Shown here: in pieces, positions 1-64,000 of the stretch
Layout: each line of letters opens with the position of its first letter
How positions within the stretch are numbered: the stretch's first letter is position 1
Source of the DNA: Promethearchaeota archaeon
GTDB taxonomy: Archaea > Asgardarchaeota > Lokiarchaeia > Sigyniarchaeales > SOKP01
Length of the DNA stretch: 64,000 nucleotides
NCBI GenBank assembly: GCA_030603385.1
Contig: JAUVXW010000006.1
Location: 32,001-96,000 of the forward strand
Reading direction: 5' to 3'
The notes under the pieces: model-generated
What the model was told of the DNA's origin: nothing
The model's input: only the letters and a program-made list of their open reading frames with translations
Databases searched by the model: none
Program-made: the position numbers and the translations under genes

Positions 1-1719
1 AGTATATTTTAACTTTAATTTAGATTCTAATATTCCAACTTCCTTATCTCCTCTGTATTCTTTAACATGGCTATTCCATCTTAAATTTTGAATTTCAAGT
101 ATTTCTGAAATTTCTTTTTTAGCTGATTCTAGCAATCTGACGACTTTAGAGGATGAATCAACCTTTTCTATCCACTTTAATAGGTTCAATTCATAATCAT
201 AAAATGCTTTAATGATATCCATTCCTAATAATACTAATTCAATTATATCTTCTTTCCTTGACTGATCTTTTGGTATAGTTATGCTTAACATTAATTCTTC
301 TAACAATTTGATTGCTTTCCCCCATCTATTATATATACCTTGATGGATAATAGGCCATAACTCAAATATTAAATTATTGTCTAATATTGAGAGGATATAA
401 GAGATAGATATCCCCATGCCAATAACTCTTTTCAGTTCTGTAGAATCACAGTATTCTACAGTATCCATTGATGAGTGATAATAAGGATCCTTATGTCCAA
501 ACATAAGTGAGGGTATTCCGAAATATGAGTCCGCAAAAAGAACATGGTCACTCCCTCCTTCAAAACTTGTTATTCGGTAACTCATTGGAACTTTTGTTCC
601 ATTAATCGCAATACCCTTAGGATGATCAGCAATCTTCTTTATATAAAGTGATGCAATATCATTAAGGATTGATGGAGTGGAATGTGGGGCCAAATTAACC
701 TCTAAAGGATACCCTATTTTAAGACGATGTTCACCAATCATATCTAAATTAAGACAGGCTAACACGTTGTTAATTTTATTTTTGTGATATTTCATCCACG
801 GGGCGGTCCCATTAAACTCGGGCACCCATGCAAACCTGATAGTTCTTTTAGGTTGTTCTAATACCTTTTCGTCAAGTAAATATTTCATTGCTCTTGCTAG
901 CTCTAATAATCCTGCAGCTCCGCTAGCATTATCATTTGCACCTGGAAATGGATGGCATAAATGAGCAATAACAATTATTTCTTGCTCAGGATATTCTGTT
1001 CCTCTAATAGAAGTCGTTATTACTTCTAGATTTCCATTCATAAATTTCGCATTTATTTTCGCATGTACGTTTACTGGCCCTTTTTCTAATAACTCTTTTA
1101 AGTAAATAGCTTGTTTGTAAGAAATGCTAAAACCAAATTTAGCTTTATCAAGCCGGTCACGAGTAGTAAAAAAACTATTATAAATTCGCTTATCTAATTG
1201 ATCTCCCGTTCTTTTCAAATCAGGATAATAAATCACCCCTAGTGCTCCTGAACTTTCGATGTAGGAATGAAACTTATATGTTGGACTAGAAATCAATATC
1301 AGTTTACCGTCGATATCCTTACTTTCATAATCTTCCTTTTTATCCCCTTTTCCTATATCAACTACTTCAGCTATAATATCACATGATTTTGAATGTGTTA
1401 CAATAGATGTTTGAATTTCATTATAATCGCAAAGTTTTATTCTTTCTGGCTCGGTAATCCAAAGCTCACCAGACTCAATTTCCCATTGGTAAGCTGCGAC
1501 ATATCCCCAAGCATTATTTTTTCCATCAGCAGGGGATTTAAAGTGTTCAATCTCCCTATATCCAATCAGGGATAATTCATTCTTTATTATCTCAGCAATT
1601 TCGTGATACCCCTTAGAACCTTGTATTCTGCTAAATTGAGATATCTTTGCGACCCAATCCCAAGCTCCTTGCCCATTAACTTCAGATAAAATATCATTAA
1701 GGTATTTTTCAATATCCAT
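1..1719 (-). CDS. M28-family / DUF4910-type aminopeptidase with PA domain (3' end runs off the window)
   Basis: Not in the ORF track. Manual translation from ATG 1719: MDIEKYLNDILSEVNGQGAWDWVAKISQFSRIQGS...IAHLCHPFPGANDNASG...RFAWVPEFNG; metal-binding HLCH/GANDNASG/PE motifs. No stop seen before the window edge. Confidence 0.85.
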   Translation of the reverse strand, partial: MDIEKYLNDILSEVNGQGAWDWVAKISQFSRIQGSKGYHEIAEIIKNELSLIGYREIEHFKSPADGKNNAWGYVAAYQWEIESGELWITEPERIKLCDYNEIQTSIVTHSKSCDIIAEVVDIGKGDKKEDYESKDIDGKLILISSPTYKFHSYIESSGALGVIYYPDLKRTGDQLDKRIYNSFFTTRDRLDKAKFGFSISYKQAIYLKELLEKGPVNVHAKINAKFMNGNLEVITTSIRGTEYPEQEIIVIAHLCHPFPGANDNASGAAGLLELARAMKYLLDEKVLEQPKRTIRFAWVPEFNGTAPWMKYHKNKINNVLACLNLDMIGEHRLKIGYPLEVNLAPHSTPSILNDIASLYIKKIADHPKGIAINGTKVPMSYRITSFEGGSDHVLFADSYFGIPSLMFGHKDPYYHSSMDTVEYCDSTELKRVIGMGISISYILSILDNNLIFELWPIIHQGIYNRWGKAIKLLEELMLSITIPKDQSRKEDIIELVLLGMDIIKAFYDYELNLLKWIEKVDSSSKVVRLLESAKKEISEILEIQNLRWNSHVKEYRGDKEVGILESKLKLKYT

Positions 1720-1815
1720 GATCTAAACAAGAATGAATGTTTTTTAATTATTTTTAATTAAAATGTGAAGCAATTAGAATAAAATATACTTCAATTGGAT
1801 TTTTTCTTTTCTTTA

Positions 1816-3180
1816 TCATTTATTCTCTAAATCAAGTCTCCTTTTTAATAAAGTATCTCTACATTCCTTAAAATCATTAGGATAATAAAAGTATGGAATG
1901 ATCCAAAAGAGTGATCCAGTTAACCAAATAATTAAAACTACAAAAACAGCAAAAGGTAACAATGACATATTCCTTTCGATCATGGAAGATATCAGCAAGT
2001 TTCCAATAATACCCCCGAGATTCACCATTAATCCATTCATAGCATTTGCTGTACTTCTAACCTCAGGTAGAGATACCTCTGAATAAATAGCAAATTGATT
2101 TCCAGAAGAGAAAGCTACAAAAAAAAATCCTAAATAACCTATTATCACAAAAAATATCCAGGAAAAGACAATTTGAAGCGTTGTTTCAGTATAGAATGGT
2201 ATTAAGTAAAATGCCAATAAAAGAGAAATTCCTACAATAAGACCGATTAACGAAACAATCACTCGGCCTTTTAACTTTCCGGATCTGAAATATCGATCTC
2301 CTAATCTTCCTCCTATAATGGATCCAAGGAGAGCACCACTTCCAGCTAGAATATAAATAGTTGTGACTATTAATTCAGAATCAGTACCATTTATTTTAGT
2401 ATTTAAATAAAAGATTGCCCATATCCCAAGTGTAGCATTAGCTATACCTGAGCATAGCACTGAAATTAATATTCCTCCTACTGATCGTGTTCTAAATAGT
2501 TGCTTCAGATTACTATAAGTTATTTTGTAGTTATAATTTATTTCACCTTTAAAATTCTTAAATTCGGGTTCTGAGCGTAACCGTTCTGGTTCTATAGCTG
2601 AGAAAGTATAAAAGATTAAAGTAAATAGTCCGAGTATAAATCCTACACCATAGGCAATTCTCCATCCTAAAGGTCCGGCATAATTTCCTAGCAACCCTCC
2701 AAATATAATCCCCATGCCTGCCCCTAAAGTTAAACTAAATGACATCATTCCATATCTTTTTCCTCTATCTTTAGGTGAATAGAAATCTCCAATCATAGAA
2801 AAACCAAGAGGTAAAAAAGCTCCAGTTCCAATTGCGCCTACTATAATAAAAAAGAAGTAATAAAAAAAATTTAATGATAAAGAAGCTAAACCAAATGTAA
2901 AAACCCATACAAAATTAGTATAGATAAAAATTTTCTTCCTTGAAATTTTTTCTGAGATTTTATCTCCATAATAACCAAATACTAAGATACTAATAATCCC
3001 GATAATTAATGCTGAAGCTGAAACTATTCCAATTCCAAATTTTGTTGTTTTAGGAAGATATATCAATAAATTATCTATATTCACAGGTAAAATTCCCGCA
3101 CAAAAAAATATCATGAAATAAAGAAGAAAAATCGAGAGGAAAGTTTTTTTTCTGTTTTCTTGATATGATTCACTCATCAT
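1816..3180 (-). CDS. MFS transporter
   Basis: About 12 hydrophobic segments; motif-A-like GYYGDKISEKISRKK and GRLGDRYFR. Confidence 0.9.
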   Translation of the reverse strand: MMSESYQENRKKTFLSIFLLYFMIFFCAGILPVNIDNLLIYLPKTTKFGIGIVSASALIIGIISILVFGYYGDKISEKISRKKIFIYTNFVWVFTFGLASLSLNFFYYFFFIIVGAIGTGAFLPLGFSMIGDFYSPKDRGKRYGMMSFSLTLGAGMGIIFGGLLGNYAGPLGWRIAYGVGFILGLFTLIFYTFSAIEPERLRSEPEFKNFKGEINYNYKITYSNLKQLFRTRSVGGILISVLCSGIANATLGIWAIFYLNTKINGTDSELIVTTIYILAGSGALLGSIIGGRLGDRYFRSGKLKGRVIVSLIGLIVGISLLLAFYLIPFYTETTLQIVFSWIFFVIIGYLGFFFVAFSSGNQFAIYSEVSLPEVRSTANAMNGLMVNLGGIIGNLLISSMIERNMSLLPFAVFVVLIIWLTGSLFWIIPYFYYPNDFKECRDTLLKRRLDLENK

Positions 3181-3283
3181 TCAAATCTGAATTAGCCTAT
3201 AGTATTTTTTTTGATATTTTGAATAATAATATTTGAACTTCATCTTATAATAGTGTTTATTTTATTCAAAAAGAGAAAATTAT

Positions 3284-5512
3284 CTATTGATTTATATCAA
3301 CTTTGATAAACTTGCCGATACCATTACTCAGTATTTTTAGAGTTTCCTCTTCTAATTCCTCTGGAATATGTCTGAAAGAAAAATCTTCGAGTGCTGGTAA
3401 GAGATTCTGAAGAGTTAATCTGGTTAAATAGTCTAATTGATCACATAAAGCAATTAATTGAAAATGAGTTGAATTCTCAATTAATACAGCGCCTTTACTT
3501 ACGGTAAAATAATTCACTTGTTGTTGTAACATATATTTCCTTACATTATTCCATAGATCATGAAATCCTATGAGATAATTTGCATCTTGAGGAGATCCAC
3601 TCTTATCATTTTGTAAAATTAATTCCCAAGCAGAATCTTGTGTTCCTATAAATATTGTTTGCACAATACTTTTCTTTTTTGACTTAGTCTCCTCAGATTT
3701 TCTGAATGTTAATCTTTGAAACATTCTTCGTAAAACTGAGCCTGCTGATTTTTCTATTGTACCAGTATTTAACTGTTCTAAATTTACATTTATATCTTTT
3801 TCAAGACTTGATAAATTAAATTCCTGTGCTGTTTTTAATGCTTCTTCAAAGTAAAGTTTTGCTTGTTCGGGTAACCTACTTTCTGCCGCTAACAATCCTT
3901 TAAGTATAACCAATCTGCAAAGATCTAAATAACTTTGATTTTCAATAGCAATAGTCTTTGCTAATTCCAAATGATTATAAGCATGATTTAAGTGCTCTAG
4001 ATTCCCAGTTTCTTGGAAATATTTAAAATATCCTTCAACTAGCCTAATTTCAATATCACTCGCATCTTCAACAGATTGGTTCATAAACATAATTTCTCTT
4101 TCTTCATTCAGATGATCGATCAATTCTGACCAATTGCCAAGTAATTCTCCTTCTATGGCTTGCAGATCATGCATAAAAATATTGCCTACTGGCGATTTTA
4201 AGAAATCTGAATCATTTGGTAAGTTATTTCGTACAAAATCTAATAGTTCAAGAGAATCTGTTTTACCAGCAATTCTTTTCAGAGTAGAAAGTAGATCAAG
4301 TTTATAATAAGTAGGTACATTTTCTTCTGAAAGAACTTTTTGGCATAATTCTTTTGATTCATCATAACGTTCAGAAATAAATAGTGTCTCAGCAATAATA
4401 CTCAATAATGAACTTCTTATAAAAAACTCTTCTTGGACAATTGGCAATTCTAGTATAGCCTGTTGACGTTTCAGAGCTTGATCATATAATCCTTGTTTGG
4501 ACTCAAGAACTGACATATTCGATGAAATTACCGCATGAGTTCTTTCGTCACCCATTTCTTCGCTCACTTTTAACACAATCTCGAAGATTTTTAGTGCTTT
4601 TTCTAAATCTCCACTGGATTGATTAACAGCAGCATAAAAATTTCCTACAACACTTATGATTTCTCGATTATCTAATAATTGGCCAAAATTAAAAACGGGT
4701 TCTATTACTTCTATAGCTTCATTTATTTTTCCAAGAAAATATAACCTAAAGCCATAATACCCTTGTAAAAGCATTAATCCCGTTTTCATTTCTATAGAAG
4801 TTTGGTCACCCCATTCCTTTTGACAATTATCATATAATTCCTCTAAGAGATTATAAGCGCTTAAACGAAGAAAAGCTTCAGCTTTTGCAATTGCTGCTTC
4901 TAATTGAATTATTGGTGGAGCAAACTTGAAGTCAATTCTTTTGGCTATTAATATTAACTCTGATGAGGGCGCAAACCTTGCTTGTAATCGTAAATATATT
5001 GGATAACTCCAAGAGCTAGGCTCATATTTATAATTTAGAAGTTCCTTACCTTTTCCAATTATAAAACCCCATTTTACCGCTAAGAATGTAAGTAATTGAC
5101 TATGAGGATTATTATGTCTTAAATCCGTTAAATACTCATACCATTCGCCTATAGTTTTATTTTGTATCCCTGAAATTGTAGTAAGAATATTTATTTCTTC
5201 TTCATTTGCTAAAGATAAATAAGCCCGTAGTTCTAGAGGAACGAGACGCTGAAAGGTGATCCATAGATCAGGAGCTCCTTTTCCCGCTTTTTTTTCTTCA
5301 TAGTAATCTTTATGAGCACGATATTCTCCCTTTTCATCAATTACAACAACATTGATATGTAAAGAATCTGAATCAGTAGGGTGCCCTACCCGGATTGTAT
5401 ATAGTTTTCCAATCATTGTATTACCTGACTCAGACTTATGGATGTAGGTATTTGGATTAATAAGGTTAAAAGTGATCTTCTTATCACATATTTTACAATT
5501 AATTTCAGTCAT
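3284..5512 (-). CDS. TPR-repeat protein with N-terminal CxxC/His zinc-ribbon-like domain and C-terminal small alpha/beta (longin/roadblock-like?) domain
   Basis: CKIC...H...H N-terminus; TPR-like helices (GDLEKALKIFEIVL, GLYDQALKRQQAIL, EQAKLYFEEAL); GAGGTG RBS. Confidence 0.7.
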   Translation of the reverse strand: MTEINCKICDKKITFNLINPNTYIHKSESGNTMIGKLYTIRVGHPTDSDSLHINVVVIDEKGEYRAHKDYYEEKKAGKGAPDLWITFQRLVPLELRAYLSLANEEEINILTTISGIQNKTIGEWYEYLTDLRHNNPHSQLLTFLAVKWGFIIGKGKELLNYKYEPSSWSYPIYLRLQARFAPSSELILIAKRIDFKFAPPIIQLEAAIAKAEAFLRLSAYNLLEELYDNCQKEWGDQTSIEMKTGLMLLQGYYGFRLYFLGKINEAIEVIEPVFNFGQLLDNREIISVVGNFYAAVNQSSGDLEKALKIFEIVLKVSEEMGDERTHAVISSNMSVLESKQGLYDQALKRQQAILELPIVQEEFFIRSSLLSIIAETLFISERYDESKELCQKVLSEENVPTYYKLDLLSTLKRIAGKTDSLELLDFVRNNLPNDSDFLKSPVGNIFMHDLQAIEGELLGNWSELIDHLNEEREIMFMNQSVEDASDIEIRLVEGYFKYFQETGNLEHLNHAYNHLELAKTIAIENQSYLDLCRLVILKGLLAAESRLPEQAKLYFEEALKTAQEFNLSSLEKDINVNLEQLNTGTIEKSAGSVLRRMFQRLTFRKSEETKSKKKSIVQTIFIGTQDSAWELILQNDKSGSPQDANYLIGFHDLWNNVRKYMLQQQVNYFTVSKGAVLIENSTHFQLIALCDQLDYLTRLTLQNLLPALEDFSFRHIPEELEEETLKILSNGIGKFIKVDINQ

Positions 5513-5584
5513 TTTAACACCTCATCTCACTTGATAATTAGAAGATGAGAGTTTTTATTCAATTATATAACTCCTTTTATTATT

Positions 5585-6187
5585 TTACTTAAGGTGTTTT
5601 TTACTCATTTTTGTAATCTCATCTAATAAATTATCAATACCTCTACCATCTAAAGAACATGTTTCTATGTATTTTTGAAAATATTTCTTTTTTCCAACTA
5701 CAGACTTGATTAATTCATTTGATATATTTCTTTCTAAATCTATTTTATTTCCTACAAGAATTAAACCTGCTTGTCCATTTTTAGATTCATTAGTAAGGTT
5801 CATTAATTCCATCCAATCATTTAAATTTTCAAATGACTCATATACATCAACTGAAAAGACAAATATGTAAATGTCTATAGATTTGGTTACTTGATCTTTT
5901 ATGATATCTAAGGGATGTGCGCCAGGAGTTCTTTGCCCAGCTAAATCATAGCACTGAAATCGCAAATCTTTATATGCCCATGATTCTATTTCCATAAATG
6001 GTGTACGGGTGATCTCTTTACTATCTAATACTTTGCCCCCATTAGAGCTATTTACATATTGTGTTGTTTTCTGAATTAATGCTTGTACCATTGTTGTCTT
6101 TCCGACTGCTCCATCTCCTACAATAGTCATTCGAACTAATTTTCTTGATTTCTTTAATCTTTTTAAGAATTGAGATAATTTCCCCAT
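5585..6187 (-). CDS. Ras/Rab/Roc-like small GTPase
   Basis: G1 GDGAVGKT, G2 T, G3 DLAGQ, G4 NKID, G5 TCS. Confidence 0.9.
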   Translation of the reverse strand: MGKLSQFLKRLKKSRKLVRMTIVGDGAVGKTTMVQALIQKTTQYVNSSNGGKVLDSKEITRTPFMEIESWAYKDLRFQCYDLAGQRTPGAHPLDIIKDQVTKSIDIYIFVFSVDVYESFENLNDWMELMNLTNESKNGQAGLILVGNKIDLERNISNELIKSVVGKKKYFQKYIETCSLDGRGIDNLLDEITKMSKKHLK

Positions 6188-6624
6188 GTGAAATACTCCT
6201 AATATTATATTAAATTAATTGTTGAAAAATTGTCCCTAATTAAGGAAGTAGCTATGTTTTTTAATGGTGATTGTAAGATATTAAAGTAATCTTTAAAACG
6301 TTAGTACGTGTTATTAAAAGAAACAAAGGATTTGTCAAATATTTCATTTGACAAAAGCGATTTTACCAAATTTCTAATGAAACGCCAGTTGCTTAGAACC
6401 ATTGAATGTAATTGATAACTAAAATAAATTCAATCTTATGTGTTATAAAACTAATGTGATATCGAAATATATATTAAGAATATAATTATCACTTTTTTCT
6501 TTTAATTATCCTTACCTTGAATGTTATTACCTTTAAAGGATTTGAATAACTTATTTTTGTATTCTTTTGTAAAAAGAAGTAATAAAGTAGTGAATAGCGA
6601 ATTTTATATCAATAATAGTTTTGT

Positions 6625-7899
6625 TTAATTAAAAACTGAGTTAAAATCTAAATATAAATTGAATTCTTTTGTTCTATTATTAAAATCTTGTGAAGCATTT
6701 TCTATTATCTTCGTGAGAGTATTATAATTTAGTTCCTTTTTAAACTTTCTATCCCAATTCCACCAATTGGGTAAACCTGTGAAATGTACATTCCATAAAT
6801 GTTCAATATTTCTGTTAGATCTTTTTTCAACCTCTTTTGCGAGTAGAACCCAAAATAAAATAAGATTATTGGAGATTTTGTCATCTTCTCTAATTGGACC
6901 TCTAAAAAATTTATTAAAAGCTAATAACATTAGTATAGCTAAACCATACTTCATTTGGATTTTCATAGTATTAATTAAATATTTCTCTTTCAGATTATCC
7001 CAATTTATTACATCAGTTATTTTTTCTATGTCTTTATTTATACTCTCTTTTACTCTTTCAAAATAAAAATCTTTTGTTAAATATGGTTGAGTATTAATAT
7101 ACTGAAAAATTCGAAGAGCTCCTGCTATTCGCCATTCTATCCATTCTTGAGAATAAGTTAATGCTTTATTCAAAGCCTTTTCTTTATCTGGCCATAAGCT
7201 TAAGATACCTTTTAATTTATTGTTGATTTCATCATAATAATCTGTATAATGATCATAAATTCGAGCATAAGAATAACCTAATATATCAATATATGTGAAA
7301 ATCTCTAATAGATCAATGAATCTATTAATATTATCTATGTTAGTTAATAATTCATTAATCTCTGTATCGTTTAATAACGAATAAACTCCATAAAAAGTAG
7401 ATTCACCTGTATAGATTGTGGCAAATAACAGATGATATTGAATTACTTTATTAATTAGTAGCTTTTCAATATCTGAAAGCCCAAATAGTTCGAGTAAATT
7501 CTCTCCAGAAATCAATTTGTAGCTATGATAAGGATGATCTTTTTTATCAACTAATCTTCCTATATCGTGATACATTAAAATAATTGGGATTATTAACTCG
7601 TTTTGAGAGTCTTGATTCAGCAGTTTTTCTCTAATTACATTTAAAGATTCTTGTGAAAGGGTTTCATGGGAGAACTCTCCATTTTTTATTAGAAAGAATA
7701 TTTTAAACAGTCTAAATATATGTCTTACTGTTCTTTGGAATTCTTCCTTTTCTCCATTATTTCCATCTTGAAAAATTTTCTCTAAGTTCGGAAAAATAGA
7801 TAATAGACGATTGTAATCATTAGATTTATCAATTTCAGAATAAGAATCAATCCAAGAGAGTTCCAAGTTTGAAAATATATTATGAAGCTTATCTATCAT
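6625..7899 (-). CDS. HD-domain protein
   Basis: H...YHDIGR...H...H...D pattern; start overlaps the upstream stop (ATGA). Confidence 0.65.
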   Translation of the reverse strand: MIDKLHNIFSNLELSWIDSYSEIDKSNDYNRLLSIFPNLEKIFQDGNNGEKEEFQRTVRHIFRLFKIFFLIKNGEFSHETLSQESLNVIREKLLNQDSQNELIIPIILMYHDIGRLVDKKDHPYHSYKLISGENLLELFGLSDIEKLLINKVIQYHLLFATIYTGESTFYGVYSLLNDTEINELLTNIDNINRFIDLLEIFTYIDILGYSYARIYDHYTDYYDEINNKLKGILSLWPDKEKALNKALTYSQEWIEWRIAGALRIFQYINTQPYLTKDFYFERVKESINKDIEKITDVINWDNLKEKYLINTMKIQMKYGLAILMLLAFNKFFRGPIREDDKISNNLILFWVLLAKEVEKRSNRNIEHLWNVHFTGLPNWWNWDRKFKKELNYNTLTKIIENASQDFNNRTKEFNLYLDFNSVFN

Positions 7900-8858
7900 A
7901 ACTTAACAACTCTTTTTTCTAATAATTGAAAGAATGGCTCTATATCAATATTGCCCCCACTTAAAATAATACCAACTTTCATATTATTTACATTAACTTT
8001 CTTTGAGAGTAAGGCTGCCAAAGGAACTGCACCTGAAGGTTCGACTATTAATTTCATCCGTTCCCAAAGAAATCTCATTGCATTGATGATTTCCTTTTCA
8101 GAAACAGTAACTATTTGATCTACAAATTCTCGAATAATATTAAAGGTTCTCTCACAAATTGAAGTTCGCAAACCGTCAGCAATGGTATTTGGATAAGTAC
8201 TTTCTATTATGTAACCTGCTTGAATGGATTGATAGGCATCATCTGCCATTGAAGGCTCAACCCCAAAAACTTGAGCTTTTGGACATAAACCTTTAGCAGC
8301 AAGGGCAGTACCACTCAATAACCCACCACCACCAAGTGGCGCAATTACCATATCTAATTCTCCAATCTCTTTTATTAATTCATATGCTGCTGTTCCTTGC
8401 CCACATATTATATTGTTATCATCATATGGATGAATTAGAAAATAATGATATTTTTCAATTAACTTTTCAGTAGTTTGAGATCTAGCTTCTAGTGTATTAT
8501 CGCAAAATATGATTTCAGCACCATAATTCTTAGTAGCATTAATCTTATTTGCGGGAGCTCCTTTTGGCATTACAATTGTGGCATGAATACCTAATATCGA
8601 AGCCGCAAGCGCAACAGCTTGGGCGTGATTACCACTTGAGTGTGTAATAACCCCAGTTTTCTTTTCTTCTTCTGAAAGTAAACTTAATGCATAATAGGCT
8701 CCGCGAAATTTAAACGCCCCAACTCTTTGAAAATTTTCACATTTAAAATATATTTCTGCTTGTAATTTTGAATTTAATGTCCTTGAAGTCATTACTGGAG
8801 TTTTATTTGCAACATCACTAATTTTCATAGATGCTTCTTTTATTCCCTGAAACGACAT
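7896..8858 (-). CDS. PLP-dependent threonine/serine dehydratase (serine racemase-like)
   Basis: KCENFQRVGAFKFRGA, SSGNHAQ, GGGGL, EPSGA, SGGN. Confidence 0.92.
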   Translation of the reverse strand: MSFQGIKEASMKISDVANKTPVMTSRTLNSKLQAEIYFKCENFQRVGAFKFRGAYYALSLLSEEEKKTGVITHSSGNHAQAVALAASILGIHATIVMPKGAPANKINATKNYGAEIIFCDNTLEARSQTTEKLIEKYHYFLIHPYDDNNIICGQGTAAYELIKEIGELDMVIAPLGGGGLLSGTALAAKGLCPKAQVFGVEPSMADDAYQSIQAGYIIESTYPNTIADGLRTSICERTFNIIREFVDQIVTVSEKEIINAMRFLWERMKLIVEPSGAVPLAALLSKKVNVNNMKVGIILSGGNIDIEPFFQLLEKRVVKL

Positions 8859-8955
8859 TAATATTCTAACTATTAATTTCTAAATTATATTTTTAAAAGT
8901 CTCTTAGGGATATAAGTATTTAGAATAATTAAGAAATTATAACTCTAATCGAAGT

Positions 8956-9069
8956 TCAAGGTCCCCAACTGATAATTTTTTCCCTGTTGGACTTAATTTT
9001 TAGCCTTGCAATTTTATGATAATTACGCCTAGTAATTCTACGTAAGGTTATTGCCTTGATATTATTCAA
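8956..9069 (-). pseudogene. Possible remnant of a GNAT acetyltransferase N-terminus (37 codons)
   Basis: Manual translation from TTG: LNNIKAITLRRITRRNYHKIARLKIKSNREKIISWGP*; resembles the I-x-L-R-x-I-T-x-x-N start of diamine acetyltransferase-like GNATs. Confidence 0.3.
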
Positions 9070-9108
9070 TGGGGTGTTCTCATCTGTCGTGCTTATAATA
9101 AATCCTTT

Positions 9109-10104
9109 TTAAACTTCTAAAAGAATCTTAACAAAATCTCTTTCTCTTGGTTCGACATATTTTTCGAAAGCTTTTTGGGCATCTTTTAAGGGAACTACTT
9201 CAGATATAAATTCATTGGCTTCTACATTATAATTAACAAATATATCAATAGCTGCTAAGATATCTTCACGATCATGACCTAAGCATCCTTTTAAAGTAAC
9301 TTCTTTGGAGTTTATCATAAAGAAGGGAAAGGGGATACTCCCCTTATGGATTCCCTCAAGTACAATTGTTCCCCCTCTTTTTATTAAAAAAATTGAATCT
9401 GATAACGTTTCTTGATTTCCAACACAATCAAAAATGAATGTAGGTTCTCCTAGATTTTTTATCGTCTTTTTTATTTTAGCTCTTCTTGGAGGTACTGCTG
9501 CGGTTGCTCCAAATTGTATTGCTTTATTTCTTAAAAATTCTTGCGGTTCAACTACAACTACATAGTTTGGATCTTTCAGAATTAATAAAGCTTTTAAAGT
9601 AGTTAAACCCACACTACCTCCTCCAAATATTAATATTTTTTCCTTATCTTTAATTTTTGTTAGTTTAAACGCTCTAATCGCTAGTGAAAATGTTTCAATC
9701 AAAACTGCTTCTTTTATTGATATTTTTGACGGAATTTTAAATACCCATTCTTTTGGCACTTTAACATATTCTGCAAATCCCCCATCCTGAAATGTACCTA
9801 ATCCCTTTAGTTTACCCTCACTAAGATCAAGTGAAACAGTAAAACATACAACCTTGTCTGCTATTTTTACTTCAGAAACATTCTCTCCTATCTCTGCAAC
9901 TTCACCTGCTATTTCATGTCCCATTACTAAAGGAACCTGATACATTTTATATTTAAAATTTGTTATATCCGACCCACAAATACCACAGTAATGAACTTTA
10001 ACTAAGACCTCATCAAAACCGAGAGTTGGTTTCGGATAATTTTCTCTATACACAATTTTTTGAATATCCTCAAAAACTGCTGCTTTAATTGCTTTTCTCC
10101 TCAA
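9109..10104 (-). CDS. Zn-dependent medium-chain alcohol/sugar dehydrogenase (MDR family)
   Basis: CGICGSD, GHE, GGFAEY, FGGGSVG; TTG start. Confidence 0.88.
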   Translation of the reverse strand: MRRKAIKAAVFEDIQKIVYRENYPKPTLGFDEVLVKVHYCGICGSDITNFKYKMYQVPLVMGHEIAGEVAEIGENVSEVKIADKVVCFTVSLDLSEGKLKGLGTFQDGGFAEYVKVPKEWVFKIPSKISIKEAVLIETFSLAIRAFKLTKIKDKEKILIFGGGSVGLTTLKALLILKDPNYVVVVEPQEFLRNKAIQFGATAAVPPRRAKIKKTIKNLGEPTFIFDCVGNQETLSDSIFLIKRGGTIVLEGIHKGSIPFPFFMINSKEVTLKGCLGHDREDILAAIDIFVNYNVEANEFISEVVPLKDAQKAFEKYVEPRERDFVKILLEV

Positions 10105-10447
10105 ATTAGTTTTAGTTGTACAAGATTACGTTTTAATAAGTTTTTCACTATTAATCCAATATTAAAATTTTTAACCCAATAAAATTTTCGTTTATGTGAA
10201 TGAAATCTAACACATAAACTTAAAGGATAAATAAAAATTAAATATTTTTTTTCAATTATTCTGTCTTTAATTTGATTAGTTTTACGAGATATGATATTGC
10301 TAAAAAGGAAATACAAAAAAGATTCCCATTTCAATTATTATATCGTAATTAATATTTTAAAAACAATGTTTTTAAGTAAATAGGTTGAATATATTTCATT
10401 TATTTTTTTCATTTATAAGTTTTTAAAATTCTTAGGAGGTTTAAGAT

Positions 10448-11677
10448 TTGAAAAAAAGACTTTATTCACTTGATTTTTTTCGAGGAATAGCTATCATTAT
10501 GGTTATTATCTTTCATAGACTTATGTATGATTGGCCAGGTTCAGAATTTTTTTTTACAGATCCAAAGGGATTTCTTAAAATACCTTGGTTTACAGCAATA
10601 ATGTTCTTTGCGGGAATGGGAGGTATTTTTTCATTAATTAGTGGAGTCGTCACAGCATATTCAACTCATAATCGAATAACTTCAGGAAAAGCTAATAAAA
10701 AAATGATTTTATATGCTGGTCTTTTTTCTTTTTTATGGTTAGCATTAGTAGATTATATAAGAAAATTCCTATTTAGCACTAAGAGCTATTTTGAAGGAAA
10801 ATTTTATAATGGGTTAATCACAGGTTCGCTTTTAGAAGGAGAATTAGTCATCCCACATTTGGAATTATTATACTATACGAGCACTTTGATGATAATCGGG
10901 CTTTCTGGATTTGTCGTACCTGTTATAATGATATTACTGTCTCGTAAGGGTGGTCTTGAAAAAGTACGTCGTAATAAAATTATTCTTGGAACTCTTGCGG
11001 GTGTAATACTAATTGCAACCCCATTTTTGTCATTTACGCTCGAGCCAATCGTGGAGGATTTATTTATCAGCCGTAATTATTTAGGAGGTTTTCTTTTGGC
11101 ATTAATCGTTTCTCCATATTTCCCAATTTTCCCCATTATCGCTTATGCACTACTCGGAGGTATATTAGGAATCTCCTTAGCTAGAGATGAAAACAAACGT
11201 AAAATAACCATTTTCTGGTTAGTGTTTGGATTTGCTTTGTTAAGTATTGGAAACTACATTCTATTAACGTTTCTAATTCGTTTCGAGGTCTATAATTATA
11301 ATTTCGTTCGATTTATGCAATTAGGAGTCTATCTTATGATTATTATTATTTTACTAAGATTAATAGATTTCAAGCCAGAAGAAAAACAAGAGAAGATTGT
11401 AAAAAAAGTAAGCCCTATTATCATGTTTGGGAGAGCATCACTAACTATTTTTGTCTTTGAAGCCATTGTTGCAACCATATTTCATGTGATTCTCGATTCT
11501 ATACTGCCTGATTGGAATACAGAAGCTTATGTAGTGTTGATATTTGGTCTTTTCAATCTAGCTTTTTGGTATTTAATATTACACTTCTGGAAGAAGAAAG
11601 ACTTTAAAGGTTCAGTTGAATGGACGGGAGTATATATTATCAGAAAACTCTCTGGAATTGGAAAAAAAGAACCATAA
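10448..11677 (+). CDS. DUF1624 / HGSNAT-like multi-pass membrane acyltransferase
   Basis: RLYSLDFFRGIAIIMVIIFH N-terminal motif, GRASLTIF, G.VEW C-terminus; AGGAGG RBS. Confidence 0.75.
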   Translation: MKKRLYSLDFFRGIAIIMVIIFHRLMYDWPGSEFFFTDPKGFLKIPWFTAIMFFAGMGGIFSLISGVVTAYSTHNRITSGKANKKMILYAGLFSFLWLALVDYIRKFLFSTKSYFEGKFYNGLITGSLLEGELVIPHLELLYYTSTLMIIGLSGFVVPVIMILLSRKGGLEKVRRNKIILGTLAGVILIATPFLSFTLEPIVEDLFISRNYLGGFLLALIVSPYFPIFPIIAYALLGGILGISLARDENKRKITIFWLVFGFALLSIGNYILLTFLIRFEVYNYNFVRFMQLGVYLMIIIILLRLIDFKPEEKQEKIVKKVSPIIMFGRASLTIFVFEAIVATIFHVILDSILPDWNTEAYVVLIFGLFNLAFWYLILHFWKKKDFKGSVEWTGVYIIRKLSGIGKKEP

Positions 11678-11825
11678 AATAATTAATTCAAGTAACTTTT
11701 TCCACTTTTTTTTATATAAAATTTAGATAAACACGCTTAAATTTCTTTAATATAACCCGAAAAATTAAAAACTATTTTTAACTCATATTTAATATTTTAA
11801 TTCTAAAACATTAGGAAATAGCAGA

Positions 11826-12452
11826 ATGTTTTCTATTTGTACCGCCTATATTGAAGATGGAAAATTAGAAGAGACAATAAAACAATATGCTGAGTCAGAG
11901 AAAAAATTTACAGAAGAAATTGGTGTTCTTTTTCGTAAATTCTTTCAATGTCAGATACAACCTCACATTATTTGGTCGATTACAGAATGGGAGTCTGAAA
12001 AAGCTCATCATGATGCAGCTCAATCAATTATGGGAGTTAGGCGAGATGATCGTTTCGCTGCAATAGCTTTTGGTCCTGAGCCTTATTTTGAAATATTCTG
12101 TAATGAAGATGAGTCGCTTACAATTGGAAAGTTTTCAGAAAAATTTCAAATAGTAATTGTTATCCATGGTCTTATTAGCGAAAAAGCCAAAGAGAAATAT
12201 TTGGAAATTAGAAAAGAAAGAATAAGAGAGTATAGAGCACAACTTCAATGGTTAAGTGTTTTTTATAATACCTATAATTCAAATGAGTTTGTAGCATTTA
12301 TGGGATTTAATTCTGAGGAATATTTTAATAAAATTCGAAAAATTGATGATTATTTTTTAGAAGAATATCTATTTACAGGATTAAGAAACACTCTTGGAAT
12401 GTCTTATATAGCTAATTATAATCAATTTATATGTAAACCTATATTATTCTAG
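11826..12452 (+). CDS. Duplicated dimeric alpha/beta-barrel (ABM-like) protein
   Basis: ITEWESEKAHH resembles the ABM xWES.EA motif; two roughly 100-aa halves. Confidence 0.55.
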   Translation: MFSICTAYIEDGKLEETIKQYAESEKKFTEEIGVLFRKFFQCQIQPHIIWSITEWESEKAHHDAAQSIMGVRRDDRFAAIAFGPEPYFEIFCNEDESLTIGKFSEKFQIVIVIHGLISEKAKEKYLEIRKERIREYRAQLQWLSVFYNTYNSNEFVAFMGFNSEEYFNKIRKIDDYFLEEYLFTGLRNTLGMSYIANYNQFICKPILF

Positions 12453-12461
12453 GTAATTATT

Positions 12462-12704
12462 ATGAGACCTCCTATATGCAAAATCTGTGATAAAAACTTA
12501 GAAGAAAAAGATGACGGAGGTTTAATTTATTTTAAAAAACGCCAGTCTGATGTAGAATGGGAGAAAAGGATGGAAGAAATTGGAGGAGTAGGACATCCTC
12601 CCTACGCAGAATGGTTCTGCAAGAAACATTTTAAGAAGGCAAATGAGTTAAGACACTTACCCATTGATGAAGCCTTAAAAAATCTAATGCTTGAAGGGAC
12701 CTAA
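12462..12704 (+). CDS. Small Zn-finger-like protein
   Basis: CKIC...WFCKKH; 3' end overlaps the convergent mvhD by 21 bp. Confidence 0.65.
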
Positions 12705-13118
12705 TTCTTTAATTTGGTTTGTAAATTCAGTTATTACTTCAGCAAATCGCTTACCCTCAGAGGCGCTTACCCATTCCAAGCGTACCCGCTTTGGGTTTAT
12801 ACCTAATTGCTTGATTAAAATGGTATGCAATCTTTCGAATCTTTCTTTAGTGTACTCATTTCCAGAAATGTAATGACAATCGCCTATATGACATCCACTA
12901 ACGAGAACTCCATCAGCACCATTCTTTAAAGCTTTAAGAACAAATGAAGGATCTACTCTTCCAGAGCACATGACTCTTATTACTCTAATATTTGGAGGAT
13001 ATTGGAATCGTGAAACCCCTGCCAAATCTGCTCCTGCATAACTACACCAATTGCAACAAAAAACTAAAAGATGGGGTTCAAATCCTTCTTTACTTTCTTT
13101 TGACTTTGATTTAGACAT
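12684..13118 (-). CDS. mvhD: Hydrogenase iron-sulfur subunit MvhD (Cys form)
   Basis: [40 protein letters not shown]. Confidence 0.95.
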
Positions 13119-13136
13119 GATTTTACACCTTAATAA

Positions 13137-16100
13137 TTAATTTTCTACTTCCTCCTTTTCTAATAAATAAGAATCTATCATAGCTGAAATTTGGTCAAAA
13201 TCATAATGTTTTACCATAATTGCTCCAACTGGACATGTAGCCGCGCAAGTTCCGCATCCTTTACATAGTGCTGAATTAATGGTAGATTTTGTAACAATAA
13301 TACTAATATCTTCAAAATCTTTAGTTATTTCTATAAGTTCTATTGCTTTATATGGGCAAATTTCTTCACATTTGCCACATCCTATGCATTTATCCGGGTT
13401 TACTTCAGCTACCAAACCCGAAGTTGTAATCTCCTTCGCGCTTAGAAATCTGCTTGCTCTTCCTGCTGCCCCATTCGCTTGAGAAATTGAATCTTGAATG
13501 TTTTTTGGCCATTGCGCACATCCACATAAGAAGACACCATCAGTGGCAAAATCTAAAGGTCTTAATTTGACATGTGCTTCCAAGAAAAATCCTGTTCTAT
13601 CTAAGGGAACCTTAAGCATCTTTGCTAATTCTTCTAAATTATCTGCAGGCACCATAGGAGTTGCTAAAACAATCATATTCGTGTCATATGCAATTTCATC
13701 CTGCAAATTTGTATCAAACACTTTAATTCCGTATTTTCCTTGACTTTTCTTTTTAACTTCTGGTAGATTCTCTAAATCATATCTTAAGAACATCGCATCT
13801 TTTCTTCTATTTCGATAATATTCTTCAAATTCTTTTTTAGCCATTTGAAGATCCCTGTAAAGTACGACGATTTCTAACTCTGGTCTTAATTGTTTTAAAA
13901 TGCTAATGTTTTTAATTGAAGTCCCGCAACACACATTTGAACAGTAGGTTATTCCTTCTTTTTGTCTTGCATTAGTACATAAAATAAATGTTACTCGATT
14001 AACTTTATCAAGCCACGACTTGTCTGAATTTTGAAGTTTTTGTTCTAGTTCTAATTGAGTAATTACATCGTTGTTTTTATTTCCATATTGAAATAATCCA
14101 TGCGGTTTGAATTCTTGAGCTCCAGTGGCCACAATAATAGTCCCAATTTTCAATTCTTTGAGGTCTTTTCCAGAATTGCTAATTGAAACCTCATAATTTC
14201 CAACAAAACCAATAATTGAGTTTATTTTTGACTTTAGTAAGACTTCAATATTCTTATGGTTCTTAGTTTTTTCTGTAATTTCTTTTAAGAAGATTGAAGC
14301 ATCCTCTTGAATAGGATATAATATATTTAAGTTATTTAGATTCCCACCCAATTTTTCTTCTTTTTCAACTAGATAAGTTTTAAACCCTTGATCTGCTAAA
14401 TTTAAGGCTGCGGTCATACCTGAAACACCACCACCTATTATTAAGCCTGTTGGCGTGATTTCCAGTTTTTCTTCTGGTTGTGGTTTGATCAGTCGAGCTT
14501 TCGCTACTGCCATTCTCAATAAATCCTTGGACTTTTCTGTAGCAGCCTCCTTCTCCGTCATATGAACCCATGAGCATTGGTCGCGAATATTAACCATCTC
14601 GAATAAATACTTGTTCATTCCTGCTTCTTGACAAGTTTCCTGAAATAATGGTTCATGAGTTCGAGGTGTACATGATGCTACTATAAATCTATTCAAATCT
14701 TTTTCTAGAATCAATTCTTTAATTCTTTCTTGAGAATCAGGACTACAAGAATATAAATTATCTTCACAATGTACTACATTTGGTAATGTCTTGATATAAT
14801 CTCTTACTTCAGGGACATCCACATATTTGCCTATATTAATCCCACAATGACAAATTAATACGCCAATTCTTGGTTCATCAGTGATCTTAACTTCTCTTTC
14901 AGCTATATCAAACACTTTATCTTTTACTTCAGTGAATTTTACAGTATTTAGTAAAGTTGCTACTTGGGAAGCTACCCCACTAGCATCTGCTACAGTTTCT
15001 GGTATATCCATAGGGCCTTGAGCAAATCCACATAAGAAAATACCCTCTTTTGAAGATAAAGACTTATTAAAATAAGATTTTTCTTTATAGAAATCATAAT
15101 GATCTAATTCAATATTTAGAATCTTCGATAAACCATGAGTACCCTTTGATGGTACTAATGGGGTAGCTAATACTACTAAATTAGCTCTGAAATCTTTAAA
15201 TTCTCCAGTTTTTAAATCTTCATAATGAATAATTAAATCATTTGTCTCAGGATCTTCTCCAATTGTGCTTATCTTTGTTTGGAAATATTTTACACCATAT
15301 TCATCTTGAGCTCTCTGGGTAAATTCATAGAAATTTTTACCATAGGCCCGTATATCATGTCTAAATACAAAACATTGAGAGTGTTCAGAATGTTCTTTCG
15401 TTATTATAGCCTCTTTAGCCGTGTACATACAGCAAACTGATGAACAATATGGGACATTTTCATGTAAATCTCTTGATCCTGCACATTGAATAAATGCTAT
15501 TATTTCGGGTTCTTTTTCATCGCTTGGGCGCAAAACATGCCCTCCAAATGGACCACTTGCACAAAGAATTCGTTCGTATTCAAGTGCATTTACAACATTT
15601 TGGTGATGATACCCCCATCGAGAAGATAATTCTTCTGCAAACATTTCAAACCCAGTTGCGACGACAATTGCACCAACTTTAATTTCAATATCTTGAGGTT
15701 GTTGTTCATAATCTATCGCTTCTGCTTCGCATACTTTTTCACAGACTCCACATACCCCTTTAGTGAACTTTAAACACAACTCAGGGTCGATTAAATAAAT
15801 CGGGGGCACAGCTTGGGGAAAGGGAATATATACTGATTTTCTTTTTCCTAAATTCATATCGAAAATATTTCCGACTTCAATTTTGGGACATTTCGTAGCA
15901 CAGTCTCCACATCCCTTACACTTCGTTTCATCAATATACCGAGGTTTTTTTAAAACTGTGACTGTGAAATCTCCTGGTTCTCCTTCAACTTTTTTGACCT
16001 CATGATAGGCCATTAATTCTATATTAGGATTTCGGAATACTTCAACCATTTTTGGTGCTAATATACAGAGAGAACAATCATTTGTAGGAAAAGTTTTATC

Positions 16101-16232
16101 TAATTGAGCCATTCTCCCACCTATTGACGGTGTCTTTTCCACTAAATAAACTTTAAGACCTAATTCAGTAAGATCTAATGAAGTTTGAATTCCGGCAATC
16201 CCCCCACCAATTACTAAAACTGAACCTTCCAT
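13137..16232 (-). CDS. hdrA: Large HdrA-family flavoprotein (two FAD domains, ferredoxin domains)
   Basis: GGGIAG, DKTFPTNDCSLC, CAGSR, YCSSVCC, internal CHCGINI, second GGGVSG, C-terminal 2x[4Fe-4S]. Confidence 0.93.
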   Translation of the reverse strand: MEGSVLVIGGGIAGIQTSLDLTELGLKVYLVEKTPSIGGRMAQLDKTFPTNDCSLCILAPKMVEVFRNPNIELMAYHEVKKVEGEPGDFTVTVLKKPRYIDETKCKGCGDCATKCPKIEVGNIFDMNLGKRKSVYIPFPQAVPPIYLIDPELCLKFTKGVCGVCEKVCEAEAIDYEQQPQDIEIKVGAIVVATGFEMFAEELSSRWGYHHQNVVNALEYERILCASGPFGGHVLRPSDEKEPEIIAFIQCAGSRDLHENVPYCSSVCCMYTAKEAIITKEHSEHSQCFVFRHDIRAYGKNFYEFTQRAQDEYGVKYFQTKISTIGEDPETNDLIIHYEDLKTGEFKDFRANLVVLATPLVPSKGTHGLSKILNIELDHYDFYKEKSYFNKSLSSKEGIFLCGFAQGPMDIPETVADASGVASQVATLLNTVKFTEVKDKVFDIAEREVKITDEPRIGVLICHCGINIGKYVDVPEVRDYIKTLPNVVHCEDNLYSCSPDSQERIKELILEKDLNRFIVASCTPRTHEPLFQETCQEAGMNKYLFEMVNIRDQCSWVHMTEKEAATEKSKDLLRMAVAKARLIKPQPEEKLEITPTGLIIGGGVSGMTAALNLADQGFKTYLVEKEEKLGGNLNNLNILYPIQEDASIFLKEITEKTKNHKNIEVLLKSKINSIIGFVGNYEVSISNSGKDLKELKIGTIIVATGAQEFKPHGLFQYGNKNNDVITQLELEQKLQNSDKSWLDKVNRVTFILCTNARQKEGITYCSNVCCGTSIKNISILKQLRPELEIVVLYRDLQMAKKEFEEYYRNRRKDAMFLRYDLENLPEVKKKSQGKYGIKVFDTNLQDEIAYDTNMIVLATPMVPADNLEELAKMLKVPLDRTGFFLEAHVKLRPLDFATDGVFLCGCAQWPKNIQDSISQANGAAGRASRFLSAKEITTSGLVAEVNPDKCIGCGKCEEICPYKAIELIEITKDFEDISIIVTKSTINSALCKGCGTCAATCPVGAIMVKHYDFDQISAMIDSYLLEKEEVEN

Positions 16233-17530
16233 TATTCCTTTTCCTCCAGTGTCTTAATGGGATCTATTATATTTATTAAATCTACTAAAAACTCAGAAAA
16301 ATCCAATATTTCTATTGAGGAAATATCTTCATAATCATTTTGTAAACATGATAAATGAATTTTACATTTTGGGCATGATGTAATCATTATTTCCCCTACA
16401 TCTTTTGCTTCTAGCATTCTTTTATACCGTAAAGCTTTTGATCGCTCATTACAATTCATCCAAGAACTTACGCCACAACATAATGAATCTGATTTATTAT
16501 GTGCCATTTCTTTAAACTCATATCCTATTTCTTTTAAATGAGTAAAAATTTTGCGTACATTTTCTATTATATTACTATCTTTAGGCAAAAATCTACTCAA
16601 TCGGCACGGATCATGATAAGTAAATTTTATTTTTTCTTCTGATTCATTTGGATTTTTAAATTCAATCTTTTTATTTTGCCATTTTTCATAGATATATTCA
16701 ATTAAATGCTTTACTTGAAATTTATCTTTGAAATCTTCAAATAGATTTTGATAATCTACTTTTAACGTTCTATAACATTCTGCACAAGCAGTGATAATTG
16801 TTGTAGCTCCTGTTTCTTCAATTCTCTGAACATTCTTTTTTGCTAAATCAATAAAAGCATTAAGTTTTCCTTGGCCCCAATACAAATCATGTCCGCAACA
16901 AATTTCGTCTTTAAGAACTACAATCGGTTCTTTTTCAATTTGACATAGAATTTTCAAAGTACTTTCTGCTATAGAATCTGAATTTTCGAACTCAAAATTA
17001 AAGTATGGTAAACATCCAACATAATATAGAATATTTCCCTGATTTGACGTTTTACATTCTTTAGGAACCCATTCAAGAGATCTTTCTGGCTTTATATGTG
17101 GTTCACTCATAATTTCTGAGATGGTTGTATATACACCTTTATGAGCTATATACTCATCAGGATTTTGGCCATTAGAAGTTCTCATTTTATACTTTGCCAT
17201 TCTTACAATATCTGCGAAATTTATTCCCTCAGGACAATTCTGAAGACAGGTATTACATGTAAGACAATCCCACAAAATACCACTATCAATAATTTTATCT
17301 TCAAAACCCTCTAAAATCATTTGGATTATTCTACTTGGTTCAAAGCTTTGAACCCGACTGAGTTGGCATACACCACTACAACGAACACATTGATAACACC
17401 GATATAATAATTTTCTTATATTCGGTTCATAAATTTTTTCAAGATAAGAACTATTATCGCTGCTAGGTTCTTTTGAATCATCTACTTTCTCAATCTCAGT
17501 AATAACATTCACTTTTTTCAGTTTATTCAA
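16232..17530 (-). CDS. HdrD-like (Fe-S)-binding oxidoreductase (HdrC-like N-terminus plus two CCG domains)
   Basis: CYQCVRCSGVC, CLTCNTCLQNCP, CCG x2, YHDPC; start uncertain (TTG). Confidence 0.85.
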   Translation of the reverse strand: MNKLKKVNVITEIEKVDDSKEPSSDNSSYLEKIYEPNIRKLLYRCYQCVRCSGVCQLSRVQSFEPSRIIQMILEGFEDKIIDSGILWDCLTCNTCLQNCPEGINFADIVRMAKYKMRTSNGQNPDEYIAHKGVYTTISEIMSEPHIKPERSLEWVPKECKTSNQGNILYYVGCLPYFNFEFENSDSIAESTLKILCQIEKEPIVVLKDEICCGHDLYWGQGKLNAFIDLAKKNVQRIEETGATTIITACAECYRTLKVDYQNLFEDFKDKFQVKHLIEYIYEKWQNKKIEFKNPNESEEKIKFTYHDPCRLSRFLPKDSNIIENVRKIFTHLKEIGYEFKEMAHNKSDSLCCGVSSWMNCNERSKALRYKRMLEAKDVGEIMITSCPKCKIHLSCLQNDYEDISSIEILDFSEFLVDLINIIDPIKTLEEKE

Positions 17531-17673
17531 GACTTAATAATTTGAACCTATATTGCATAGAAAAAAAATGGAAACCATTTATTTTTTCTGATTAGTTTTC
17601 ATAACTCTATTGTCAAACAAGAAAGAATATAGATGAAAAATTAGGATTTCTTTTTTCTTTCTTTAATCAAATT

Positions 17674-20600
17674 TTAAATTATTAGTTCCCTTATTATAGC
17701 ATTAATTTGCTCAAAATCGTAATGTTTTACAGAGATTGCCCCGACTGGACAATTTGCAGCACAAGTTCCGCACCCTTTACATAAATTTGGATTGATGGAA
17801 GATTTATTTATTATTAAACTCACATCTTCAAATTCCTTCATTGTATTCGTAAGTTCTACAGCATTATAAGCACAGGCTTCCTCACAAGTTCCACATCCAA
17901 TACACATATCCTGATCCACTTCTGCTACCAAACCAGATGTTGTAATTTCTTTTGCACTTAAAAATCTACTTGCTCTTCCAGCAGCACCATTTGCTTGTGA
18001 TATTGAATCTTGAATATTTTTTGGCCACTGAGCACATCCACATAAGAAAATTCCATCTGTGGCAAAATCTAATGGTCTTAGTTTAACATGAGCCTCTAAG
18101 AAAAAACCGTTTTTGTCTAAAGGAACCTTGAGCATCTTCGCCAGGTCTTCTAAATTACCAGCTGGGATCATAGGAGTTGATAATACTATTAAATCTGTCT
18201 CAAATTTGATATAATCTTGTAAATTAGTATCGAATACTTTAATTTCATACTTTTCTGATTCGCCACTCTTATTACTAATTAATGGTGGTTCATCTAAATC
18301 ATATCTTAAGAAAATCGCATCTTTTCTTCGATCACGATAATATTCCTCAAATTCTTTCTTTGCCATTTGAAGATCTCTATAAAGAACTATTAATTCGAGG
18401 TCATTTTTCAATTCTTTTAGAACATTAATGTTTTTAATAGCAGTTCCACAACAAATATTGGAACAGTATGTAATGCCTTCTTTTTGTCTTGCGTTGACAC
18501 ATAACAGTGTGGTAATACGATTAATTTTATCAAGCCAAGACACATTTTCACTTTTCAATTTCTGTTCTAGTTCTAATTGTGTAATTACGTTGTGGTTCTT
18601 GAAAGAGTATTGAAATACATCCTTAGGTTTTAGTTCTTGACCTCCAGTTGCAACAATAATAGTACCAATTTTTAGATCGTGGATCTCATTTTCTGAATCG
18701 ATAACAGTAACATTATAATTTCCAAGATAACCCTTAACATCTTTCATTTGAGAGCTTAGGAAAAGTTGAATATTTACATTTTTCATAACCTTTTCTATGA
18801 TTTCATTTAGTAAGATTGAGGCATCTTCTTGAGTCGGATATAAAACATTTAGGTATCTGAGATTTCCACCTAAAAATTTCTCTTTTTCTACAAGATAAAC
18901 CATGAATCCTTGGTTGGCAATATTTAAAGCAGCACTCATTCCAGATACACCGCCACCAATTACCAAAGCAGTTTGAGTGATTTGCAGTTTTTCCTCTGTT
19001 TGCGGTCTTAATAACCTCGACTTTGCAACTCCCATTCTTATTAGAACCTTAGCTTTTTCGGTAGCTTTTTCTTTTTCTGTCATATGAACCCAAGAACACT
19101 GATCACGTATATTAACCATCTCAAAAAGATATTTATTTAGTCCTGCTTCTTGACATGTTTCTTGAAATAGGGATTCATGTGTTCGCGGTGTACAAGATGC
19201 TACAATAAATCTATTTAAGTTATATTCATCAATTACTTCCTTAATTCGTTGCTGAGAATCAGAACTACAAGAATAGAGGTTATCTTCACAAAAAACCACA
19301 TTAGGCAAGTTCTTTATATGTTCTATAACCTCAGGAATATCAATATATTTCCCAATATTAATCCCACAATGACAAATAAGTACACCAATTCTCGGATCAT
19401 CTGTTATTTTTACTTCTTTCTCGGGAATCTCAAATATCTTTTCTTTAACTTCTGTAAATTTGGAAGAATTTAGTAAAGTTGCTATTTGGGAAGCCACTCC
19501 ACTAGCATCAGCGACAGTCTCTGGTATATCCATTGGACCTTGACAAAATCCAGCTAAAAAGATACCCTCTCTTGAAGATAAAGATTTATTAAAATAAGTT
19601 TTTTCTTTGTAAAAGTTATATTCATCTACTTCAATATTTAAAACTTCAGCTAATTTCCTAGTTCCATTTGAAGGGACTAACGGTGTAGCCAATACTACTA
19701 AATTTGTTTTAAAATCCTTAAATTCTCCAGTTTTTAGGTCTTCATAATGAATAATTAAATCATTTGTTTCTGGATCTTCTATGATCTTATTAACTTTAGT
19801 CTGAAAATATTTTACTCCATATTCTTCTTGAGCCCTTTGAGTAAATTCATAGAAGTTTTTTCCAAATGCTCTAATATCATGTCTAAATATAAAACAACTT
19901 GAGTTTTCAGAGTGCTCCTTTGTAATAATTGCCTCTTTTGCTGTATACATACAGCATACACTCGAACAATAAGGAATTCCTTCATGTAAATCTCTTGAGC
20001 CCGCACATTGGATAAATGCTATTATTTCTGGTTCTTTCTCATCACTTGGTCGGAGAATATGACCTCCAAACGGACCGGATGCAGATAACATTCTTTCATA
20101 TTCTAAAGCATTGACTACATTCTTATAATTATAACCCCATCTTGAGGATAACGCCTCTCCAAGCATATCATAACCAGTCGCCACAACAATAGCTCCTACA
20201 TTTAATTCAATTTCTAGGGGTTTCTGCTCAAAATCTATTGCTTCAGCTTCACATGTTTTTTTACAAACTCCACAAACTCCTTTATTTAAAAATAAACACA
20301 TATCAGGATCGATTAGATATATGGGGGGGACGGCTTGAGGAAAGGGGATATAAACTGATTTTCTCTTACCTAAGTTCATGTCAAATATATTAGGAGTTTC
20401 GATCTTTGGACATTTGGTAGCACAATCCCCACAACCTTTACATTTAGTCTCATCAACATAACGAGGTTTCTTAAGAATGGTGACCTTAAAATTTCCAGGT
20501 TTTCCAGATACTCTTTGGACTTCATGATATGTCATTAACTCTATATTAGGATTTCTGAATACTTCTACCATTTTAGGTGCGAGAATACAAAGGCTACAAT

Positions 20601-20754
20601 CATTAGTAGGGAAGGTTTTATCAAGTTGAGCCATTCTACCTCCAATTGAAGGTGTTTTTTCCACTAAATATACTTTAAAACCTAATTCAGTTAAATCTAA
20701 AGAAGTTTGTATTCCTGCAATCCCCCCTCCAATAACTAATACGGAACCCTCCAT
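17674..20754 (-). CDS. hdrA: Large HdrA-family flavoprotein
   Basis: Same motif set and close paralogy to 13137..16232. Confidence 0.93.
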   Translation of the reverse strand: MEGSVLVIGGGIAGIQTSLDLTELGFKVYLVEKTPSIGGRMAQLDKTFPTNDCSLCILAPKMVEVFRNPNIELMTYHEVQRVSGKPGNFKVTILKKPRYVDETKCKGCGDCATKCPKIETPNIFDMNLGKRKSVYIPFPQAVPPIYLIDPDMCLFLNKGVCGVCKKTCEAEAIDFEQKPLEIELNVGAIVVATGYDMLGEALSSRWGYNYKNVVNALEYERMLSASGPFGGHILRPSDEKEPEIIAFIQCAGSRDLHEGIPYCSSVCCMYTAKEAIITKEHSENSSCFIFRHDIRAFGKNFYEFTQRAQEEYGVKYFQTKVNKIIEDPETNDLIIHYEDLKTGEFKDFKTNLVVLATPLVPSNGTRKLAEVLNIEVDEYNFYKEKTYFNKSLSSREGIFLAGFCQGPMDIPETVADASGVASQIATLLNSSKFTEVKEKIFEIPEKEVKITDDPRIGVLICHCGINIGKYIDIPEVIEHIKNLPNVVFCEDNLYSCSSDSQQRIKEVIDEYNLNRFIVASCTPRTHESLFQETCQEAGLNKYLFEMVNIRDQCSWVHMTEKEKATEKAKVLIRMGVAKSRLLRPQTEEKLQITQTALVIGGGVSGMSAALNIANQGFMVYLVEKEKFLGGNLRYLNVLYPTQEDASILLNEIIEKVMKNVNIQLFLSSQMKDVKGYLGNYNVTVIDSENEIHDLKIGTIIVATGGQELKPKDVFQYSFKNHNVITQLELEQKLKSENVSWLDKINRITTLLCVNARQKEGITYCSNICCGTAIKNINVLKELKNDLELIVLYRDLQMAKKEFEEYYRDRRKDAIFLRYDLDEPPLISNKSGESEKYEIKVFDTNLQDYIKFETDLIVLSTPMIPAGNLEDLAKMLKVPLDKNGFFLEAHVKLRPLDFATDGIFLCGCAQWPKNIQDSISQANGAAGRASRFLSAKEITTSGLVAEVDQDMCIGCGTCEEACAYNAVELTNTMKEFEDVSLIINKSSINPNLCKGCGTCAANCPVGAISVKHYDFEQINAIIRELII

Positions 20755-21480
20755 TATTTAACACTTCATAAATATATTTTCAAATCTTTTTCAACTGAAT
20801 TAAAAAAAAAGAAATTTAATTATATAAACATTATTATGTAAAATTATCAGTTTTCGACATAAATCACTTTGAAATGATCGAGTCCAATTATGAAATCCGT
20901 TTTATTTATTGAAATCATGCAATCAGATTATGAAATACTGCTCATTCTCGACATTATGGATGATTAGGGACAAATTTGACTTTTTCAATTATCAATACCG
21001 TACATTATGATCAATAGAGAAAATGATACTCATTGAGAATAACCTTTCTGAACACGAAACCTGAGATAATGATCCACCTCAGACAATTTTATTTTTCTCA
21101 GGATAATTACCACAAATTTATACAAAAATCTCAACTAAATTTCTTTTAAGACTCTTTTTTTCGTTTACAAAAGTTTCTTTTACTTGAATTTAAATTCGAG
21201 TGATTTTTTATAAATTTATTGTTTTATAGTTAATTTAAACAGCATTATTGATTCTGGTTTCAATTTGCTACTATATATCCATTAAAAGTTTAAGTTTGAA
21301 AATTTGTCAATCAGCAAATTTTGCTTTTTCATAATTTTTAGTAGTAAAGGTCAGACTTTTTTTCACTAAATTTTCATTGAAATCAGACTCTGAATTTACC
21401 ATTTCATACATATCTTTAGAGATGGATAAAACTATATAATTTAGAGTTAATAAGAAAAAAATTTGTAATTTTTTTAATCA

Positions 21481-21912
21481 TTAAATTGCGAGTAATGGGC
21501 CTAGTTTTTTAATTTGATTAGTAAATTCAGTGATAACTTCAGCAAATCGTTTACCTTCAGAGGCACTTACCCATTCAAGTCTAAATCTCTTATCAAGGTT
21601 AAATAATTTTAGAGTTTCTCGAAAACGTTCAAATCTTTCTTTTGCAAATTCATTTCCTTTTAGATAATGACAATCACCAATATGACATCCTGTCACAATA
21701 ACTCCATCAATACCGTCTTTAAATGCCTCTAAAATGAAAGCTGGGTCTACTCTGCCAGAACACATCACTCTTACTATTTTTATGGTTGGGGGATATTGAA
21801 AACGTGATACTCCAGCTAAATCTGCTCCGGCATAACTACACCAATTACAGCAAAAACATAAAATGTTGGGGGTAAATTCTACATTTTTTCCTTTTTTTTC
21901 TTGACTTATCAA
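21481..21912 (-). CDS. mvhD: MvhD (Cys form)
   Basis: [30 protein letters not shown]; TTG start after GAGGA. Confidence 0.93.
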   Translation of the reverse strand: MISQEKKGKNVEFTPNILCFCCNWCSYAGADLAGVSRFQYPPTIKIVRVMCSGRVDPAFILEAFKDGIDGVIVTGCHIGDCHYLKGNEFAKERFERFRETLKLFNLDKRFRLEWVSASEGKRFAEVITEFTNQIKKLGPLLAI

Positions 21913-21947
21913 TATTCCTCAGTTTTTTCATTTATTATAATTTAATA

Positions 21948-24900
21948 TTAGGCTAAAAGTGCAGTAATCATGGCATTTATTTGCTCAAAGCCAAAATGTT
22001 TAATAACAATTGTAGAATTTGGGCATTGTGCTCCACATGTTCCACATCCTTTACATAATGCAGGGTTGACATGAGATTTTTTTATCGTAATTGTGCAATC
22101 TTCGAACACTTTTAGTTGCTCTATTAATTCTATAGCGTTAAATTGACAAACTTCAACACAATTTCCACATCCAATGCAATTTTCTTCTATTACAGTTGCA
22201 ACAAGGCCAGAGGTAACAATACTTTTAGCACTTAAAACCTTAACCGCTTGAGCTGCAGCTCCGTTAGCTTGGGCAACAGATTCTCTAATATTTTTAGGTG
22301 AGTGCGCACATCCACATAAAAATATACCATCGGTTGCAAAGTCAATCGGTCTTAATTTCACATGAGCTTCTAGAAAGAATTTATCCTCATTAAGTGGAAC
22401 TTTTAGCATTTTTGCTAGGTCTTCATTTTCTTTTATAGGTGCTACGAGTCCTGTACTTAAAACGATTAACTCTGGATTTATTTCCAATTTTCCTATATCA
22501 AGTCTTTCAACTAAAATACTTAATTTTTTATTTTTTATTTTTAATTCTGGGGGCTTATCTTCATCAAATCTAATGAAAACAACTTTTTTTTCTCTTGCTA
22601 AATTGTAATATTTTTCCTTGAATCCATATGTTCTAATATCGCGATATAAAATCATTATTTCTAGATTTGGATTGATTTCTTTTGCTTTTAATGCATTTTT
22701 TATGGCTTCAGAGCAACATATTCGACTGCAGTATGGATGCTCTTCATTTCTAGAGCCAATACATTGTATCATTACTATTGAATTTAATTTTTTAACATCA
22801 TCAGTGGTAAAAAGAATTTTTTCAAAGTCAGATTGAGATATAATTCTATGATCTTGCCCAAATTTGTATTCGTTTGGTTGATATTCTTTTGCACCCGTAG
22901 CCACAATAATAATTCCATGTTCTAGATCAATACTTTTATTATTTTTTCCATAAAATATATTTGTGGTGAAATTACCTATGTACCCAGATATTGAATTAAT
23001 TTGGGCTTTTGTAAATACTCGAATTAGCTGATTGTTTTCAACTTCTTGTATTAGATTTGTAAGAAATTCCTGAATATCGTCATTTTCAAGGGTTTGAAAA
23101 ATATTTTTTGCAAATCCTCCTAGTGAATCTTCCTTTTCAATTAAGAATACTTCAAAACCTTGAGAAGCCAAATTTAAAGCCGTAGACATTCCAGATACGC
23201 CCCCACCTATAATTAAACCTTTATCGATTACATCAATTTCTTGTTCTTGTAAGGGAATTAACTGTGCAGCTTTAGCTACTGACATCCTTAGTAAGTCTTT
23301 TGCTTTCGCTGTTGCCTTTTCAGCTTCATGCATATGAACCCAAGAACATTGATCTCGGATATTGACCATCTCAAAAAGATATTTGTTCAATCCTACCTCC
23401 TGTATTGTTGCTTGAAATAAGGGTTCGTGAGTTCTTGGAGTACATGAGGCAACTATGACTCTATTAAGTTGATTTTCTCTTATTTTTTCTTTAATATTCG
23501 TTTGAGTATCAGCAGAGCAAGTGTATAGATTATGTTCAGCATATACTACATTTGGTAATGTTTTTACGTATTCAACAATCTCAGGAACGTTAACAACGCC
23601 ACCTATATTAATCCCGCAATGGCATATAAAGATCCCTATTTTTGGTGGTTGATCACTTACATCAATTTCTTCGGGTAGTTCCTTCTTTGAGATTAATGTA
23701 TTTCTTGCATCTGACAGAAGAACATTAACACATCCTGCAGCAGCACTTGCTTCGATAACGGTTTCTGGAATATCTTTGGGCGAAGCAAACATCCCACATA
23801 CATAGATTCCAGGTTTTGATGTTTCTACAGGATTAAAACTTTTAGTTTTACAGAAACCATATTCATTTAACTCTATATTTAACTTCTGGGCTAATTCCAT
23901 AGAACTCTTATTAGGCTGTGCTCCTACGGCAAGAACAACTAAATTAAATATTTCTTCAATAATTTCTCCTGCATCTGTCTCATATCTAATCTTTAAATCT
24001 TTTGAATCTGGAATTTCACTAATAGAGGAAATCCTTCTTCTAATGTATCGTATACCATGTTCATGCTTAGCTCGCTCGATATATTTATCAAAATCTTTAC
24101 CATATGCTCGTATATCCATTGTAAAGATCGTGGGTTCTATAAAATTCACATGTTCTTTTGCAATTACCGCTTCTTTTGTGGTATACATACAACATACTGA
24201 AGAGCAATATTCCGCATTAATCCTTTTATCTCTGGATCCAACACATTGTAGGAACGCTATTTTTTTCGGAATAATTCCATCAGAAGGACGGAGTATTAAA
24301 CCCGAGTGAGGACCACTAGCGCTTAATGTACGTTCAAATTCAGTACTCGTTATAACATTCAAAAATTTATCATAGCCAAGATTTGTTAAAGGACTGGGTT
24401 CAAATTCATCAAAACCAATTGCTACAATTACTGCTCCTATATTAAGGTTAATTCTTCTATCTTTAAGTTCATAATCTATAGCATTAGCTTTACAAATTTC
24501 TTTACAAACTTCACATCCTATACATTTCTCTTTATCTATTGAGAAAACTAATGGAACTGCTTGTGGAAATTTTACAGATATTGCTGCTTTTTTTGATAAT
24601 CCTTCATTGAAAAAATCAATAGCTTCAATAGGGCATTTTTGCGCACACACACCACAGCCAGTACATTTGTCTTGATCCAGATATAATGATTTTTGGACGA
24701 TATCCACATTAAAATTTCCTGGTTTTCCTTCGATTTTCTCGATAGATGAATTTATTAATATATCTATGTTTTCATGACGACCAGTAAGCACTAATTTTGG
24801 AGCAAGGATGCATATAGCACAATCATTAGTAGGAAAAGTTTTATCTAACTGAGACATAACTCCACCGATACTCATCGTTGATTCTACTATATATACTTTA

Positions 24901-24983
24901 TACCCTGAATCTGCTAAATCAATGGAAGCTTGAATACCTGCTATACCTCCACCAACAACCAGTACAGCACCAACTTTTTCCAT
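21948..24983 (-). CDS. hdrA: Large HdrA-family flavoprotein (most divergent of the four large copies)
   Basis: GGGIAG, DKTFPTNDCAIC, CVGSR, CHCGINI, CIGSR, YCSRICC, C-terminal ferredoxin. Confidence 0.93.
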   Translation of the reverse strand: MEKVGAVLVVGGGIAGIQASIDLADSGYKVYIVESTMSIGGVMSQLDKTFPTNDCAICILAPKLVLTGRHENIDILINSSIEKIEGKPGNFNVDIVQKSLYLDQDKCTGCGVCAQKCPIEAIDFFNEGLSKKAAISVKFPQAVPLVFSIDKEKCIGCEVCKEICKANAIDYELKDRRINLNIGAVIVAIGFDEFEPSPLTNLGYDKFLNVITSTEFERTLSASGPHSGLILRPSDGIIPKKIAFLQCVGSRDKRINAEYCSSVCCMYTTKEAVIAKEHVNFIEPTIFTMDIRAYGKDFDKYIERAKHEHGIRYIRRRISSISEIPDSKDLKIRYETDAGEIIEEIFNLVVLAVGAQPNKSSMELAQKLNIELNEYGFCKTKSFNPVETSKPGIYVCGMFASPKDIPETVIEASAAAGCVNVLLSDARNTLISKKELPEEIDVSDQPPKIGIFICHCGINIGGVVNVPEIVEYVKTLPNVVYAEHNLYTCSADTQTNIKEKIRENQLNRVIVASCTPRTHEPLFQATIQEVGLNKYLFEMVNIRDQCSWVHMHEAEKATAKAKDLLRMSVAKAAQLIPLQEQEIDVIDKGLIIGGGVSGMSTALNLASQGFEVFLIEKEDSLGGFAKNIFQTLENDDIQEFLTNLIQEVENNQLIRVFTKAQINSISGYIGNFTTNIFYGKNNKSIDLEHGIIIVATGAKEYQPNEYKFGQDHRIISQSDFEKILFTTDDVKKLNSIVMIQCIGSRNEEHPYCSRICCSEAIKNALKAKEINPNLEIMILYRDIRTYGFKEKYYNLAREKKVVFIRFDEDKPPELKIKNKKLSILVERLDIGKLEINPELIVLSTGLVAPIKENEDLAKMLKVPLNEDKFFLEAHVKLRPIDFATDGIFLCGCAHSPKNIRESVAQANGAAAQAVKVLSAKSIVTSGLVATVIEENCIGCGNCVEVCQFNAIELIEQLKVFEDCTITIKKSHVNPALCKGCGTCGAQCPNSTIVIKHFGFEQINAMITALLA

Positions 24984-25756
24984 TATTTACCCTCCTTAAT
25001 TGATATGAATGTAGGTATTTCTTCATTAACCTCGTGTAAATCGACTAATCCTTTTTGTCTTAAAGAGACTATATGACTCAACACATTATTTGGGGCAATT
25101 TGAACTTCTTTAGAGATTTCTGGCACTGATTTACCATTTTGAGAAATTATTTGTAATATTTTATGACGTTCAAATTCATTATGGATCGCATCATCAAGAA
25201 TTTGTTCAAATTTCTCTAATGTAATTGTCTCGTTATATGCATTACCTTCATTAATAATTTTTCTTTCTCTACCAACTAGAATTCTAAGTCTTGAATCTTT
25301 CAATACAGATTTTATCGCATCAAAATCGAAACTTAATTTATTTTTTAATTTTTTGTTCTTAATTGGATTTGGACCTAAATTTTTAATATGCTCATTAAAT
25401 TCATTAACTATTTGAGCGAATCTATTTCCTTCAGCAGCAGAAACCCAATCTAAACGTAAACGTTCAGAAAACCCAATTATCTCCAATAATTTACTCAACA
25501 TCTTCATTTTTATCTCTGCTTCAAAATTACCGCTTATATAATGGCAATCTCCTGGATGGCATCCTAAAATAAGCACGCCATCAATATTTCTTGAAAGTGC
25601 TTCAGCAATAAATATAGGATCAACTCTTCCACTACACATTACTCTTACTATTCTAATATTAGGAGAATACTGAATTCGACTTACACCAGCAAGATCAGCT
25701 CCAGCATAAGAGCACCAATTACATAAAAATCCTAAAATTTTTGGATTAAAATTCAT
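24983..25756 (-). CDS. mvhD: MvhD fused to a C-terminal helical/winged-helix domain
   Basis: [15 protein letters not shown]...GCHPGDCHY plus an extension of about 120 aa ending KSVPEISKEVQIAPNNVLSHIVSLRQKGLV. Confidence 0.9.
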   Translation of the reverse strand: MNFNPKILGFLCNWCSYAGADLAGVSRIQYSPNIRIVRVMCSGRVDPIFIAEALSRNIDGVLILGCHPGDCHYISGNFEAEIKMKMLSKLLEIIGFSERLRLDWVSAAEGNRFAQIVNEFNEHIKNLGPNPIKNKKLKNKLSFDFDAIKSVLKDSRLRILVGRERKIINEGNAYNETITLEKFEQILDDAIHNEFERHKILQIISQNGKSVPEISKEVQIAPNNVLSHIVSLRQKGLVDLHEVNEEIPTFISIKEGK

Positions 25757-25761
25757 TTCAG

Positions 25762-28700
25762 TTAATCTCCTCCATATACAATAATTTCTGATAAGATTTG
25801 GTTGTCTGTGAAGTGATGTATAGTTATTGCATTTTCAGGACAACTGGCACCACATACTCCACATCCTTTACACATAAGTTTGTTAACAACCGCTATTTCT
25901 TGTTCATTCTTCGATATCGCATTATATGGGCAAAGTTTCGTACAAACACCACATCCGATACACATTTCATCATCCACTTCTGCCACTAAACCCGATGCAA
26001 CAATATCTTCTGAACTTAAAAATCTGCTTGCTCTTCCTGCTGCTCCATTTGCCTGAGTAATTGATTCTTGAATATGTTTTGGCCAATGGGCACATCCACA
26101 TAAAAATATTCCCTCCGTAGCAAAATCTACGGGTCTTAATTTAACATGGGCTTCTAAGAAAAAACCTTGACTATCTAAGGGCACTTTGAGCATTTTTGCT
26201 AATTCTTCTGAATTTTCTGGAGGACTCATGGGAGGAGATAAGACGATTAGATCTGTTTCAAAATTGATAATATCTTGTAAATTAGTATCAAATACTTTTA
26301 TTCCATATTTTTCAGGTTTATTGCTTATTTTTTTAATTTCTGGCGGATTCTCTAAATCATATCTCAGAAGAATTGCATCTTTTCTTCTGTCAAAGAAATA
26401 TTCTTCAAATTCTTTTTTAGCCATTTGAAAATCTCGATAAAGAACAATCATTTCGAGATCCGGCTTTAATTCTTTAAGGATATTCAAATTTTTAATAGAT
26501 ATTGCACAACAAACATTTGAACAGTATGTAATTCCTTCTTTTTCTCTCGCATTAGCACACAAGATAGTCGTTATACGTTTGATCTTATCAAGCCATGATT
26601 TATCTTCAGCTTTTAATTTCCTTTCTAATTCTAATTGGGTAATCACATTTTGATTTTTATTATCATATTGAGGATATCCAATAGGTTTTAATTCTCGACC
26701 TCCAGTAGCAACTATAATAACACCAACTTTGTGTTCGCTAATTTCATGTTTGGAGTCAATAATGGACACGTCATAATTACCAATATATCCTTTAACATCG
26801 TTTACTTTAGATTCCAACCAAACTTGAATCTTTTTATTTTTTGTAATATCTTCTTTTATATTCCTTAAAAATGTTGAAGAATCTTCTTGAGTGGGATATA
26901 AGAGATATAAATCATTCAAAATTCCCCCTAGCATCTTCGCTTTTTCTACGAGATAAACAGTAAATCCTTGATTAGCGATGGTTAATGCAGCAGTCATTCC
27001 AGATATTCCACCACCTATTATTAATGCTTTTTGTGTTACTGATAGTGTTTGTTCTTCTTGGGGCTTTAATAATCTGGATTTAGCAACAGCCATTTCAATT
27101 AGATCTTTTGCTTTTTGCGTAGCTTCTTCATGTTGTTCCATGTGGACCCAAGAACACTGGTCCCTGATGTTAGCCATCTGAAACAAGTATTTATTCATTC
27201 CTGCTTCTTGACATGTCTCTTGAAATAATGATTCATGAGTTCGCGGCGTACACGATGCTACAATAAACCTATTTAAATTAAATTCATCTATCACTTCTTT
27301 AATTCGTTCTTGAGAATCGGAACTGCATGAATACAAATTGTCTTCACAATAAACCACATTAGGCAAGTTCTTTATATGTTCTATAACCCCAGGAATATCA
27401 ATATATTTCCCAATGTTAATCCCACAATGACAAATAAGTACGCCAATTCTAGGGTCGTCTGTTAATTTAACTTCTTTTTCTGGTACTTCTATTATTTTTT
27501 CTTTAGTTTCAGTAAATTTAACAGAACTAAGTAGGACCGCTACTTGTGAAGCCACTCCACTGGCATCAGCTACAGTTTCAGGTATATCCATAGGACCTTG
27601 GCAAAATCCCGCTAAAAATATACCTTTTTTCGAGGATATTGATTTAGTAAAATGCGATTTCTCCTTAAAAAAATTATAGTCATCAAGTTCGATATCTAAA
27701 ATCTTAGCTAATTCTTCTGTTCCAATAGAGGGAATCAAAGGTGTTGCCAAGACGACTAAGTTTGCTCGAAAATCATTAAGTAATCCTGATTGTAAATCTT
27801 CATAATGAATAATCAAATCATTAGTTTCAGGATCTTCCTTAATTTTACTAATTTTCGTATGAAAATAATTTACCCCATACTCACTTTGAGCTCTCTGTGT
27901 GAATTCGTAGAAATTCTTTCCATAAGCTCTAATATCATGTCTAAAAACATAACATTGTGAATGATCAGAATGTTCCTTAGTGATTATGGCTTCCTTACTC
28001 GTATACATGCAACATACGCTAGAACAATAGGGAATTCTTTCGTGCAAGTCTCTTGATCCCGCACATTGAATAAATGCTACTATTTCTGGTTCATTCTTGT
28101 CACTCGGACGTAAAACTTGCCCACCAAAAGGTCCAGAAGCAGATAAAATTCTTTCATACTCCAAGGCAGTCACTACATTATCGTAATTAATACCCCATCT
28201 TGATGATAAACCATCTCTGGCCATATCAAAGCCAGTAGCAACCACTATCGCTCCGACTTTTATTTGAATTTCTTCAGGTTTTTGTGTGAAATCTATAGCT
28301 TCTGCTTCACAAACTTTTTCACAGACACCACATACATCCCTTGTTAGTTTTAAACACATATCAGGATCAATCAAATAAATTGGCGGAACTGCTTGAGGAA
28401 ATGGGATATATATAGATTTTCTTTTTCCTAGATCCATATCAAATATATTTGGGGCTTCGATCTTTGGACATTTAGTGGTACAGTCTCCACATCCTTTGCA
28501 TTTAGTCTCATCAACAAAACGAGGCTTCTTAAGAACGGTAACCTTAAAGTTTCCGGAGTCTCCAGTAATATCTTTAACTTCATGATAAGTCATTAACTCG
28601 ATGTTAGGATTTCTGAATACTTCAACCATTTTGGGTGCCAAGATGCATAAACTACAATCTAAAGTAGGAAATGTTTTATCGAGTTGAGCCATTCTACCTC

Positions 28701-28812
28701 CAATAGAGGGAGTTTTTTCCACTAGATAAACTTTAAATCCAATTTCCGTTAAATCTAAAGATGCCTGGATTCCAGCAATACCTCCTCCAATTACTAACAC
28801 AGATCCTTCCAT
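25762..28812 (-). CDS. hdrA: Large HdrA-family flavoprotein
   Basis: Same motif set as the other large HdrA copies; GAGGAG RBS. Confidence 0.93.
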   Translation of the reverse strand: MEGSVLVIGGGIAGIQASLDLTEIGFKVYLVEKTPSIGGRMAQLDKTFPTLDCSLCILAPKMVEVFRNPNIELMTYHEVKDITGDSGNFKVTVLKKPRFVDETKCKGCGDCTTKCPKIEAPNIFDMDLGKRKSIYIPFPQAVPPIYLIDPDMCLKLTRDVCGVCEKVCEAEAIDFTQKPEEIQIKVGAIVVATGFDMARDGLSSRWGINYDNVVTALEYERILSASGPFGGQVLRPSDKNEPEIVAFIQCAGSRDLHERIPYCSSVCCMYTSKEAIITKEHSDHSQCYVFRHDIRAYGKNFYEFTQRAQSEYGVNYFHTKISKIKEDPETNDLIIHYEDLQSGLLNDFRANLVVLATPLIPSIGTEELAKILDIELDDYNFFKEKSHFTKSISSKKGIFLAGFCQGPMDIPETVADASGVASQVAVLLSSVKFTETKEKIIEVPEKEVKLTDDPRIGVLICHCGINIGKYIDIPGVIEHIKNLPNVVYCEDNLYSCSSDSQERIKEVIDEFNLNRFIVASCTPRTHESLFQETCQEAGMNKYLFQMANIRDQCSWVHMEQHEEATQKAKDLIEMAVAKSRLLKPQEEQTLSVTQKALIIGGGISGMTAALTIANQGFTVYLVEKAKMLGGILNDLYLLYPTQEDSSTFLRNIKEDITKNKKIQVWLESKVNDVKGYIGNYDVSIIDSKHEISEHKVGVIIVATGGRELKPIGYPQYDNKNQNVITQLELERKLKAEDKSWLDKIKRITTILCANAREKEGITYCSNVCCAISIKNLNILKELKPDLEMIVLYRDFQMAKKEFEEYFFDRRKDAILLRYDLENPPEIKKISNKPEKYGIKVFDTNLQDIINFETDLIVLSPPMSPPENSEELAKMLKVPLDSQGFFLEAHVKLRPVDFATEGIFLCGCAHWPKHIQESITQANGAAGRASRFLSSEDIVASGLVAEVDDEMCIGCGVCTKLCPYNAISKNEQEIAVVNKLMCKGCGVCGASCPENAITIHHFTDNQILSEIIVYGGD

Positions 28813-28835
28813 TATAATATGATCTCCTCAATTTT

Positions 28836-30092
28836 TTAACTATTCAAAATTATTATTATATCTGCGAAAAATTCTGAAAGATCTGAAATTTCTACTGAAG
28901 AAATATCATCATAATCTTTTTTAATACAGTTTAAATGAACATTACATTTAGGACACGATGTAAATAGTTGAGTAGCAACTTCTTTTGCTTCTAAGATACG
29001 GGTGTATCGTAATGCTTTAGAGCGCTCGTTACAATTTAACCAAGAGCTTACTCCACAGCATAAGGAATTTTCTTGATTGTGTTTCATTTCTTTAAAATTA
29101 TATCCTAAGACCTGTAAGTAATTAAAGATTTCCCTTAAATTTTTTACCAAGTTATTGTCGGCTGGTAAAAATCTACTTAACCTACATGGATCATGATATG
29201 TAAAAGTGGTTTTCTTATATTTTTCATTTGGTTTTTTAAAATCAATCTTACCTTGCTTCCACTTATCATAAACATATTCTATAATATGTTTAACATCAAA
29301 TTGCTCATTGAAATCATCAAATAAATTCGAATAATCTACCTTGAATGTCCTGTAGCATTCCGCACAAGCAGTGATTATTGTTGTTATTCCTGCTTTTTCA
29401 AAATTTTCTCGATTCTTCTTTGCTAACTCAATAAAAACTTCAAATTTTCCTTGACCCCAATATAAATCATGTCCGCAACAAATTTCTTCCTTAAGTACAA
29501 CGATTGGGTCATTTTCAATTTGACAAATAGTTTTTAAAGTACTTGCTGAGATAGATTTTAAATTCTGAAAATCGTAATCGAAAAACGGTAAACATCCTAC
29601 ATAATATAGAGTTTTACCTTTATTTGCAATCTTACAACCTTTTGGGATCCAATCTAAAGGTCGATTGACATTAATATTGTTTTGGCTCATTAACTCACCC
29701 ATCGTAGGATAAATTCCTTTATGAGCAATGGATCGATCAAGATTATGAATTCCCTTATTTCTCATTTTATATCTTAGAATTCGAGCAATATCCGCAAAAT
29801 TTATGTCTTTAGGACAATTTTGAAGACAACTATTACATGTCAAACAATCCCACAATAGTCCATTTTCAACTATCTCGTCTTCAAAACCTTCCAAGATCAT
29901 TTGGATGATCCTACTAGGTGTAAATTTCTGAACCTTACTAATTTGGCATACTCCTGAGCATCGTGCGCACTGATAACATTTTTTCAACAAATTTCTTAAA
30001 TCTGTTTCATATATTTTATCTAAATAAATATGATTTTCATCAATTTCTTGGTCAATTTTACTGCGTTTTTTTGGCTCAGTCAGGTAACTCAC
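28836..30092 (-). CDS. HdrD-like (Fe-S)-binding oxidoreductase, paralog of 16232..17530
   Basis: CYQCARCSGVC, CLTCNSCLQNCP, CCG x2. Confidence 0.85.
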   Translation of the reverse strand: MSYLTEPKKRSKIDQEIDENHIYLDKIYETDLRNLLKKCYQCARCSGVCQISKVQKFTPSRIIQMILEGFEDEIVENGLLWDCLTCNSCLQNCPKDINFADIARILRYKMRNKGIHNLDRSIAHKGIYPTMGELMSQNNINVNRPLDWIPKGCKIANKGKTLYYVGCLPFFDYDFQNLKSISASTLKTICQIENDPIVVLKEEICCGHDLYWGQGKFEVFIELAKKNRENFEKAGITTIITACAECYRTFKVDYSNLFDDFNEQFDVKHIIEYVYDKWKQGKIDFKKPNEKYKKTTFTYHDPCRLSRFLPADNNLVKNLREIFNYLQVLGYNFKEMKHNQENSLCCGVSSWLNCNERSKALRYTRILEAKEVATQLFTSCPKCNVHLNCIKKDYDDISSVEISDLSEFFADIIIILNS

Positions 30093-30099
30093 ATCCTTA

Positions 30100-31200
30100 C
30101 TATAAATTTTTCATAAAACTTACTTCCCGTTCCATTTTTGAATGAGAGAACTTTGTTATTAGCTCTTTCATATTTTCTTTTTCAGGAGCTTTAAGTACTA
30201 AATTTTTGATAATTTTTTCACCTAAAACTTTATGAAATAATTTTTTGCCTTTTTCTGTACGGGGAATTACAGTGGTGTATTTATCTGGAGATCCAAGCCC
30301 TCCAAAAGAAATGTCTGAATAAATATTGGTGAAATCAGCACAACTAAAGCAAGCGGGACGTACATAATCAACTATTTTATCAAAGGGAATATGTACTACT
30401 CTCCCTTCTGGATCAATTTTTAAAATAAGATCCTCTTTAATGTTTATTTTTGTGATATTTTCAAACTTAACATCAAAATCTTTCTCAAATCTTTTTATTT
30501 GAGATTTGTCAAAAAGAAAATTGTGATAACAAAACAATCCTAAACAAATTTCAATATATTCTGAAGGAGTAACCCCTAAATTTTGCATACATCTAATTGT
30601 ATAAATTTGACAAGGAGTTCCTACTATTGCTAGTTTTTTAAACTTATAATGGTTTAATTGTGGAATGGAGCGTGTGTAGGTACAGAAGTTCTGGATTTCA
30701 TCTAATTGTGTAGATATTTCAAGTTTTATCCCTGAACCTTTAATTAAATCCATTTTATCACCAGCAAACATAGCTTCTCTGGAAAAAGGTCCCTGAACTT
30801 TAGCAACTATTGCTCCATCTATTAATTTCTTTTCTATCATATAATTAATTATTGAGTTCACTACTCCACCATCAGTTCCATATTTTAGAAAATCAGAATC
30901 AGTAGATTGGCAAGAAAAAATATCTTCGAAATGACCAAGTGGCATTGATTTAAAATCTGTAAATTTATAAGTTTTGTTAAGCTCATCATCTAAGATATGA
31001 GTTTGAGGACAGAGATAATAACAAATGCCACATTCAAGGCAGGCATCCTTATTTACATATTCTGGGGGTGAATTCGGTTTTTTAAAACCTATTACTTTTT
31101 CGAATGCTGCTGAACAAAAAGAAGTGCATCCTCCACATTCTTGACAGATTCCTTTTTCATGAACTTCCTTAATTAAATCTTGAAATGTTTTTATACTCAT
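30100..31200 (-). CDS. Coenzyme F420 hydrogenase/dehydrogenase beta-subunit (FrhB/FdhB) family protein
   Basis: N-terminal ferredoxin, DGGVV, VGTPCQ, GLFC, CFSCADF, DISFG. Confidence 0.88.
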   Translation of the reverse strand: MSIKTFQDLIKEVHEKGICQECGGCTSFCSAAFEKVIGFKKPNSPPEYVNKDACLECGICYYLCPQTHILDDELNKTYKFTDFKSMPLGHFEDIFSCQSTDSDFLKYGTDGGVVNSIINYMIEKKLIDGAIVAKVQGPFSREAMFAGDKMDLIKGSGIKLEISTQLDEIQNFCTYTRSIPQLNHYKFKKLAIVGTPCQIYTIRCMQNLGVTPSEYIEICLGLFCYHNFLFDKSQIKRFEKDFDVKFENITKINIKEDLILKIDPEGRVVHIPFDKIVDYVRPACFSCADFTNIYSDISFGGLGSPDKYTTVIPRTEKGKKLFHKVLGEKIIKNLVLKAPEKENMKELITKFSHSKMEREVSFMKNL

Positions 31201-31216
31201 AATAAAAATTTTTAAT

Positions 31217-32713
31217 TTACTTTTTTTCTAATTTGATTGATTTACAGTTTTTTCTTTTGGTGCCAGCAATCCTTTCTAATAAGGGTTGTCCTGGTTTAAC
31301 CTCCTTTAAGCTTTTAGATTCTATTAATCCTGCTTTAATTGCATCTTTATAGATTTTATCACCTTTTTTGTTTCGCGTAATTACTGTAGACCAACCACTA
31401 GGGGACCCAATCGATCCGACAGAAATATCAGCATAATCAGCAGTTAAATCCTCACAAAAATGACAATTATGGCGAGCGTAGGATTTAACTTCTTTTAAGG
31501 GTACTCCAAAATCTTCACCCGAATCTAAATATATAATAAATTTGCCCCCACTTATATCCATTTTAGTAACTTTTTTAAAATCTTTATCAAATTGATCTTT
31601 AATTAAATTAAGTACACCTTCATATGGAAAAGATTCCATGCAGAAAAGCCCTATTCTATATTTGATGTTTTTGAAAAAAGGTTGTCCACTTGGAAATAAA
31701 TACCCTTTTTTCAATGCATTCATCATACAAGGAACTCCTACGACTGCAATATTTTCGTACTTTTTTGTTTCATCAATGATACTCAAAGTTGAGGCATTAG
31801 CGTATTTAGTGCCACTGGTTTTGTACAGATCTTTAACATTTTCAACTATTACTGGCTCTGGTTTCCATAGTTCCTCTGAATGTTTAACAGCTACAATTGC
31901 ATCAACTAATTTATTCTTGAGTAAATATTCAAGTAAAGAAGTAACTATCCCCCCATCTTGTCTTACTTTTTTAATATTGTCTTTAGTGGTGGTGGCAGAA
32001 TATGTATTAATATAGCCATTAATTTTTTCTGAAAATTTTAAAGATTTATCAAGTTTATTTATACTTTTACCCGCTTGTTCAATTGAAAATGATCTCGGGC
32101 AAACAGAATAACATAAACCACATTTCATACATGTTTCATCATTGATCTCTAAAGTATCTGCTGTGACTGTAATGGCATTTACAGGGCAAATTGATGAGCA
32201 CCAACCACATTGACAGCATACTTCAGAATCAAACACAATAGAAACAGGTTCAAAAAAATGTTCAATAAAATCATCAGGTATCTCTTTAACTTGATATCTA
32301 TAGAAAAATTCTTTTTCCTCGACTTCTTTTTCTTCTCCCTTTATTTTCTTAATAACGGTTTTGGTTTTAACTTCGATATGTTCTTCGATATATCCTTGTT
32401 CTTTAAGATAAATAATATCACAAATGACGTTTTCTGGTGGAAAATCTTTTAGAATTTTTGAAATTTCCTCTAAAAATAACGGTTCCTTACCTATTAATGC
32501 CTCTAACACTAATTTACGCTCTGTTTCAGCATCGATCATAGTATCTATTATTTCATAAAATTCTTCTTCAGAATATTTTCCAGTTTTCAAAATTTCATCT
32601 TTTGCTTCGAAAAATGCCCTAATTTGAAAGTTTTCAATTGCTTTATAGGTCGCATCCATTAAATTCTTTGGAGATATTCCATCGAAATTTAGATTTTTTG
32701 AAATTTGAACCAT
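31217..32713 (-). CDS. FrhB/FdhB-family protein with N-terminal winged-helix-like extension
   Basis: CCQCGWCSSICP, QDGGIVT, VGVPC, GLFCME, CHFCED, DISVGSIGSP. Confidence 0.88.
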   Translation of the reverse strand: MVQISKNLNFDGISPKNLMDATYKAIENFQIRAFFEAKDEILKTGKYSEEEFYEIIDTMIDAETERKLVLEALIGKEPLFLEEISKILKDFPPENVICDIIYLKEQGYIEEHIEVKTKTVIKKIKGEEKEVEEKEFFYRYQVKEIPDDFIEHFFEPVSIVFDSEVCCQCGWCSSICPVNAITVTADTLEINDETCMKCGLCYSVCPRSFSIEQAGKSINKLDKSLKFSEKINGYINTYSATTTKDNIKKVRQDGGIVTSLLEYLLKNKLVDAIVAVKHSEELWKPEPVIVENVKDLYKTSGTKYANASTLSIIDETKKYENIAVVGVPCMMNALKKGYLFPSGQPFFKNIKYRIGLFCMESFPYEGVLNLIKDQFDKDFKKVTKMDISGGKFIIYLDSGEDFGVPLKEVKSYARHNCHFCEDLTADYADISVGSIGSPSGWSTVITRNKKGDKIYKDAIKAGLIESKSLKEVKPGQPLLERIAGTKRKNCKSIKLEKK

Positions 32714-32783
32714 ATTTCCGTCCTTTTGGATTACATTTTTAAAAAATTTTTATTTTTAATTGAATACTATTTAAAAACCCCTT

Positions 32784-32843
32784 CCCTTGCAAGGTTAGTC
32801 TTCTTATAACTAGAATTTGTTTATAAGAATCATTCTGCAGGGG
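32784..32843 (-). promoter_or_regulatory. Eukaryote-like SECIS element downstream of / overlapping the end of Sec-mvhD
   Basis: mRNA: CCCCUGCAG-A-AUGA-UUCUUAUAA-ACAAAUUCUAG-UUAUAAGAA-GA-CUAACC-UUGCAAGGG = helix I, AUGA/GA core, perfect 9-bp helix II, A-containing apical loop. Confidence 0.85.
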
Positions 32844-33291
32844 TAGTTATAACTTGTTTTGTATCAACTTTCATTTCTTCATCTTCTAAGTTCAGTGGAC
32901 TTGGTCCAGCTTTTTTTACCTTTTCGTAAGCATCCTCGACAGATTCGACAAATTTCCCAGCATCTCCTCCACTTAACCAATACATATTTATTCTTTGACT
33001 ACCGAAACCTCTAGATTCTAAGATTCTATTTGCTAAATCAACATGCCTTTCGGCTGTGAAATTACCGTTTTTAAATTGACATTCATTAGGTCTTCAACCA
33101 ACAATCATAACACCATCAGCTCCCGCACGAATGCTATACAAAATGTGCTTAATGTCAACTCTCCCAGTACATCTTACTTTGATAATTTTTACCGCAGGAG
33201 TATATTTTAATCGGGAAACCCCAGCTAAATCAGCTGCGCTATATCCTCATTTTAAGCAAGCAAACACGATTATATTATACGTATTATTCAT
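32830..33291 (-). CDS. mvhD: Selenocysteine-containing MvhD/VhuD (2 Sec), 153 aa
   Basis: Missing from the ORF track. Manual translation: [27 protein letters not shown]...VRCTGRVD...MIVG-U-RPNECQF...YWLSGGDAGKF...PAE*. TGA at 33247-33249 and 33094-33096 align with Cys of the three Cys paralogs. Confidence 0.92.
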
Positions 33292-33297
33292 GTTTAT

Positions 33298-35274
33298 TTA
33301 ACCACCTCCTAAAAGACCATCAATTTCAGCAAATAATTGATGATCGCGATAATATCTGATATCAATTGCTTGAGTAGGACAACACGTGGCACAAATACCG
33401 CATCCGTCACAATTTATTTCATCAATAAACGCACCGATATCCTTTTCAATCCTAATGGCATTTTTAGGACATTCTTTTTCGCATCGTCTACAAGAAATGC
33501 AGAATTCACTGTCCACCTCAGCAGTAATAAGTTCTATATCGATTTCTCCTGGTGATGTTAACTCAGCAACTTTACTTGCAGCAGCTCTAGCTTGAGAAAC
33601 TGAATAAGAAATATTTTTCGGTCCTTGAGCAAATCCAGCTATAAAAATGCCTTTCGACTTAGTCTCTTGCGGCATTAAACCGAAATGTGATTCTGTTAGA
33701 AAGCCATAAGTGTTAGTATCAAGATTTAAGACTTCTACAATTTGTTGGGTACCTTTTGAAGGGAGTGCTGCTGTGGATAACACAACTAAATCAGCATCAA
33801 TTATTACAATCTTATCTGTTAATGATGAATATACTCGAACTTTCACGTTTTTTGTTTCAGGATCTTCAGAAATTTCACCTACCTTCCCACGAATCATTCT
33901 AATACCAGCGTCTTTAGCTCGTTCATAGTATTCTTCAAATCCTTTTTCAGGAGTTCTTATGTCAATATAACAGATTGTAATGTTCGCATCAGGAAATTCT
34001 TCTAAAAGCAATCGCCCATTCTTTAGAGCAAGCATACAACACACTCCGCTACAATAAGTTCTTTCTGTTTCTCTACTACCAACACATTGAATAAAAACAA
34101 TTTCCTTAGGTTTCTTATTATCTGAAATTCGATGCACATGGCCTTCAAGTGGTCCATTTGGAGCTAATATTCGTTCTAATTGAACTTGAGTTATAACATT
34201 TTCAAATTCTCCATATCCGTATTCACCAAAAGGTTCATGTATGTCCCAACCAGTTGCTATAATGATTGTACCAACCTCGACATTGACTTCTTTGGGTTCT
34301 TGACTAAAATCAATAGCATCCAATTCACAAGCATCTACACACGAAAAACATTCTACACATGCATTTCTATCAATATCATATAGAAACGGCACTGCTTGGT
34401 CAAATGGAATATCTATTGCCCTTCGTGCTCCTAAATTTTCATCGAAATAATTCGTTGTATAAACTGGACAGACTTCAGCGCAAGCACCACACCCATTGCA
34501 TTCATCTGTTGTATATCGCGGTTTTTTCTCAATAGTTACGTTATAATTACCGACATATCCTTCGATATTCTTTACTTCACTATAAGTTAATAATTCAATA
34601 TTATCATTTCTATTAATTTTTAACATCACTGGACCACAGATTCAGATAGCACAGTCATCTGTAGGAAAAGTTCTGTCTAATTGAGACATTCTTCCTCCTA
34701 TCGTAGTCTTAAGTTCTACCAGATACACCTTAATACCTTGATTCGCCAGATCTAGAGCTGCGTTCATACCCCCGATCCCTCCTCCTACAACTAAAGTGGC
34801 TTTAGTGACAGGAACAGTTTTAATAGGAACAGGTTCTAAGCGTTTAGCTCTTTCAATACCACTTTTTACTAAAATTTTCGCTTTTTCTGTAGCTTCTTCT
34901 TTGTTATCAGTACACCATGAACAGTGTTCACGAACATTGACCATTTGAAAGTAATAGGGATTTAAGTCTGTTTTAGCAATTGTACCCCTGTAAATCACTT
35001 CATGAGTTCGAGGGGTTCAAGCCGATGCTACTATTCTATTTAGATTCTTTTCTTTGATATCCTCTATTATCTCATTTTGTGCATTATCAGTTCAAAGAAA
35101 TGCATTCTTCTTTGAGATTATAATTTCATCAGGAAATTCGCTTTTAACATATTCTACTAGTTCATCGCAGTCAACTTTGCTTCTTATGTCTGTATTAAAA
35201 ATTTGAAATAAATTTTTTTTTATACCTCACTGACATGCATAGTATCCAATCCGATGATTTTCATTACTAATCAT
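33298..35274 (-). CDS. hdrA: Selenocysteine-containing canonical-size HdrA (4 Sec), with a putative 30-nt intron at 35190-35219; alternative start 35289
   Basis: One continuous frame joins track ORFs 34642..34998 and 33298..34629. TGA at 35227-29 (ACQ-U-G), 35092-94 (FL-U-T), 35017-19 (SA-U-TPRTHE) and 34642-44 (DDCAI-U-ICGP), each at a Cys position of the paralogs. Confidence 0.92.
35190..35219 (-). other. Putative 30-nt BHB mRNA intron in Sec-hdrA
   Basis: GUAU/AUAC central helix, AAA and AGA bulges, AAAAAUUU/AAAUUUUU intron stem; canonical cuts yield U-G-I-N-I as in the paralog motif CGINI. Confidence 0.65.
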
Positions 35275-35567
35275 TCTTTTTTTACACATCCACCTCGTGC
35301 TTTTACAAAATTGTATATAAATAAATTTCTTAAATGTATATTGGATCATTTTTAAGTTCCAATATAGATCTTTAGGTCACGATCAATATTAAATATTTTT
35401 TTTAATAGTTTATTCATTTTCAATGTTTTTAATACTTACTATTTATCGATATAATCAAATTTTTATGGAACGGTCGCAACATTAAAACATTTTTAACCAG
35501 ATTGAAAGTTTTTGGTTATTTAATTTTGGAAAGTGTTAAAGAAAGTTGGGTTTATGATCGATCTTAA

Positions 35568-35750
35568 ACATTTTCGGGTCAACGATGGATCGAGGTTGGA
35601 CCAGAAGAAGGTCCCTGGACTCTTGCTCCCCCTCTCCTACAGTTTTCAATGTTCACCTATGATATTATAATTGAAATGGGGCTTTTTACGATGTGCTTTC
35701 TAGCAATTCCTCATTTTTTGAAATTGATAAAGTCTGAAAAACAAGATTAA
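35568..35750 (+). pseudogene. Start-less 3' fragment of a membrane-protein gene
   Basis: Open frame TFSGQRWIEVGPEEGPWTLAPPLLQFSMFTYDIIIEMGLFTMCFLAIPHFLKLIKSEKQD* directly after a TAA; higher GC than flanks. Confidence 0.4.
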
Positions 35751-35852
35751 CTCCCTTTTTTTTTATAATTTTTGTTGATCTCCTATAATATTAAAATATT
35801 ATATCTCCAACTAATATCCTTAATTAAAAAAATTGATAAAACGAGAGAATTT

Positions 35853-36839
35853 CTAAATTAGATTCTTAATAATATCATTATTTAAATATTCTTTATAATA
35901 GTGGGATTTATTTAACAGGTATTTTCGCGCAAAAGGCCTAACCATCATCATGAATAATCGAGAAATTGCTACTTTTTTTCTCACAGCATTGAAATAATCA
36001 TCAATTGTATGTTGTTGATATTGTAGAAGCTTTTGACTTTTATCTGTTGTCATGAATCCACAATGAAAACCTTTTGTACTAAATGCTTCAGGAGGCAACT
36101 CTTCGGTTCCAATTCCAAAAATGTCTAACATCTCTCTAAGATATTCTCTATATGAAATTCGACACCTTGATCCACCTGCGATATGTAATATTTCACTCCA
36201 AATTTCTTCGTTTTCGACTGCATTAGCTAAAGCAAAACCAACATCTTTAGTATCACAGATTTCAATACACGTATTTAAGGGCATTTCAAACATAAGCGGA
36301 TCCATTTGAAGTTTATTGATAGATACGATATAGGTTAAACGACATATTACCCACTCTAATCCTGAGTTTTTAATAAGTTCTTCACACTTTACTTTTTGTT
36401 TAGCATACTCATCATCATCATTAGGATTAAGCGGATCAGTTGTTCGAATTAATGGATTTTTAGTTCTGTCACCATATATTGCTACTGAAGAGGTGAATAT
36501 GAGTTTTGGTTTTTGTAGTTGTTTCTTCATAGCTTCGATGATATTTGAGGTTCCCCCAACATTTACGGCTTCAGCAAATCTAGGTTTTCTATCAGCAAGT
36601 GGAGGTATTATAGCAGCCACATGAATAATAACATCACAACCATAAACTGCCATCTCTACATCTTTAGGGTTTCTTAAATCCCCCCACATTATTTCTACCT
36701 GATCTTTAAACTTTTTTGCATTACGACGATTTTGTTTATTTTTTATATCAAAAACTCTTACATCATAGTTTCTTTTAATTAATTCTTTCAATGTACTTAA
36801 TCCAACATTACCAAAAGCTCCTGTTAATAATACTTTCAA
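35853..36839 (-). CDS. NAD-dependent epimerase/dehydratase (extended SDR)
   Basis: TGAFGNVG, HVAA, TSSVAIYG, YAKQK. Confidence 0.9.
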   Translation of the reverse strand: MKVLLTGAFGNVGLSTLKELIKRNYDVRVFDIKNKQNRRNAKKFKDQVEIMWGDLRNPKDVEMAVYGCDVIIHVAAIIPPLADRKPRFAEAVNVGGTSNIIEAMKKQLQKPKLIFTSSVAIYGDRTKNPLIRTTDPLNPNDDDEYAKQKVKCEELIKNSGLEWVICRLTYIVSINKLQMDPLMFEMPLNTCIEICDTKDVGFALANAVENEEIWSEILHIAGGSRCRISYREYLREMLDIFGIGTEELPPEAFSTKGFHCGFMTTDKSQKLLQYQQHTIDDYFNAVRKKVAISRLFMMMVRPFARKYLLNKSHYYKEYLNNDIIKNLI

Positions 36840-36873
36840 AAATAATTACACTGATTATATGATTTTTTTAGAG

Positions 36874-36896
36874 GATATATCAGTTCTGGATATATC
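36874..36896. promoter_or_regulatory. Putative operator: two palindromic GATATATC boxes with 15-bp period upstream of the epimerase gene
   Basis: GATATATC at 36874-36881 and 36889-36896; similar arrangement upstream of the PadR gene. Confidence 0.5.
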
Positions 36897-37128
36897 AATT
36901 ACTTAATATATATTTTATAGATATATAAGTGTTTGGGAAAAGAAAGCTATTTTACTGAATTCAAATTTTCATGAAATATATATAAATATATATTATAAAT
37001 CTATTATATAAAATAAGTTGTATTAAGATAGTCTAAAAATTAATATAATCATAACCTTTAAATATATAGTTTTATATACTAGTGATAGGAAATTAAAATA
37101 ATATTAGGGGTGAAATAAAGCAAAAAAA

Positions 37129-37233
37129 ATGAACGCTAAAATGATATATGAGATTTTAATGGGTATCGTTGGAATCTCTGGTCTGGCTTCATTAGGGTTT
37201 GTTATATTAATACTTCTAGGTATAGTGGCCTAG
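37129..37233 (+). CDS. 34-aa single-transmembrane microprotein
   Basis: MNAKMIYEILMGIVGISGLASLGFVILILLGIVA*; GGGGTGA upstream; below the ORF-track cutoff. Confidence 0.5.
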   Translation: MNAKMIYEILMGIVGISGLASLGFVILILLGIVA

Positions 37234-37250
37234 TAATCATTTTGTTTTTA

Positions 37251-37835
37251 TTATTTTCCATCAGCTTTTAAAATCTTAATTCTTTGGTCAATTTCATTTG
37301 TTACATTTTGGAGTTTCTCGACAATTTTTGATATAACCATTTTTCGTTTGGAGAGAATTTCGAATTTTTCATTTTTAGTTTTACCAACAAGACTTGTATC
37401 TTCAAGTAATTCAGGACCAAACAAACTTTCAAAATCATTCGGAATATTTGAATCAGTAATCCCTATAGTCGACATGATCATAGACAGGAGTGATTTACGC
37501 ATATTTTGTTGTCTTTCAATAATTTTTTTTAAAGTTTTTTCACCTTTCTGCGTAATATCATAAACTTTTCGTTCCCTTTTTCCCTCCATTTCAGTAGTAA
37601 ACTTTATTAAACCTTTTTCTGTCAATGATGATAGATGTGGATATAAAGAGGAAGCAGTTGGATTCCATACTCCATAAGTATCATCTTTTATAATTTGCAT
37701 TAAATTATACCCATGAGATGGACTTTTTTCTAAAGCTAATAATATTAAAGTGCTGATATGCCCCTTTTTCATTGATTGTTCAATCGCATCAGCAATTGCA
37801 TCAATTTTTTCTGAATTTTTCGTTTTTTCACTCAT
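37251..37835 (-). CDS. PadR-family transcriptional regulator
   Basis: LILLALEKSPSHGYNL...SSLYPHL...RERKVYDITQKG. Confidence 0.92.
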   Translation of the reverse strand: MSEKTKNSEKIDAIADAIEQSMKKGHISTLILLALEKSPSHGYNLMQIIKDDTYGVWNPTASSLYPHLSSLTEKGLIKFTTEMEGKRERKVYDITQKGEKTLKKIIERQQNMRKSLLSMIMSTIGITDSNIPNDFESLFGPELLEDTSLVGKTKNEKFEILSKRKMVISKIVEKLQNVTNEIDQRIKILKADGK

Positions 37836-37863
37836 ATCAATGCTACCATGATTAATAAAGAGA

Positions 37864-37886
37864 CAAATATCAAATATAGATATATC
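37864..37886. promoter_or_regulatory. Putative PadR autoregulatory site (CAAATATC plus GATATATC, 15-bp period)
   Basis: Matches the box pair at 36874-36896. Confidence 0.45.
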
Positions 37887-37998
37887 AAATTACGGAATAA
37901 ATATTAATATTTAGAGTTTTTGTAGAAATAATTGAAATGGCAAAAATAAGGGTTTCTTAAAAGAATTCTCATTTCATCTTAGGTTTAATTCAGGTTTT

Positions 37999-38011
37999 AA
38001 AAAAAAAAAAA
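37999..38011 (-). terminator. Oligo-U terminator (13 T on the minus strand)
   Basis: A13 run directly after the stop of 38012..39376. Confidence 0.5.
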
Positions 38012-39376
38012 TTATTTTAATCTTTTTCTAATTAAAATTATTGATGCTATTGCTATAATTCCAATTATCACTATTGTCGTAGTAGTAATAATAATTAGTA
38101 AATTATCTCCAGAACCAGTGGGAACTGTTAAGCCCAACATATTAAAATACCAATAATTCTCACTTGTTGTTTGACGGATCCTATCATTTAATTGAGAGTA
38201 AACCCAGTATTTTGTATTTAGAAATGACATTGTGCCATACCCTCCAACAATAATACCCAAATCAGCATCTGAGTCATAATGTTCGAGTTCGCTTTTAGGT
38301 ATTCTAATTTCATACATTCGATGATCTGATGCGTTGTTAAAGCTAGGCCCAAATCCCCATTCGATTTGGTAATCACTAATTGAAGAATAGGGGTTCGTAA
38401 ACGCGCTCCCAAAATTATTCTCATCTAAGTGGAAAATTCCAAAACTCATATGGTGTAACTGAATCTTAAAAGGATTGCTATGGTTTGCTAACAAACTAAA
38501 CTGCATTTTGTGATCCGATGTGAAATTTCCAGCTAAAAAAGTATTATACTCATTTACAAGTAAAGTACTAAGTAAAAATGTTTGATCTGGATCATTCCTG
38601 TTCATAGTCCCATTGTTATACCATAGAACTACTTCATAATTTGAAATGGTTGTGTTTACAATTCCAAAGGTATTAAGGTTCACTTTTATCGTGGCATTAG
38701 CATAAAGTTCCTGGAAATAAGAGAAATAGTCCTTTATATCAATTGAAAAGTCAACTTGTACTAAATAGTTCGTATTATTTTTGACTGAGGTTATGTTAAA
38801 AGTCGGTTGCCCCGCAGATTGATCTAAAAGAGTATAATTACCTTCAACTGAACCATAAACTGCATTATATTGGCTATCGCTATTAGGAAAAACACCCCAT
38901 CCAATTGAACTTACATTTAAGAAATAAGGTAATGGTACATCATTTTCAACATCATGTATAAAAGATTCTGCCCCATCATCGAGATAGCTTACCCATGTCG
39001 AAAGTTCAGTAAATGTTCTATTGTTGGTATTTAACCAAGCTCCAACCCATTCACCAGTAATGTCTCCGGTTTTATCACTGCAAAGATCGAGTCCAACAAA
39101 AATATTATTTGCATCTTCGCCTAAATACAGATAATTCATTCCATCGGTATCTGGCGGATTGCCTACGTCGTCTATGTCTAAATAAAATCCAACCTTCCAA
39201 TCTGCATCTGACCATTCACTCTCTTGGATTACACCATCCATAACCATATTTTTCATTGGAGCTGTATCACTAATTTTAGGCATATCGGTACGATATACGA
39301 TAGAAAAACCGCCAAGGATGGACAAATTAAGTAAGATTAACGGTATTATTAAACCAATAAATTTTTTATTTAACAT
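38012..39376 (-). CDS. Secreted, C-terminally anchored surface protein with CBM9/DOMON-like domain
   Basis: Signal peptide; MDGVIQESEW...YLYLGED...HRMYEIRIPKSEL; many N-x-S/T sequons; C-terminal TM plus RKRLK. Confidence 0.7.
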   Translation of the reverse strand: MLNKKFIGLIIPLILLNLSILGGFSIVYRTDMPKISDTAPMKNMVMDGVIQESEWSDADWKVGFYLDIDDVGNPPDTDGMNYLYLGEDANNIFVGLDLCSDKTGDITGEWVGAWLNTNNRTFTELSTWVSYLDDGAESFIHDVENDVPLPYFLNVSSIGWGVFPNSDSQYNAVYGSVEGNYTLLDQSAGQPTFNITSVKNNTNYLVQVDFSIDIKDYFSYFQELYANATIKVNLNTFGIVNTTISNYEVVLWYNNGTMNRNDPDQTFLLSTLLVNEYNTFLAGNFTSDHKMQFSLLANHSNPFKIQLHHMSFGIFHLDENNFGSAFTNPYSSISDYQIEWGFGPSFNNASDHRMYEIRIPKSELEHYDSDADLGIIVGGYGTMSFLNTKYWVYSQLNDRIRQTTSENYWYFNMLGLTVPTGSGDNLLIIITTTTIVIIGIIAIASIILIRKRLK

Positions 39377-39458
39377 TTTTAAACAATAGATATTTAAGAA
39401 ATTTGTTATACCCTAAAATCAATTGTTATTATTAATAGTTTTCGGCATAATAGTCTCG

Positions 39459-39575
39459 TTAGTACTTGTTCAAAAGCGAAGATAATAATTCTCTTATATT
39501 GAGGTTTGTTACAAAATTGTAAAATCTTGTTCTTGCATTATTGATTGATTGACGAATTGATATAATGAGTTTCAT
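39459..39575 (-). pseudogene. Truncated copy of the DUF998 gene 5' end (38-aa ORF)
   Basis: MKLIISIRQSINNARTRFYNFVTNLNIRELLSSLLNKY* versus MKLTMSIRQSINNARARFYNFVTNLNIVKY... Confidence 0.7.
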
Positions 39576-39660
39576 TTTTGATTTTTATTGATAAATAAAA
39601 TGAGAGTGTTAAAAAGCGATTAAATTAAAAAATTTAGTAGATCCGTTAATTTATAACTAG
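39496..39660. repeat. Dispersed direct duplicate (about 165 bp) of 40360..40533: upstream region plus first 27 codons of the DUF998 gene
   Basis: Near-identical ATATTGAGGTTTGTTACAAAATTGTAAAATCTTG... and ...AATTTAGTAGATCCGTTAATTTATAACTAG blocks in both copies. Confidence 0.9.
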
Positions 39661-39701
39661 ATTACATTATTAGATACTGAGATATTTTGCTTAACTCTGT
39701 T

Positions 39702-40439
39702 TTATCTTGGGATTAACTCTGGTTTTAACAAAACCACTAGCGAAATGGGGATTATCCAGACTAAAATTGAGAAGAGTAACATCCATTCTAATAATGGGGT
39801 GCTATCAATTAGATTTAAAATAGAAACGATCAATGGCCCAAAAATTCCATAGATTCCAAGAAGTTTTGGGATCTTAGTATCATATAAAACAATTAACCAG
39901 CCCATAAAGAAAGCACCAAAAGTAAATCCACCAAAAGCTAAATATGACATAATGCCATGCGGTCCTTCTCCTAAAATGGATAAGAATTCGTAATCGCGGT
40001 CAGCAGAAAAGATCCCCACACCAATATACCCGAGATTACCAATTATGCTAAATAAGAAAGCAAAACTGCTTAGTCGAAAACGTAATCGAGAGTAATGTTG
40101 CTCTCTCAATTTTGTTCTCTCTGGCAATGGAGCAAGTAATTTTTCTAGATAGAAAGTGAGTGGAATAGTCATAGATCCTGCAACAATACATGCAATATCA
40201 TATAAAAATGGAACTGGAGTGTGGTTATGTGCCCCAAGATCAGAAATCCAGTTATCCCAAATAGTGTATCCGTCTGGATCAAACAATGCTGCAATGATAA
40301 CACCAATTATAAGCAAAGAGATATACCCCATCATAACAATAATTGCAGAGTATTTCACGATATTGAGGTTTGTTACAAAATTGTAAAATCTTGCTCTTGC
40401 ATTATTGATTGATTGACGAATTGACATAGTGAGTTTCAT
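39702..40439 (-). CDS. DUF998-like membrane protein
   Basis: GYTIWDNWISDLG, GVGIFS, H..., LEW; about 6 TM segments. Confidence 0.75.
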   Translation of the reverse strand: MKLTMSIRQSINNARARFYNFVTNLNIVKYSAIIVMMGYISLLIIGVIIAALFDPDGYTIWDNWISDLGAHNHTPVPFLYDIACIVAGSMTIPLTFYLEKLLAPLPERTKLREQHYSRLRFRLSSFAFLFSIIGNLGYIGVGIFSADRDYEFLSILGEGPHGIMSYLAFGGFTFGAFFMGWLIVLYDTKIPKLLGIYGIFGPLIVSILNLIDSTPLLEWMLLFSILVWIIPISLVVLLKPELIPR

Positions 40440-40635
40440 TTTTGATTTTTTTTAAAACTATTGATAAATAAAATAAGGAACCTAAAAAGAGATTTAATTA
40501 AAAAATTTAGTAGATCCGTTAATTTATAACTAGGTTTATGTCGTATTTGGATAAAACTTTTATAGATATATGATCTAATTTGATAATAATCATTGAAAAA
40601 AATAAGTAAATTGTAAATATTCAAAGGCTTATTAA

Positions 40636-42231
40636 ATGGTGAAAACTAAGATCCACCCCCGAGAAATTTTTGAAAGAAGTAAGGAATTTGGGGCAAAAAA
40701 TTCAGCTAGTATGTTAACGGAAATAATAGAATCAGAAGTGGATGGGAATAAAATAAGAGAAGCAATTAAATATTTAGCATTAATAAGCAATAATTCTATA
40801 GAAATTAAAGATCAATGCTTTAGCACTTTTGAAAACCTATTAATTTCTGATGAGAAAGTAGAAATTAAATGTGAAGCGGCAAAGGCTTTAGGTAGAATAA
40901 AACATGAAAAGGGATTAAAACCATTAAAATGGATATTAGAACAAAAAAAAGTTGATAATCAAATAAAATTGTCAGTTTTCAAAGCAATACGGCAAATCCG
41001 ATTTCAAGAACCTGAAGTCCAACTATTTATTAATGAATTAGATAGTAATTTCAATGCAATAAAAGATTTTATTACAATCCAATTATTAAGTCTAAATCCT
41101 GAAGATCTTATAAGTCTATTATTGGATTCGTTAAAGAATAAATACTTTTCAAATGAACATAGAGCCAAATTAGTAAAATTAATTGGATATGAATTATCAA
41201 GTATTAACATTTCTTATGACGATATAAGTTATATAGAAGTAAAATATCCAGAGATTATAACTAATCTAATTCAAAATAAAAACATTTTACTCGATGTCAT
41301 TACACTCATTTTAAGAGAAGAAGATTTAGAATTGTTGAACTCTATTATTACAATCTTAAAATTAATGGGAGAAGAGATTGAGAGCGATTTAATCAAGCTA
41401 TTATTAATCGATGATTTCATTGCTAAGAAGAATGCCATTATTTTAAGTGGGAAATTAAAACTTAAGAATGCTGTAGATCTACTAATAACTAATCTAGACA
41501 ATATTTATAATGAAGTTAGTATCGCATCGATTGAAGCTTTAGGCGAAATTGGGGATATTTCCGCAGTACCTGAGCTTTTAGATATTTTGGACATCGAAGA
41601 TATAAGTTTTGAGTATACAGATTTAGATATGAAGCTTTATATCTTAGATGCGATAAAAAAAATATATTCAAATAACAAAGACGCTTCATTTGATTATTTG
41701 TATTCTTGCCTGAAAAGAGACAATAATACAATACGAGAAAGTGTTGCTTTCATTTTAGGAGAAATAGGTAATAAAGAATTTGTAGAGCCATTAGTTAATT
41801 TGCTAGATATAAGGAATATAGATGTTAGAAAAAATACTATAATTGCTTTAGGAAAAATAGGAAATCTTGCTTCATTAGAAAATTTAATTAGGATCTTAGA
41901 GGATAAAGATTCTTATTGGCTTATTAAAAAAGTGGTTGTTGATGCAATTTATAATATATTTCAAAATAATTGGTATCGGAAAAAAGACGATGAGAAAGAT
42001 GTACAGAGATTATTAAATAAAAACATTGCGGCGCTTATTGACCATTTGGGTAATGAAACAGATGAAAATTTTAAAGTAAAAATAAGCTTAATAAAACTAT
42101 TGGAAACTTATGGAGATAATCATGCTTTAAGCGCACTGATTAAAAGGGTTAACGATTTCCACAGAGTTGTGAGAATTCGTGCATCTAATGCAATAATGAA
42201 AATTGAAGAAAGGCTCGAATTAGAAAATTAA
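40636..42231 (+). CDS. HEAT-repeat protein
   Basis: Repeated AAKALGRI / SIEALGEIGD / VAFILGEIG / TIIALGKIG. Confidence 0.9.
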   Translation: MVKTKIHPREIFERSKEFGAKNSASMLTEIIESEVDGNKIREAIKYLALISNNSIEIKDQCFSTFENLLISDEKVEIKCEAAKALGRIKHEKGLKPLKWILEQKKVDNQIKLSVFKAIRQIRFQEPEVQLFINELDSNFNAIKDFITIQLLSLNPEDLISLLLDSLKNKYFSNEHRAKLVKLIGYELSSINISYDDISYIEVKYPEIITNLIQNKNILLDVITLILREEDLELLNSIITILKLMGEEIESDLIKLLLIDDFIAKKNAIILSGKLKLKNAVDLLITNLDNIYNEVSIASIEALGEIGDISAVPELLDILDIEDISFEYTDLDMKLYILDAIKKIYSNNKDASFDYLYSCLKRDNNTIRESVAFILGEIGNKEFVEPLVNLLDIRNIDVRKNTIIALGKIGNLASLENLIRILEDKDSYWLIKKVVVDAIYNIFQNNWYRKKDDEKDVQRLLNKNIAALIDHLGNETDENFKVKISLIKLLETYGDNHALSALIKRVNDFHRVVRIRASNAIMKIEERLELEN

Positions 42232-42433
42232 TACTGTTTTTACTAAATTTTATAATTATTTGTAAACTTACTTTTCCAAAAATGTCTAATTTTATTCATT
42301 CCAAAAGCAATTAGATAACTTTAATACTTCAAAAAGATATAATGTTTAAATAGGATTATTGATACATTCACTTAATTTCTCACAGAAGGTTACAAGAAAT
42401 TCAAATATTGAAAAATAATATAAAGGTGATTTT

Positions 42434-43072
42434 ATAATAAAAAAATTTAGTAAAAAAATATCGATTTTTCCAATAATTTTGCTTAGCGTAGTCATATTCG
42501 TTTCCAGTTTTCCATTAAATGCAGCAGATGCTTATTTAGTGGATGTTGGTAAGGAATGGACGTATATGACAAAAGAACAAGGCATTTCTCAAGGCACCGA
42601 AGGAATATTGATAACTTCCGTGCCCGCTCCTCCAGCTTATCCACTTGGAGATAAATATACAAACGGTACAGCAACATTATTCAATCAAGCGATAGATGAA
42701 GAATATTTAGTAAATGATACTATGATAGCCGCGTTGGAAGCAAATTTCACTATAAAAACTAGAACTTATGCTGGTGTATCTTGTAGATGTGTTTATATTC
42801 CCAAAGAAAGAGGATTTTGGTATGTTGATACTGCAACAGGAATTATAGTAGAGACTTATGATGTTTTTATTTTATTTTTTATTGAGGAGGAAATTAAGGT
42901 TCATACTTGGGTTATTTCCTGGTCAGTTACAGACATTCCAGAAGATCCAAAAGAACCCTCTACTGGTGGTGGTGATGAAATTCCAGGATATGATATTTTG
43001 TTCATTATCGGATTAATAGCTGTTATTTCAACTGTATTAACAATAGGATTTAAAAAAAAGTTTAAAACTTAA
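42434..43072 (+). CDS. Cell-surface protein with Loki-CTERM-type C-terminal sorting signal (start probably ATA at 42434/42437; track start TTG 42479)
   Basis: C-terminus IPGYDILFIIGLIAVISTVLTIGFKKKFKT; AGGTGAT RBS followed in frame by IIKKFSKKISIFPIILLSVVIF (signal-peptide n-region). Confidence 0.75.
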   Translation: MIKKFSKKISIFPIILLSVVIFVSSFPLNAADAYLVDVGKEWTYMTKEQGISQGTEGILITSVPAPPAYPLGDKYTNGTATLFNQAIDEEYLVNDTMIAALEANFTIKTRTYAGVSCRCVYIPKERGFWYVDTATGIIVETYDVFILFFIEEEIKVHTWVISWSVTDIPEDPKEPSTGGGDEIPGYDILFIIGLIAVISTVLTIGFKKKFKT

Positions 43073-43100
43073 AAATTAAATAGGTACAATTAGATTTAAT

Positions 43101-43136
43101 GGGGGATTTTTAATTCCTTCTTTTTTTTTTTTTTTT
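43101..43136 (+). terminator. Short hairpin plus T16 terminator
   Basis: GGGGGA-TTTTTAA-TTCCTT-C followed by 16 T, downstream of the Loki-CTERM gene. Confidence 0.6.
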
Positions 43137-43259
43137 GACTAAAATTTCAAAAAACAGATTTTGTTCTCTTTTAATTAATAATCTTTTTTTAAAAAAATCC
43201 ATTCTATCTTAATTAGCCTATTATCAATAAATTAAATATACAGATTACTGGAAAATAAA

Positions 43260-44753
43260 ATGACAGAGAATAATTCAGAAAAAACTGAAACTCAATATGA
43301 TTATTCCTTTGAGTATATCCAGAAGAAACTTGAAGGTAAGAAAGACAGCTTCGGCATGCTCATGAAAGAGATCGTTCGCACAGGGGTTTGTACAGAATGC
43401 GGAACTTGTGCTGCTGTTTGTCCAGTTTTGGAATGGGATCATATAGCAGGACAACCAAAACTTATAGGTAAATGTACTGGTTGCGGAATATGTTATAATC
43501 AATGCCCACGGACTATTACTGATCCATATATTTTAATGGGGGAGTTTAGAACAGGATATGTCGCAAATACCAATATTCCAGAAGTAATTGGAGGTCAGGA
43601 TGGAGGAACAGTGACAAGTATACTTTGCTATTTATTTGATGAACATTTAATTGATGCCGCGGTCGTAACAATGAAAGATCCTAGTAACCCGTGGCATCCG
43701 GTTGCTCAAATCATTACAAGTAAAGAAGATGCCATTAAGTCTTCAGGATCTATTTATAGTCACTCCCAAACAGTTGAGGCCCTAATGGATGCTATTCGAC
43801 AGGATTTTAGATCAATAGCATTCGTAGGCACCCCGTGTAATATAGATGCTGTGAAAAAAATGTTCGATAGCCCTACTGGAATGTTGAAATATTTCATGCG
43901 TGCTCATGTCCTTTCCATCGGACTTTTCTGCATGGATTCATTTGCACCTGAAGTAATTTATCCATTTTTTGAAAAAGATGGCATTGATTTATCAAAAGTA
44001 CAAAAAATGGATATTAACAAAGGTAAATTTCATTTATATTATGATCCACAAGCAGAACCCGTAAAATCATATACAATCAAACAATTGGACAAGTTTAAAG
44101 CCTCAAGTTGTAATTTCTGTACAGATCTTACAGCTGAAAATGCAGATATATCAGTTGGATCAGTTGGAAGTGGAGCAAATAAAAATACCGTGTTTGCCCG
44201 AACTGGAATTGGCACAGAAATTATGGAAGACGCTGCGGAGAAAGGATACTTAAAAATAGAACCATTTAATGCGATTAATCTAAATGCTGTATTATTCTTA
44301 GCTAAGCTTAAAAAAGTTTCTCAATATAACATTCAAAAAAGAAAGGTATTTATAGTGAGAGATCTGGCTGAGAAAGAAGAAGCAAGAATCGAAACTAAAC
44401 CAGAAGCAGAGCAAATATCTGTTAAACCTCCGCTTGGAACAAGAAAATTTCTCAGTGTTTCAAAGACTTTAAATGAAGTAGACCAGATATTATCTCTCTC
44501 TCTAACAAATACAATAGGTTATGTATTAGAAGACCTTAAAATACGTGTTGTTACTGTCGAGGAACTCTTTGAGAAAAGACCCTGGATTACAACTATTAAG
44601 GAATTATTTCCATTCGAAACAATTGAAATAGGATACCCTTTAGAAATAAAGGAAGGTGAACCAATCGTAGCAAATATATTAGTAGACGCATCAACTGAAA
44701 CTTTTGGCAAGATTTTTTCCAGAACTTTTAAATTAGCACCAAAAGAAGACTAA
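43260..44753 (+). CDS. FrhB/FdhB-family protein with C-terminal Ig-like extension
   Basis: CTECGTCAAVCP, QDGGTVT, VGTPC, GLFCMD, CNFCTD, DISVGSVG; about 130 extra C-terminal residues. Confidence 0.88.
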   Translation: MTENNSEKTETQYDYSFEYIQKKLEGKKDSFGMLMKEIVRTGVCTECGTCAAVCPVLEWDHIAGQPKLIGKCTGCGICYNQCPRTITDPYILMGEFRTGYVANTNIPEVIGGQDGGTVTSILCYLFDEHLIDAAVVTMKDPSNPWHPVAQIITSKEDAIKSSGSIYSHSQTVEALMDAIRQDFRSIAFVGTPCNIDAVKKMFDSPTGMLKYFMRAHVLSIGLFCMDSFAPEVIYPFFEKDGIDLSKVQKMDINKGKFHLYYDPQAEPVKSYTIKQLDKFKASSCNFCTDLTAENADISVGSVGSGANKNTVFARTGIGTEIMEDAAEKGYLKIEPFNAINLNAVLFLAKLKKVSQYNIQKRKVFIVRDLAEKEEARIETKPEAEQISVKPPLGTRKFLSVSKTLNEVDQILSLSLTNTIGYVLEDLKIRVVTVEELFEKRPWITTIKELFPFETIEIGYPLEIKEGEPIVANILVDASTETFGKIFSRTFKLAPKED

Positions 44754-44831
44754 ATAAAATTTTATTAGAAAAGTTTAATGAAATAAATTATTATAAAAAT
44801 TAAAAACAGAAAAGAAAAAAGGTGAAAAACC

Positions 44832-45740
44832 ATAAAAATTTCTTTAGTGGGATTAAGTGGTTGTGGAAAGACAAGTGTCTATTCGGTCGCGTTTGCAGCG
44901 AAATCTCCGGAAGACACAAAGGGATTAAGCCCGACTATATTATATGAAACTCGAAGGCATCCATTCCTTGGATTACAGGTTGGAATCTTTGATTTTGGGG
45001 GACAGGAGGAATTCAGGAAAGAATATCTCGAAAAACCTGAGATTTTTCGAGGGACAGACGTTCTCATTCCGATCGTTGATTTACATGAACCTAATACTTT
45101 CGAAGAAGCAAAAGAATATTTCATTGATTTACTAGATCTCTATCGAAAAAATAATGAAAAACCTAGAGTCTTCCTATTTTTACATAAATATGATGTTGAA
45201 GATTATCAGAAAGAGCTTCTCGATACTAACGTAAGAAGATCAAAAGAAATCTTCTTAGATATATTTAAGGACTACGATTTTGATTTTATGCTTACAAGTA
45301 TCTATGAACAGGATAAATTAGCTAAAGTGTTTAGAGATATCTTAATATCACAATATGCTGAATTAAAGGATCATGTAGAAAAGGCAGAGAAACAACTTGA
45401 TGATATTAAAGCTAAAGTAATTATCGCGGATATTTCTGGTAATGTAATAGTTCATAATGTTCAAGGAGTAAGCAGTGGTTTAACTTTAAGAGGGGATCTA
45501 AGAGATTTTATTAATGCTTGTAATACTGTTAGAGAAAATATTTTTATGTCAGACTCAGCAAAGTTTGGAGGTAGAGACGGTGATGGTAAAGAAATTGAGC
45601 TTCATATCTTTAAATATATCATATCGGTGATGGTAATGAAATCTGGAGATTTAGATAGAGATTCTCAGGATAAATTGAATATATTATTAAATGATATGAA
45701 ATTATTTGCTGATCTTATTATTTCAGCTCATACAGATTAA
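44832..45740 (+). CDS. Rag/Gtr-like GTPase with C-terminal roadblock-like domain (start probably ATA 44832; track start GTG 44847)
   Basis: KISLVGLSGCGKTS, SPT, DFGGQ, HKYD (Rag-type G4), TSIY; C-terminal VIIADISGNVI. Confidence 0.85.
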   Translation: MKISLVGLSGCGKTSVYSVAFAAKSPEDTKGLSPTILYETRRHPFLGLQVGIFDFGGQEEFRKEYLEKPEIFRGTDVLIPIVDLHEPNTFEEAKEYFIDLLDLYRKNNEKPRVFLFLHKYDVEDYQKELLDTNVRRSKEIFLDIFKDYDFDFMLTSIYEQDKLAKVFRDILISQYAELKDHVEKAEKQLDDIKAKVIIADISGNVIVHNVQGVSSGLTLRGDLRDFINACNTVRENIFMSDSAKFGGRDGDGKEIELHIFKYIISVMVMKSGDLDRDSQDKLNILLNDMKLFADLIISAHTD

Positions 45741-45823
45741 TGTAAATAGATGTAACGGCAAAATTTTTTCCTTATTCTTTATTTTTTTATCGATTATTAT
45801 ATCTTTCAAGTTCATATAAAATT

Positions 45824-46162
45824 CTATAAATTTTTTCTAATTTTATCAAGAGTTTCTTTTGTTTCAGGTGATCTTTCAAAGGATTTATCAAGTTCCTCAC
45901 ATGGATAATGAATACAATAAGCACAATTCCTTACTTTTTTACCCATAACACATTTTCGAATTGGACAAATATCACACCAACTAAAGCGTTGCCCATCTTC
46001 GGTACAACCAACACAGTCAATTTCTTCCGGGTTAAACTTTATCTCATCATTAGACCATTCAGAAGCAATTCGTTCTAAGGCTTTATTATCACCTTGTTGA
46101 GTTGCAATATAAGCAGGGCATGCAAGGCAGTCTAATCCGCAAAACGAAATCTTTTCATCCAT
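45824..46162 (-). CDS. DUF3795-family Cys-rich protein
   Basis: CGLDCLACP, CVGC, CPIRKC, CAYC..YPC. Confidence 0.85.
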   Translation of the reverse strand: MDEKISFCGLDCLACPAYIATQQGDNKALERIASEWSNDEIKFNPEEIDCVGCTEDGQRFSWCDICPIRKCVMGKKVRNCAYCIHYPCEELDKSFERSPETKETLDKIRKNL

Positions 46163-46294
46163 AATTTACTCAGGCTCAACAGCATTATTTTGAAGAAAAA
46201 TTAGTTTTTATTATAAATTTAAGGAATCATATATATTATTTTTATGGCAATATTTACATGTAATTATATTGCTACTAACATTAGATAGGTAACG

Positions 46295-46894
46295 ATGAAA
46301 ATGGTACAACGTTGCGAATGGGCTGAATTCAATGATTTAATGAAAAAATATCACGATAAAGAGTGGTGTACACCAATTCATAATGATCGAATTCTTTTTG
46401 AATTCTTAATGTTGGAAGGGGCTCAAGCAGGCTTAAGTTGGAATACAATCTTGCAAAAGCGTGAAAATTTCAGAAAGGTATTTGATGGTTTTGATTATAA
46501 AACAATAGCTAAATATAATGAGAAAAAAGTAGAAGAATTACTTAATGATACAGGTATTATAAGAAATAGACTTAAAATCGAAGCTGCCATTTCTAATGCT
46601 AAGGCTTTGTTAGAAGTTCAAAATGAGTTTGGTTCTTTTAGTAATTATATATGGAAATTTGTAAATGATAAACCAATAATTAATAAATTTAAAACTTTAG
46701 AAGAATTACCCTCAAAAACAGAGCAATCAGAGTTAATAAGTAAGGATCTAAAGAAACGAGGATTCAAATTTGTTGGGCCAACAATAATTTATAGTTTTAT
46801 GCAAGCAGTAGGAATGACAAATGATCATACAACTGATTGTTTTAGATATAAAGAGATAAACAAAACTACCAAAAATAATGCTAGAATCAATTAG
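46295..46894 (+). CDS. tag: DNA-3-methyladenine glycosylase I
   Basis: RCEW, YHDKEW, LEGAQAGLSW, IIRNRLKI, FKFVGPT, NDH...C. Confidence 0.95.
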   Translation: MKMVQRCEWAEFNDLMKKYHDKEWCTPIHNDRILFEFLMLEGAQAGLSWNTILQKRENFRKVFDGFDYKTIAKYNEKKVEELLNDTGIIRNRLKIEAAISNAKALLEVQNEFGSFSNYIWKFVNDKPIINKFKTLEELPSKTEQSELISKDLKKRGFKFVGPTIIYSFMQAVGMTNDHTTDCFRYKEINKTTKNNARIN

Positions 46895-47052
46895 ATTCAA
46901 TATTTTAATTTTTAATGAAATTTATGAAAATTTATGTATTTAATCTTTGCTTTATTTATTTCCAATTTTGGATAAAAGATAGAGATCAAAGAATTATTGA
47001 GAATTTAATAAGAAAGTTTTTATTTATTTTAAATAGATTGTAAAGTGATTAT

Positions 47053-47244
47053 ATGAGATGCGAGGGCTGCCTCAAGAGAGAGAATTTATTTATGTGTTTT
47101 TTTACTGATAGAAGTAAGGAAGTATATTACTGTGCTAAGTGTTTGGGTAAGTTATTAATAGAAAATCCGCATCCAATTTATAACATGAGTAAACTTCAGT
47201 ATACTTGGAATAAAACTGAAGCTCCTAAAAAAGAATCAAACTAA
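47053..47244 (+). CDS. Small CxxC...CxxC zinc-finger protein
   Basis: CEGC...YYCAKC; fills the intergenic gap. Confidence 0.55.
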   Translation: MRCEGCLKRENLFMCFFTDRSKEVYYCAKCLGKLLIENPHPIYNMSKLQYTWNKTEAPKKESN

Positions 47245-47264
47245 ATTTCACTTTTCTCAAGTTA

Positions 47265-47993
47265 TTAGTCTGTGTTTAAGATTAATTTATTTAAATCTTC
47301 AAGGGTTCCACGGTAATCTGGCTCAGGAATATTGATTTCTAATTTAGTGTAGGGGTTATCTACTAAAAAAGTGTGAATCCCTAAACGTGCCGAGATTAAA
47401 TCTTTATCTTCATCACCAACCATCAAACAAGCTTCTGCGGGATAACCAATTTTATTTAATGTTTGTTCATAATAAAGCAGGTTGGAAGTTGATTTGGTTG
47501 CATAGCTGTTTTCAATTGTTGTTATCAAACGATATGGAAAATCTACAACTCCTGCCCATTCTAGACGTTGTTCAATAGCAATTGCGGGAAGAAGAGGTGT
47601 AGTAGCGATAACAATATCATAACCTTTATCTAAAACTGCTTGAATAACTTTTCGTGCCTCTGGTTTTCTACGTGCATACTGACGCAACTTAGGAAAATCT
47701 TGTTCATAAAACTTGTCGAAGTATGGGTCAAGTTCTTCACGAGAGTATCCTTCCAAAGGGAAGAATGTATTTTCATAAACCTCCTCGTTTGTTAGACAAC
47801 CATCATTTTCTTCTACTGCTTTCGAAGCTTTCAAAATTTTTGCTATGAATTTTTTTGGAGAAATGAGATGAGCTACGCTCTGAGAAAGAAGTCTTAAGTA
47901 TTGAGATACAAACATATCTAAATTAATTTCAAGCAGAGTGCCATCTAGGTCAAATAGTATAGCTTTGATATTCTTGTCTAGAGATTCCTTCAT
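47265..47993 (-). CDS. HAD-superfamily hydrolase
   Basis: LFDLDGTL, ATT, K, MVGD. Confidence 0.9.
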   Translation of the reverse strand: MKESLDKNIKAILFDLDGTLLEINLDMFVSQYLRLLSQSVAHLISPKKFIAKILKASKAVEENDGCLTNEEVYENTFFPLEGYSREELDPYFDKFYEQDFPKLRQYARRKPEARKVIQAVLDKGYDIVIATTPLLPAIAIEQRLEWAGVVDFPYRLITTIENSYATKSTSNLLYYEQTLNKIGYPAEACLMVGDEDKDLISARLGIHTFLVDNPYTKLEINIPEPDYRGTLEDLNKLILNTD

Positions 47994-48261
47994 TATTTAA
48001 TAATACAGTATGATCTTTTGTTATAGTAATTACATATAGTAATTGAGCCTATTTACTTTTTCGCAATTCTTAATTTTCATTTCATAGAAATCTGCAATGA
48101 ACGAAAGTAAATAAAAAAGTTAACAAATTTGATAAAAAATCTTAAATAAAAAAAGGATTTACCTATATCGTCAAATCTTAACAATTGATAATAAAAAGTT
48201 TTTATAAAAATCTATCTTTTTATAAAATTAATATAAAAAATTACAAAGAATCTTTTTAGAC

Positions 48262-49476
48262 TTGGTAAAATTACAGTTAACTGATTTAAATAAAGGGTCT
48301 GTATTCATTGGGGATAAACTAAATATCAAAACTCAATTCAAATTCGAAGAAGATACTGATATTTTATGGAGTGGCATTAGATTAATAACAAATCCTCCTT
48401 GTCTAAAAGAAGTACAAGTCTCAAAAGAAGAGATTTTTTCAAAAGGACACTTTGAAGCAGGAGAGTATATTAGAGAGAAATCTATTCTAATCAAAACTAA
48501 CGTTGTACCCACAATTAAAAACAGAAACTTAAATTATTACTTAAAATTGATCCTAAGACAACCTAATCCTCTTAATCCAGAAGATGATTTAGTTATTAAT
48601 AAATCCCATGATATAGAGATAAAAGCAAAAGAATCAGGTTTCCAAGCAAAAATTCCAAAACCGATCTCTTTTTCTATCTCAGGATTAAATATTTTACTTA
48701 GTAAGGATGTATTTAAACCTGGAGAAACGATTAAAATCAACTTTTCTTCAGAAGAACTAAGAGAACTCGAAGTAAGGTTATTGCAAGATGCAAATGTTGT
48801 TTGTCATTGCGAGGCGTATGGGCAAACTTGTAGTAAAGTAGATGAATTACCCCCCGCTATCGCTGGGGATGTTCGAACTACTAATTTTGAAAAAGACTTT
48901 CTATTACTTAAAGTTCCTGAGATTGCTGAACCATCCTATAATTATATTTATTCCCCATCTGAAAAAGAACAATTTGGCTTTAGATACGGAGCATACACAC
49001 AATGGAGTTTATTATTCATTGGAAAAAAGAAACCTGAATATGGTATAGAACCGGTTAGATTTGAAGTCCCTATATCTATAGCATCTACTCCCTTGGTTGA
49101 AGAGAAGGTAGGTGTAGACTTATTTACGGGAGAAACTTCTGGAGTATCATCCTTATTTGATGGGATATCTTCTAAGTTTCAAAAAACCTATAAGGTTATT
49201 TCGATTGATTCTGACATTGATAAATATAAATTAAGGATTAAGAATATCTCTAAAGAGGATCTTCATGGAGTTGCGGTTAAGATTTTAGGATTACAGGAGG
49301 GTTTATTTGAGACATCACCAAGTTTAACTGGTTTTAATATTTGGAAAAAGGGTGAAGAAAAAGAAATAGTCTATGAGATTAAGCAAGATATTTCAGCGCT
49401 TATTTTAATAATAGAAGATAATACCCAACAGAGTATTAGGATTCAATCACCCGTATCAACTACAAGCTTTTTCTAA
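48262..49476 (+). CDS. Arrestin/Vps26-like beta-sandwich protein with an extra C-terminal Ig-like domain
   Basis: Arrestin_N-like GHFEAGEY...VVPT...NYYLKL; Arrestin_C-like LSKDVFKPGETIKI...LEVRLLQ...LKVP..AEPS...FEVPISI. Confidence 0.6.
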   Translation: MVKLQLTDLNKGSVFIGDKLNIKTQFKFEEDTDILWSGIRLITNPPCLKEVQVSKEEIFSKGHFEAGEYIREKSILIKTNVVPTIKNRNLNYYLKLILRQPNPLNPEDDLVINKSHDIEIKAKESGFQAKIPKPISFSISGLNILLSKDVFKPGETIKINFSSEELRELEVRLLQDANVVCHCEAYGQTCSKVDELPPAIAGDVRTTNFEKDFLLLKVPEIAEPSYNYIYSPSEKEQFGFRYGAYTQWSLLFIGKKKPEYGIEPVRFEVPISIASTPLVEEKVGVDLFTGETSGVSSLFDGISSKFQKTYKVISIDSDIDKYKLRIKNISKEDLHGVAVKILGLQEGLFETSPSLTGFNIWKKGEEKEIVYEIKQDISALILIIEDNTQQSIRIQSPVSTTSFF

Positions 49477-49494
49477 AAACATTATTAGTGTAAA

Positions 49495-50088
49495 TTAATT
49501 TATTGCTGAGATTAATTTATGGTCATAATATTTTTTCAGGATTAACCTTAGAATATCTTCGAAGCATTCTAAAATCCCTTCTCCGCTTATAGCAATAGTA
49601 TACTTTGAATCTATATTTTTATATTTATGAAAATCAATCTGTTTTAAGAATCTTGTTGAAGCAAATTTATTTGGCAAATCTTGTTTATTAAAAGCAACTA
49701 AAATTGGGAGATCATCAAGTGAATCACCAAAGTAAGAGATTAATTCCCTCCATGAAATCATATTTCGTTCATAAACTTCTCTTTGTGAGTCGAGAACAAA
49801 TATAATACCATCTACAGCTTTTAAGGTAATTGGTCTAGTTATTAAATAGAAATTTTGACCTGTAGTAGTATAAACGCTAATTTTAAGAATCCAATCTTGA
49901 TTTTGAAAGGAAACTGTTCCATAATCAAAAAATAGAGTCCGATTTAATGTACTTTCAATACTAAGAATCTTTTCTTCTTTCCCAAAATGAGAAAATAACG
50001 TTTTAATTGATGTAGTCTTTCCTGATAACGCCGGTCCAAAATAAACTATTTTAATACATATTGTCTTATCAACATGATCTATAATCAA
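49495..50088 (-). CDS. MglA-like small GTPase
   Basis: KIVYFGPALSGKTT, RTLFFD, TTTGQ, DGIIFVLDS, NKQD. Confidence 0.88.
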   Translation of the reverse strand: MIIDHVDKTICIKIVYFGPALSGKTTSIKTLFSHFGKEEKILSIESTLNRTLFFDYGTVSFQNQDWILKISVYTTTGQNFYLITRPITLKAVDGIIFVLDSQREVYERNMISWRELISYFGDSLDDLPILVAFNKQDLPNKFASTRFLKQIDFHKYKNIDSKYTIAISGEGILECFEDILRLILKKYYDHKLISAIN

Positions 50089-50204
50089 ATAAAAAACAAC
50101 TTGATCTTTTTTTGATCATTAATTTTAAAATAGATTTAAAAAAACCAATAATTTTTTATCAGATTTTAGATATAAAAAGGAAAAAATAGATTTTAAACTT
50201 CATT

Positions 50205-50603
50205 TTATTGTGGAACAGATTTTAAGATTATTGTATCTTTATCGATTTTACAATATAACTTATTTCTTAATATTAAAAGCTCAACTTCTCTTCTCAAAAT
50301 TTGGTCATTGAGGTTTAAATTATATTTGTCTTTTAACTCTTGATTGAGTTCTTCAAAGGAGATTGATTTCTTTTTATCCGAAATGTTTTTGAGATGGTTA
50401 AGAATTATTTGTTGATTATAAACTGACCTACAGTTGGAATCTAGTTGATATAGTTGATGTATTACATCGTAATTATAGTCGTATCCGCTATTTTTTTCAG
50501 TTTTTTTTAATTTATCTAAAATTTGTATCGCATCAAAATAATTCTCTTGAGTCATTAATCCCCTTACATCATTCAATTTTTCAATGAATTCTTTAGGATT
50601 CAT
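50205..50603 (-). CDS. Small helical plus PCI-like winged-helix protein
   Basis: ISFEELNQEL...ILRREVELLILRNKLYCKIDKDTIIL resembles a PCI-domain C-terminus. Confidence 0.5.
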   Translation of the reverse strand: MNPKEFIEKLNDVRGLMTQENYFDAIQILDKLKKTEKNSGYDYNYDVIHQLYQLDSNCRSVYNQQIILNHLKNISDKKKSISFEELNQELKDKYNLNLNDQILRREVELLILRNKLYCKIDKDTIILKSVPQ

Positions 50604-50685
50604 GATAATTATTAAATTTAAATTATTGATCAGTCAAATTTGATTTAAAAAGGGGAAAATAAAAAATTTAATTTTTATAGATTCG

Positions 50686-50916
50686 TTAAAATGGAACACT
50701 GATTACTTCTTTAACTTCTGGAATGTGTGTTTTTAAAGCTCGTTCAATACCGAACTTCACTGTTTGTTGGCTCATTGGACATCCAGCGCAATGACCCATT
50801 AAGCGAACTTTAACAGTTCCATCGTCTTCCACTGAAACTAACTCGACGTCGCCTCCATCCATTTGTAATTGAGGACGAATCTTCTCAAGGATTGCCTTAA
50901 CTTTTTCTTTATCCAT
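50686..50916 (-). CDS. NifU-like (Nfu) Fe-S scaffold protein
   Basis: IRPQLQMDGGDVEL...GHCAGCP. Confidence 0.93.
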   Translation of the reverse strand: MDKEKVKAILEKIRPQLQMDGGDVELVSVEDDGTVKVRLMGHCAGCPMSQQTVKFGIERALKTHIPEVKEVISVPF

Positions 50917-51180
50917 AATCTCTACACTTAGCTATATTATATTCTTTAATATAAAAAAGGATAACTATCTTTTAAAGGGTTGTTTTTATATTTTATTAAC
51001 TTTTACTCAAAATATTTTTACCACATAGTAGAAAGAGATGAATTAGTTTTAGTACCAAAGTGTTAGTCATATTTTAGAATATTTTAGCAAAGATCTCTAA
51101 TTCCAATAATTTTTAAAAAAGTTAATTATTTGTCATTGATTACTTACTTTATATTTTAAAATTGACGTTTTGTAAAAATT

Positions 51181-52431
51181 ATGAATGTTGAAAACGAAGA
51201 GAGGAACGAAGAAGAGAATTTGAAAAAGAAACGACAAAGAGAGAAACCTAGAAGAAAAACTCAAGGCCAAATAGTCCAAGAAGCCTTAGGTTTAAATCCA
51301 ACAGATATCCAAGAGGTTGAGAAAAAACTTTTCATCGTTCGCTTTCTTGATTTCTTTTCTGAAGATACTTTAGAATTTATTTTTAAGGAACGTATCATGG
51401 GGCAAAATCTCGAACGAATGACGTCATATATGAATATACTACAGCTGGAGAGAGAGGAAGAAAAATTATTAAAGCAATCATTTGATTCAAAAAACATAGC
51501 TGGCGTAATAGAAAATGTGAAAAATAAAGCGGAAACATTTGCTGCGAGCAAAGGAATCAAATCTAATGTAAATAAACGTTTACGAAGATTAACTCTATAT
51601 ATTACATTACCATTATTTGCTTTATTAATAGTGTTTACAATCTTCCCCATATTTTCTAGTCTTTACTTTATCTTTTTTCCTATCTTATGTGTTGTATGTT
51701 TAATGCCTCAATTAATAAGAGGGAGTGTAGTGAAAAAATGGTCCCAATTTAAAGAACAAAACAAGAATGATATTTATATAGAAAACAGAGATGACATTAT
51801 GATCTTAAAAAGCTTTACAGGAGAATTATTGAACAATATTAGATCTCGACTTATAGAATTAGAAGTGCCCCTTCAATTAATCAAATTTACACTTTTTAGT
51901 AGAGATTATGAGAATTTGAATTTACTAAACCAGAAAGCAATTCGAGGATTCATGCAATACTTTTATACATTTGAATATCCTTCAGGAATGGAACCATTCC
52001 CTATACCAGAGAATCTACAACAATATCAAGAACCGATAATTCCTGGAAAAAAAGTAGAAAAACCTGAAAAGAATTTCATCGCACTTACAGAAATGAAAGG
52101 GAAAGATGGTGTAATAGATTATTTTGTTCCAACTCTTAAAGATATAGTTGCAGACCAAATTAACACGCTCTTAAATGAGTGTGAATTTACTAAAGCACCT
52201 CATGATTTTAAAACAATCATTCCGAATTATTCAGAAACAATGGCAATTTACTGTATTTGTGGTGAAATTGTTGAAATTGATAATGTCCAAATCTGTAATT
52301 GGAAAAATCAATTTAAATTTTATTTGTTTGAAGCAAAGGAGTGTAATTGTGAAGAATCTGTTTATGCAGTTTCATTGATGGATGAATCCGCAGAAGTTCC
52401 AGAAGAATTTAAAGATATTTTCTATAGTTAA
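51181..52431 (+). CDS. Hypothetical membrane protein (2 TM) with C-terminal CxC...CxC motifs
   Basis: Long ORF; TM hairpin at about aa 137-180; YCICG and ECNCE. Confidence 0.7.
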   Translation: MNVENEERNEEENLKKKRQREKPRRKTQGQIVQEALGLNPTDIQEVEKKLFIVRFLDFFSEDTLEFIFKERIMGQNLERMTSYMNILQLEREEEKLLKQSFDSKNIAGVIENVKNKAETFAASKGIKSNVNKRLRRLTLYITLPLFALLIVFTIFPIFSSLYFIFFPILCVVCLMPQLIRGSVVKKWSQFKEQNKNDIYIENRDDIMILKSFTGELLNNIRSRLIELEVPLQLIKFTLFSRDYENLNLLNQKAIRGFMQYFYTFEYPSGMEPFPIPENLQQYQEPIIPGKKVEKPEKNFIALTEMKGKDGVIDYFVPTLKDIVADQINTLLNECEFTKAPHDFKTIIPNYSETMAIYCICGEIVEIDNVQICNWKNQFKFYLFEAKECNCEESVYAVSLMDESAEVPEEFKDIFYS

Positions 52432-52435
52432 ATTT

Positions 52436-53785
52436 TTATTTCCTTTTTATTTTTGAATGCCATTCATAAAGTAATTTAAATCCTCTTACTGCTCGTTCAA
52501 CCTCGTTTTCAAATACGGGTATTTTTAATTCAGAAGCGGTTTTAATAACTCTTTTTACTCCTTCATGCTCTGCTTGTATTAAGATCGTAATTATTGGTTT
52601 ATCTGGGTATGATTTTTTTATATTATCAAAAATGTTAAAATCAAACTCTATTTCAGTAAAGAATTCTAAAGCTAGGATTAAACCATCAACAGCATCATCA
52701 TTTAATAAAGTTTTAGAAGAAGTATTATAAATTTCGCATATCTTAGTACCCACAAATCTTTCAGGAGGCCAATAATCAACGGGATTCCCTAAATCACAGG
52801 TAGAACCTTGAACCTTCTCAAGAATAATATTTTTGTGATCGTTAGTTAATTTCGCTAAAGATAATCCCTGTTTTCGCATTTCTTTAATAATAAGATATAT
52901 TGCACCTGAACTTGGCCCTATAATGCCTAAATCTGGACTTTTAGGTTCCGGACACCATAGAAAAATCTTTGCAAATTCAAACAATTCAATATAATTAGTA
53001 ACTGCAATTCCGCCCGCACTTATTAATTCCTCTTCCTTTTGTTCCTCTTTTCCAACGTAAAAGAATAATACTGGTTTAATGGATGCTAGTTCTTTCACAG
53101 ATTTAATTATTCTATCTGTAATTTCTCTAAGAAAAATAGAAATAACCTTAGTGGTGTTATCTTCTTTAAAATAATCCAACACATCAGCATCATCAATATC
53201 AAATCCATACCCTAGATGAATCACTTTAGAAATAGGTAAGTCTTGTGAAGGGTTCCACCACCCCATTGCGCCAGCTAATCCTCCAGATTGTGCTATAAAA
53301 CTTACACCTTCTTTTACATTTCGATGTTTTTGCATAAGGTATTGTCTTACTGGGATGATTGAAGTAGTAAAATTATTTATAAAATTAATAATACCAAGCA
53401 TAGAGGGTCCCATGTATGAAACAGCATACTTCTTACTAATTAAGTTCAATTTTTCTATCAAATCTGGATCAGTGGTATCTATTCTTAATTCAGATTCAAT
53501 TGCAATATTTTTAATCCCAAATTTTGCTAACTTTTCAAATATATGAGGTATATTTTTACCAAGAACGATAACAGCTAATTCTGGGATCTCTGGTAACTCT
53601 TCTATTGAGTGATACGACTTAATACCTAATATTTCATCAGCATTAGGATTTAGAATGTACACTTTTCCTCTGTAAAATATCTCTAAGAGGTTTTTTAGGA
53701 TGGTATAACTAAAAGTATAGGCTTTTCTTGAAGCACCAACTATTAAAATACTGTTAGGATTAAAGAAGGGCTCGAGATTTTTCAA
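52436..53785 (-). CDS. CoA-binding, acetate-CoA ligase (ADP-forming) alpha-like protein lacking the phospho-His loop
   Basis: FFNPNSILIVGAS, GPSMLG, QSGG, NPVD; no SHTG motif. Confidence 0.8.
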   Translation of the reverse strand: MKNLEPFFNPNSILIVGASRKAYTFSYTILKNLLEIFYRGKVYILNPNADEILGIKSYHSIEELPEIPELAVIVLGKNIPHIFEKLAKFGIKNIAIESELRIDTTDPDLIEKLNLISKKYAVSYMGPSMLGIINFINNFTTSIIPVRQYLMQKHRNVKEGVSFIAQSGGLAGAMGWWNPSQDLPISKVIHLGYGFDIDDADVLDYFKEDNTTKVISIFLREITDRIIKSVKELASIKPVLFFYVGKEEQKEEELISAGGIAVTNYIELFEFAKIFLWCPEPKSPDLGIIGPSSGAIYLIIKEMRKQGLSLAKLTNDHKNIILEKVQGSTCDLGNPVDYWPPERFVGTKICEIYNTSSKTLLNDDAVDGLILALEFFTEIEFDFNIFDNIKKSYPDKPIITILIQAEHEGVKRVIKTASELKIPVFENEVERAVRGFKLLYEWHSKIKRK

Positions 53786-53986
53786 GTTTAATATTCAAAT
53801 GGTTTTAATATTTATTAATTTTAAGAATATACACAATTTATTATAGTTTATAATTCAACTAAGTCAATTTTAGCATTTAAAAAATATTAAAATAAATTAA
53901 AAGGCTATTAATAAATTAATTTCCTATTCAAAATATTGCTCTAGGGTTTTAGGATTAATAATTTTAATGCAAGTAAAAAAAAGGTT

Positions 53987-54619
53987 TTAAGTAGTTGCAA
54001 ATTCCATTTCATAAAAAGGTATTTCTCTTCTTTTCTTAGCATCATATAAAGGTAAGCCTGATCGTTTCAAAAGTTCAGGAGTTTTATAGTTTAGAATAAC
54101 AGTTTGACAGGGACTCGATATTTTCATAGAAGCAACGCGGAGGCGATCTCTTACTAATGGAAGATTTCTTATATGAGTTCCGACATCAACAATAACTTGT
54201 CCTGCTCTAACTCGGGCAGCCACGCCCATTGATCGACCAAAGGAATTTCTCATGCCTGATTGCACTCTATCTGCACCTGCAAAAGCTAACATACGATTCT
54301 CTCGAATTTTTTGAAAAGGCTTGGGTCTTATTCGTAATCGATAGTTTTGTCTTCCTAATTTACGTTGAAGAACCCCGTTTATCGTAATCCTAATTGCTTC
54401 AAGTGAATTAGAGGAGATTTGAATCTGTCTGTTAACCTTAAGACCCACTACTAAATCAAAAGATTCCCACGGCATTTCTTTATTCCCACCCCAGAAGCGT
54501 ACAATCTTAGACTGAGCGCCTCCACGAGCATATTCCCTACGATGATTTGCAGATCTCTTATGCTGGTATGGTCTCCTCGACCATTTACTATAACAATGCC
54601 AAGGGCGTCTTGAAGCCAT
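53987..54619 (-). CDS. rpl10e: 50S ribosomal protein uL16 (L10e)
   Basis: RPWHCY, SNSLEAIRI, RENRMLAFAGADRVQSGMRNSFG; ATG 54619 after AGGTGA. Confidence 0.95.
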   Translation of the reverse strand: MASRRPWHCYSKWSRRPYQHKRSANHRREYARGGAQSKIVRFWGGNKEMPWESFDLVVGLKVNRQIQISSNSLEAIRITINGVLQRKLGRQNYRLRIRPKPFQKIRENRMLAFAGADRVQSGMRNSFGRSMGVAARVRAGQVIVDVGTHIRNLPLVRDRLRVASMKISSPCQTVILNYKTPELLKRSGLPLYDAKKRREIPFYEMEFATT

Positions 54620-54892
54620 CCCAATCACCTTTTTGAAGAGTTTCCTTTATCTTTATCAGAAATTGGTTAATCTGATTAAAATTAGTTTTTTTAGTTATTT
54701 ATTAATAATAATTTAAATCTAATAAGTTTTTTGAAAGTTACAGTAGAAGTTAATGAATTTATAAAATCAGAAGAGAAAATTTAGATATACTTATAATTGA
54801 TTAACAAATTATATAAAAATCTTGTTAGATACTAAGAATTTGTGAGTTAAAATTTGATTTTCAGATATTTCTAATTGTTTCTTAAAAGTATC

Positions 54893-56035
54893 ATGATTGA
54901 TATAAACACCGCATTAACACTAAAAACAGAATTACTTTGTAAAGGTTTATATCTGGATGAGGGATTAATCGAACATTATAAAGCTCAAGGAATAAATATC
55001 GATTATGGTAGAAAAGGAGGAGCTGGTCCCTCTGGAGGGAGATATTTTTTACTAGAAGATGGAATTACTTTAACAAATGTTGTTCTATGGGATGATCCTA
55101 AAAGAACAGATTTGTTCTTAAAAGAGAATAAAGAAGGCTACTTCCAGGTCTATAATGAAAAAAGAAATGAATTATTTTCTCGATTGAAACTAATCCGAAA
55201 TCCTCGTTTCTATAGTCCTGAATTTAAAACTTCAGATGGAATACCAATGAAAAAAATTGCTTTAGTTCATGGAATCGATTGTCTCGCAAGCACCATCTAT
55301 CAAAAGTGTGTATATTGGGGATGTGGTGAGGCATGCTCATTCTGTGGCATTGAAGTAAGTTTACAAAATGATTCAACTATAATAGAAAAAAATGCCAAAC
55401 AGATGTCAGAAGTCATAGATGCCGCTAAAAAGGAAGGGAGGTGCAATCATATGACTTTAACGAGTGGGACAGATGAAACAATTGATAAGGGTGCAAATAG
55501 ATATATTGAATTACTAAAAGGAGTTAAAAAAAATCATCCTGATCTCCCATTACATATACAAATTGAAGCATTAGAAGATCTGGAGTACATTAACAAATTA
55601 AAAGAAGCTGGAGCAGATACAATTGGCATCCATATTGAAGTTCTTGAAGAGAAGTTAAGAAGAGACATAACTCCTGGAAAATTTCACCTATCTTATCAAC
55701 TTTTTGAAGAAAATTGGAAACATGCAATTAATGTGTTTGGGGATAATCAAGTTAGCAGCTATGTTTTAACCGGCTTTGGAGAAGAAAAAACTAATTTTCT
55801 TGAAGATGTAGAAAAACTTATTTCAGTTGGAGTAATTCCGTATATAACTCCTGTAAGATCTATTCCTGGAAAACGTAAACTTCCCTTAACTGACTGCAAT
55901 GAGTTGTTGGATATATATCAAAGAAGTGCTGACTTGATGAGGGAGTATGGGGTTAATCCATTAAAAAGTAAGGCTGGATGCGTTAGGTGCAGTGGATGTT
56001 CAGCAATTAATGAAGCGTATAAAGCTGTAGTTTGA
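54893..56035 (+). CDS. Radical SAM protein (MSMEG_0568-like)
   Basis: RKGGAGPS, LASTIYQKCVYW...CSFCGI, C-terminal AGCVRCSGCS; track start TTG 54875. Confidence 0.85.
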   Translation: MIDINTALTLKTELLCKGLYLDEGLIEHYKAQGINIDYGRKGGAGPSGGRYFLLEDGITLTNVVLWDDPKRTDLFLKENKEGYFQVYNEKRNELFSRLKLIRNPRFYSPEFKTSDGIPMKKIALVHGIDCLASTIYQKCVYWGCGEACSFCGIEVSLQNDSTIIEKNAKQMSEVIDAAKKEGRCNHMTLTSGTDETIDKGANRYIELLKGVKKNHPDLPLHIQIEALEDLEYINKLKEAGADTIGIHIEVLEEKLRRDITPGKFHLSYQLFEENWKHAINVFGDNQVSSYVLTGFGEEKTNFLEDVEKLISVGVIPYITPVRSIPGKRKLPLTDCNELLDIYQRSADLMREYGVNPLKSKAGCVRCSGCSAINEAYKAVV

Positions 56036-56127
56036 ATTAATTCCTTTTAAAAAATTCACTTAAAATTTAAAATCTTTTTTACGTTTTTAATAAATAAATA
56101 AATTAAATTGTAACTAGTAATCTTACG

Positions 56128-57009
56128 ATGTTGTTAAAAGGAAAGAATATTGTTATTACCGGCGCAGGTAGAGGCATTGGGAGAGCCGTAGCAATAGCAT
56201 GTGCTAAAGAGGGAGCAAATGTTGGATTAACTTCAAGAACGATTGAACAGTTAAATGCCGTGAAAGAGGAAATCGAAGGTTTAGGGACTGATGTAAATTG
56301 TATAATAAAGTCCGCAGATATTACAAGATTAACTGAAGTTTTAGAAACTTTTATGACATTTCATGGTGAACTTGGTCAATTAAATGGTGTAATTGCTAAT
56401 GCTGGAGCATCGTGGCGGGCAAGTGTTCATGAAGTACCTCCAGAGAAATTTGAAATGGTTATTAATACTAATATTTTAGGTGTTTTTTACACTTTTAGAG
56501 CCGCATATCCCTATTTAAAAAGAGACGATAAGAATGATAAAGCAAGGTTCATAATAACCGGAAGTGCCGTTTATCCCTCTGTGATGGGGGGATTTTCCTC
56601 ATATACAGCGTCGAAATATGGGGTCGTAGGATTGCAAAGGGAGTTAGCAACGGAGTATAAAAAAGAAAATATACTTGTAAATATGATACTTCCTATGCAG
56701 GTAGATACAAAACTGTTGAGAGGGAGACGAGCTGGTGATGGGAATAAACCATCAGGTGTACTGAATCCTGAAGATTTGAATGACTATTACTTGTTTGTTC
56801 TATCTTATGAGGCAAATAGAGTAAATGATGAGTTAATCTATCCCAGCAATTTCGAAGCCATGAAAATGATAATAAAGGAAGCACCTGAAGAAAAAAAAGA
56901 AGATTGGGATACATTTAAGGTATTTTTAGAAGAGAAATCTCCAAACTTGTATAACAACGTTAAGAAATATGGAAAGTTAGGTGAATTTATTTTAAATCGT
57001 TCAAAATAA
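56128..57009 (+). CDS. Short-chain dehydrogenase/reductase
   Basis: TGAGRGIG, NAG, YTASK. Confidence 0.92.
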   Translation: MLLKGKNIVITGAGRGIGRAVAIACAKEGANVGLTSRTIEQLNAVKEEIEGLGTDVNCIIKSADITRLTEVLETFMTFHGELGQLNGVIANAGASWRASVHEVPPEKFEMVINTNILGVFYTFRAAYPYLKRDDKNDKARFIITGSAVYPSVMGGFSSYTASKYGVVGLQRELATEYKKENILVNMILPMQVDTKLLRGRRAGDGNKPSGVLNPEDLNDYYLFVLSYEANRVNDELIYPSNFEAMKMIIKEAPEEKKEDWDTFKVFLEEKSPNLYNNVKKYGKLGEFILNRSK

Positions 57010-57038
57010 TTTTCTTAGAAATAATAAAATAAAAATGA

Positions 57039-58343
57039 TTACGTAAAGGGATTTTTATCCTTAAGTATTTTCTGTTGATACTCCATTAAAGGGGGTGGGC
57101 ATAACCCTATTTTAGTTGCTTCTTTCTTAATAGATTTCATAATTTCACCTAAATTTACAGATACAGGACACCAATGGCGGCAATTCTCACAACCAGTACA
57201 CAAGAACAGACCATCTTTTACCGCAGCTTCAATCCCATTGTGAATGTAATCTCGGATAATGCCCTCAGCCCCTAATCCATATTTTGAAGCAAATATATTG
57301 CCAAATGCCCGTGAAGCAGTACATGCATAATTACAAGTTCTACAACCTACACATTTCAGAAAATCTTTATAGATTTTATCTTTCTTCAATGCATTTGTAC
57401 GCCAATCATCCACAAGAATTACAACAACCTCTTTAGCACCATACATCCCAAGGACTCTTTCACCTTGAACATCAGAAGTATTTGAGGGTCCCGCAATAAG
57501 GCTAATATAACTAAATGACACATTATTTATTCTTGTTTGTAGCTTTGCTACAAGTACAGCATCTAAAATAGTGGGTACGATTTTAGTAATTCCACATACG
57601 ACAATGTGCTTTTCAGTTGCTCGCGTTAACAGACTTATATTTCCCTCATTCTCACCAAGTATAATTGTACCATCTTCAGCAGAAATCACATTAGCAGAAG
57701 TTAATGATACTTTTACATCATTAAGTAGTTCTTTACGATAAGTTTCTCGATAATATTTGACAATTGCGCTAGCTTTTGGTTCTAGTTCTACTCCATGAAC
57801 CTCTTTTATTTTTGCAACGATTTCTTCCCTAGTAAAATGAGCACCGGGGCCTATTCCAAAACTAGGTAATTTATAATCAAATAATTGAACAAGAACATCC
57901 CCTAGATCCGTTTCTTTAATCTCAATGTTATTATTTTTTAAAACGTCGATAATTCCAATATCTTTTGCTTCATTTGACTTAGATTTATAGATTACCTTAG
58001 CCTCTCCAATTTCCTTCATAAAAATATCTTGGGCTTCTTCATTAGTTTTTGCCAAATATACTGTCATATTATTTGCTTCGCGCATTACTTTTATACATTT
58101 TTCCACGTAATAATCCATGTTCTGAACGAATTCCTCTTTCATTGCAATAAGTTGATCTCTATACTTTTCAACAAATTCGCGACTACTATCTTCATAAAGG
58201 TATCTTAGATCATGTTGTCGGAATTTTATATTAGATGCAAATTTCCAAAACATTCCGAATTTATTTTCTAGCGTTCCCTCTTTTTGTACAGTATCGATCT
58301 TACTCTTAATTTTTTCATAAAATTCTTTTCCTTTATCACTCAC
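57039..58343 (-). CDS. LutB-like LUD-domain / 4Fe-4S protein (lactate-utilisation type)
   Basis: KSKS, ETDLG, ENEGN, GPSNTSD, CVGCRTC, CTGCENCRHWCP. Confidence 0.85.
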   Translation of the reverse strand: MSDKGKEFYEKIKSKIDTVQKEGTLENKFGMFWKFASNIKFRQHDLRYLYEDSSREFVEKYRDQLIAMKEEFVQNMDYYVEKCIKVMREANNMTVYLAKTNEEAQDIFMKEIGEAKVIYKSKSNEAKDIGIIDVLKNNNIEIKETDLGDVLVQLFDYKLPSFGIGPGAHFTREEIVAKIKEVHGVELEPKASAIVKYYRETYRKELLNDVKVSLTSANVISAEDGTIILGENEGNISLLTRATEKHIVVCGITKIVPTILDAVLVAKLQTRINNVSFSYISLIAGPSNTSDVQGERVLGMYGAKEVVVILVDDWRTNALKKDKIYKDFLKCVGCRTCNYACTASRAFGNIFASKYGLGAEGIIRDYIHNGIEAAVKDGLFLCTGCENCRHWCPVSVNLGEIMKSIKKEATKIGLCPPPLMEYQQKILKDKNPFT

Positions 58344-59076
58344 TTATCGGTTCAACTCCCTCCATTAATTTAGCAATAAAATCCTCAAATTTGATAACGG
58401 GTTTCCTAATATTATTATCCTCTCTAATTCTATTCAATGCTGTATAACAAAAAGGACAAGCTGTTAATAGAGCTTTACCCTTTTTCATATTTTCAAAAAT
58501 TGTCTTTGCATTATAATCGCTATTTTCCTTGAATATTGAATAAACGCCTCCTCCCGCACCACAACATATACTTTTGGTTTTATTATAATCTGATTCTATT
58601 AATTCAATGTTTTCAATTGAATTTAAGATTATTCTTGGCTCTTCAATTATTGGAACAGATGAATTTCTTAGGTGACATGCGTCATGATAATTTACTTTTA
58701 GACTCTTTCCCGAGTATTTTAAATTTAATTTATGTAAATTTTGAGGTTCCGCTAAAAATTGGAGGAAATGCTGTATTTTGACCGTAAATTCAGAACCTAA
58801 AAACTCTTTATAATAACGAGTAAAATAGGAATAACATCCTGCACAAATTGTTACAAGCTCAGTGATATTATTTGTTTTAAACCAATTGTTCACGAATTCA
58901 ACATGTTTTTTCATAATTTCATCTGAAGTCATGTTATATGCTAAAGAACCACAACAAGGAGGATTTTCTATTACTTGATACTCACGATCTAAGAACTGGA
59001 TTATTTTGATTGCATTTTTACAAGTAGAATCATAGAACCGAGTGCTTAAACATCCAAGATAGATAAGTTTACTCAT
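58336..59076 (-). CDS. CCG-domain (Fe-S)-binding protein (LutA/GlcF-like)
   Basis: CCG, CAGC, YHDACH, CCGAGG, ACPFC; overlaps the lutB-like start. Confidence 0.85.
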   Translation of the reverse strand: MSKLIYLGCLSTRFYDSTCKNAIKIIQFLDREYQVIENPPCCGSLAYNMTSDEIMKKHVEFVNNWFKTNNITELVTICAGCYSYFTRYYKEFLGSEFTVKIQHFLQFLAEPQNLHKLNLKYSGKSLKVNYHDACHLRNSSVPIIEEPRIILNSIENIELIESDYNKTKSICCGAGGGVYSIFKENSDYNAKTIFENMKKGKALLTACPFCYTALNRIREDNNIRKPVIKFEDFIAKLMEGVEPISE

Positions 59077-59212
59077 GATTAATTATGATTTTTAATATTT
59101 ATTAATCTTAAATTAGATTGAATAAAATTAAAACCAAATTCTTTTATGAGTCAATAATGATTTTTATAAAGAATCTAGCATTTATCAGAAACAAAAGTTA
59201 CATTAGCTAAAG

Positions 59213-60340
59213 ATGGTTATAGTGTCAAAAACTAAATATTATAAAGATCTCATTGAACGTTTTAATAATTGGATCTTTCGTTTACCCGATTCCAAACAAC
59301 TTATGCCTCTTCTTAAAATAGCGTTTACACCCGAAGAAGCTCAGTTCCTTGCGAAGATTCCTTTTATAGGACATACTGCAGAGCAACTTTCCGAGAAGAT
59401 AGCTATGCCTGTAAAAGAACTTACAGAAAAATTAGAGAGTTTTGCTAGAAAAGGTATTGTCTTTCGCTATGATGATGGATCTACTATTCGTTATTCACTT
59501 TGTGATTCAAATTTTATATTTTATAGATCTATTGGCTGGAAAGGGGAAGATAATAAATTTAATCGAAAGATCTCACCCTACCTAAATCAATATTATATTG
59601 ATGCTTTTGCTATAGAGTTTTTAGACCACCCCACTCAGGGACTCCGAGCAATTCCAATAAATGAAACTATTAAAGATACACGTCAAGTTGTACCATATGA
59701 GGATATCATAAAAGTTGTTGATAATTTCAAATACTATTCTGTATCAAAATGTCCATGCAGTCATAGACATAATCTTGATTCTGATTTTGAAGTATGTGAA
59801 CATGAATTAGAACGGTGCTTACATTTTGATACCCTTGGTAAATATTGCGTAGAAAATGGATTAGGCAGAGAAATTACAAAAGAAGAAACTCTAGAAATAC
59901 TGAAACGAGCTGCTGATGCTGGGTTGGTCCATGGGATTTCAAATACACAGGGTCGAATGGATACTATTTGTAACTGTTGTTCCTGTTGCTGTTTGTACTT
60001 AGAATCAGTAGTAAAGATGCCTGGAATAGTTCCCCGGGGACACCAGCCTTCAAATTATATACGAGAAGCTGATGATGAAAAGTGTACAGGATGTGGTGTT
60101 TGTGTTAGATCGTGTCCGATGAAAGCACTTGAACTTGAAGATAAGAAAGTTATTTTCAATCCAGATAGATGCATAGGCTGTGGTGTATGTGCACATAAAT
60201 GTAAACAAAATGCCAGTTATATGGTACATCGCGATGGAGAACAAGATTTTCCGAAAGATCCTAGAGAACAGGCAATAAGATTTCTCACTGAAAGAGAACT
60301 TGATCCCAACGAAGTTTTTAGAAAGAATTTTTTGGGGTAA
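59213..60340 (+). CDS. 4Fe-4S dicluster protein with N-terminal HTH-like region
   Basis: CPCS, ICNCCSCCC, CTGCGVCVRSCP, CIGCGVCAHKC. Confidence 0.85.
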   Translation: MVIVSKTKYYKDLIERFNNWIFRLPDSKQLMPLLKIAFTPEEAQFLAKIPFIGHTAEQLSEKIAMPVKELTEKLESFARKGIVFRYDDGSTIRYSLCDSNFIFYRSIGWKGEDNKFNRKISPYLNQYYIDAFAIEFLDHPTQGLRAIPINETIKDTRQVVPYEDIIKVVDNFKYYSVSKCPCSHRHNLDSDFEVCEHELERCLHFDTLGKYCVENGLGREITKEETLEILKRAADAGLVHGISNTQGRMDTICNCCSCCCLYLESVVKMPGIVPRGHQPSNYIREADDEKCTGCGVCVRSCPMKALELEDKKVIFNPDRCIGCGVCAHKCKQNASYMVHRDGEQDFPKDPREQAIRFLTERELDPNEVFRKNFLG

Positions 60341-60486
60341 ATTAACTTCCTTTTTATTTCAATGTATTTTATCAATTAGATAATCTTTAAAAAAAATTAA
60401 TATAATTACAAAATCTTATCTATTTGAGATTAATCATTTTTATGTAATTTTATTAAGAATCAAAATACTTCAATAAAACGATTTTT

Positions 60487-62142
60487 ATGGCAGAATTTGA
60501 TAAAATTAAAGAAGATATGGAAGATTGGCAGAATTCTTATCCAACCAAAAAAGAGCGAAGAAAAAGTTTTAAAAATCTTTCTGATATAGAAATTAAACGT
60601 CTCTATACTCCAAATGATGTTAAAGAGCTTAATTATGAACTAGACTTAGGATTTCCCGGACAATATCCTTTTACTCGAGGAGCGTATCCTAATATGTATA
60701 GAGGCCGATTATGGACTATGAGACAATTTGCCGGTTTTGGAACTGCTGAACAGACTAACAACCGCTATAAATTCTTAATCGAACATGGTCAAACTGGATT
60801 AAGCGTTGCTTTTAGTTTGCACACAATTTATGGTATTGAAGCAACCGATCAAAAGGCTTTGGGAGAAATTGGAAAGGAAGGAGTGGCGATTGATACACTG
60901 AAAGATATGGAAACACTTTTTGATGGTATTGATCTATCGAAGATTAGTACATCCATGACTATTAATGCACCAGCGTCTATTTTATTAGCAATGTACATAG
61001 TGACTGCCGAAAAACAAGGCCATTCTCCTGAGCAATTGAGAGGGACTATTCAAAATGATATTTTAAAGGAATATATCGCGCAGAAGTCATGGATATATCC
61101 CCCAGAACCATCGATGCGTTTAATTGTGGACACGATAGAATACTGTACTAACCATGTTCCACAATGGTATACAATCAGTATAAGTGGATATCATATTCGA
61201 GAGGCGGGTTCAACTGCAGTTCAAGAGTTAGCCTTCACTTTGGCTGATGGTTTTGCTTATGTTGAAGCTGCAATCGAAAGAGGTTTGGATGTTGATGATT
61301 TTGCCCCTCGGTTGTCTTTTTTCTTTAATTCTCATAACAACTTCTTCGAAGAAGTATGTAAATATAGGGCTGCTAGAAGGATTTGGGCTAAACATATGAA
61401 AAATAAATACGGAGCAAAAAAGCCAGAATCCTTGAGACTACGATTCCATACTCAAACAGCGGGGGTTTCTTTAACTGCCCAAGAACCTGAAAATAATATG
61501 GTGAGAGTAACACTTCAGGGTTTAGCTGCTGTTTTAGGAGGGACTCAATCATTACACACGAATTCTTTTGATGAAGCTTTATGTCTTCCTACTGAAAATG
61601 CTGTAAAAATAGCATTAAGGACACAGCAAATCATCGCACACGAATCAGGAGTAACTGATACAGTTGATCCCTTAGCTGGATCTTATTATGTGGAATGGCT
61701 TACAAATAAGATGGAAGAAGAAGCTGAGAATTACTTTCAGCAGATTGATGAATTGGGAGGGGTTATTCCTGCAATAAAAGCCAACTTCTTTCAAAAGGAA
61801 ATAGCAAATGCCTCCTATAAATACCAACAAGAAATTGAGAACAGAGAAAGAACAATAGTCGCTGTAAACCAATATCAACAAAAAGAACCATGTACGATCC
61901 CTTTATTGAAAATTGATGAGGAAGTTGCGAAAGAACAGGTGAATACATTAAATAAAATAAAACAGGAACGAGATAACGATAAGATTCAAGAAAATCTATT
62001 AAAATTGAAAGAAGCCGCTAAAGGAACAGAAAACTTAATGCCTTATATTATGGATGCTATCAGAGTTTATGCCTCTATTGGAGAAATTATTAATACATTA
62101 AAAGAAGTATTTGGAGTATATTTTGAAGACTCGATTTTTTAA
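60487..62142 (+). CDS. B12-dependent acyl-CoA mutase large subunit, with isobutyryl-CoA-mutase-like specificity residues
   Basis: PGQYPFTRG, WTMRQFAGFG, GTIQNDILKEYIAQ, ISGYHIREAG, QSLHTNSFDE. Confidence 0.92.
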   Translation: MAEFDKIKEDMEDWQNSYPTKKERRKSFKNLSDIEIKRLYTPNDVKELNYELDLGFPGQYPFTRGAYPNMYRGRLWTMRQFAGFGTAEQTNNRYKFLIEHGQTGLSVAFSLHTIYGIEATDQKALGEIGKEGVAIDTLKDMETLFDGIDLSKISTSMTINAPASILLAMYIVTAEKQGHSPEQLRGTIQNDILKEYIAQKSWIYPPEPSMRLIVDTIEYCTNHVPQWYTISISGYHIREAGSTAVQELAFTLADGFAYVEAAIERGLDVDDFAPRLSFFFNSHNNFFEEVCKYRAARRIWAKHMKNKYGAKKPESLRLRFHTQTAGVSLTAQEPENNMVRVTLQGLAAVLGGTQSLHTNSFDEALCLPTENAVKIALRTQQIIAHESGVTDTVDPLAGSYYVEWLTNKMEEEAENYFQQIDELGGVIPAIKANFFQKEIANASYKYQQEIENRERTIVAVNQYQQKEPCTIPLLKIDEEVAKEQVNTLNKIKQERDNDKIQENLLKLKEAAKGTENLMPYIMDAIRVYASIGEIINTLKEVFGVYFEDSIF

Positions 62143-62156
62143 ATTGGTGAAATTAA

Positions 62157-62586
62157 ATGTCTAAAGATAAAATAATAAAGGTTCTTGTATGTAAGCCTGG
62201 GCTTGACGGGGGTTTTTAGAGCCTCCGGGCTTAACGGGCATGATAGAGGAGCCAAAGTTTTGGCTAGAGCTTTAAGAGATGCGGGAATGGAAGTTATTTA
62301 TACAGGTATCCATCAAACGCCTGATGACATCGTTAATACTGTCATCCAAGAAGATCCTGATGCAGTAATGTTAAGTATATTATCAGGATCTCATAATGCT
62401 CTTTGTCCTATTATTATGCAAAAACTTAAGGAACAAGGTATCGATGATGTCCTTGTAGCTGTTGGAGGTATTATCCCTGATGAAGATAAACCTTTCTTAG
62501 AGGAACAGGGTTTGAAGGGATTTTACGGACCAGGAACTAATTTGAGTACGATTGTTGAATTTGTGAAAAACAACTTAAAAAGATAA
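62157..62586 (+). CDS. Cobalamin-binding small subunit of acyl-CoA mutase, split by a 28-nt intron: join(62157..62205,62234..62586), 133 aa
   Basis: GGTGA RBS (62146-50), ATG 62157. Exon 1 MSKDKIIKVLVCKPGL(D) plus exon 2 GHDRGAKV...SILSGSH...VGGIIP...GPGT. The unspliced frame stops at TAG 62217-19. Confidence 0.88.
62206..62233 (+). other. Putative 28-nt BHB mRNA intron
   Basis: Complete hBHBh': outer helix GCCUG/CGGGC, central helix GGCU/GGCU, bulges UGA and UAA, 9-bp intron hairpin; canonical cuts remove exactly 28 nt and restore the frame and DGHDRG. Confidence 0.82.
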
Positions 62587-62593
62587 CAAAATA

Positions 62594-63586
62594 ATGGATT
62601 ACTCTGATTTAACTAAAAGCTTAATAAAAGGCAATACTCGTGCTGCGGCAAGGTTAATTACTATTGTAGAAAATGATATCGAAGCTGCTGAAGAAATAAT
62701 AAATTCTATTTATCAGTATACAGGTAAAGCCTATATTTTAGGTGTAACTGGATCACCTGGTAGTGGGAAAAGCACTTTTATTTCAACATTAACTAAGAGT
62801 TATATTGACTTAGGTAAGAAAGTTGGAATTATTTGTGTTGATCCGACGTCTCCTTTAACAGGAGGAGCATTATTAGGAGATAGGATTCGTATGAAACAAT
62901 ATTTTTCATTAGATAATGTTTTTATTAGAAGTATGGCAAATCGAGGACAATTGGGTGGGTTGGCGAGAGCAACTGAAGATGTAATCAAAATATTAGATGC
63001 TTATGGATGTGATATAATAATTGTTGAAACCGTCGGTGTTGGACAATCTGAGGTTGATATCTTTAAATCTGCTCACACGGTGGTGGTTTTAGTAGTTCCT
63101 GGATTAGGAGACGAAATTCAAGCAATTAAAGCAGGTATAATGGAAATTACTGATGTTTTCGTTGTTAACAAGATGGACTTGCCTGGAGCAGATAAAAAAG
63201 TGGCTGATATCATGCAGATGCTAGAATTTAAAAAGAGTTATAAATATGAATCTGAAGATATCAGTGATAAATTTGCCAAAATAAATCAATGGACACCAGA
63301 GATCACGAAAGTTAACTCAAAAACAGGAGAAAATTTTGATAAGCTACTCAAACTGATAAATAAACACAAAACCTTTTTACAAGATTCAGGAGTTATCTCA
63401 AATTATATGAAAAATCGAATTAAAAGCGAAACAATCCAGATTTTAAAATATAAATTAACCAAAAAAGCCGAAGAATTAATAAATTCTAATAATAAAATTG
63501 AGGAATTTATTGAAAAAGCAATTAAAAAGTCTTTGGATCCTTATTCTTTAGCGGGAGAAATTTTAAAACTCTTTTTTGAAAAATAG
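62594..63586 (+). CDS. meaB: MeaB/ArgK GTPase chaperone of B12 mutases
   Basis: GVTGSPGSGKST, VDPTSP, GGALLGDRIRM, ETVGVGQSE, NKMD. Confidence 0.95.
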   Translation: MDYSDLTKSLIKGNTRAAARLITIVENDIEAAEEIINSIYQYTGKAYILGVTGSPGSGKSTFISTLTKSYIDLGKKVGIICVDPTSPLTGGALLGDRIRMKQYFSLDNVFIRSMANRGQLGGLARATEDVIKILDAYGCDIIIVETVGVGQSEVDIFKSAHTVVVLVVPGLGDEIQAIKAGIMEITDVFVVNKMDLPGADKKVADIMQMLEFKKSYKYESEDISDKFAKINQWTPEITKVNSKTGENFDKLLKLINKHKTFLQDSGVISNYMKNRIKSETIQILKYKLTKKAEELINSNNKIEEFIEKAIKKSLDPYSLAGEILKLFFEK

Positions 63587-63591
63587 ATCAA

Positions 63592-63846
63592 TTAGGATTT
63601 CTTTTTTGGGTCAATCCATTCAGAATAAATTTCTATAAGTGTCAAAGATTTACTCCTCTGGCATTTCTCGCATTCTTCATCTGTGAGTTTTTTGAATACA
63701 AAATCTCCAGCTTTGAATTGTCTTAAGAAATCCGCTTGACATGCACTGCATTTTATAACACTATGCTTTTTCTCAACAAATCTTTTCTTTCGGTCTAATA
63801 TATCTCCCACCGCAGGAATTGGGGGAAACTGTGGCTCGTCGCTCAT
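63592..63846 (-). CDS. Small zinc-ribbon protein
   Basis: CSAC...F..GDFVFK...CEKC...IEIY. Confidence 0.7.
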   Translation of the reverse strand: MSDEPQFPPIPAVGDILDRKKRFVEKKHSVIKCSACQADFLRQFKAGDFVFKKLTDEECEKCQRSKSLTLIEIYSEWIDPKKKS

Positions 63847-64000
63847 TGTGTGTTTACCTTATTTATTATTTCAAAAATAGTGTTATTCTAATTATTATTA
63901 TGTAATAAAACAATACAATCCTATTAACTTTTTAGGTTTAATTCTAAAATATTAAAAATTAAATTAAGAAAAAAAATTTGATTTTAAATTACGAACCAAT

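What the first reader, a model, noticed from the sequence alone, without database searches (positions are those of the whole stretch)
35185..35229. Second BHB micro-intron (30 nt, in frame) right after the first Sec codon of hdrA
Seen: the unspliced frame reads ACQ-U-G-IKKNLFQIFN-TDIRSKVD, an AT-rich 10-residue insertion in a motif that is CHCGINIG in all four paralogs here. The mRNA forms central helix GUAU(35225-22) : AUAC(35195-92), bulges AAA(35221-19) and AGA(35191-89), intron stem AAAAAUUU/AAAUUUUU with one A.A mismatch, and a weak outer helix that includes the UGA itself. Cutting after the second bulge nucleotide removes 35219-35190 and creates AAC, giving U-G-I-N-I-R-S-K-V-D. The conserved GINI therefore appears at the EndA-predicted junction. 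The motif is more relaxed than the one at 62206. Inference: splicing and Sec recoding act on the same few nucleotides.
Basis: partly seen in the sequence, partly recalled or inferred. Interest (0 to 1): 0.9.

Follow-up and report, generated by a model that had tools for sequence, protein, structure and literature searches.

The report
tRNA-type mini-intron in selenoprotein hdrA
A 30-base insert sitting seven bases after the first selenocysteine codon of the hdrA gene of this Asgard (Loki-type) archaeon is very probably a tRNA-style intron that must be cut out of the messenger RNA, one of several such mini-introns that have landed independently in this gene in related genomes.

Summary
hdrA (minus strand, 35274-33298, four in-frame TGA) carries a clean 30-nt insertion (35219-35190) inside the motif C-Q-U-G-I-N-I. 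About 100 orthologs from related genomes and metagenomes were surveyed, and none has it. The flanks form a bulge-helix-bulge (BHB): a 4-bp helix GUAU/AUAC, 3-nt bulges AAA and AGA, and an 8-bp A-U inner stem. Cutting after the second bulge base restores exactly the ortholog sequence GGTATAA|ACAT. A composition-preserving shuffle gives this about 4.5e-4 of the time.

Context decides the reading. The same gene carries BHB mini-introns at four other sites in other genomes. These contain stops or break the frame, and one shows an exon-intron compensatory change. In this genome, rnhB, a zinc-ribbon gene and the mutase gene at 62206 carry equivalent introns. Two EndA paralogs and RtcB are encoded.

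The weaknesses are real. This BHB is the least stable of the set (+2 kcal/mol at 37 C). The insert is in frame and free of stops. It is a singleton.

The suggested coupling between splicing and Sec decoding has no support.

This scan has already noted such Asgard mRNA mini-introns on other DNA. In print, only the crenarchaeal cbf5 intron is comparable.

The parts
33298..35274 (-). hdrA gene: heterodisulfide-reductase subunit A with four Sec codons. The start ATG at 35274-35272 follows a GAGGTG Shine-Dalgarno-like site. The stop is at 33300-33298.
   Evidence: Translation with TGA=U. Pfam Fer4 and Pyr_redox_2 matches. HdrA of 5ODC at E 1.7e-60. In orthologs, stops lie just upstream of the corresponding Met.
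35220..35274 (-). Exon 1: 55 nt, M-I-S-N-E-N-H-R-I-G-Y-Y-A-C-Q-U-G-I plus the first base of the Asn codon.
35190..35219 (-). The 30-nt BHB mini-intron AAAAAAAUUUAUUUCAAAUUUUUAAUACAG. It is in frame and contains no stop.
   Evidence: Clean insertion relative to all orthologs. BHB geometry. Shuffle test 4.5e-4.
33298..35189 (-). Exon 2, beginning AC-AUA-AGA-AGC (completes Asn, then I-R-S-K-V-D...).
35227..35229 (-). First Sec codon (UGA), 7 nt upstream of the 5' splice site. It forms part of the weak outer helix.
   Evidence: The other Sec codons lie at 35094-35092, 35019-35017 and 34644-34642.
35222..35225 (-). Exon strand GUAU of the 4-bp central helix. It pairs with 35195-35192 (AUAC, intron).
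   Evidence: four Watson-Crick pairs.
35192..35195 (-). Intron strand AUAC of the central helix.
35219..35221 (-). 5' bulge AAA. The predicted cut lies between 35220 and 35219.
   Evidence: The rule of cutting after the second bulge base reproduces the ortholog sequence.
35189..35191 (-). 3' bulge AGA. The predicted cut lies between 35190 and 35189.
35197..35217 (-). Intron hairpin: 8 A-U pairs (35217-35210 with 35204-35197) closing the loop AUUUC (35209-35205).
62206..62233 (+). Splicing restores PGLDGHDRGAK.
   Evidence: central helix GGCU/GGCU, bulges UGA/UAA, inner stem of 7 or more bp, outer helix of 5 bp.

Best explanation
The 30 nt at 35219-35190 are an archaeal bulge-helix-bulge (BHB) intron in the hdrA pre-mRNA, gained recently in this lineage.

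Inferred mechanism. In the transcript, the last exon bases GUAU pair with AUAC near the 3' end of the insert. An A-U hairpin inside the insert and a short exon-exon helix flank this pairing, so two 3-nt bulges are presented on opposite strands. The splicing endonuclease EndA (two paralogs in the genome, consistent with a two-subunit enzyme) cuts after the second base of each bulge. RtcB then joins the exons, giving ...UGA GGU AUA A|AC AUA AGA..., which encodes C-Q-U-G-I-N-I-R-S-K-V-D as in every ortholog.

Shown: the insertion, its uniqueness, its BHB geometry, the exact restoration of the ortholog sequence, equivalent introns that cannot be translated in the same gene elsewhere and in other genes here, and the presence of EndA and RtcB.

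Inferred: that cleavage and ligation really happen, and how efficiently. The BHB is weak and the insert is in frame without a stop, so some unspliced mRNA may also be translated into a protein with 10 extra residues.
For: (1) The insert is a clean 30-nt insertion. It is absent from 37 congeneric orthologs, from 38 metagenome contigs and from 80 genome-contig loci. The closest sequences read GGTATAAACAT.

(2) The BHB is in the correct register: 4/4 central helix, 3-nt bulges, 8 of 9 inner pairs. The canonical cut falls on one of only two placements compatible with the indel. The shuffle probability is 4.5e-4.

(3) The same gene in other genomes has BHB inserts at four other sites. Site A' is 30 nt, directly before the same UGA, in L152. 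Site B is 39 nt with an in-frame TAA or TAG, in 3 loci. Site C is 34-35 nt and breaks the frame, in 5 loci. Site D is 30 nt, in L130. All have 4/4 central helices, and the rule-based cut restores the conserved codons. At site C the exon Cys codon TGT/TGC covaries with intron A/G (U-A to C-G).

(4) The same genome holds 30-nt introns of identical layout (1+9+5+9+4+2) carrying in-frame stops. One lies in rnhB inside the motif GIDEAG-R-GP. Another lies in a zinc-ribbon gene (CPK|CG). There is also the 28-nt mutase intron.

(5) The rnhB intron is kept at the same codon in at least 15 congeners and is precisely absent in one. Its central helix is 94.6% paired, its inner stem 92.1%, and its outer helix only 44.6%. 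A weak outer helix is therefore normal in this system.

(6) The genome encodes two EndA paralogs and RtcB.

(7) The insert has no counterpart in solved HdrA.
Against: The insert is a singleton, so no covariation test is possible for this intron itself.

Its BHB is the weakest of the seven compared: +2.0 kcal/mol at 37 C, against -3.4 to -23 for the others. Competing folds are more stable.

The first inner pair is an A.A mismatch, and the outer helix has only 3 of 4 pairs, one of them G.U.

The insert is a multiple of three and free of stops, as a translated insertion would require. Length 30 is, however, the standard size class here, and freedom from stops in about 10 AT-rich codons has a chance of roughly 0.3 (my estimate).

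No independent assembly contains this stretch. The nearest relative, G019, lacks the region.
Confidence: 0.8

Rival explanations
1. Retained or 'exonised' insert. The 30 nt arose as a BHB intron, or as some other hairpin insertion. They are now spliced poorly or not at all, and are translated as ten extra residues (KNLFQIFNTD-type) in the loop after the C-Q-U-G motif, which the protein tolerates.
For: The insert is in frame and has no stop. Its BHB is the least stable of the set, and the MFE prefers other folds. The only other in-frame, stop-free AU-rich intron (L152, site A') has the second-weakest BHB.
Against: The insert splits a motif that is invariant in about 100 orthologs and four paralogs, and it has no counterpart in solved HdrA. 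Its exact BHB register is unlikely by chance. Introns of the same size class in this genome carry stops, so translatability is not a property of the class.
Confidence: 0.12
2. Assembly or sequencing artefact, or a rare strain variant fixed by the assembler. On this reading the real population sequence lacks the 30 nt.
For: The insert is found in this assembly only. It is low-complexity and AT-rich.
Against: Artefacts do not normally create a 30-nt hairpin in the exact BHB register, with the size and layout of bona fide introns of the same genome. The rest of the gene is intact.
Confidence: 0.03
3. A recoding element. The hairpin 10 nt downstream of UGA, or the outer helix that contains the UGA, acts on selenocysteine decoding like a Sec redefinition element, or it couples splicing to Sec insertion.
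For: The position is 7 nt after the first UGA, and the outer helix includes U-G-A. A second, independent 30-nt intron in L152 ends directly before the same UGA.
Against: All intron-less orthologs keep the same four UGA codons. Loki HdrA-VhuD pairs are reported to be served by one downstream SECIS (PMC4989117). With five intron sites in 400 nt, two lying 10 nt apart is not unexpected.
Confidence: 0.03

Closest known systems
BHB intron in the cbf5 pre-mRNA of Crenarchaeota (Watanabe 2002; Yokobori et al. 2009, PMC2738675)
   Same: A short intron inside an archaeal protein-coding sequence. It folds into a bulge-helix-bulge with exon sequence and is removed by the tRNA-splicing endonuclease and ligase. 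It is present or absent among related species.
   Different: The phylum differs (Promethearchaeota/Asgard) and so does the gene (a multi-Sec hdrA). This intron is 30 nt, in frame and stop-free, and found in a single genome. It is one of at least five independent insertion sites in the same gene, and several other genes of the same genome are also interrupted. Splicing of cbf5 was shown experimentally. Here it is inferred.
Non-canonical tRNA introns of Asgard and Thermoproteales archaea (bioRxiv 10.64898/2026.10.13.758758; Marck and Grosjean 2003, cited there)
   Same: Same motif (3-nt bulges, 4-bp helix, half of it exon), same enzyme, repeated independent gains, and relaxed motifs tolerated by two-subunit EndA.
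   Different: The host is an mRNA, so the exon half of the motif is constrained by codons. At site C a synonymous Cys codon change is matched by an intron change.
Multi-Sec HdrA-VhuD operons of Lokiarchaeota (Mariotti et al. 2016, PMC4989117; PMC11227280)
   Same: HdrA with up to four Sec at conserved Cys positions, followed on the same strand by the MvhD/VhuD gene noted by earlier readers of this window (e1-5551461; not re-checked here).
   Different: That paper mentions an intron only in tRNA-Sec (31 nt). No intron in a selenoprotein mRNA is described there.
5' UTR BHB intron found among EndA substrates in Haloferax volcanii
   Same: EndA acting on an mRNA.
   Different: That intron lies in an untranslated region, not inside a coding sequence.

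Membership tests
Archaeal BHB (EndA-dependent) intron | [quoted passage not shown] | tested here: met
   GUAU/AUAC with bulges AAA and AGA.
Archaeal BHB (EndA-dependent) intron | Flanking helices h (exon-exon) and h' (intron) | tested here: inconclusive
   h' has 8 A-U pairs after an A.A mismatch. h has only G-C, A.A, G.U, U-A. The conserved rnhB intron of the genus likewise has an outer helix only 44.6% paired. This is therefore the relaxed HBh' type rather than the strict hBHBh'.
Archaeal BHB (EndA-dependent) intron | Cutting after the second base of each bulge gives a functional exon junction | tested here: met
   The junction GGTATAA|ACAT equals the ortholog sequence GGTATAAACAT and restores G-I-N-I.
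Archaeal BHB (EndA-dependent) intron | Splicing endonuclease and RNA ligase encoded by the organism | tested here: met
   Two PF01974 EndA paralogs of about 200 aa. RtcB PF01139 at E 1.3e-167.
Archaeal BHB (EndA-dependent) intron | Structure, not sequence or peptide, conserved among homologous copies (covariation) | not testable with these tools
   This intron is a singleton. Sister introns do pass: hdrA site C shows U-A to C-G, and rnhB has 2 pairs with changes on both sides, exceeding the slid-register controls.
Archaeal BHB (EndA-dependent) intron | Excision and exon ligation observed in RNA | not testable with these tools
Spliceosomal-type GT-AG intron | GU...AG boundaries whose removal restores the coding sequence | tested here: not met
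   GU (35225) to AG (35190) spans 36 nt. Removing it would delete G-I-N and give U-D-I-R, unlike any ortholog.
Translational bypass (T4 gene 60 type) | Matching take-off and landing codons, a stop right after take-off, and a product that matches homologs | tested here: not met
   AUA...AUA exist (35223-21 and 35187-85). No stop follows the take-off codon, and the product U-G-I-R-S would lack N-I.

The most novel reading that the evidence does not exclude
The 30-nt introns form a mobile family that transposes between mRNAs, for example by reverse splicing followed by reverse transcription. hdrA would have received its copy recently from an rnhB-type intron. The placement of two independent gains on either side of the first Sec codon would be selected, because the BHB outer helix masks the UGA until the message is spliced, tying Sec decoding to splicing.
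Probability: 0.06. Interest if true: 0.9.

Novelty: new member of a known kind. Interest (0 to 1): 0.68.

Why it matters
Published work shows endonuclease-type splicing inside an archaeal coding sequence essentially only for cbf5. Here a selenoprotein gene of an Asgard archaeon, from the closest prokaryotic relatives of eukaryotes, carries such an intron.

The wider comparison adds more. The same gene has been invaded independently at five or more sites in related genomes. Each site shows clear presence/absence polymorphism, and one shows exon-intron covariation. This turns "how do archaeal mRNA introns arrive and persist" into a question that can be tested with existing genomes.

This particular intron is the borderline case: weakest motif, in frame, no stop. 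It is therefore a good substrate for asking how relaxed a BHB the Asgard EndA accepts, and whether intron retention is tolerated.

On the practical side, gene callers will mis-annotate this hdrA twice over, because of both the Sec codons and the intron.

Tried and rejected

Genome-wide censuses gave nothing usable. Three approaches were tried: strict hBHBh' plus an ORF-continuity test with off-by-one controls, compact-hairpin BHBs with a shifted-register control, and the same with ORF tests. None gave any excess over the controls. In a 31% GC genome, chance BHB-like matches and gene boundaries swamp the few real introns, and the first scan also required 150 nt of upstream ORF while the real introns lie near gene starts.

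Other copies of the insert: blastn-short found only low-complexity matches.

Independent assembly: the nearest relative by rnhB (G019, 99% identical) lacks this hdrA region. G048 has the region without the insert.

Known RNA families: Rfam gave nothing relevant in 32600-35500.

Alternative removal mechanisms: GT-AG removal and translational bypass were considered and rejected because their products do not match orthologs.

A shared AUUUC loop as proof of a mobile family was not accepted. The loop varies among rnhB orthologs, two of the three G000 examples were found by searching for that loop, and stem-only similarity is unremarkable.

Literature: four searches found no report of BHB introns in Asgard protein-coding genes. 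A fifth search located the Lokiarchaeota selenoprotein papers.

Structure prediction of the protein with the insert was not run, because it would not separate the hypotheses.

Full report
**What is there**

The gene on the minus strand from 35274 (ATG after a GAGGTG site) to 33298 is an HdrA. It has four in-frame TGA codons, at 35229, 35094, 35019 and 34644. It carries Fer4 and pyridine-nucleotide oxidoreductase domains and matches solved HdrA 5ODC_A at E 1.7e-60. Multi-Sec HdrA next to VhuD, served by a single downstream SECIS, is already described for Lokiarchaeota (PMC4989117). The related contigs are labelled Promethearchaeota MAGs from sediments.

Right after C-Q-U-G-I the frame reads ten extra residues before I-R-S-K-V-D. 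In the alignment to 5ODC_A these ten residues are a gap.

**The insertion is real and unique**

I collected orthologs from three sources:
- 37 other genomes of the same genus that keep the four (or three) TGA codons;
- 38 metagenome contigs found with the conserved upstream 32-mer;
- 80 loci from the species-representative collection.

Every one reads CQ-U-G-[IV]-N-I-[RK] with no insert at this place. The closest ones read GGTATAAACAT, where this genome reads GGTATAA + 30 nt + ACAT. Only two placements of the 30-nt deletion fit the indel: 35219-35190 and 35218-35189.

**BHB geometry**

I used the archaeal rule. On each strand the order is helix, 4-nt central helix, 3-nt bulge. The cut falls after the second bulge base.
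- a central helix GUAU/AUAC with four Watson-Crick pairs;
- bulges AAA and AGA;
- an inner stem with one A.A mismatch followed by eight A-U pairs, closing the loop AUUUC;
- an outer helix of G-C, A.A, G.U, U-A that contains the UGA.

The alternative placement fails.

I shuffled the 30 nt while keeping the flanks fixed and allowing both placements. A 4/4 central helix with at least 8 of 9 inner pairs appeared in 4.5e-4 of trials, and in 2.7e-4 when 3 of 4 outer pairs were also required.

The motif is thermodynamically poor. It scores +2.0 kcal/mol at 37 C and -2.5 at 15 C, with more stable competing folds and an MFE z-score of -0.61.

**The lineage context decides the reading**

Aligning full-length orthologs revealed other short inserts in the same gene:

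| Site | Length | Loci | Position | Coding effect |
|---|---|---|---|---|
| A' | 30 nt | L152 (Loki_b32) | ends directly before the same UGA | in frame, stop-free, loop AUUUC |
| B | 39 nt | L017, L039, L068 | Q-M-V-N\|V-R-E-H | in-frame TAA or TAG |
| C | 34-35 nt | L020, L051, L065, L071, L152 | H-C-S\|W-C | breaks the frame |
| D | 30 nt | L130 | T-P-R-T\|H-E | in frame, stop-free |

In every case the central helix is 4/4. Cutting after the second bulge base restores exactly the conserved codons.

At site C the best BHB in the neighbourhood, not the naive alignment gap, gives the conserved Ser codon. There the synonymous exon change TGT/TGC is matched by A/G in the intron, a U-A to C-G compensatory change in the exon-intron helix. 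At site B the loops differ completely while the stem is kept, with G-C/G.U and U.G/U-A changes.

L152's hdrA is only 79% identical to this one. Intron-less orthologs are 85-87% identical. Sites A and A' are therefore independent gains.

**The same genome has equivalent introns that cannot be translated**

A scan for the 30-nt layout with an ATTTC loop recovered two more cases besides hdrA.
- C17:18136-18165 lies in rnhB between GIDEAG and (R)GPVLGP. It carries an in-frame TAA, and exon 2 matches Pfam RNase_HII from profile position 9.
- C2:899-928 lies in a zinc-ribbon protein, MPEEERQIFTCPK|CGAKS, and carries an in-frame TAG.

The 28-nt mutase intron at 62206-62233 is a perfect hBHBh' and breaks the frame.

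The rnhB intron sits at the same codon in at least 15 congeners and is precisely absent in one (GGA CGT GGC). On that alignment the central helix is 94.6% paired, the inner stem 92.1%, and the outer helix only 44.6%. Two pairs change on both sides, and all slid-register controls score far lower. A weak outer helix, as in hdrA, is therefore the norm in this system.

The genome encodes two EndA paralogs of about 200 aa, consistent with a two-subunit enzyme. That enzyme type is reported to accept relaxed motifs (abstract of PMC5829648). The genome also encodes RtcB.

**Weighing the rivals**

The case for a translated insertion rests on three facts: the insert is in frame, it has no stop, and its BHB is the weakest of the seven compared.

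These carry less weight than they first appear to. Thirty nucleotides is the standard size class here, so being in frame carries little information. Freedom from stops over about ten AT-rich codons has a chance of roughly 0.3 (my estimate).

Against translation, the insert splits a motif that is invariant in about 100 orthologs, and it sits in the exact BHB register.

I put efficient splicing at about 0.8 and a retained, translated insert at about 0.12. The two are not exclusive: partial splicing would be tolerated precisely because the insert is open. An artefact, and a Sec-recoding role, each get about 0.03.

Orthologs without any intron keep all four UGAs.

**Comparison with the known**

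The mechanism is that of archaeal tRNA introns and of the crenarchaeal cbf5 pre-mRNA intron (PMC2738675). Four literature searches found no report of such introns in Asgard protein-coding genes. The recent Asgard tRNA-intron preprint deals with tRNA genes only.

Earlier notes of this scan list many similar inserts, both in this genome (histone, hdrB, elf1, psmA, uvrB, rpoA1, uL11) and in at least 32 other Asgard genomes. I used them only as leads and verified rnhB and the zinc-ribbon case myself.

This finding is thus a new member of a known kind, inside a system that appears unpublished. Four features are particular to it:
- the host is a selenoprotein mRNA;
- the intron lies 55 nt from the start codon and 7 nt from a Sec codon;
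- it is a very recent gain;
- it is the most relaxed and the only potentially translatable example in this genome.

**Limits**

My structure-only censuses of the genome were uninformative. The hint that the hdrA intron derives from the rnhB intron is weak: the 17/24 identity ranks 1-2 of 773 architecture-matched hits but is driven by the shared AUUUC loop.

Noticed in passing
L152 (Loki_b32, NJBH01000004) hdrA ortholog; also L017, L039, L068, L020, L051, L065, L071, L130: hdrA orthologs carry BHB mini-introns at four further sites (A', B, C, D). All five sites lie in the first 400 nt or so of a 2-kb gene, which suggests a 5' positional bias. L152 has two introns in one gene.
   Followed up: yes
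G000 C17:18136-18165 (L166:537-566): A 30-nt BHB intron with an in-frame TAA lies inside the RNase HII catalytic motif GIDEAG-R-GP. It is conserved at the same codon in at least 15 congeneric genomes and precisely absent in G063 (L181). It shows compensatory changes.
   Followed up: yes
G000 C2:899-928 (L167:400-429): A 30-nt BHB intron with an in-frame TAG lies at codon 13 of a zinc-ribbon (Elf1-like) protein and splits CPK|CG. Its central helix is CCAA/UUGG.
   Followed up: partly
window 62206-62233 (+): A 28-nt frame-breaking intron lies at codon 18 of the B12-binding mutase subunit. It is a perfect hBHBh' (GGCU/GGCU, bulges UGA/UAA) and is flanked by a near-direct repeat GGGCTTGACGGG/GGGCTTAACGGG.
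   Followed up: partly
all eight introns compared: The first intron base (third base of the 5' bulge) is A in all eight. The 3' bulge starts with A in seven of eight. This may be a recognition or insertion signature.
   Followed up: no
The two in-frame, stop-free AU-rich introns (site A here, site A' in L152) have the two weakest BHBs. They share length, layout and the loop AUUUC with the G000 rnhB intron. This is a weak hint of intron transposition, or of decay toward exonisation.
   Followed up: partly
whole genome G000: ARAGORN finds only 18 tRNA genes in 3.9 Mb (94% complete), including tRNA-Sec. This is consistent with tRNA genes heavily interrupted by non-canonical introns.
   Followed up: no
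L130 (NZ_DRFI01000009.1): A contig carrying a Loki-type Sec-hdrA with a site-D intron is deposited under a Maribacter sp. MAG. It is probably mis-binned.
   Followed up: no

What the first reader, a model, noticed from the sequence alone, without database searches (positions are those of the whole stretch)
35190..62233. Shared logic of the two introns suggests a genome-wide class of BHB mRNA micro-introns
Seen: both inserts are 28-30 nt and lie within about the first 20-25 codons. Both split a codon after its first base, are followed by AC, and sit in a cofactor-ligand motif (the cobalamin DxH loop; the Sec/Fe-S CxUG loop). Two in 64 kb implies more genome-wide, which pipelines would call frameshifted pseudogenes or odd insertions. 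Inference (speculative): a post-transcriptional control layer over trace-element-dependent enzymes (Co/B12, Se), or a record of BHB introns spreading from tRNAs into mRNAs in the lineage closest to eukaryotes.
Basis: inference. Interest (0 to 1): 0.88.

Follow-up and report, generated by a model that had tools for sequence, protein, structure and literature searches.

The report
tRNA-type mini-introns in Asgard protein genes
Two protein genes in this stretch of an Asgard (Promethearchaeota) genome are each broken by a ~30-base insert shaped like a tRNA intron, and comparison with a sister species finds more such inserts across the genome, so this relative of eukaryotes probably splices many mRNAs with its tRNA-splicing enzymes.

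Summary
Both inserts are real. The 28-nt insert in the B12-binding mutase subunit (62206-62233, +) is a perfect bulge-helix-bulge (BHB). Cutting at the canonical bulge positions restores the frame and the DxHxxG motif. Seven variants from six lineages keep the fold with compensatory changes. The 30-nt in-frame insert in the four-Sec HdrA (35190-35219, -) is found only in this genome among 135 family genomes. Its BHB-defined excision reproduces the ortholog sequence exactly, and such a BHB arises by chance about 1 in 10,000 positions.

The predicted genome-wide class exists. A motif-free indel census against a sister species (1.2 Mb aligned) found six more BHB mini-introns here and two in the sister. 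I also confirmed one in RNase HII. The genome encodes two EndA subunits and RtcB.

- Phases are 3/6/3.
- Exon 2 starts AC in 4 of 12.
- Positions range across genes.
- Hosts include RNA polymerase, proteasome and a Ras GTPase, so there is no link to trace elements.
- Presence or absence flips between sister strains, which argues for selfish or neutral elements rather than regulators.

No RNA evidence was obtained because the read-laying run failed. This scan had already flagged this class in this and other Asgard genomes. The searchable literature records only cbf5.

The parts
62157..62205 (+). Exon 1 of the methylmalonyl-CoA mutase small (B12-binding) subunit: 16 codons plus the first base of codon 17
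   Evidence: Exon 1 is kept intact and conserved in all intron-bearing relatives.
62206..62233 (+). 28-nt BHB mini-intron. It is not a multiple of three and carries TAG in the exon-1 frame.
   Evidence: Fold. Same site in 5 of 30 genus genomes. Seven variants with 117 of 119 pair cells paired and compensatory changes.
62195..62239 (+). Complete hBHBh' motif: outer helix 62195-99/62235-39, central helix 62200-03/62228-31, bulges 62204-06 and 62232-34, inner stem-loop 62207-62227
   Evidence: central 4/4, outer 5/5, inner 9
62234..62586 (+). Exon 2 of the B12-binding subunit (PF02310), stop codon included
   Evidence: The spliced product is identical to P0128, which is encoded without interruption on at least 24 public contigs.
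35220..35274 (-). Exon 1 of the selenoprotein HdrA: 18 codons plus the first base of codon 19. It holds the first UGA (Sec) at 35227-35229.
35190..35219 (-). 30-nt in-frame, A/T-rich BHB mini-intron. Left unspliced it would add 10 residues inside the CxUGxNI motif.
   Evidence: Absent from 28 orthologs and from 134 other family genomes.
35184..35230 (-). Relaxed BHB: central helix 35225-22/35195-92, bulges 35221-19 and 35191-89, inner stem 35217-10/35204-197, weak outer helix 35230-26/35188-84
   Evidence: central 4/4, outer 3/5, inner 8 with one mismatch; mirror register 1/4
33298..35189 (-). Exon 2 of HdrA, with three further in-frame TGA codons at Cys positions and Fer4 domains

Best explanation
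Both inserts are archaeal bulge-helix-bulge (tRNA-type) mini-introns inside coding sequence.

Proposed mechanism. In the pre-mRNA, each insert and its flanking exon bases fold into two 3-nt bulges separated by a 4-bp helix. The two-subunit splicing endonuclease (EndA alpha/beta) cuts after the second nucleotide of each bulge. RtcB joins the exons. This restores the DxHxxG cobalamin loop of the mutase subunit and the CxUGxNI motif of HdrA.

The wider class. These two belong to a genome-wide population of such introns, 26-39 nt long with a mode of 30, in many unrelated protein genes of this Promethearchaeota genus. I estimate tens per genome. They are gained and lost on the time-scale of species and strains. 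Their behaviour fits neutral or selfish passengers that persist because the host's relaxed-specificity tRNA-splicing machinery removes them, rather than dedicated regulators.

What is shown and what is inferred. Shown: the structures, the exact restoration of ortholog sequence, covariation at the mutase site, the class itself, and the presence of the enzyme genes. Inferred: that excision actually happens in RNA.
For: Mutase intron:
- It is a perfect hBHBh'.
- It lies at the same site in five species of the genus and in further assemblies. There are seven distinct sequences, 117 of 119 pair cells are paired, and 8 of 17 pairs carry two-sided compensatory changes.
- Its length, 26 or 28 nt, always shifts the frame, yet exon 1 stays intact and conserved.
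- Exon codons that form the outer and central helices co-vary with intron presence.

HdrA intron:
- 28 orthologs lack it and read CQUG(I/V)NI.
- The BHB-defined cut gives exactly that sequence.
- The chance of such a BHB is 1e-4 per position.
- Two other species carry different mini-inserts in the same gene, one of them with an in-frame TAA and a clean BHB.

The class:
- The motif-free census against G019 covered 1.56 Mb fetched and 1.20 Mb aligned at 93% identity. It found ORF-restoring indels of 28-32 nt in an epimerase, proteasome alpha (two), a LOR-like gene, a Ras GTPase and RpoA' in this genome, and in NifU and a glutaredoxin-like gene in G019.
- Flanking exons match contiguous parts of single Pfam domains.
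- All 12 sites whose borders are fixed by an intronless allele have the canonical BHB register. Only 2 of 12 fit the mirror register. The null probability per position is 0.02.
- An RNase HII intron carrying TAA is removed exactly by its BHB.

Machinery:
- The genome has two EndA paralogs of about 200 aa and RtcB.
- PMC5829648 reports (alpha-beta)2 EndA with the broad-specificity L1 loop in Asgard.
- Only 18-22 tRNAs are detectable, as expected if tRNA genes are heavily interrupted (PMC11291895; bioRxiv 10.64898/2026.10.13.758758).
Against: - There is no transcript evidence.
- The HdrA insert is in frame, has no stop and has a weak outer helix. It occurs in one MAG only, so it has no covariation support and could be translated through.
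- BHB descriptor scans alone show no clear excess over controls. ORF-aware counts were 656 real against 578 mirror. The class therefore cannot be counted from structure alone.
- The uL11 break does not fit a canonical BHB by my descriptor.
Confidence: 0.75

Rival explanations
1. HdrA site only: the 30 nt are a recent in-frame DNA insertion that is translated, giving a 10-residue loop, or that cripples this paralog. It is not spliced.
For: The insert is in frame and has no stop. It is a singleton among 135 family genomes and is absent from JGI contigs. The outer helix has only 3 of 5 pairs. The genome holds other HdrA paralogs.
Against: The insert sits inside an invariant Fe-S/Sec motif. Its borders coincide with a canonical BHB register: central helix 4/4, 3-nt bulges and an 8-bp stem, with a chance rate of 1e-4 per position. 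The BHB cut gives the ortholog sequence exactly. Eleven other inserts of the same size class in this genus share the register.
Confidence: 0.17
2. The inserts are bypassed during translation, as in T4 gene 60 or the yeast mitochondrial 'byps', rather than removed from the RNA.
For: At the mutase site a CUU codon precedes the insert and another CUU lies near its 3' end. A hop between them would give LNGHDRG, a variant that some intronless orthologs do have.
Against: - In G022 the corresponding landing would give Tyr at the D/N position.
- HdrA, RNase HII, RpoA' and the others have no matching take-off and landing codons.
- Covariation of the central helix and a fixed 3-4-3 geometry are not needed for hopping.
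Confidence: 0.03
3. Splicing of these introns is a regulated control layer for trace-element (B12, Se) enzymes.
For: Both window introns lie in cofactor-ligand motifs near the 5' end. Only spliced mutase mRNA can give an active subunit.
Against: - Other members sit in RpoA', proteasome alpha, RNase HII, a Ras GTPase, an epimerase and a LOR-like gene.
- Sister strains and species with 98-99% identical genes lack the mutase intron.
- The HdrA intron is unique to one genome.
- No metabolite-sensing element is evident in 28-30 nt.
Confidence: 0.05
4. The interrupted genes are pseudogenes, or the inserts are assembly artefacts.
For: The genome is a MAG of 58 contigs with 7% contamination. The inserts are hairpins.
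Against: - The mutase intron allele recurs in independent assemblies from NCBI, ENA and Logan.
- Exons show no decay.
- Interrupted genes include RpoA', proteasome alpha and RNase HII, which are normally essential or single-copy.
- Every insert fits one precise RNA geometry.
Confidence: 0.03

Closest known systems
BHB intron in the cbf5 (pseudouridine synthase) pre-mRNA of Crenarchaeota (Watanabe 2002; Yoshinari 2006; Yokobori 2009, PMC2738675). PMC7714728 and PMC5829648 cite it as the one coding-sequence case.
   Same: It is a BHB intron inside a protein-coding sequence. The lineage has a hetero-oligomeric (alpha-beta)2 EndA. The intron is gained and lost among relatives.
   Different: Here the introns lie in many unrelated genes per genome rather than one gene. 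They are uniformly tiny, 26-39 nt. Presence differs between sister species and strains. The lineage is Asgard rather than TACK. Splicing has not yet been shown experimentally.
[quoted passage not shown]
   Same: The 3-4-3 motif, the predicted cut positions and the enzymes (EndA, RtcB) are the same. Gains are frequent, terminal-branch and unexplained. Relaxed motifs are tolerated.
   Different: The host RNA is an mRNA, so excision must be exact to the nucleotide to keep the reading frame. I found no sequence similarity to tRNA loci.
HVO_1309 5'-UTR BHB intron of Haloferax volcanii (PMC7714728)
   Same: An mRNA is cut by the tRNA splicing endonuclease.
   Different: That intron lies in the untranslated leader, not in the coding sequence.
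Ire1/RtcB splicing of HAC1/XBP1 mRNA in eukaryotes
   Same: Both are non-spliceosomal. A small intron is removed by an endonuclease plus a tRNA ligase, and removal changes the reading frame.
   Different: The nuclease (Ire1) and the recognition motif (twin 7-nt loops) are different. That system is regulated by stress. No Ire1 is expected in archaea, and there is no sign of regulation here.

Membership tests
Archaeal BHB (EndA-type) intron | Two 3-nt bulges on opposite strands separated by a 4-bp helix and flanked by helices | tested here: met
   The mutase site is perfect: central 4/4, outer 5/5, inner 9. The HdrA site has central 4/4 and both 3-nt bulges, with inner 8 and a weak outer helix of 3/5, i.e. 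a relaxed form.
Archaeal BHB (EndA-type) intron | Cutting after bulge nucleotide 2 on both strands yields a functional joined RNA | tested here: met
   The joined frames equal the intronless orthologs...GLDGHDRG... and CQUGINIRSK.
Archaeal BHB (EndA-type) intron | Structure maintained by compensatory substitutions among relatives | tested here: met
   Mutase site: seven variants with two-sided changes at 8 of 17 pairs. The HdrA site is a singleton and cannot be tested this way.
Archaeal BHB (EndA-type) intron | Host encodes the splicing endonuclease and the RtcB ligase | tested here: met
   PF01974 matches twice, at C44 and C9, each an ORF of about 200 aa. PF01139 matches once at 558 bits.
Archaeal BHB (EndA-type) intron | Intron is physically excised from the transcript | not testable with these tools
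The best RNA runs held only 0.26-0.28 of the words.
Programmed translational bypass (gene 60 / byps) | Matching take-off and landing codons flank the skipped stretch | tested here: not met
   A partial match at the mutase site only. There is none at HdrA, RNase HII or RpoA', and it is inconsistent in G022.
Spliceosomal or group I/II intron | GT-AG borders, or a ribozyme core of hundreds of nucleotides | tested here: not met
   The inserts are 28 and 30 nt. Their borders are A...A and A...G.
Repeated mobile element (MITE-like) | Multiple similar copies in the genome | tested here: not met
   Each of nine intron sequences matches only itself in the 3.9-Mb assembly.

The most novel reading that the evidence does not exclude
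Promethearchaeota (Asgard) genomes carry a dynamic population of tens of EndA/RtcB-spliced mini-introns in ordinary protein-coding genes, including RNA polymerase, the proteasome, GTPases and metabolic enzymes. These introns are gained and lost between sister species. On this reading, routine mRNA splicing, by a non-spliceosomal route, already exists in the archaeal lineage nearest to eukaryotes, and standard annotation systematically mis-calls the genes concerned.
Probability: 0.72. Interest if true: 0.88.

Novelty: new variant of a known kind. Interest (0 to 1): 0.8.

Why it matters
The papers I could search record protein-coding BHB introns for one gene only (cbf5). If confirmed, this class has several consequences.
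- mRNA splicing would be commonplace in an Asgard lineage.
- It would offer a tractable system for studying intron gain and loss, because there are presence/absence alleles at 98% identity.
- It would explain 'frameshifted' or oddly started genes in Asgard MAG annotations, for example the public proteins that begin with intron-derived residues.
- Metabolic reconstructions would need correcting. The B12 mutase and the Sec-HdrA are probably functional, not pseudogenes.
- It would constrain ideas on whether intron tolerance preceded the spliceosome.

Tried and rejected
1. RNA evidence. The look-up of sequencing runs listed five RNA runs with small shares.

2. Genome-wide BHB descriptor scans, strict and relaxed.
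- I later realised that a mirror-image control counted on both strands is degenerate, because a real BHB on one strand is a mirror BHB on the other. Those bulk comparisons say nothing.
- The ORF-aware versions remain valid and show at most a weak excess: 656 against 578, and 1084 against 983.
- The top strict hits other than the mutase site were false positives, for example a FeoB segment and an HdrA paralog.
- Structure alone cannot enumerate the class. The indel census replaced this approach.

3. Searches for the HdrA intron elsewhere. Two JGI metagenome pattern scans and 135 family genomes returned only this genome.

4. Similarity of introns to each other, to tRNA loci or to repeats. None was found.

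5. uL11. I confirmed a frameshift between the VTGG and ASGGPP segments, but no canonical BHB fits my descriptor.

6. First pass of the census. A rotation bug and the both-strand mirror hid true sites. Both were corrected.

7. Origin by tandem duplication. The mutase site shows an imperfect direct repeat across the two splice sites, and the first proteasome intron shows a 9-nt repeat. Most of this follows from palindromic central helices, and the other sites lack it.
Full report
**What is there**

The window is A/T-rich (about 31% G+C). It lies on contig C26 of a 3.9-Mb, 58-contig MAG. Homologs of its proteins are labelled Promethearchaeota, i.e. Asgard.

At 62157 an ATG opens the small, B12-binding subunit of methylmalonyl-CoA mutase, between the large subunit and meaB. 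After 16 codons the frame runs into TAG, and the conserved HDRGAK... continues in another frame.

On the minus strand, an HdrA gene starts at 35274. It has four in-frame TGA codons at Cys positions. It carries ten extra codons inside the N-terminal CxUGxNI motif.

**Mutase site**

- The stretch 62195-62245 folds into a textbook hBHBh'. It has a 5-bp outer helix, a 4-bp central helix, two 3-nt bulges on opposite strands and a 9-bp inner stem. The z-score is -3.5, and none of 200 shuffles folds as well.
- Cutting after the second nucleotide of each bulge removes 62206-62233 (28 nt). It joins G|AC, which gives ...KPGLDGHDRG... and restores DxHxxG.
- Among 30 orthologous loci from the genus, 25 are uninterrupted and read exactly this motif. 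They include G019, which is 99% identical in protein. Five, this genome included, carry an insert at the same nucleotide, 26 or 28 nt long.
- Further assemblies supply more copies.
- Across seven distinct intron sequences, 117 of 119 helix cells pair. Eight of 17 pairs show two-sided compensatory changes, including one in the central helix.
- Exon codons that build the helices co-vary with intron presence.
- Public databases hold gene calls that begin inside the intron and so have a spurious N-terminus (P0001, P0132, P0134).
- On a tree of the flanking 2.3 kb, the six carriers need six changes. Each has a well-supported intronless sister.
- The closest sister of this genome's allele is a metagenome contig at 97.9% identity (L167). 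It lacks the intron yet keeps the intron-type exon codons.

**HdrA site**

- Twenty-eight orthologs in the genus are collinear, and those inspected at the site all read CQUG(I/V)NI(R/K).
- This genome alone has the 30 nt. A degenerate pattern search found no other copy in 135 genomes of the family, and two pattern scans found none in JGI metagenome contigs.
- The insert and its flanks give a central helix of 4/4, both 3-nt bulges and an 8-bp A-U stem after one mismatch. The outer helix is weak at 3 of 5 pairs.
- The BHB-defined cut (35219-35190) joins A|AC and yields CQUGINIRSK, identical to the ortholog consensus.
- A BHB of this grade occurs at 1.05e-4 of random positions in this genome. Only two equivalent registers are allowed.
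- The same gene carries different mini-inserts in two other species. G020 has 39 nt with an in-frame TAA and a clean BHB. G024 has a 34-nt frameshifting insert.

**Is there a class?**

BHB descriptors alone could not answer this. The background is in the hundreds to thousands, and my first mirror control was degenerate.

I therefore ran a motif-free census.
- I fetched 1.56 Mb of the sister species G019 and aligned it to this genome. 1.20 Mb aligned at 93% identity.
- I listed indels of 18-60 nt, which gave 72 events.
- Indels of 28-32 nt whose removal restores a long ORF were found here in an NAD-epimerase, proteasome alpha (two), a LOR-like gene, a Ras-family GTPase and RpoA'. The RpoA' insert has TGA inside it.
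- In G019 they were found in a NifU-like and a glutaredoxin-like gene.
- Exon-by-exon Pfam searches show that the pieces are contiguous parts of one domain.
- Separately, the only RNase HII gene has a 30-nt insert with TAA. Its BHB excision restores GIDEAGRGP.
- For 12 sites whose borders are fixed by an intronless allele, all 12 fit the canonical register, with the central helix at 3/4 or better and at 4/4 in nine. Only 2 of 12 fit the mirror register. The null probability is 0.02 per position.
- The census is a lower bound, because it missed the mutase site itself. It implies roughly 20 or more introns here that G019 lacks, plus any the two genomes share.

**Machinery**

- The genome has two EndA paralogs of about 200 aa and one RtcB.
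- PMC5829648 reports that Asgard archaea have the (alpha-beta)2 EndA with the L1 loop associated with broad substrate range.
- Only 18 tRNAs (aragorn) or 22 (Rfam model) are detectable in a genome that is 94% complete. This fits the heavy, often undetected interruption of Asgard tRNA genes reported in PMC11291895 and in bioRxiv 10.64898/2026.10.13.758758.

**The 'shared logic'**

- Over 12 sites the lengths are 28-39 nt with a mode of 30. Mutase variants of 26 nt extend the range.
- Phases are 0:3, 1:6, 2:3.
- The first intron base is A in 9 of 12. Exon 2 begins with A in 7 of 12 and with AC in only 4 of 12.
- Relative positions run from 0.03 to 0.66 of the gene.
- Five of 12 lie in the first 15% of the gene. 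This hints at a 5' bias, but the census subset alone does not show it.
- Many introns sit in very conserved motifs: DxH, the P-loop, DEAGRG, near the SDR catalytic Tyr, and the NifU DGGD. A possible reading is the one used for inteins and homing introns. Conserved sites would keep the exon half of the helix stable and would make imprecise loss lethal. This is inference.
- Nothing links the class to Co or Se. The strain-level presence and absence argues against a conserved regulatory role.
- Each intron sequence is unique in the genome, so there is no sign of a copy-and-paste repeat family. How they arrive remains open.

**Literature and earlier notes**

- Full-text searches found BHB introns in archaeal coding sequence only for cbf5, plus a 5'-UTR case in Haloferax. 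None mentions Asgard mRNA introns.
- This scan's earlier notes had already flagged the same class in this genome (uL11, a histone, moxR, RNase HII, proteasome alpha, uvrB, rpoA', AMP phosphorylase) and in other Asgard and DPANN genomes.
- I treated these notes as leads. I re-derived RNase HII, proteasome alpha and rpoA' independently.

**Limits**

- No RNA was examined.
- The HdrA intron rests on one assembly.
- The tree covers one locus, and recombination could blur it.

Noticed in passing
window 32833-35274 (-): HdrA has four in-frame TGA codons, all at conserved Cys positions. The adjacent MvhD-like gene has two more. Orthologs across the genus keep them (CQUG, FLUTD, SAUTPR), so these are multi-Sec selenoproteins that gene callers split.
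   Followed up: partly
window ~50856 (C26:82856); L144:16143-16172: The sister species G019 has a 30-nt BHB intron in its NifU-like gene, splitting ...LQMD|GGDVE.... The ortholog in this window is uninterrupted.
   Followed up: partly
L056:967-1005 (G020) and L059 (G024), HdrA orthologs: Two other species carry different mini-inserts in the same HdrA. One is 39 nt with TAA at FQMVN|VREH and has a clean BHB. The other is a 34-nt frameshifting insert at REHC|SW whose structure I did not resolve.
   Followed up: partly
window 62189-62239 (+): The exon segment coding K-P-G-L is a near-perfect 12-nt palindrome in intron-bearing alleles. The region around the 5' splice site is repeated imperfectly around the 3' splice site over about 14-17 nt. 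This may reflect helix symmetry or an origin by local duplication.
   Followed up: no
G000 whole genome: Only 18 (aragorn) to 22 (Rfam) tRNA genes are detectable in a 94%-complete genome, and seven of the 18 have called introns. Many tRNA genes are probably interrupted at non-canonical sites and so are missed.
   Followed up: no
G000 C41:~68100-68140 (-): The only uL11 gene changes frame between the ...VTGG and ASGGPPIGP... segments. The gap is about 37 nt, and no canonical BHB fits my descriptor. It may be a relaxed (bulge-helix-loop) motif.
   Followed up: partly
Public proteins P0001, P0132, P0134 (NCBI, ENA, Logan): Database entries annotated as 'cobalamin B12-binding domain protein' start with about 14 residues translated from the intron and lack the first beta-strand. 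This is a systematic mis-annotation caused by the mini-intron.
   Followed up: yes
G000 C34:161860-161883: A 24-nt stretch holding a stop, a GGTGA ribosome-binding site and a start separates two ORFs here. It is missing in G019, where the two ORFs would be read as one. It has no BHB and is not an intron.
   Followed up: no

What the first reader, a model, noticed from the sequence alone, without database searches (positions are those of the whole stretch)
62195..62239. Complete bulge-helix-bulge mRNA intron (28 nt) interrupting the B12-binding motif of an acyl-CoA mutase small subunit
Seen: after RBS GGTGA and ATG 62157 the frame reads KPGLDGGF-stop, while the rest of the protein (GHDRGAKV...) lies in the +1 frame. 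The RNA folds as outer helix G62195-G62199 : C62235-C62239, 4-bp central helix GGCU(62200-03) : GGCU(62228-31), 3-nt bulges UGA(62204-06) and UAA(62232-34), and a 9-bp intron hairpin (62207-15 : 62219-27). Known: the archaeal splicing endonuclease EndA cuts after the second nucleotide of each bulge. Applying that rule removes 62206-62233, restores the frame and rebuilds the conserved cobalamin-binding DxHxxG motif (GLDGHDRG). Archaeal mRNA introns of this kind are rarely documented (the crenarchaeal cbf5 intron is the classic case). Inference: this metabolic gene needs tRNA-type splicing to be expressed, conceptually like non-spliceosomal mRNA splicing in eukaryotes.
Basis: partly seen in the sequence, partly recalled or inferred. 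Interest (0 to 1): 0.97.

Follow-up and report, generated by a model that had tools for sequence, protein, structure and literature searches.

The report
tRNA-type intron splits Asgard mutase gene
A 28-base insert shaped exactly like the introns that archaea cut out of tRNAs interrupts the vitamin-B12-binding subunit gene of an acyl-CoA mutase in an Asgard archaeon; seven related genomes keep such an insert at the same spot, so the message very probably has to be spliced, which papers describe inside an archaeal coding sequence for only one gene (cbf5).

Summary
Window 62195-62239 folds, as its minimum-energy structure, into a canonical helix-bulge-helix-bulge-helix motif. Removing 62206-62233 by the published cut rule joins MSKDKIIKVLVCKPGL to DGHDRGAKV and rebuilds the cobalamin-binding motif.

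Comparative evidence supports a real, spliced intron:
- Eight of 104 family genomes with the ortholog carry a 26-, 28- or 32-nt insert at exactly this position.
- Sequences differ but structure is kept: 98.5% of cells pair and 8 of 17 pairs show compensatory double changes.
- Exon 2 is under strong purifying selection (dN/dS 0.02-0.04).
- The exon bases that form the motif are fixed only where the insert is present.
- The genome encodes alpha and beta EndA subunits and RtcB.

No RNA evidence could be obtained. The RNA contigs laid came from intron-less relatives.

The intron is patchy. Every carrier has a close intron-less sister, and a 98.6%-identical DNA contig lacks it. This points to rapid turnover or a segregating polymorphism, not a conserved regulatory device.

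This scan has noted similar inserts in other Asgard protein genes, including a histone gene of this genome, which I partly re-checked. In the papers I could search, cbf5 is the only coding-sequence case.

Verdict: a new member of a known kind.

The parts
60487..62142 (+). Acyl-CoA mutase large (catalytic) subunit, first gene of the operon
   Evidence: PF01642, 6.5e-228. TIGR00641. It carries RQFAGF and KEYIAQK, which from my own knowledge of the family look isobutyryl-CoA-mutase-like.
62146..62150 (+). Shine-Dalgarno-like GGTGA ahead of exon 1
   Evidence: Read directly in the sequence. A comparable purine-rich box precedes the ATG in the other intron-bearing loci.
62157..62205 (+). Exon 1: MSKDKIIKVLVCKPGL plus the first base (G) of the Asp codon
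   Evidence: Translation. It is identical to residues 1-16 of the intron-less G019 ortholog. It corresponds to strand beta-1 and the start of the B12 loop in PDB 2yxb and 4r3u.
62195..62199 (+). Outer helix h, 5' strand (GCCUG), exonic
   Evidence: Pairs with 62235-62239 in the minimum-energy fold. 100% paired in 8 genomes.
62200..62203 (+). Central 4-bp helix H, 5' strand (GGCU), exonic
   Evidence: Pairs with 62228-62231. Compensatory variants are GACU:AGUU in G058 and GACU:GGUC in G090.
62204..62206 (+). 5' bulge UGA; predicted cut between 62205 and 62206
   Evidence: Unpaired in the fold. Cut rule from PMC2738675.
62206..62233 (+). Intron, 28 nt, with an in-frame TAG at 62217-62219; length is not a multiple of three
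   Evidence: Its removal restores the frame and the motif. Homologous inserts of 26 or 32 nt lie at the same site in 7 other genomes.
62207..62227 (+). Intron hairpin h' (9 bp, loop UUA)
   Evidence: Minimum-energy fold. 7 of its 8 modelled pairs show changes on both sides among 8 genomes.
62228..62231 (+). Central helix H, 3' strand (GGCU), intronic
62232..62234 (+). 3' bulge UAA; predicted cut between 62233 and 62234
62234..62586 (+). Exon 2: the last two bases of the Asp codon, then GHDRGAKV...NLKR and the stop
   Evidence: PF02310, 3.8e-21. dN/dS is 0.02-0.04 among intron-bearing alleles.
62235..62239 (+). Outer helix h, 3' strand (CGGGC), exonic
62594..63586 (+). MeaB-type G-protein chaperone, third gene of the operon
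   Evidence: PF03308, 4.2e-86.

Best explanation
The 28 nt at 62206-62233 are an archaeal bulge-helix-bulge (tRNA-type) intron inside the mRNA of the B12-binding small subunit of an acyl-CoA mutase (large subunit, small subunit, MeaB operon) of an Asgard archaeon.

Proposed mechanism:
1. In the transcript, exon bases 62195-62203 and 62235-62239 pair with each other and with the intron's 3' end. This forms two 3-nt bulges separated by a 4-bp helix, braced by a 9-bp intron hairpin.
2. The heterotetrameric splicing endonuclease (EndA alpha and beta, both encoded in this genome) cuts between the 2nd and 3rd nucleotide of each bulge.
3. RtcB joins the exons.
4. The joined message reads ...VCKPGL-D-GHDRGAKV..., splitting and then restoring the Asp codon (G|AC) of the DxHxxG cobalamin loop.
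5. Unspliced RNA yields only a 20-residue peptide.

Shown versus inferred:
- Shown: the structure, its conservation with covariation, the restored frame, selection on the exons, and the presence of the enzymes.
- Inferred: the cleavage and ligation themselves.

The intron most likely has no function of its own. It looks like a tolerated passenger that is gained, lost or exchanged between alleles quickly.
For: 1. Exact motif as the minimum-energy fold in the window and in G020, G011, G022, G045 and G067. G058 shows it with a slightly different intron hairpin. For G090 the motif is drawn by hand, because RNAfold left its central helix open.
2. A covariance model built on four of these inserts found the element only at this site. 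It occurs in 7 of 54 genomes of the genus and 1 genome of a second genus.
3. An independent protein screen agrees. Of 105 ortholog matches in 104 genomes of the family, exactly those 8 genomes have a match that starts at residue 14-15 instead of 1-5.
4. Covariation in the 8-sequence alignment: 98.5% of cells paired, 8 of 17 pairs with changes on both sides, 0 of 500 shuffles as good, and a collapse when the partners are slid.
5. Insert lengths of 26, 28 and 32 nt all break the frame. The published cut rule restores GLDGHDRG in every case.
6. Exon 2 is under strong purifying selection, dN/dS 0.02-0.04 at dS above 1 in most pairs (lowest 0.76). Exon 1 (KIKVLVCKPGL) is conserved in a different frame.
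7. In G045, G067 and G058 the exon-2 frame is closed by a stop a few codons upstream and has no start codon of its own.
8. Synonymous sites inside the exonic half of the motif are fixed only in carriers: AAG 8/8, GAC 8/8, GGG 8/8, CTN 8/8. In intron-less alleles the figures are 5/15, 2/15 (11 GAT, 2 Asn codons), 7/15 and 6/15.
9. The machinery is present. There is an EndA alpha subunit (198 aa, with Tyr, His and Lys at the places where I expect the catalytic residues, judged by eye), a beta-like subunit (200 aa) and RtcB. This matches the (alpha-beta)2 enzyme reported for Asgard archaea (PMC5829648).
10. The intron-less ortholog of G019 (99% identical) is exactly the predicted spliced protein and aligns with PDB 2yxb and 4r3u across the junction.
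Against: - No spliced RNA was seen. The only RNA contigs covering the site (X15, X20) come from intron-less relatives (about 94% identity, AAACC.GGATTAGAT codons), so they say nothing either way.
- No read-level confirmation of this exact 28-nt allele was obtained. The one DNA contig laid across the site lacks it.
- The fold-energy z-score is modest, -2.1.
- RNAfold did not predict the central helix for G090.
Confidence: 0.86

Rival explanations
1. The splicing chemistry is the same, but the intron works as a switch. Splicing would be conditional and would gate production of the B12-binding subunit, and hence of the active mutase, in the manner of HAC1/XBP1.
For: - The intron sits in an essential motif, so unspliced RNA gives no functional subunit.
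- The flanking large-subunit and MeaB genes are intact.
- A negative-regulator role was once proposed for the cbf5 intron (PMC2738675).
Against: - Only 8 of 104 genomes with the ortholog carry the intron.
- Every carrier has a close intron-less sister.
- A 98.6%-identical DNA contig lacks it.
- Apart from the strand that forms the central helix, the intron's sequence is not conserved; its structure is kept.
A regulatory device would be expected to be kept more consistently.
Confidence: 0.1
2. The insert is an inactivating insertion, and the small-subunit gene is a pseudogene in this genome.
For: - The insert breaks the frame and brings a stop codon.
- A second, 46%-identical B12-binding subunit exists elsewhere in the genome.
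- No spliced RNA was seen.
Against: - dN/dS is 0.02-0.04 among eight interrupted alleles at saturated dS.
- Exon 1 is conserved in its own frame.
- The insert keeps a precise structure through compensatory changes.
- The exonic pairing bases are fixed only in carriers.
Confidence: 0.03
3. The ribosome bypasses the insert by translational hopping from CUU 62202-04 to CUU 62230-32, as in phage T4 gene 60. Alternatively, exon 2 is translated on its own from TTG 62185.
For: - In the window, matched Leu codons lie 28 nt apart with a hairpin between them.
- An in-frame TTG exists at 62185.
Against: - The matched codons are not conserved. They are CUA versus UUA in G058, and G090 has no Leu codon at the landing site.
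- Other carriers have no start codon in the exon-2 frame.
- A product starting at TTG would lack strand beta-1, which is aligned in all solved homologs.
- The feature that is conserved is the bulge-helix-bulge geometry.
Confidence: 0.02

Closest known systems
cbf5 (pseudouridine synthase) pre-mRNA intron of Crenarchaeota (Watanabe 2002; Yoshinari 2006; Yokobori 2009, PMC2738675)
   Same: - A short bulge-helix-bulge intron inside a protein-coding sequence.
- Predicted cuts between the 2nd and 3rd bulge residues.
- It lies between the 1st and 2nd letter of an Asp codon in an essential motif.
- The host has a heteromeric (alpha-beta)2 endonuclease.
- Its phylogenetic distribution shows lineage-specific presence and absence.
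   Different: - A different gene: a metabolic B12-binding subunit rather than an RNA-modification enzyme.
- A different phylum: Asgard rather than Crenarchaeota.
- The motif here is strictly canonical (3-4-3 with long flanking helices), whereas most cbf5 introns are relaxed.
- The distribution is far patchier, 8 of 104 genomes with each carrier next to an intron-less sister. cbf5 was inferred to be ancestral to two orders with at least two losses.
- Splicing of cbf5 was shown by cDNA and in vitro. Here it is inferred.
Archaeal tRNA and rRNA bulge-helix-bulge introns and processing stems (Marck and Grosjean 2003; Schwarz 2020, PMC7714728)
   Same: - The same hBHBh' geometry.
- The ligated exons form a 5-bp stem with a 7-nt loop, with the junction between loop positions 6 and 7. 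This is the geometry of a canonical 37/38 tRNA intron.
- The same enzymes are expected to act.
   Different: - The host RNA is an mRNA. The loop (GGCUUGA) has no U33 and there is no tRNA body.
- No other copy of the element exists in the genome.
- Weak model hits in tRNA-Val genes of two relatives are in a different register and look like chance.
HAC1/XBP1 unconventional mRNA splicing in eukaryotes (IRE1 cleavage; ligation by Trl1 in yeast or RtcB in animals); from my own knowledge
   Same: - Non-spliceosomal, protein-catalysed excision of a short frame-changing intron from an mRNA.
- RtcB acts as the ligase in animals.
   Different: - The nuclease (IRE1) and its recognition motif (two stem-loops) are unrelated to EndA and its motif.
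- HAC1/XBP1 splicing is a regulated stress switch. No regulation is indicated here.
EndA-cleaved mRNA 5' UTR in Haloferax volcanii (Schwarz 2020, PMC7714728)
   Same: An mRNA is a substrate of the tRNA splicing endonuclease.
   Different: That site lies outside the coding sequence, as I recall the paper; the passages I read say only that one additional mRNA is a substrate. Here the coding frame depends on removal.

Membership tests
Archaeal bulge-helix-bulge (EndA-type) intron | Two 3-nt bulges on opposite strands, separated by a 4-bp helix | tested here: met
   - Minimum-energy fold of the window.
- The same fold in five other carriers, and in G058 with a slightly different hairpin.
- G090 fits when drawn by hand, although RNAfold leaves its central helix open.
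Archaeal bulge-helix-bulge (EndA-type) intron | Flanking helices h (exon-exon) and h' (within the intron) | tested here: met
   5-bp outer helix and 8-9-bp intron hairpin. 100% and 96.9% of cells are paired across 8 genomes.
Archaeal bulge-helix-bulge (EndA-type) intron | Structure maintained by compensatory substitutions | tested here: met
   8 of 17 pairs changed on both sides, including one in the central helix. 0 of 500 shuffles reach the observed values.
Archaeal bulge-helix-bulge (EndA-type) intron | Cuts between the 2nd and 3rd bulge nucleotide give a functional joined RNA | tested here: met
   In silico only. The join gives KPGL|DGHDRG in all 8 genomes. It equals the intron-less ortholog and aligns with solved structures.
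Archaeal bulge-helix-bulge (EndA-type) intron | Host encodes the splicing endonuclease and an RNA ligase | tested here: met
   Two PF01974/PF02778 proteins (alpha and beta-like) and RtcB, PF01139 at 1.3e-167.
Archaeal bulge-helix-bulge (EndA-type) intron | Intron is absent from the mature RNA (spliced junction or excised circle observed) | tested here: inconclusive
   Three RNA runs were laid. Only two contigs reach the site, and both derive from intron-less relatives.
Archaeal bulge-helix-bulge (EndA-type) intron | Cleavage by purified EndA in vitro | not testable with these tools
   Bench experiment.
Acyl-CoA mutase B12-binding small subunit (PF02310, TIGR00640) | Rossmann-like B12-binding domain with the DxHxxG loop after strand beta-1 | tested here: met
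   - Exon 2 alone matches PF02310 positions 12-115.
- The joined sequence supplies beta-1 and the Asp.
- The natural equivalent P0002 matches TIGR00640 positions 3-128 at 1e-46 and PDB 2yxb at 1e-35.
Mobile (homing or repeated) intron | Multiple copies in the genome, or an encoded or adjacent endonuclease | tested here: not met
   Single copy in the genome by covariance model and by blastn. At 28 nt it has no coding capacity.

The most novel reading that the evidence does not exclude
The mini-intron is not a relic but is actively turning over. Intron-bearing and intron-less alleles would coexist within species and be exchanged by short-tract recombination. Alternatively, the intron would be re-inserted repeatedly into the same anticodon-arm-like mRNA hairpin by reversal of the EndA/RtcB reaction followed by copying back into DNA. 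That would make Asgard mRNA mini-introns a mobile or polymorphic class, relevant to how protein-gene introns spread before the spliceosome.
Probability: 0.15. Interest if true: 0.9.

Novelty: new member of a known kind. Interest (0 to 1): 0.75.

Why it matters
- **Literature gap.** In the papers I could search, protein-catalysed splicing of an archaeal coding sequence is documented for one gene, cbf5, in Crenarchaeota.
- **What this adds.** A canonical, comparatively validated example in a metabolic enzyme gene of Asgard archaea, the closest known archaeal relatives of eukaryotes. It extends the phenomenon to a new phylum and a new gene class.
- **Annotation.** Gene callers will mis-annotate such genes as truncated or frameshifted.
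- **Experimental value.** Natural intron-plus and intron-minus allele pairs at 4-10% divergence are ideal for testing the cost, the regulation and the gain-or-loss mechanism of such introns.
- **Link to eukaryotes.** The shared ligase RtcB invites comparison with XBP1-type splicing.

Tried and rejected
1. **RNA evidence.** One run search and one read-laying run. RNA runs X15 and X20 cover the site only with contigs from intron-less relatives, and X16 does not reach it. This gives no verdict on splicing.

2. **Genome-wide search for further intron-broken genes with my own strict scanner**.
- No enrichment over shifted-cut controls: 576 versus about 580, 48 versus 40-63, 1159 versus about 1140, 926 versus about 880.
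- Every other short candidate I checked by eye lay inside a continuous open frame or in a nonsense frame.
- This is not evidence that the mutase intron is unique. The scanner misses AT-rich, relaxed motifs such as the histone insert.

3. **Origin by tandem duplication** (earlier notes). The direct repeat GGGCTTGACGGG / GGGCTTAACGGG is largely a by-product of the self-complementary GGCU helix. It is not kept in G058 or G090. The idea is not supported, though it is not excluded for the original event.

4. **Derivation from a tRNA intron.** Weak model hits in tRNA-Val(GAC) genes of G057 and G054 are in another register and have E-values of 0.26-0.39. Rejected.

5. **Other copies in the genome.** None found.

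6. **Transfer of the whole gene from genus g1 to explain the G090 carrier.** Rejected. G090 is sister to an intron-less genome of its own genus.

Full report
**What is there**

The window carries a three-gene operon:
- an acyl-CoA mutase large subunit (60487-62142; PF01642, TIGR00641)
- a B12-binding small subunit (62157-62586)
- a MeaB-type chaperone (62594-63586)

The small-subunit gene is broken. From ATG 62157, behind GGTGA, the frame reads MSKDKIIKVLVCKPGLDGGF-stop. The remaining 116 residues (GHDRGAKV...; PF02310, 3.8e-21) lie in another frame from 62236.

- a 5-bp outer helix
- a 4-bp central helix
- two 3-nt bulges
- a 9-bp intron hairpin

**Is it more than chance?**

Fold energy alone is weak evidence (z = -2.1). 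The geometry is rare, though. I scanned both strands of the 3.9-Mb genome (31% G+C) for strict 3-4-3 motifs with at least 5 outer and 4 inner pairs that are also the local minimum-energy fold. There were nine. This one, at -23 kcal/mol, is about twice as stable as the next. Another of the nine looks like a canonical tRNA-Gly(UCC) intron, judged by eye. One of nine such sites falling exactly on a frame break, and repairing it, is not plausibly chance.

**Does the cut rule repair the gene?**

The published rule puts the cuts between the second and third residue of each bulge (PMC2738675). It removes 62206-62233 (28 nt) and joins ...CCT GGG CTT G to AC GGG CAT..., which reads KPGL-D-GHDRG.

The closest relative, G019, lacks the insert. 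Its gene encodes exactly this product (P0002, 99% identical over exon 2). That protein matches TIGR00640 at 1e-46. It aligns with the solved small subunits 2yxb and 4r3u from residue 7, straight across the junction (IKVLVCKPGLDGHDRGAKV against YKVLVAKMGLDGHDRGAKV). Exon 1 therefore encodes strand beta-1 and the first half of the cobalamin loop.

**Comparative evidence**

Orthologs in relatives showed inserts at the same position in G020, G011 and G022 (26 nt each), with different hairpin sequences. A covariance model built from the four sequences gave these results:
- only this site in the own genome
- three more carriers in the genus: G045, G067 and G058
- one carrier in a second genus of the family: G090, 32 nt

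An independent protein screen with the full-length intron-less protein agreed exactly. Among 105 ortholog matches in 104 of 135 family genomes, precisely these eight genomes have a match starting at residue 14-15. All others start at residue 1-5.

The 8-sequence alignment supports the structure:
- 98.5% of cells pair.
- 8 of 17 pairs have changes on both sides, including GGCU:GGCU changing to GACU:AGUU and to GACU:GGUC in the central helix.
- None of 500 shuffles reaches these values.
- Sliding the partners destroys the signal.

This alignment was fitted to the model, which favours the structure. However, separate folds of G000, G020, G011, G022, G045 and G067 give the same motif without any model, and G058 gives it with a slightly different hairpin.

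All inserts (26, 28 or 32 nt) break the frame. In every case the rule restores GLDGHDRG.

**The interrupted genes are functional**

- Exon 2 of the seven carriers of genus g1 (G090 was not yet in hand) shows dN/dS of 0.02-0.04 at dS of about 0.8-3.8.
- Exon 1 is conserved (KIKVLVCKPGL) in its own frame, behind a start codon and a purine-rich box.
- In G045, G067 and G058 the exon-2 frame is closed a few codons upstream and has no start codon. Independent translation of exon 2 is therefore not an option there.
- The synonymous sites that form the exonic half of the motif are fixed in carriers: AAG, GAC, GGG and CTN, each 8/8. In intron-less alleles they are free: 5/15, 2/15 (11 GAT and 2 Asn codons), 7/15 and 6/15.
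- Sister pairs differ more in these 17 bases than elsewhere: 24/102 against 259/2256. This last test treats sites as independent and is only indicative.

**Machinery and organism**

The genome encodes the following:
- an EndA alpha subunit (198 aa, with Tyr, His and Lys at the places where I expect the catalytic residues, judged by eye)
- a beta-like paralog (200 aa)
- RtcB

This fits the (alpha-beta)2 enzyme reported for Asgard archaea (PMC5829648). It also fits the link between heteromeric EndA and pre-mRNA introns (Yoshinari 2006, cited).

Relatives are titled Promethearchaeota or Hermodarchaeota MAGs. Holders of the sequence are cold-seep, marine-sediment and vent metagenomes. ARAGORN finds only 18 tRNAs, 7 of them with introns. 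This suggests heavily interrupted tRNA genes.

**RNA evidence**

None was obtained. Of the three RNA runs laid, X15 and X20 reach the site. Their contigs are about 94% identical and read AAACC.GGATTAGAT|GGGCAT, so they come from intron-less relatives. They show that the operon of relatives appears in RNA libraries and nothing more.

**Distribution**

On a tree of exon 2 plus downstream DNA, the eight carriers are scattered. Each is sister to an intron-less genome, at distances as low as 4-5% per branch. Eight changes are needed, and well-supported branches force at least seven.

G090 groups with an intron-less genome of its own genus, so it did not receive the whole gene from genus g1.

DNA run X1 holds a 1,484-nt contig that is 98.6% identical and lacks the 28 nt. 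The gap was placed at 62197. That placement fits an allele reading AAGC|CCGGGCTTAACGGGC (Asn in place of Asp) better than the ligated-exon sequence. The contig's letters were not shown, so this is an inference.

Intron-less G053 has exactly the ligated-exon sequence GCCCGGGCTTGACGGGC.

Between the window and G019, substitutions cluster around the junction. The next 40 nt of exon 2 resemble other carriers (GGAGCC...) rather than G019 (GGTGCT...).

Together this suggests one of two things. Either losses are frequent and precise, or short-tract recombination exchanges intron-plus and intron-minus alleles. I could not separate the two.

The hairpin sequences are as diverged as saturated synonymous sites. 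This argues against a recent spread from one source. The element is single-copy.

**Mechanism and function**

The best-supported reading is excision by EndA and ligation by RtcB of a passenger intron. Several observations argue against a conserved regulatory role, although conditional splicing in carriers is not excluded:
- Only 8 of 104 genomes with the ortholog carry the intron.
- The intron appears to be polymorphic among near-identical strains.
- Only its structure is conserved.

Three alternatives conflict with the selection data, with the non-conserved 'landing' codons and with the conserved motif:
- a pseudogene
- translational bypassing
- an internal start

**Comparison with the known**

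The closest case is the cbf5 intron of Crenarchaeota.

Shared features:
- an intron of the same kind, though most cbf5 motifs are relaxed
- the same cut rule
- the same phase, between letters 1 and 2 of an Asp codon in an essential motif
- the same endonuclease architecture
- lineage-specific presence and absence

Differences:
- the gene and the phylum
- the strictly canonical motif here
- the much patchier distribution
- the lack of experimental proof here

Papers up to 2025 still cite cbf5 as the only mRNA case, plus a Haloferax mRNA substrate. I found no paper on a mutase intron or on Asgard mRNA introns.

Earlier notes of this scan report similar mini-introns in other Asgard protein genes, including histone, alba and iorB genes of this same genome. 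I partly re-checked the histone:
- The Pfam match at contig C36:121025-121204 contains two TAA stops.
- The first stop lies in a 30-nt AT-rich bulge-helix-bulge-like insert.
- Removing that insert gives ...RRLMKHNGALIVARDAV....

My own strict scanners did not find these inserts, so they cannot be used to claim that the mutase intron is alone.

**Verdict**

It is a new member of a known kind: an archaeal bulge-helix-bulge pre-mRNA intron. It has an unusually clean structure, strong covariation support, and an informative presence/absence pattern. Splicing itself remains to be shown.

Noticed in passing
L133:1500-1700 (own genome, contig C36:121025-121204, + strand): The Pfam match of a histone-fold gene (PF00808) contains two TAA stops. 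The first lies in a 30-nt AT-rich bulge-helix-bulge-like insert (central helix UGAA:UUCA). Removing it gives ...RRLMKHNGALIVARDAV.... So at least one other protein gene of this genome seems to carry such mini-introns.
   Followed up: partly
window 62197-62233, DNA run X1: A 1,484-nt metagenome contig, 98.6% identical to the window, lacks the 28 nt. The gap placement suggests that it reads KPGLNGHDRG (Asn in place of the DxHxxG Asp). This would be an intron presence/absence polymorphism among near-identical strains.
   Followed up: partly
L008 (G012) and L018 (G024), about 15 nt upstream of position 1501: Two intron-less orthologs naturally read GLNGHDRG (AAT or AAC) instead of GLDGHDRG. The Asp of the cobalamin-loop motif is therefore not invariant in this family.
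   Followed up: no
window 60487-62142: The large subunit has RQFAGF and KEYIAQK, and reads AFSLHT where, as I recall, the family usually has AFD(L/M)PT. This suggests isobutyryl-CoA-mutase-like rather than methylmalonyl-CoA-mutase specificity. Earlier notes say the same.
   Followed up: partly
L002 (own genome, contig C32:34583-34927): A second, intron-less B12-binding small subunit, 46% identical, with GHWRG in place of GHDRG. It is presumably the partner of another mutase.
   Followed up: no
own genome, whole: ARAGORN detects only 18 tRNA genes, 7 of them with introns, in a genome that is 94% complete. Many tRNA genes are probably missed because they carry non-canonical or multiple introns.
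   Followed up: no
L045:1468-1597 (G057) and L046:1446-1579 (G054): tRNA-Val(GAC) genes with two insertions of 31-37 nt each: one in the D-arm region and one in the anticodon loop. They surfaced as weak chance hits of the intron model.
   Followed up: partly
L010, L014, L016, L018, L043 (upstream of the small-subunit gene): In several genomes of the genus, AT-rich non-coding DNA precedes the small-subunit gene instead of the large-subunit gene. The operon order is therefore not fixed.
   Followed up: no
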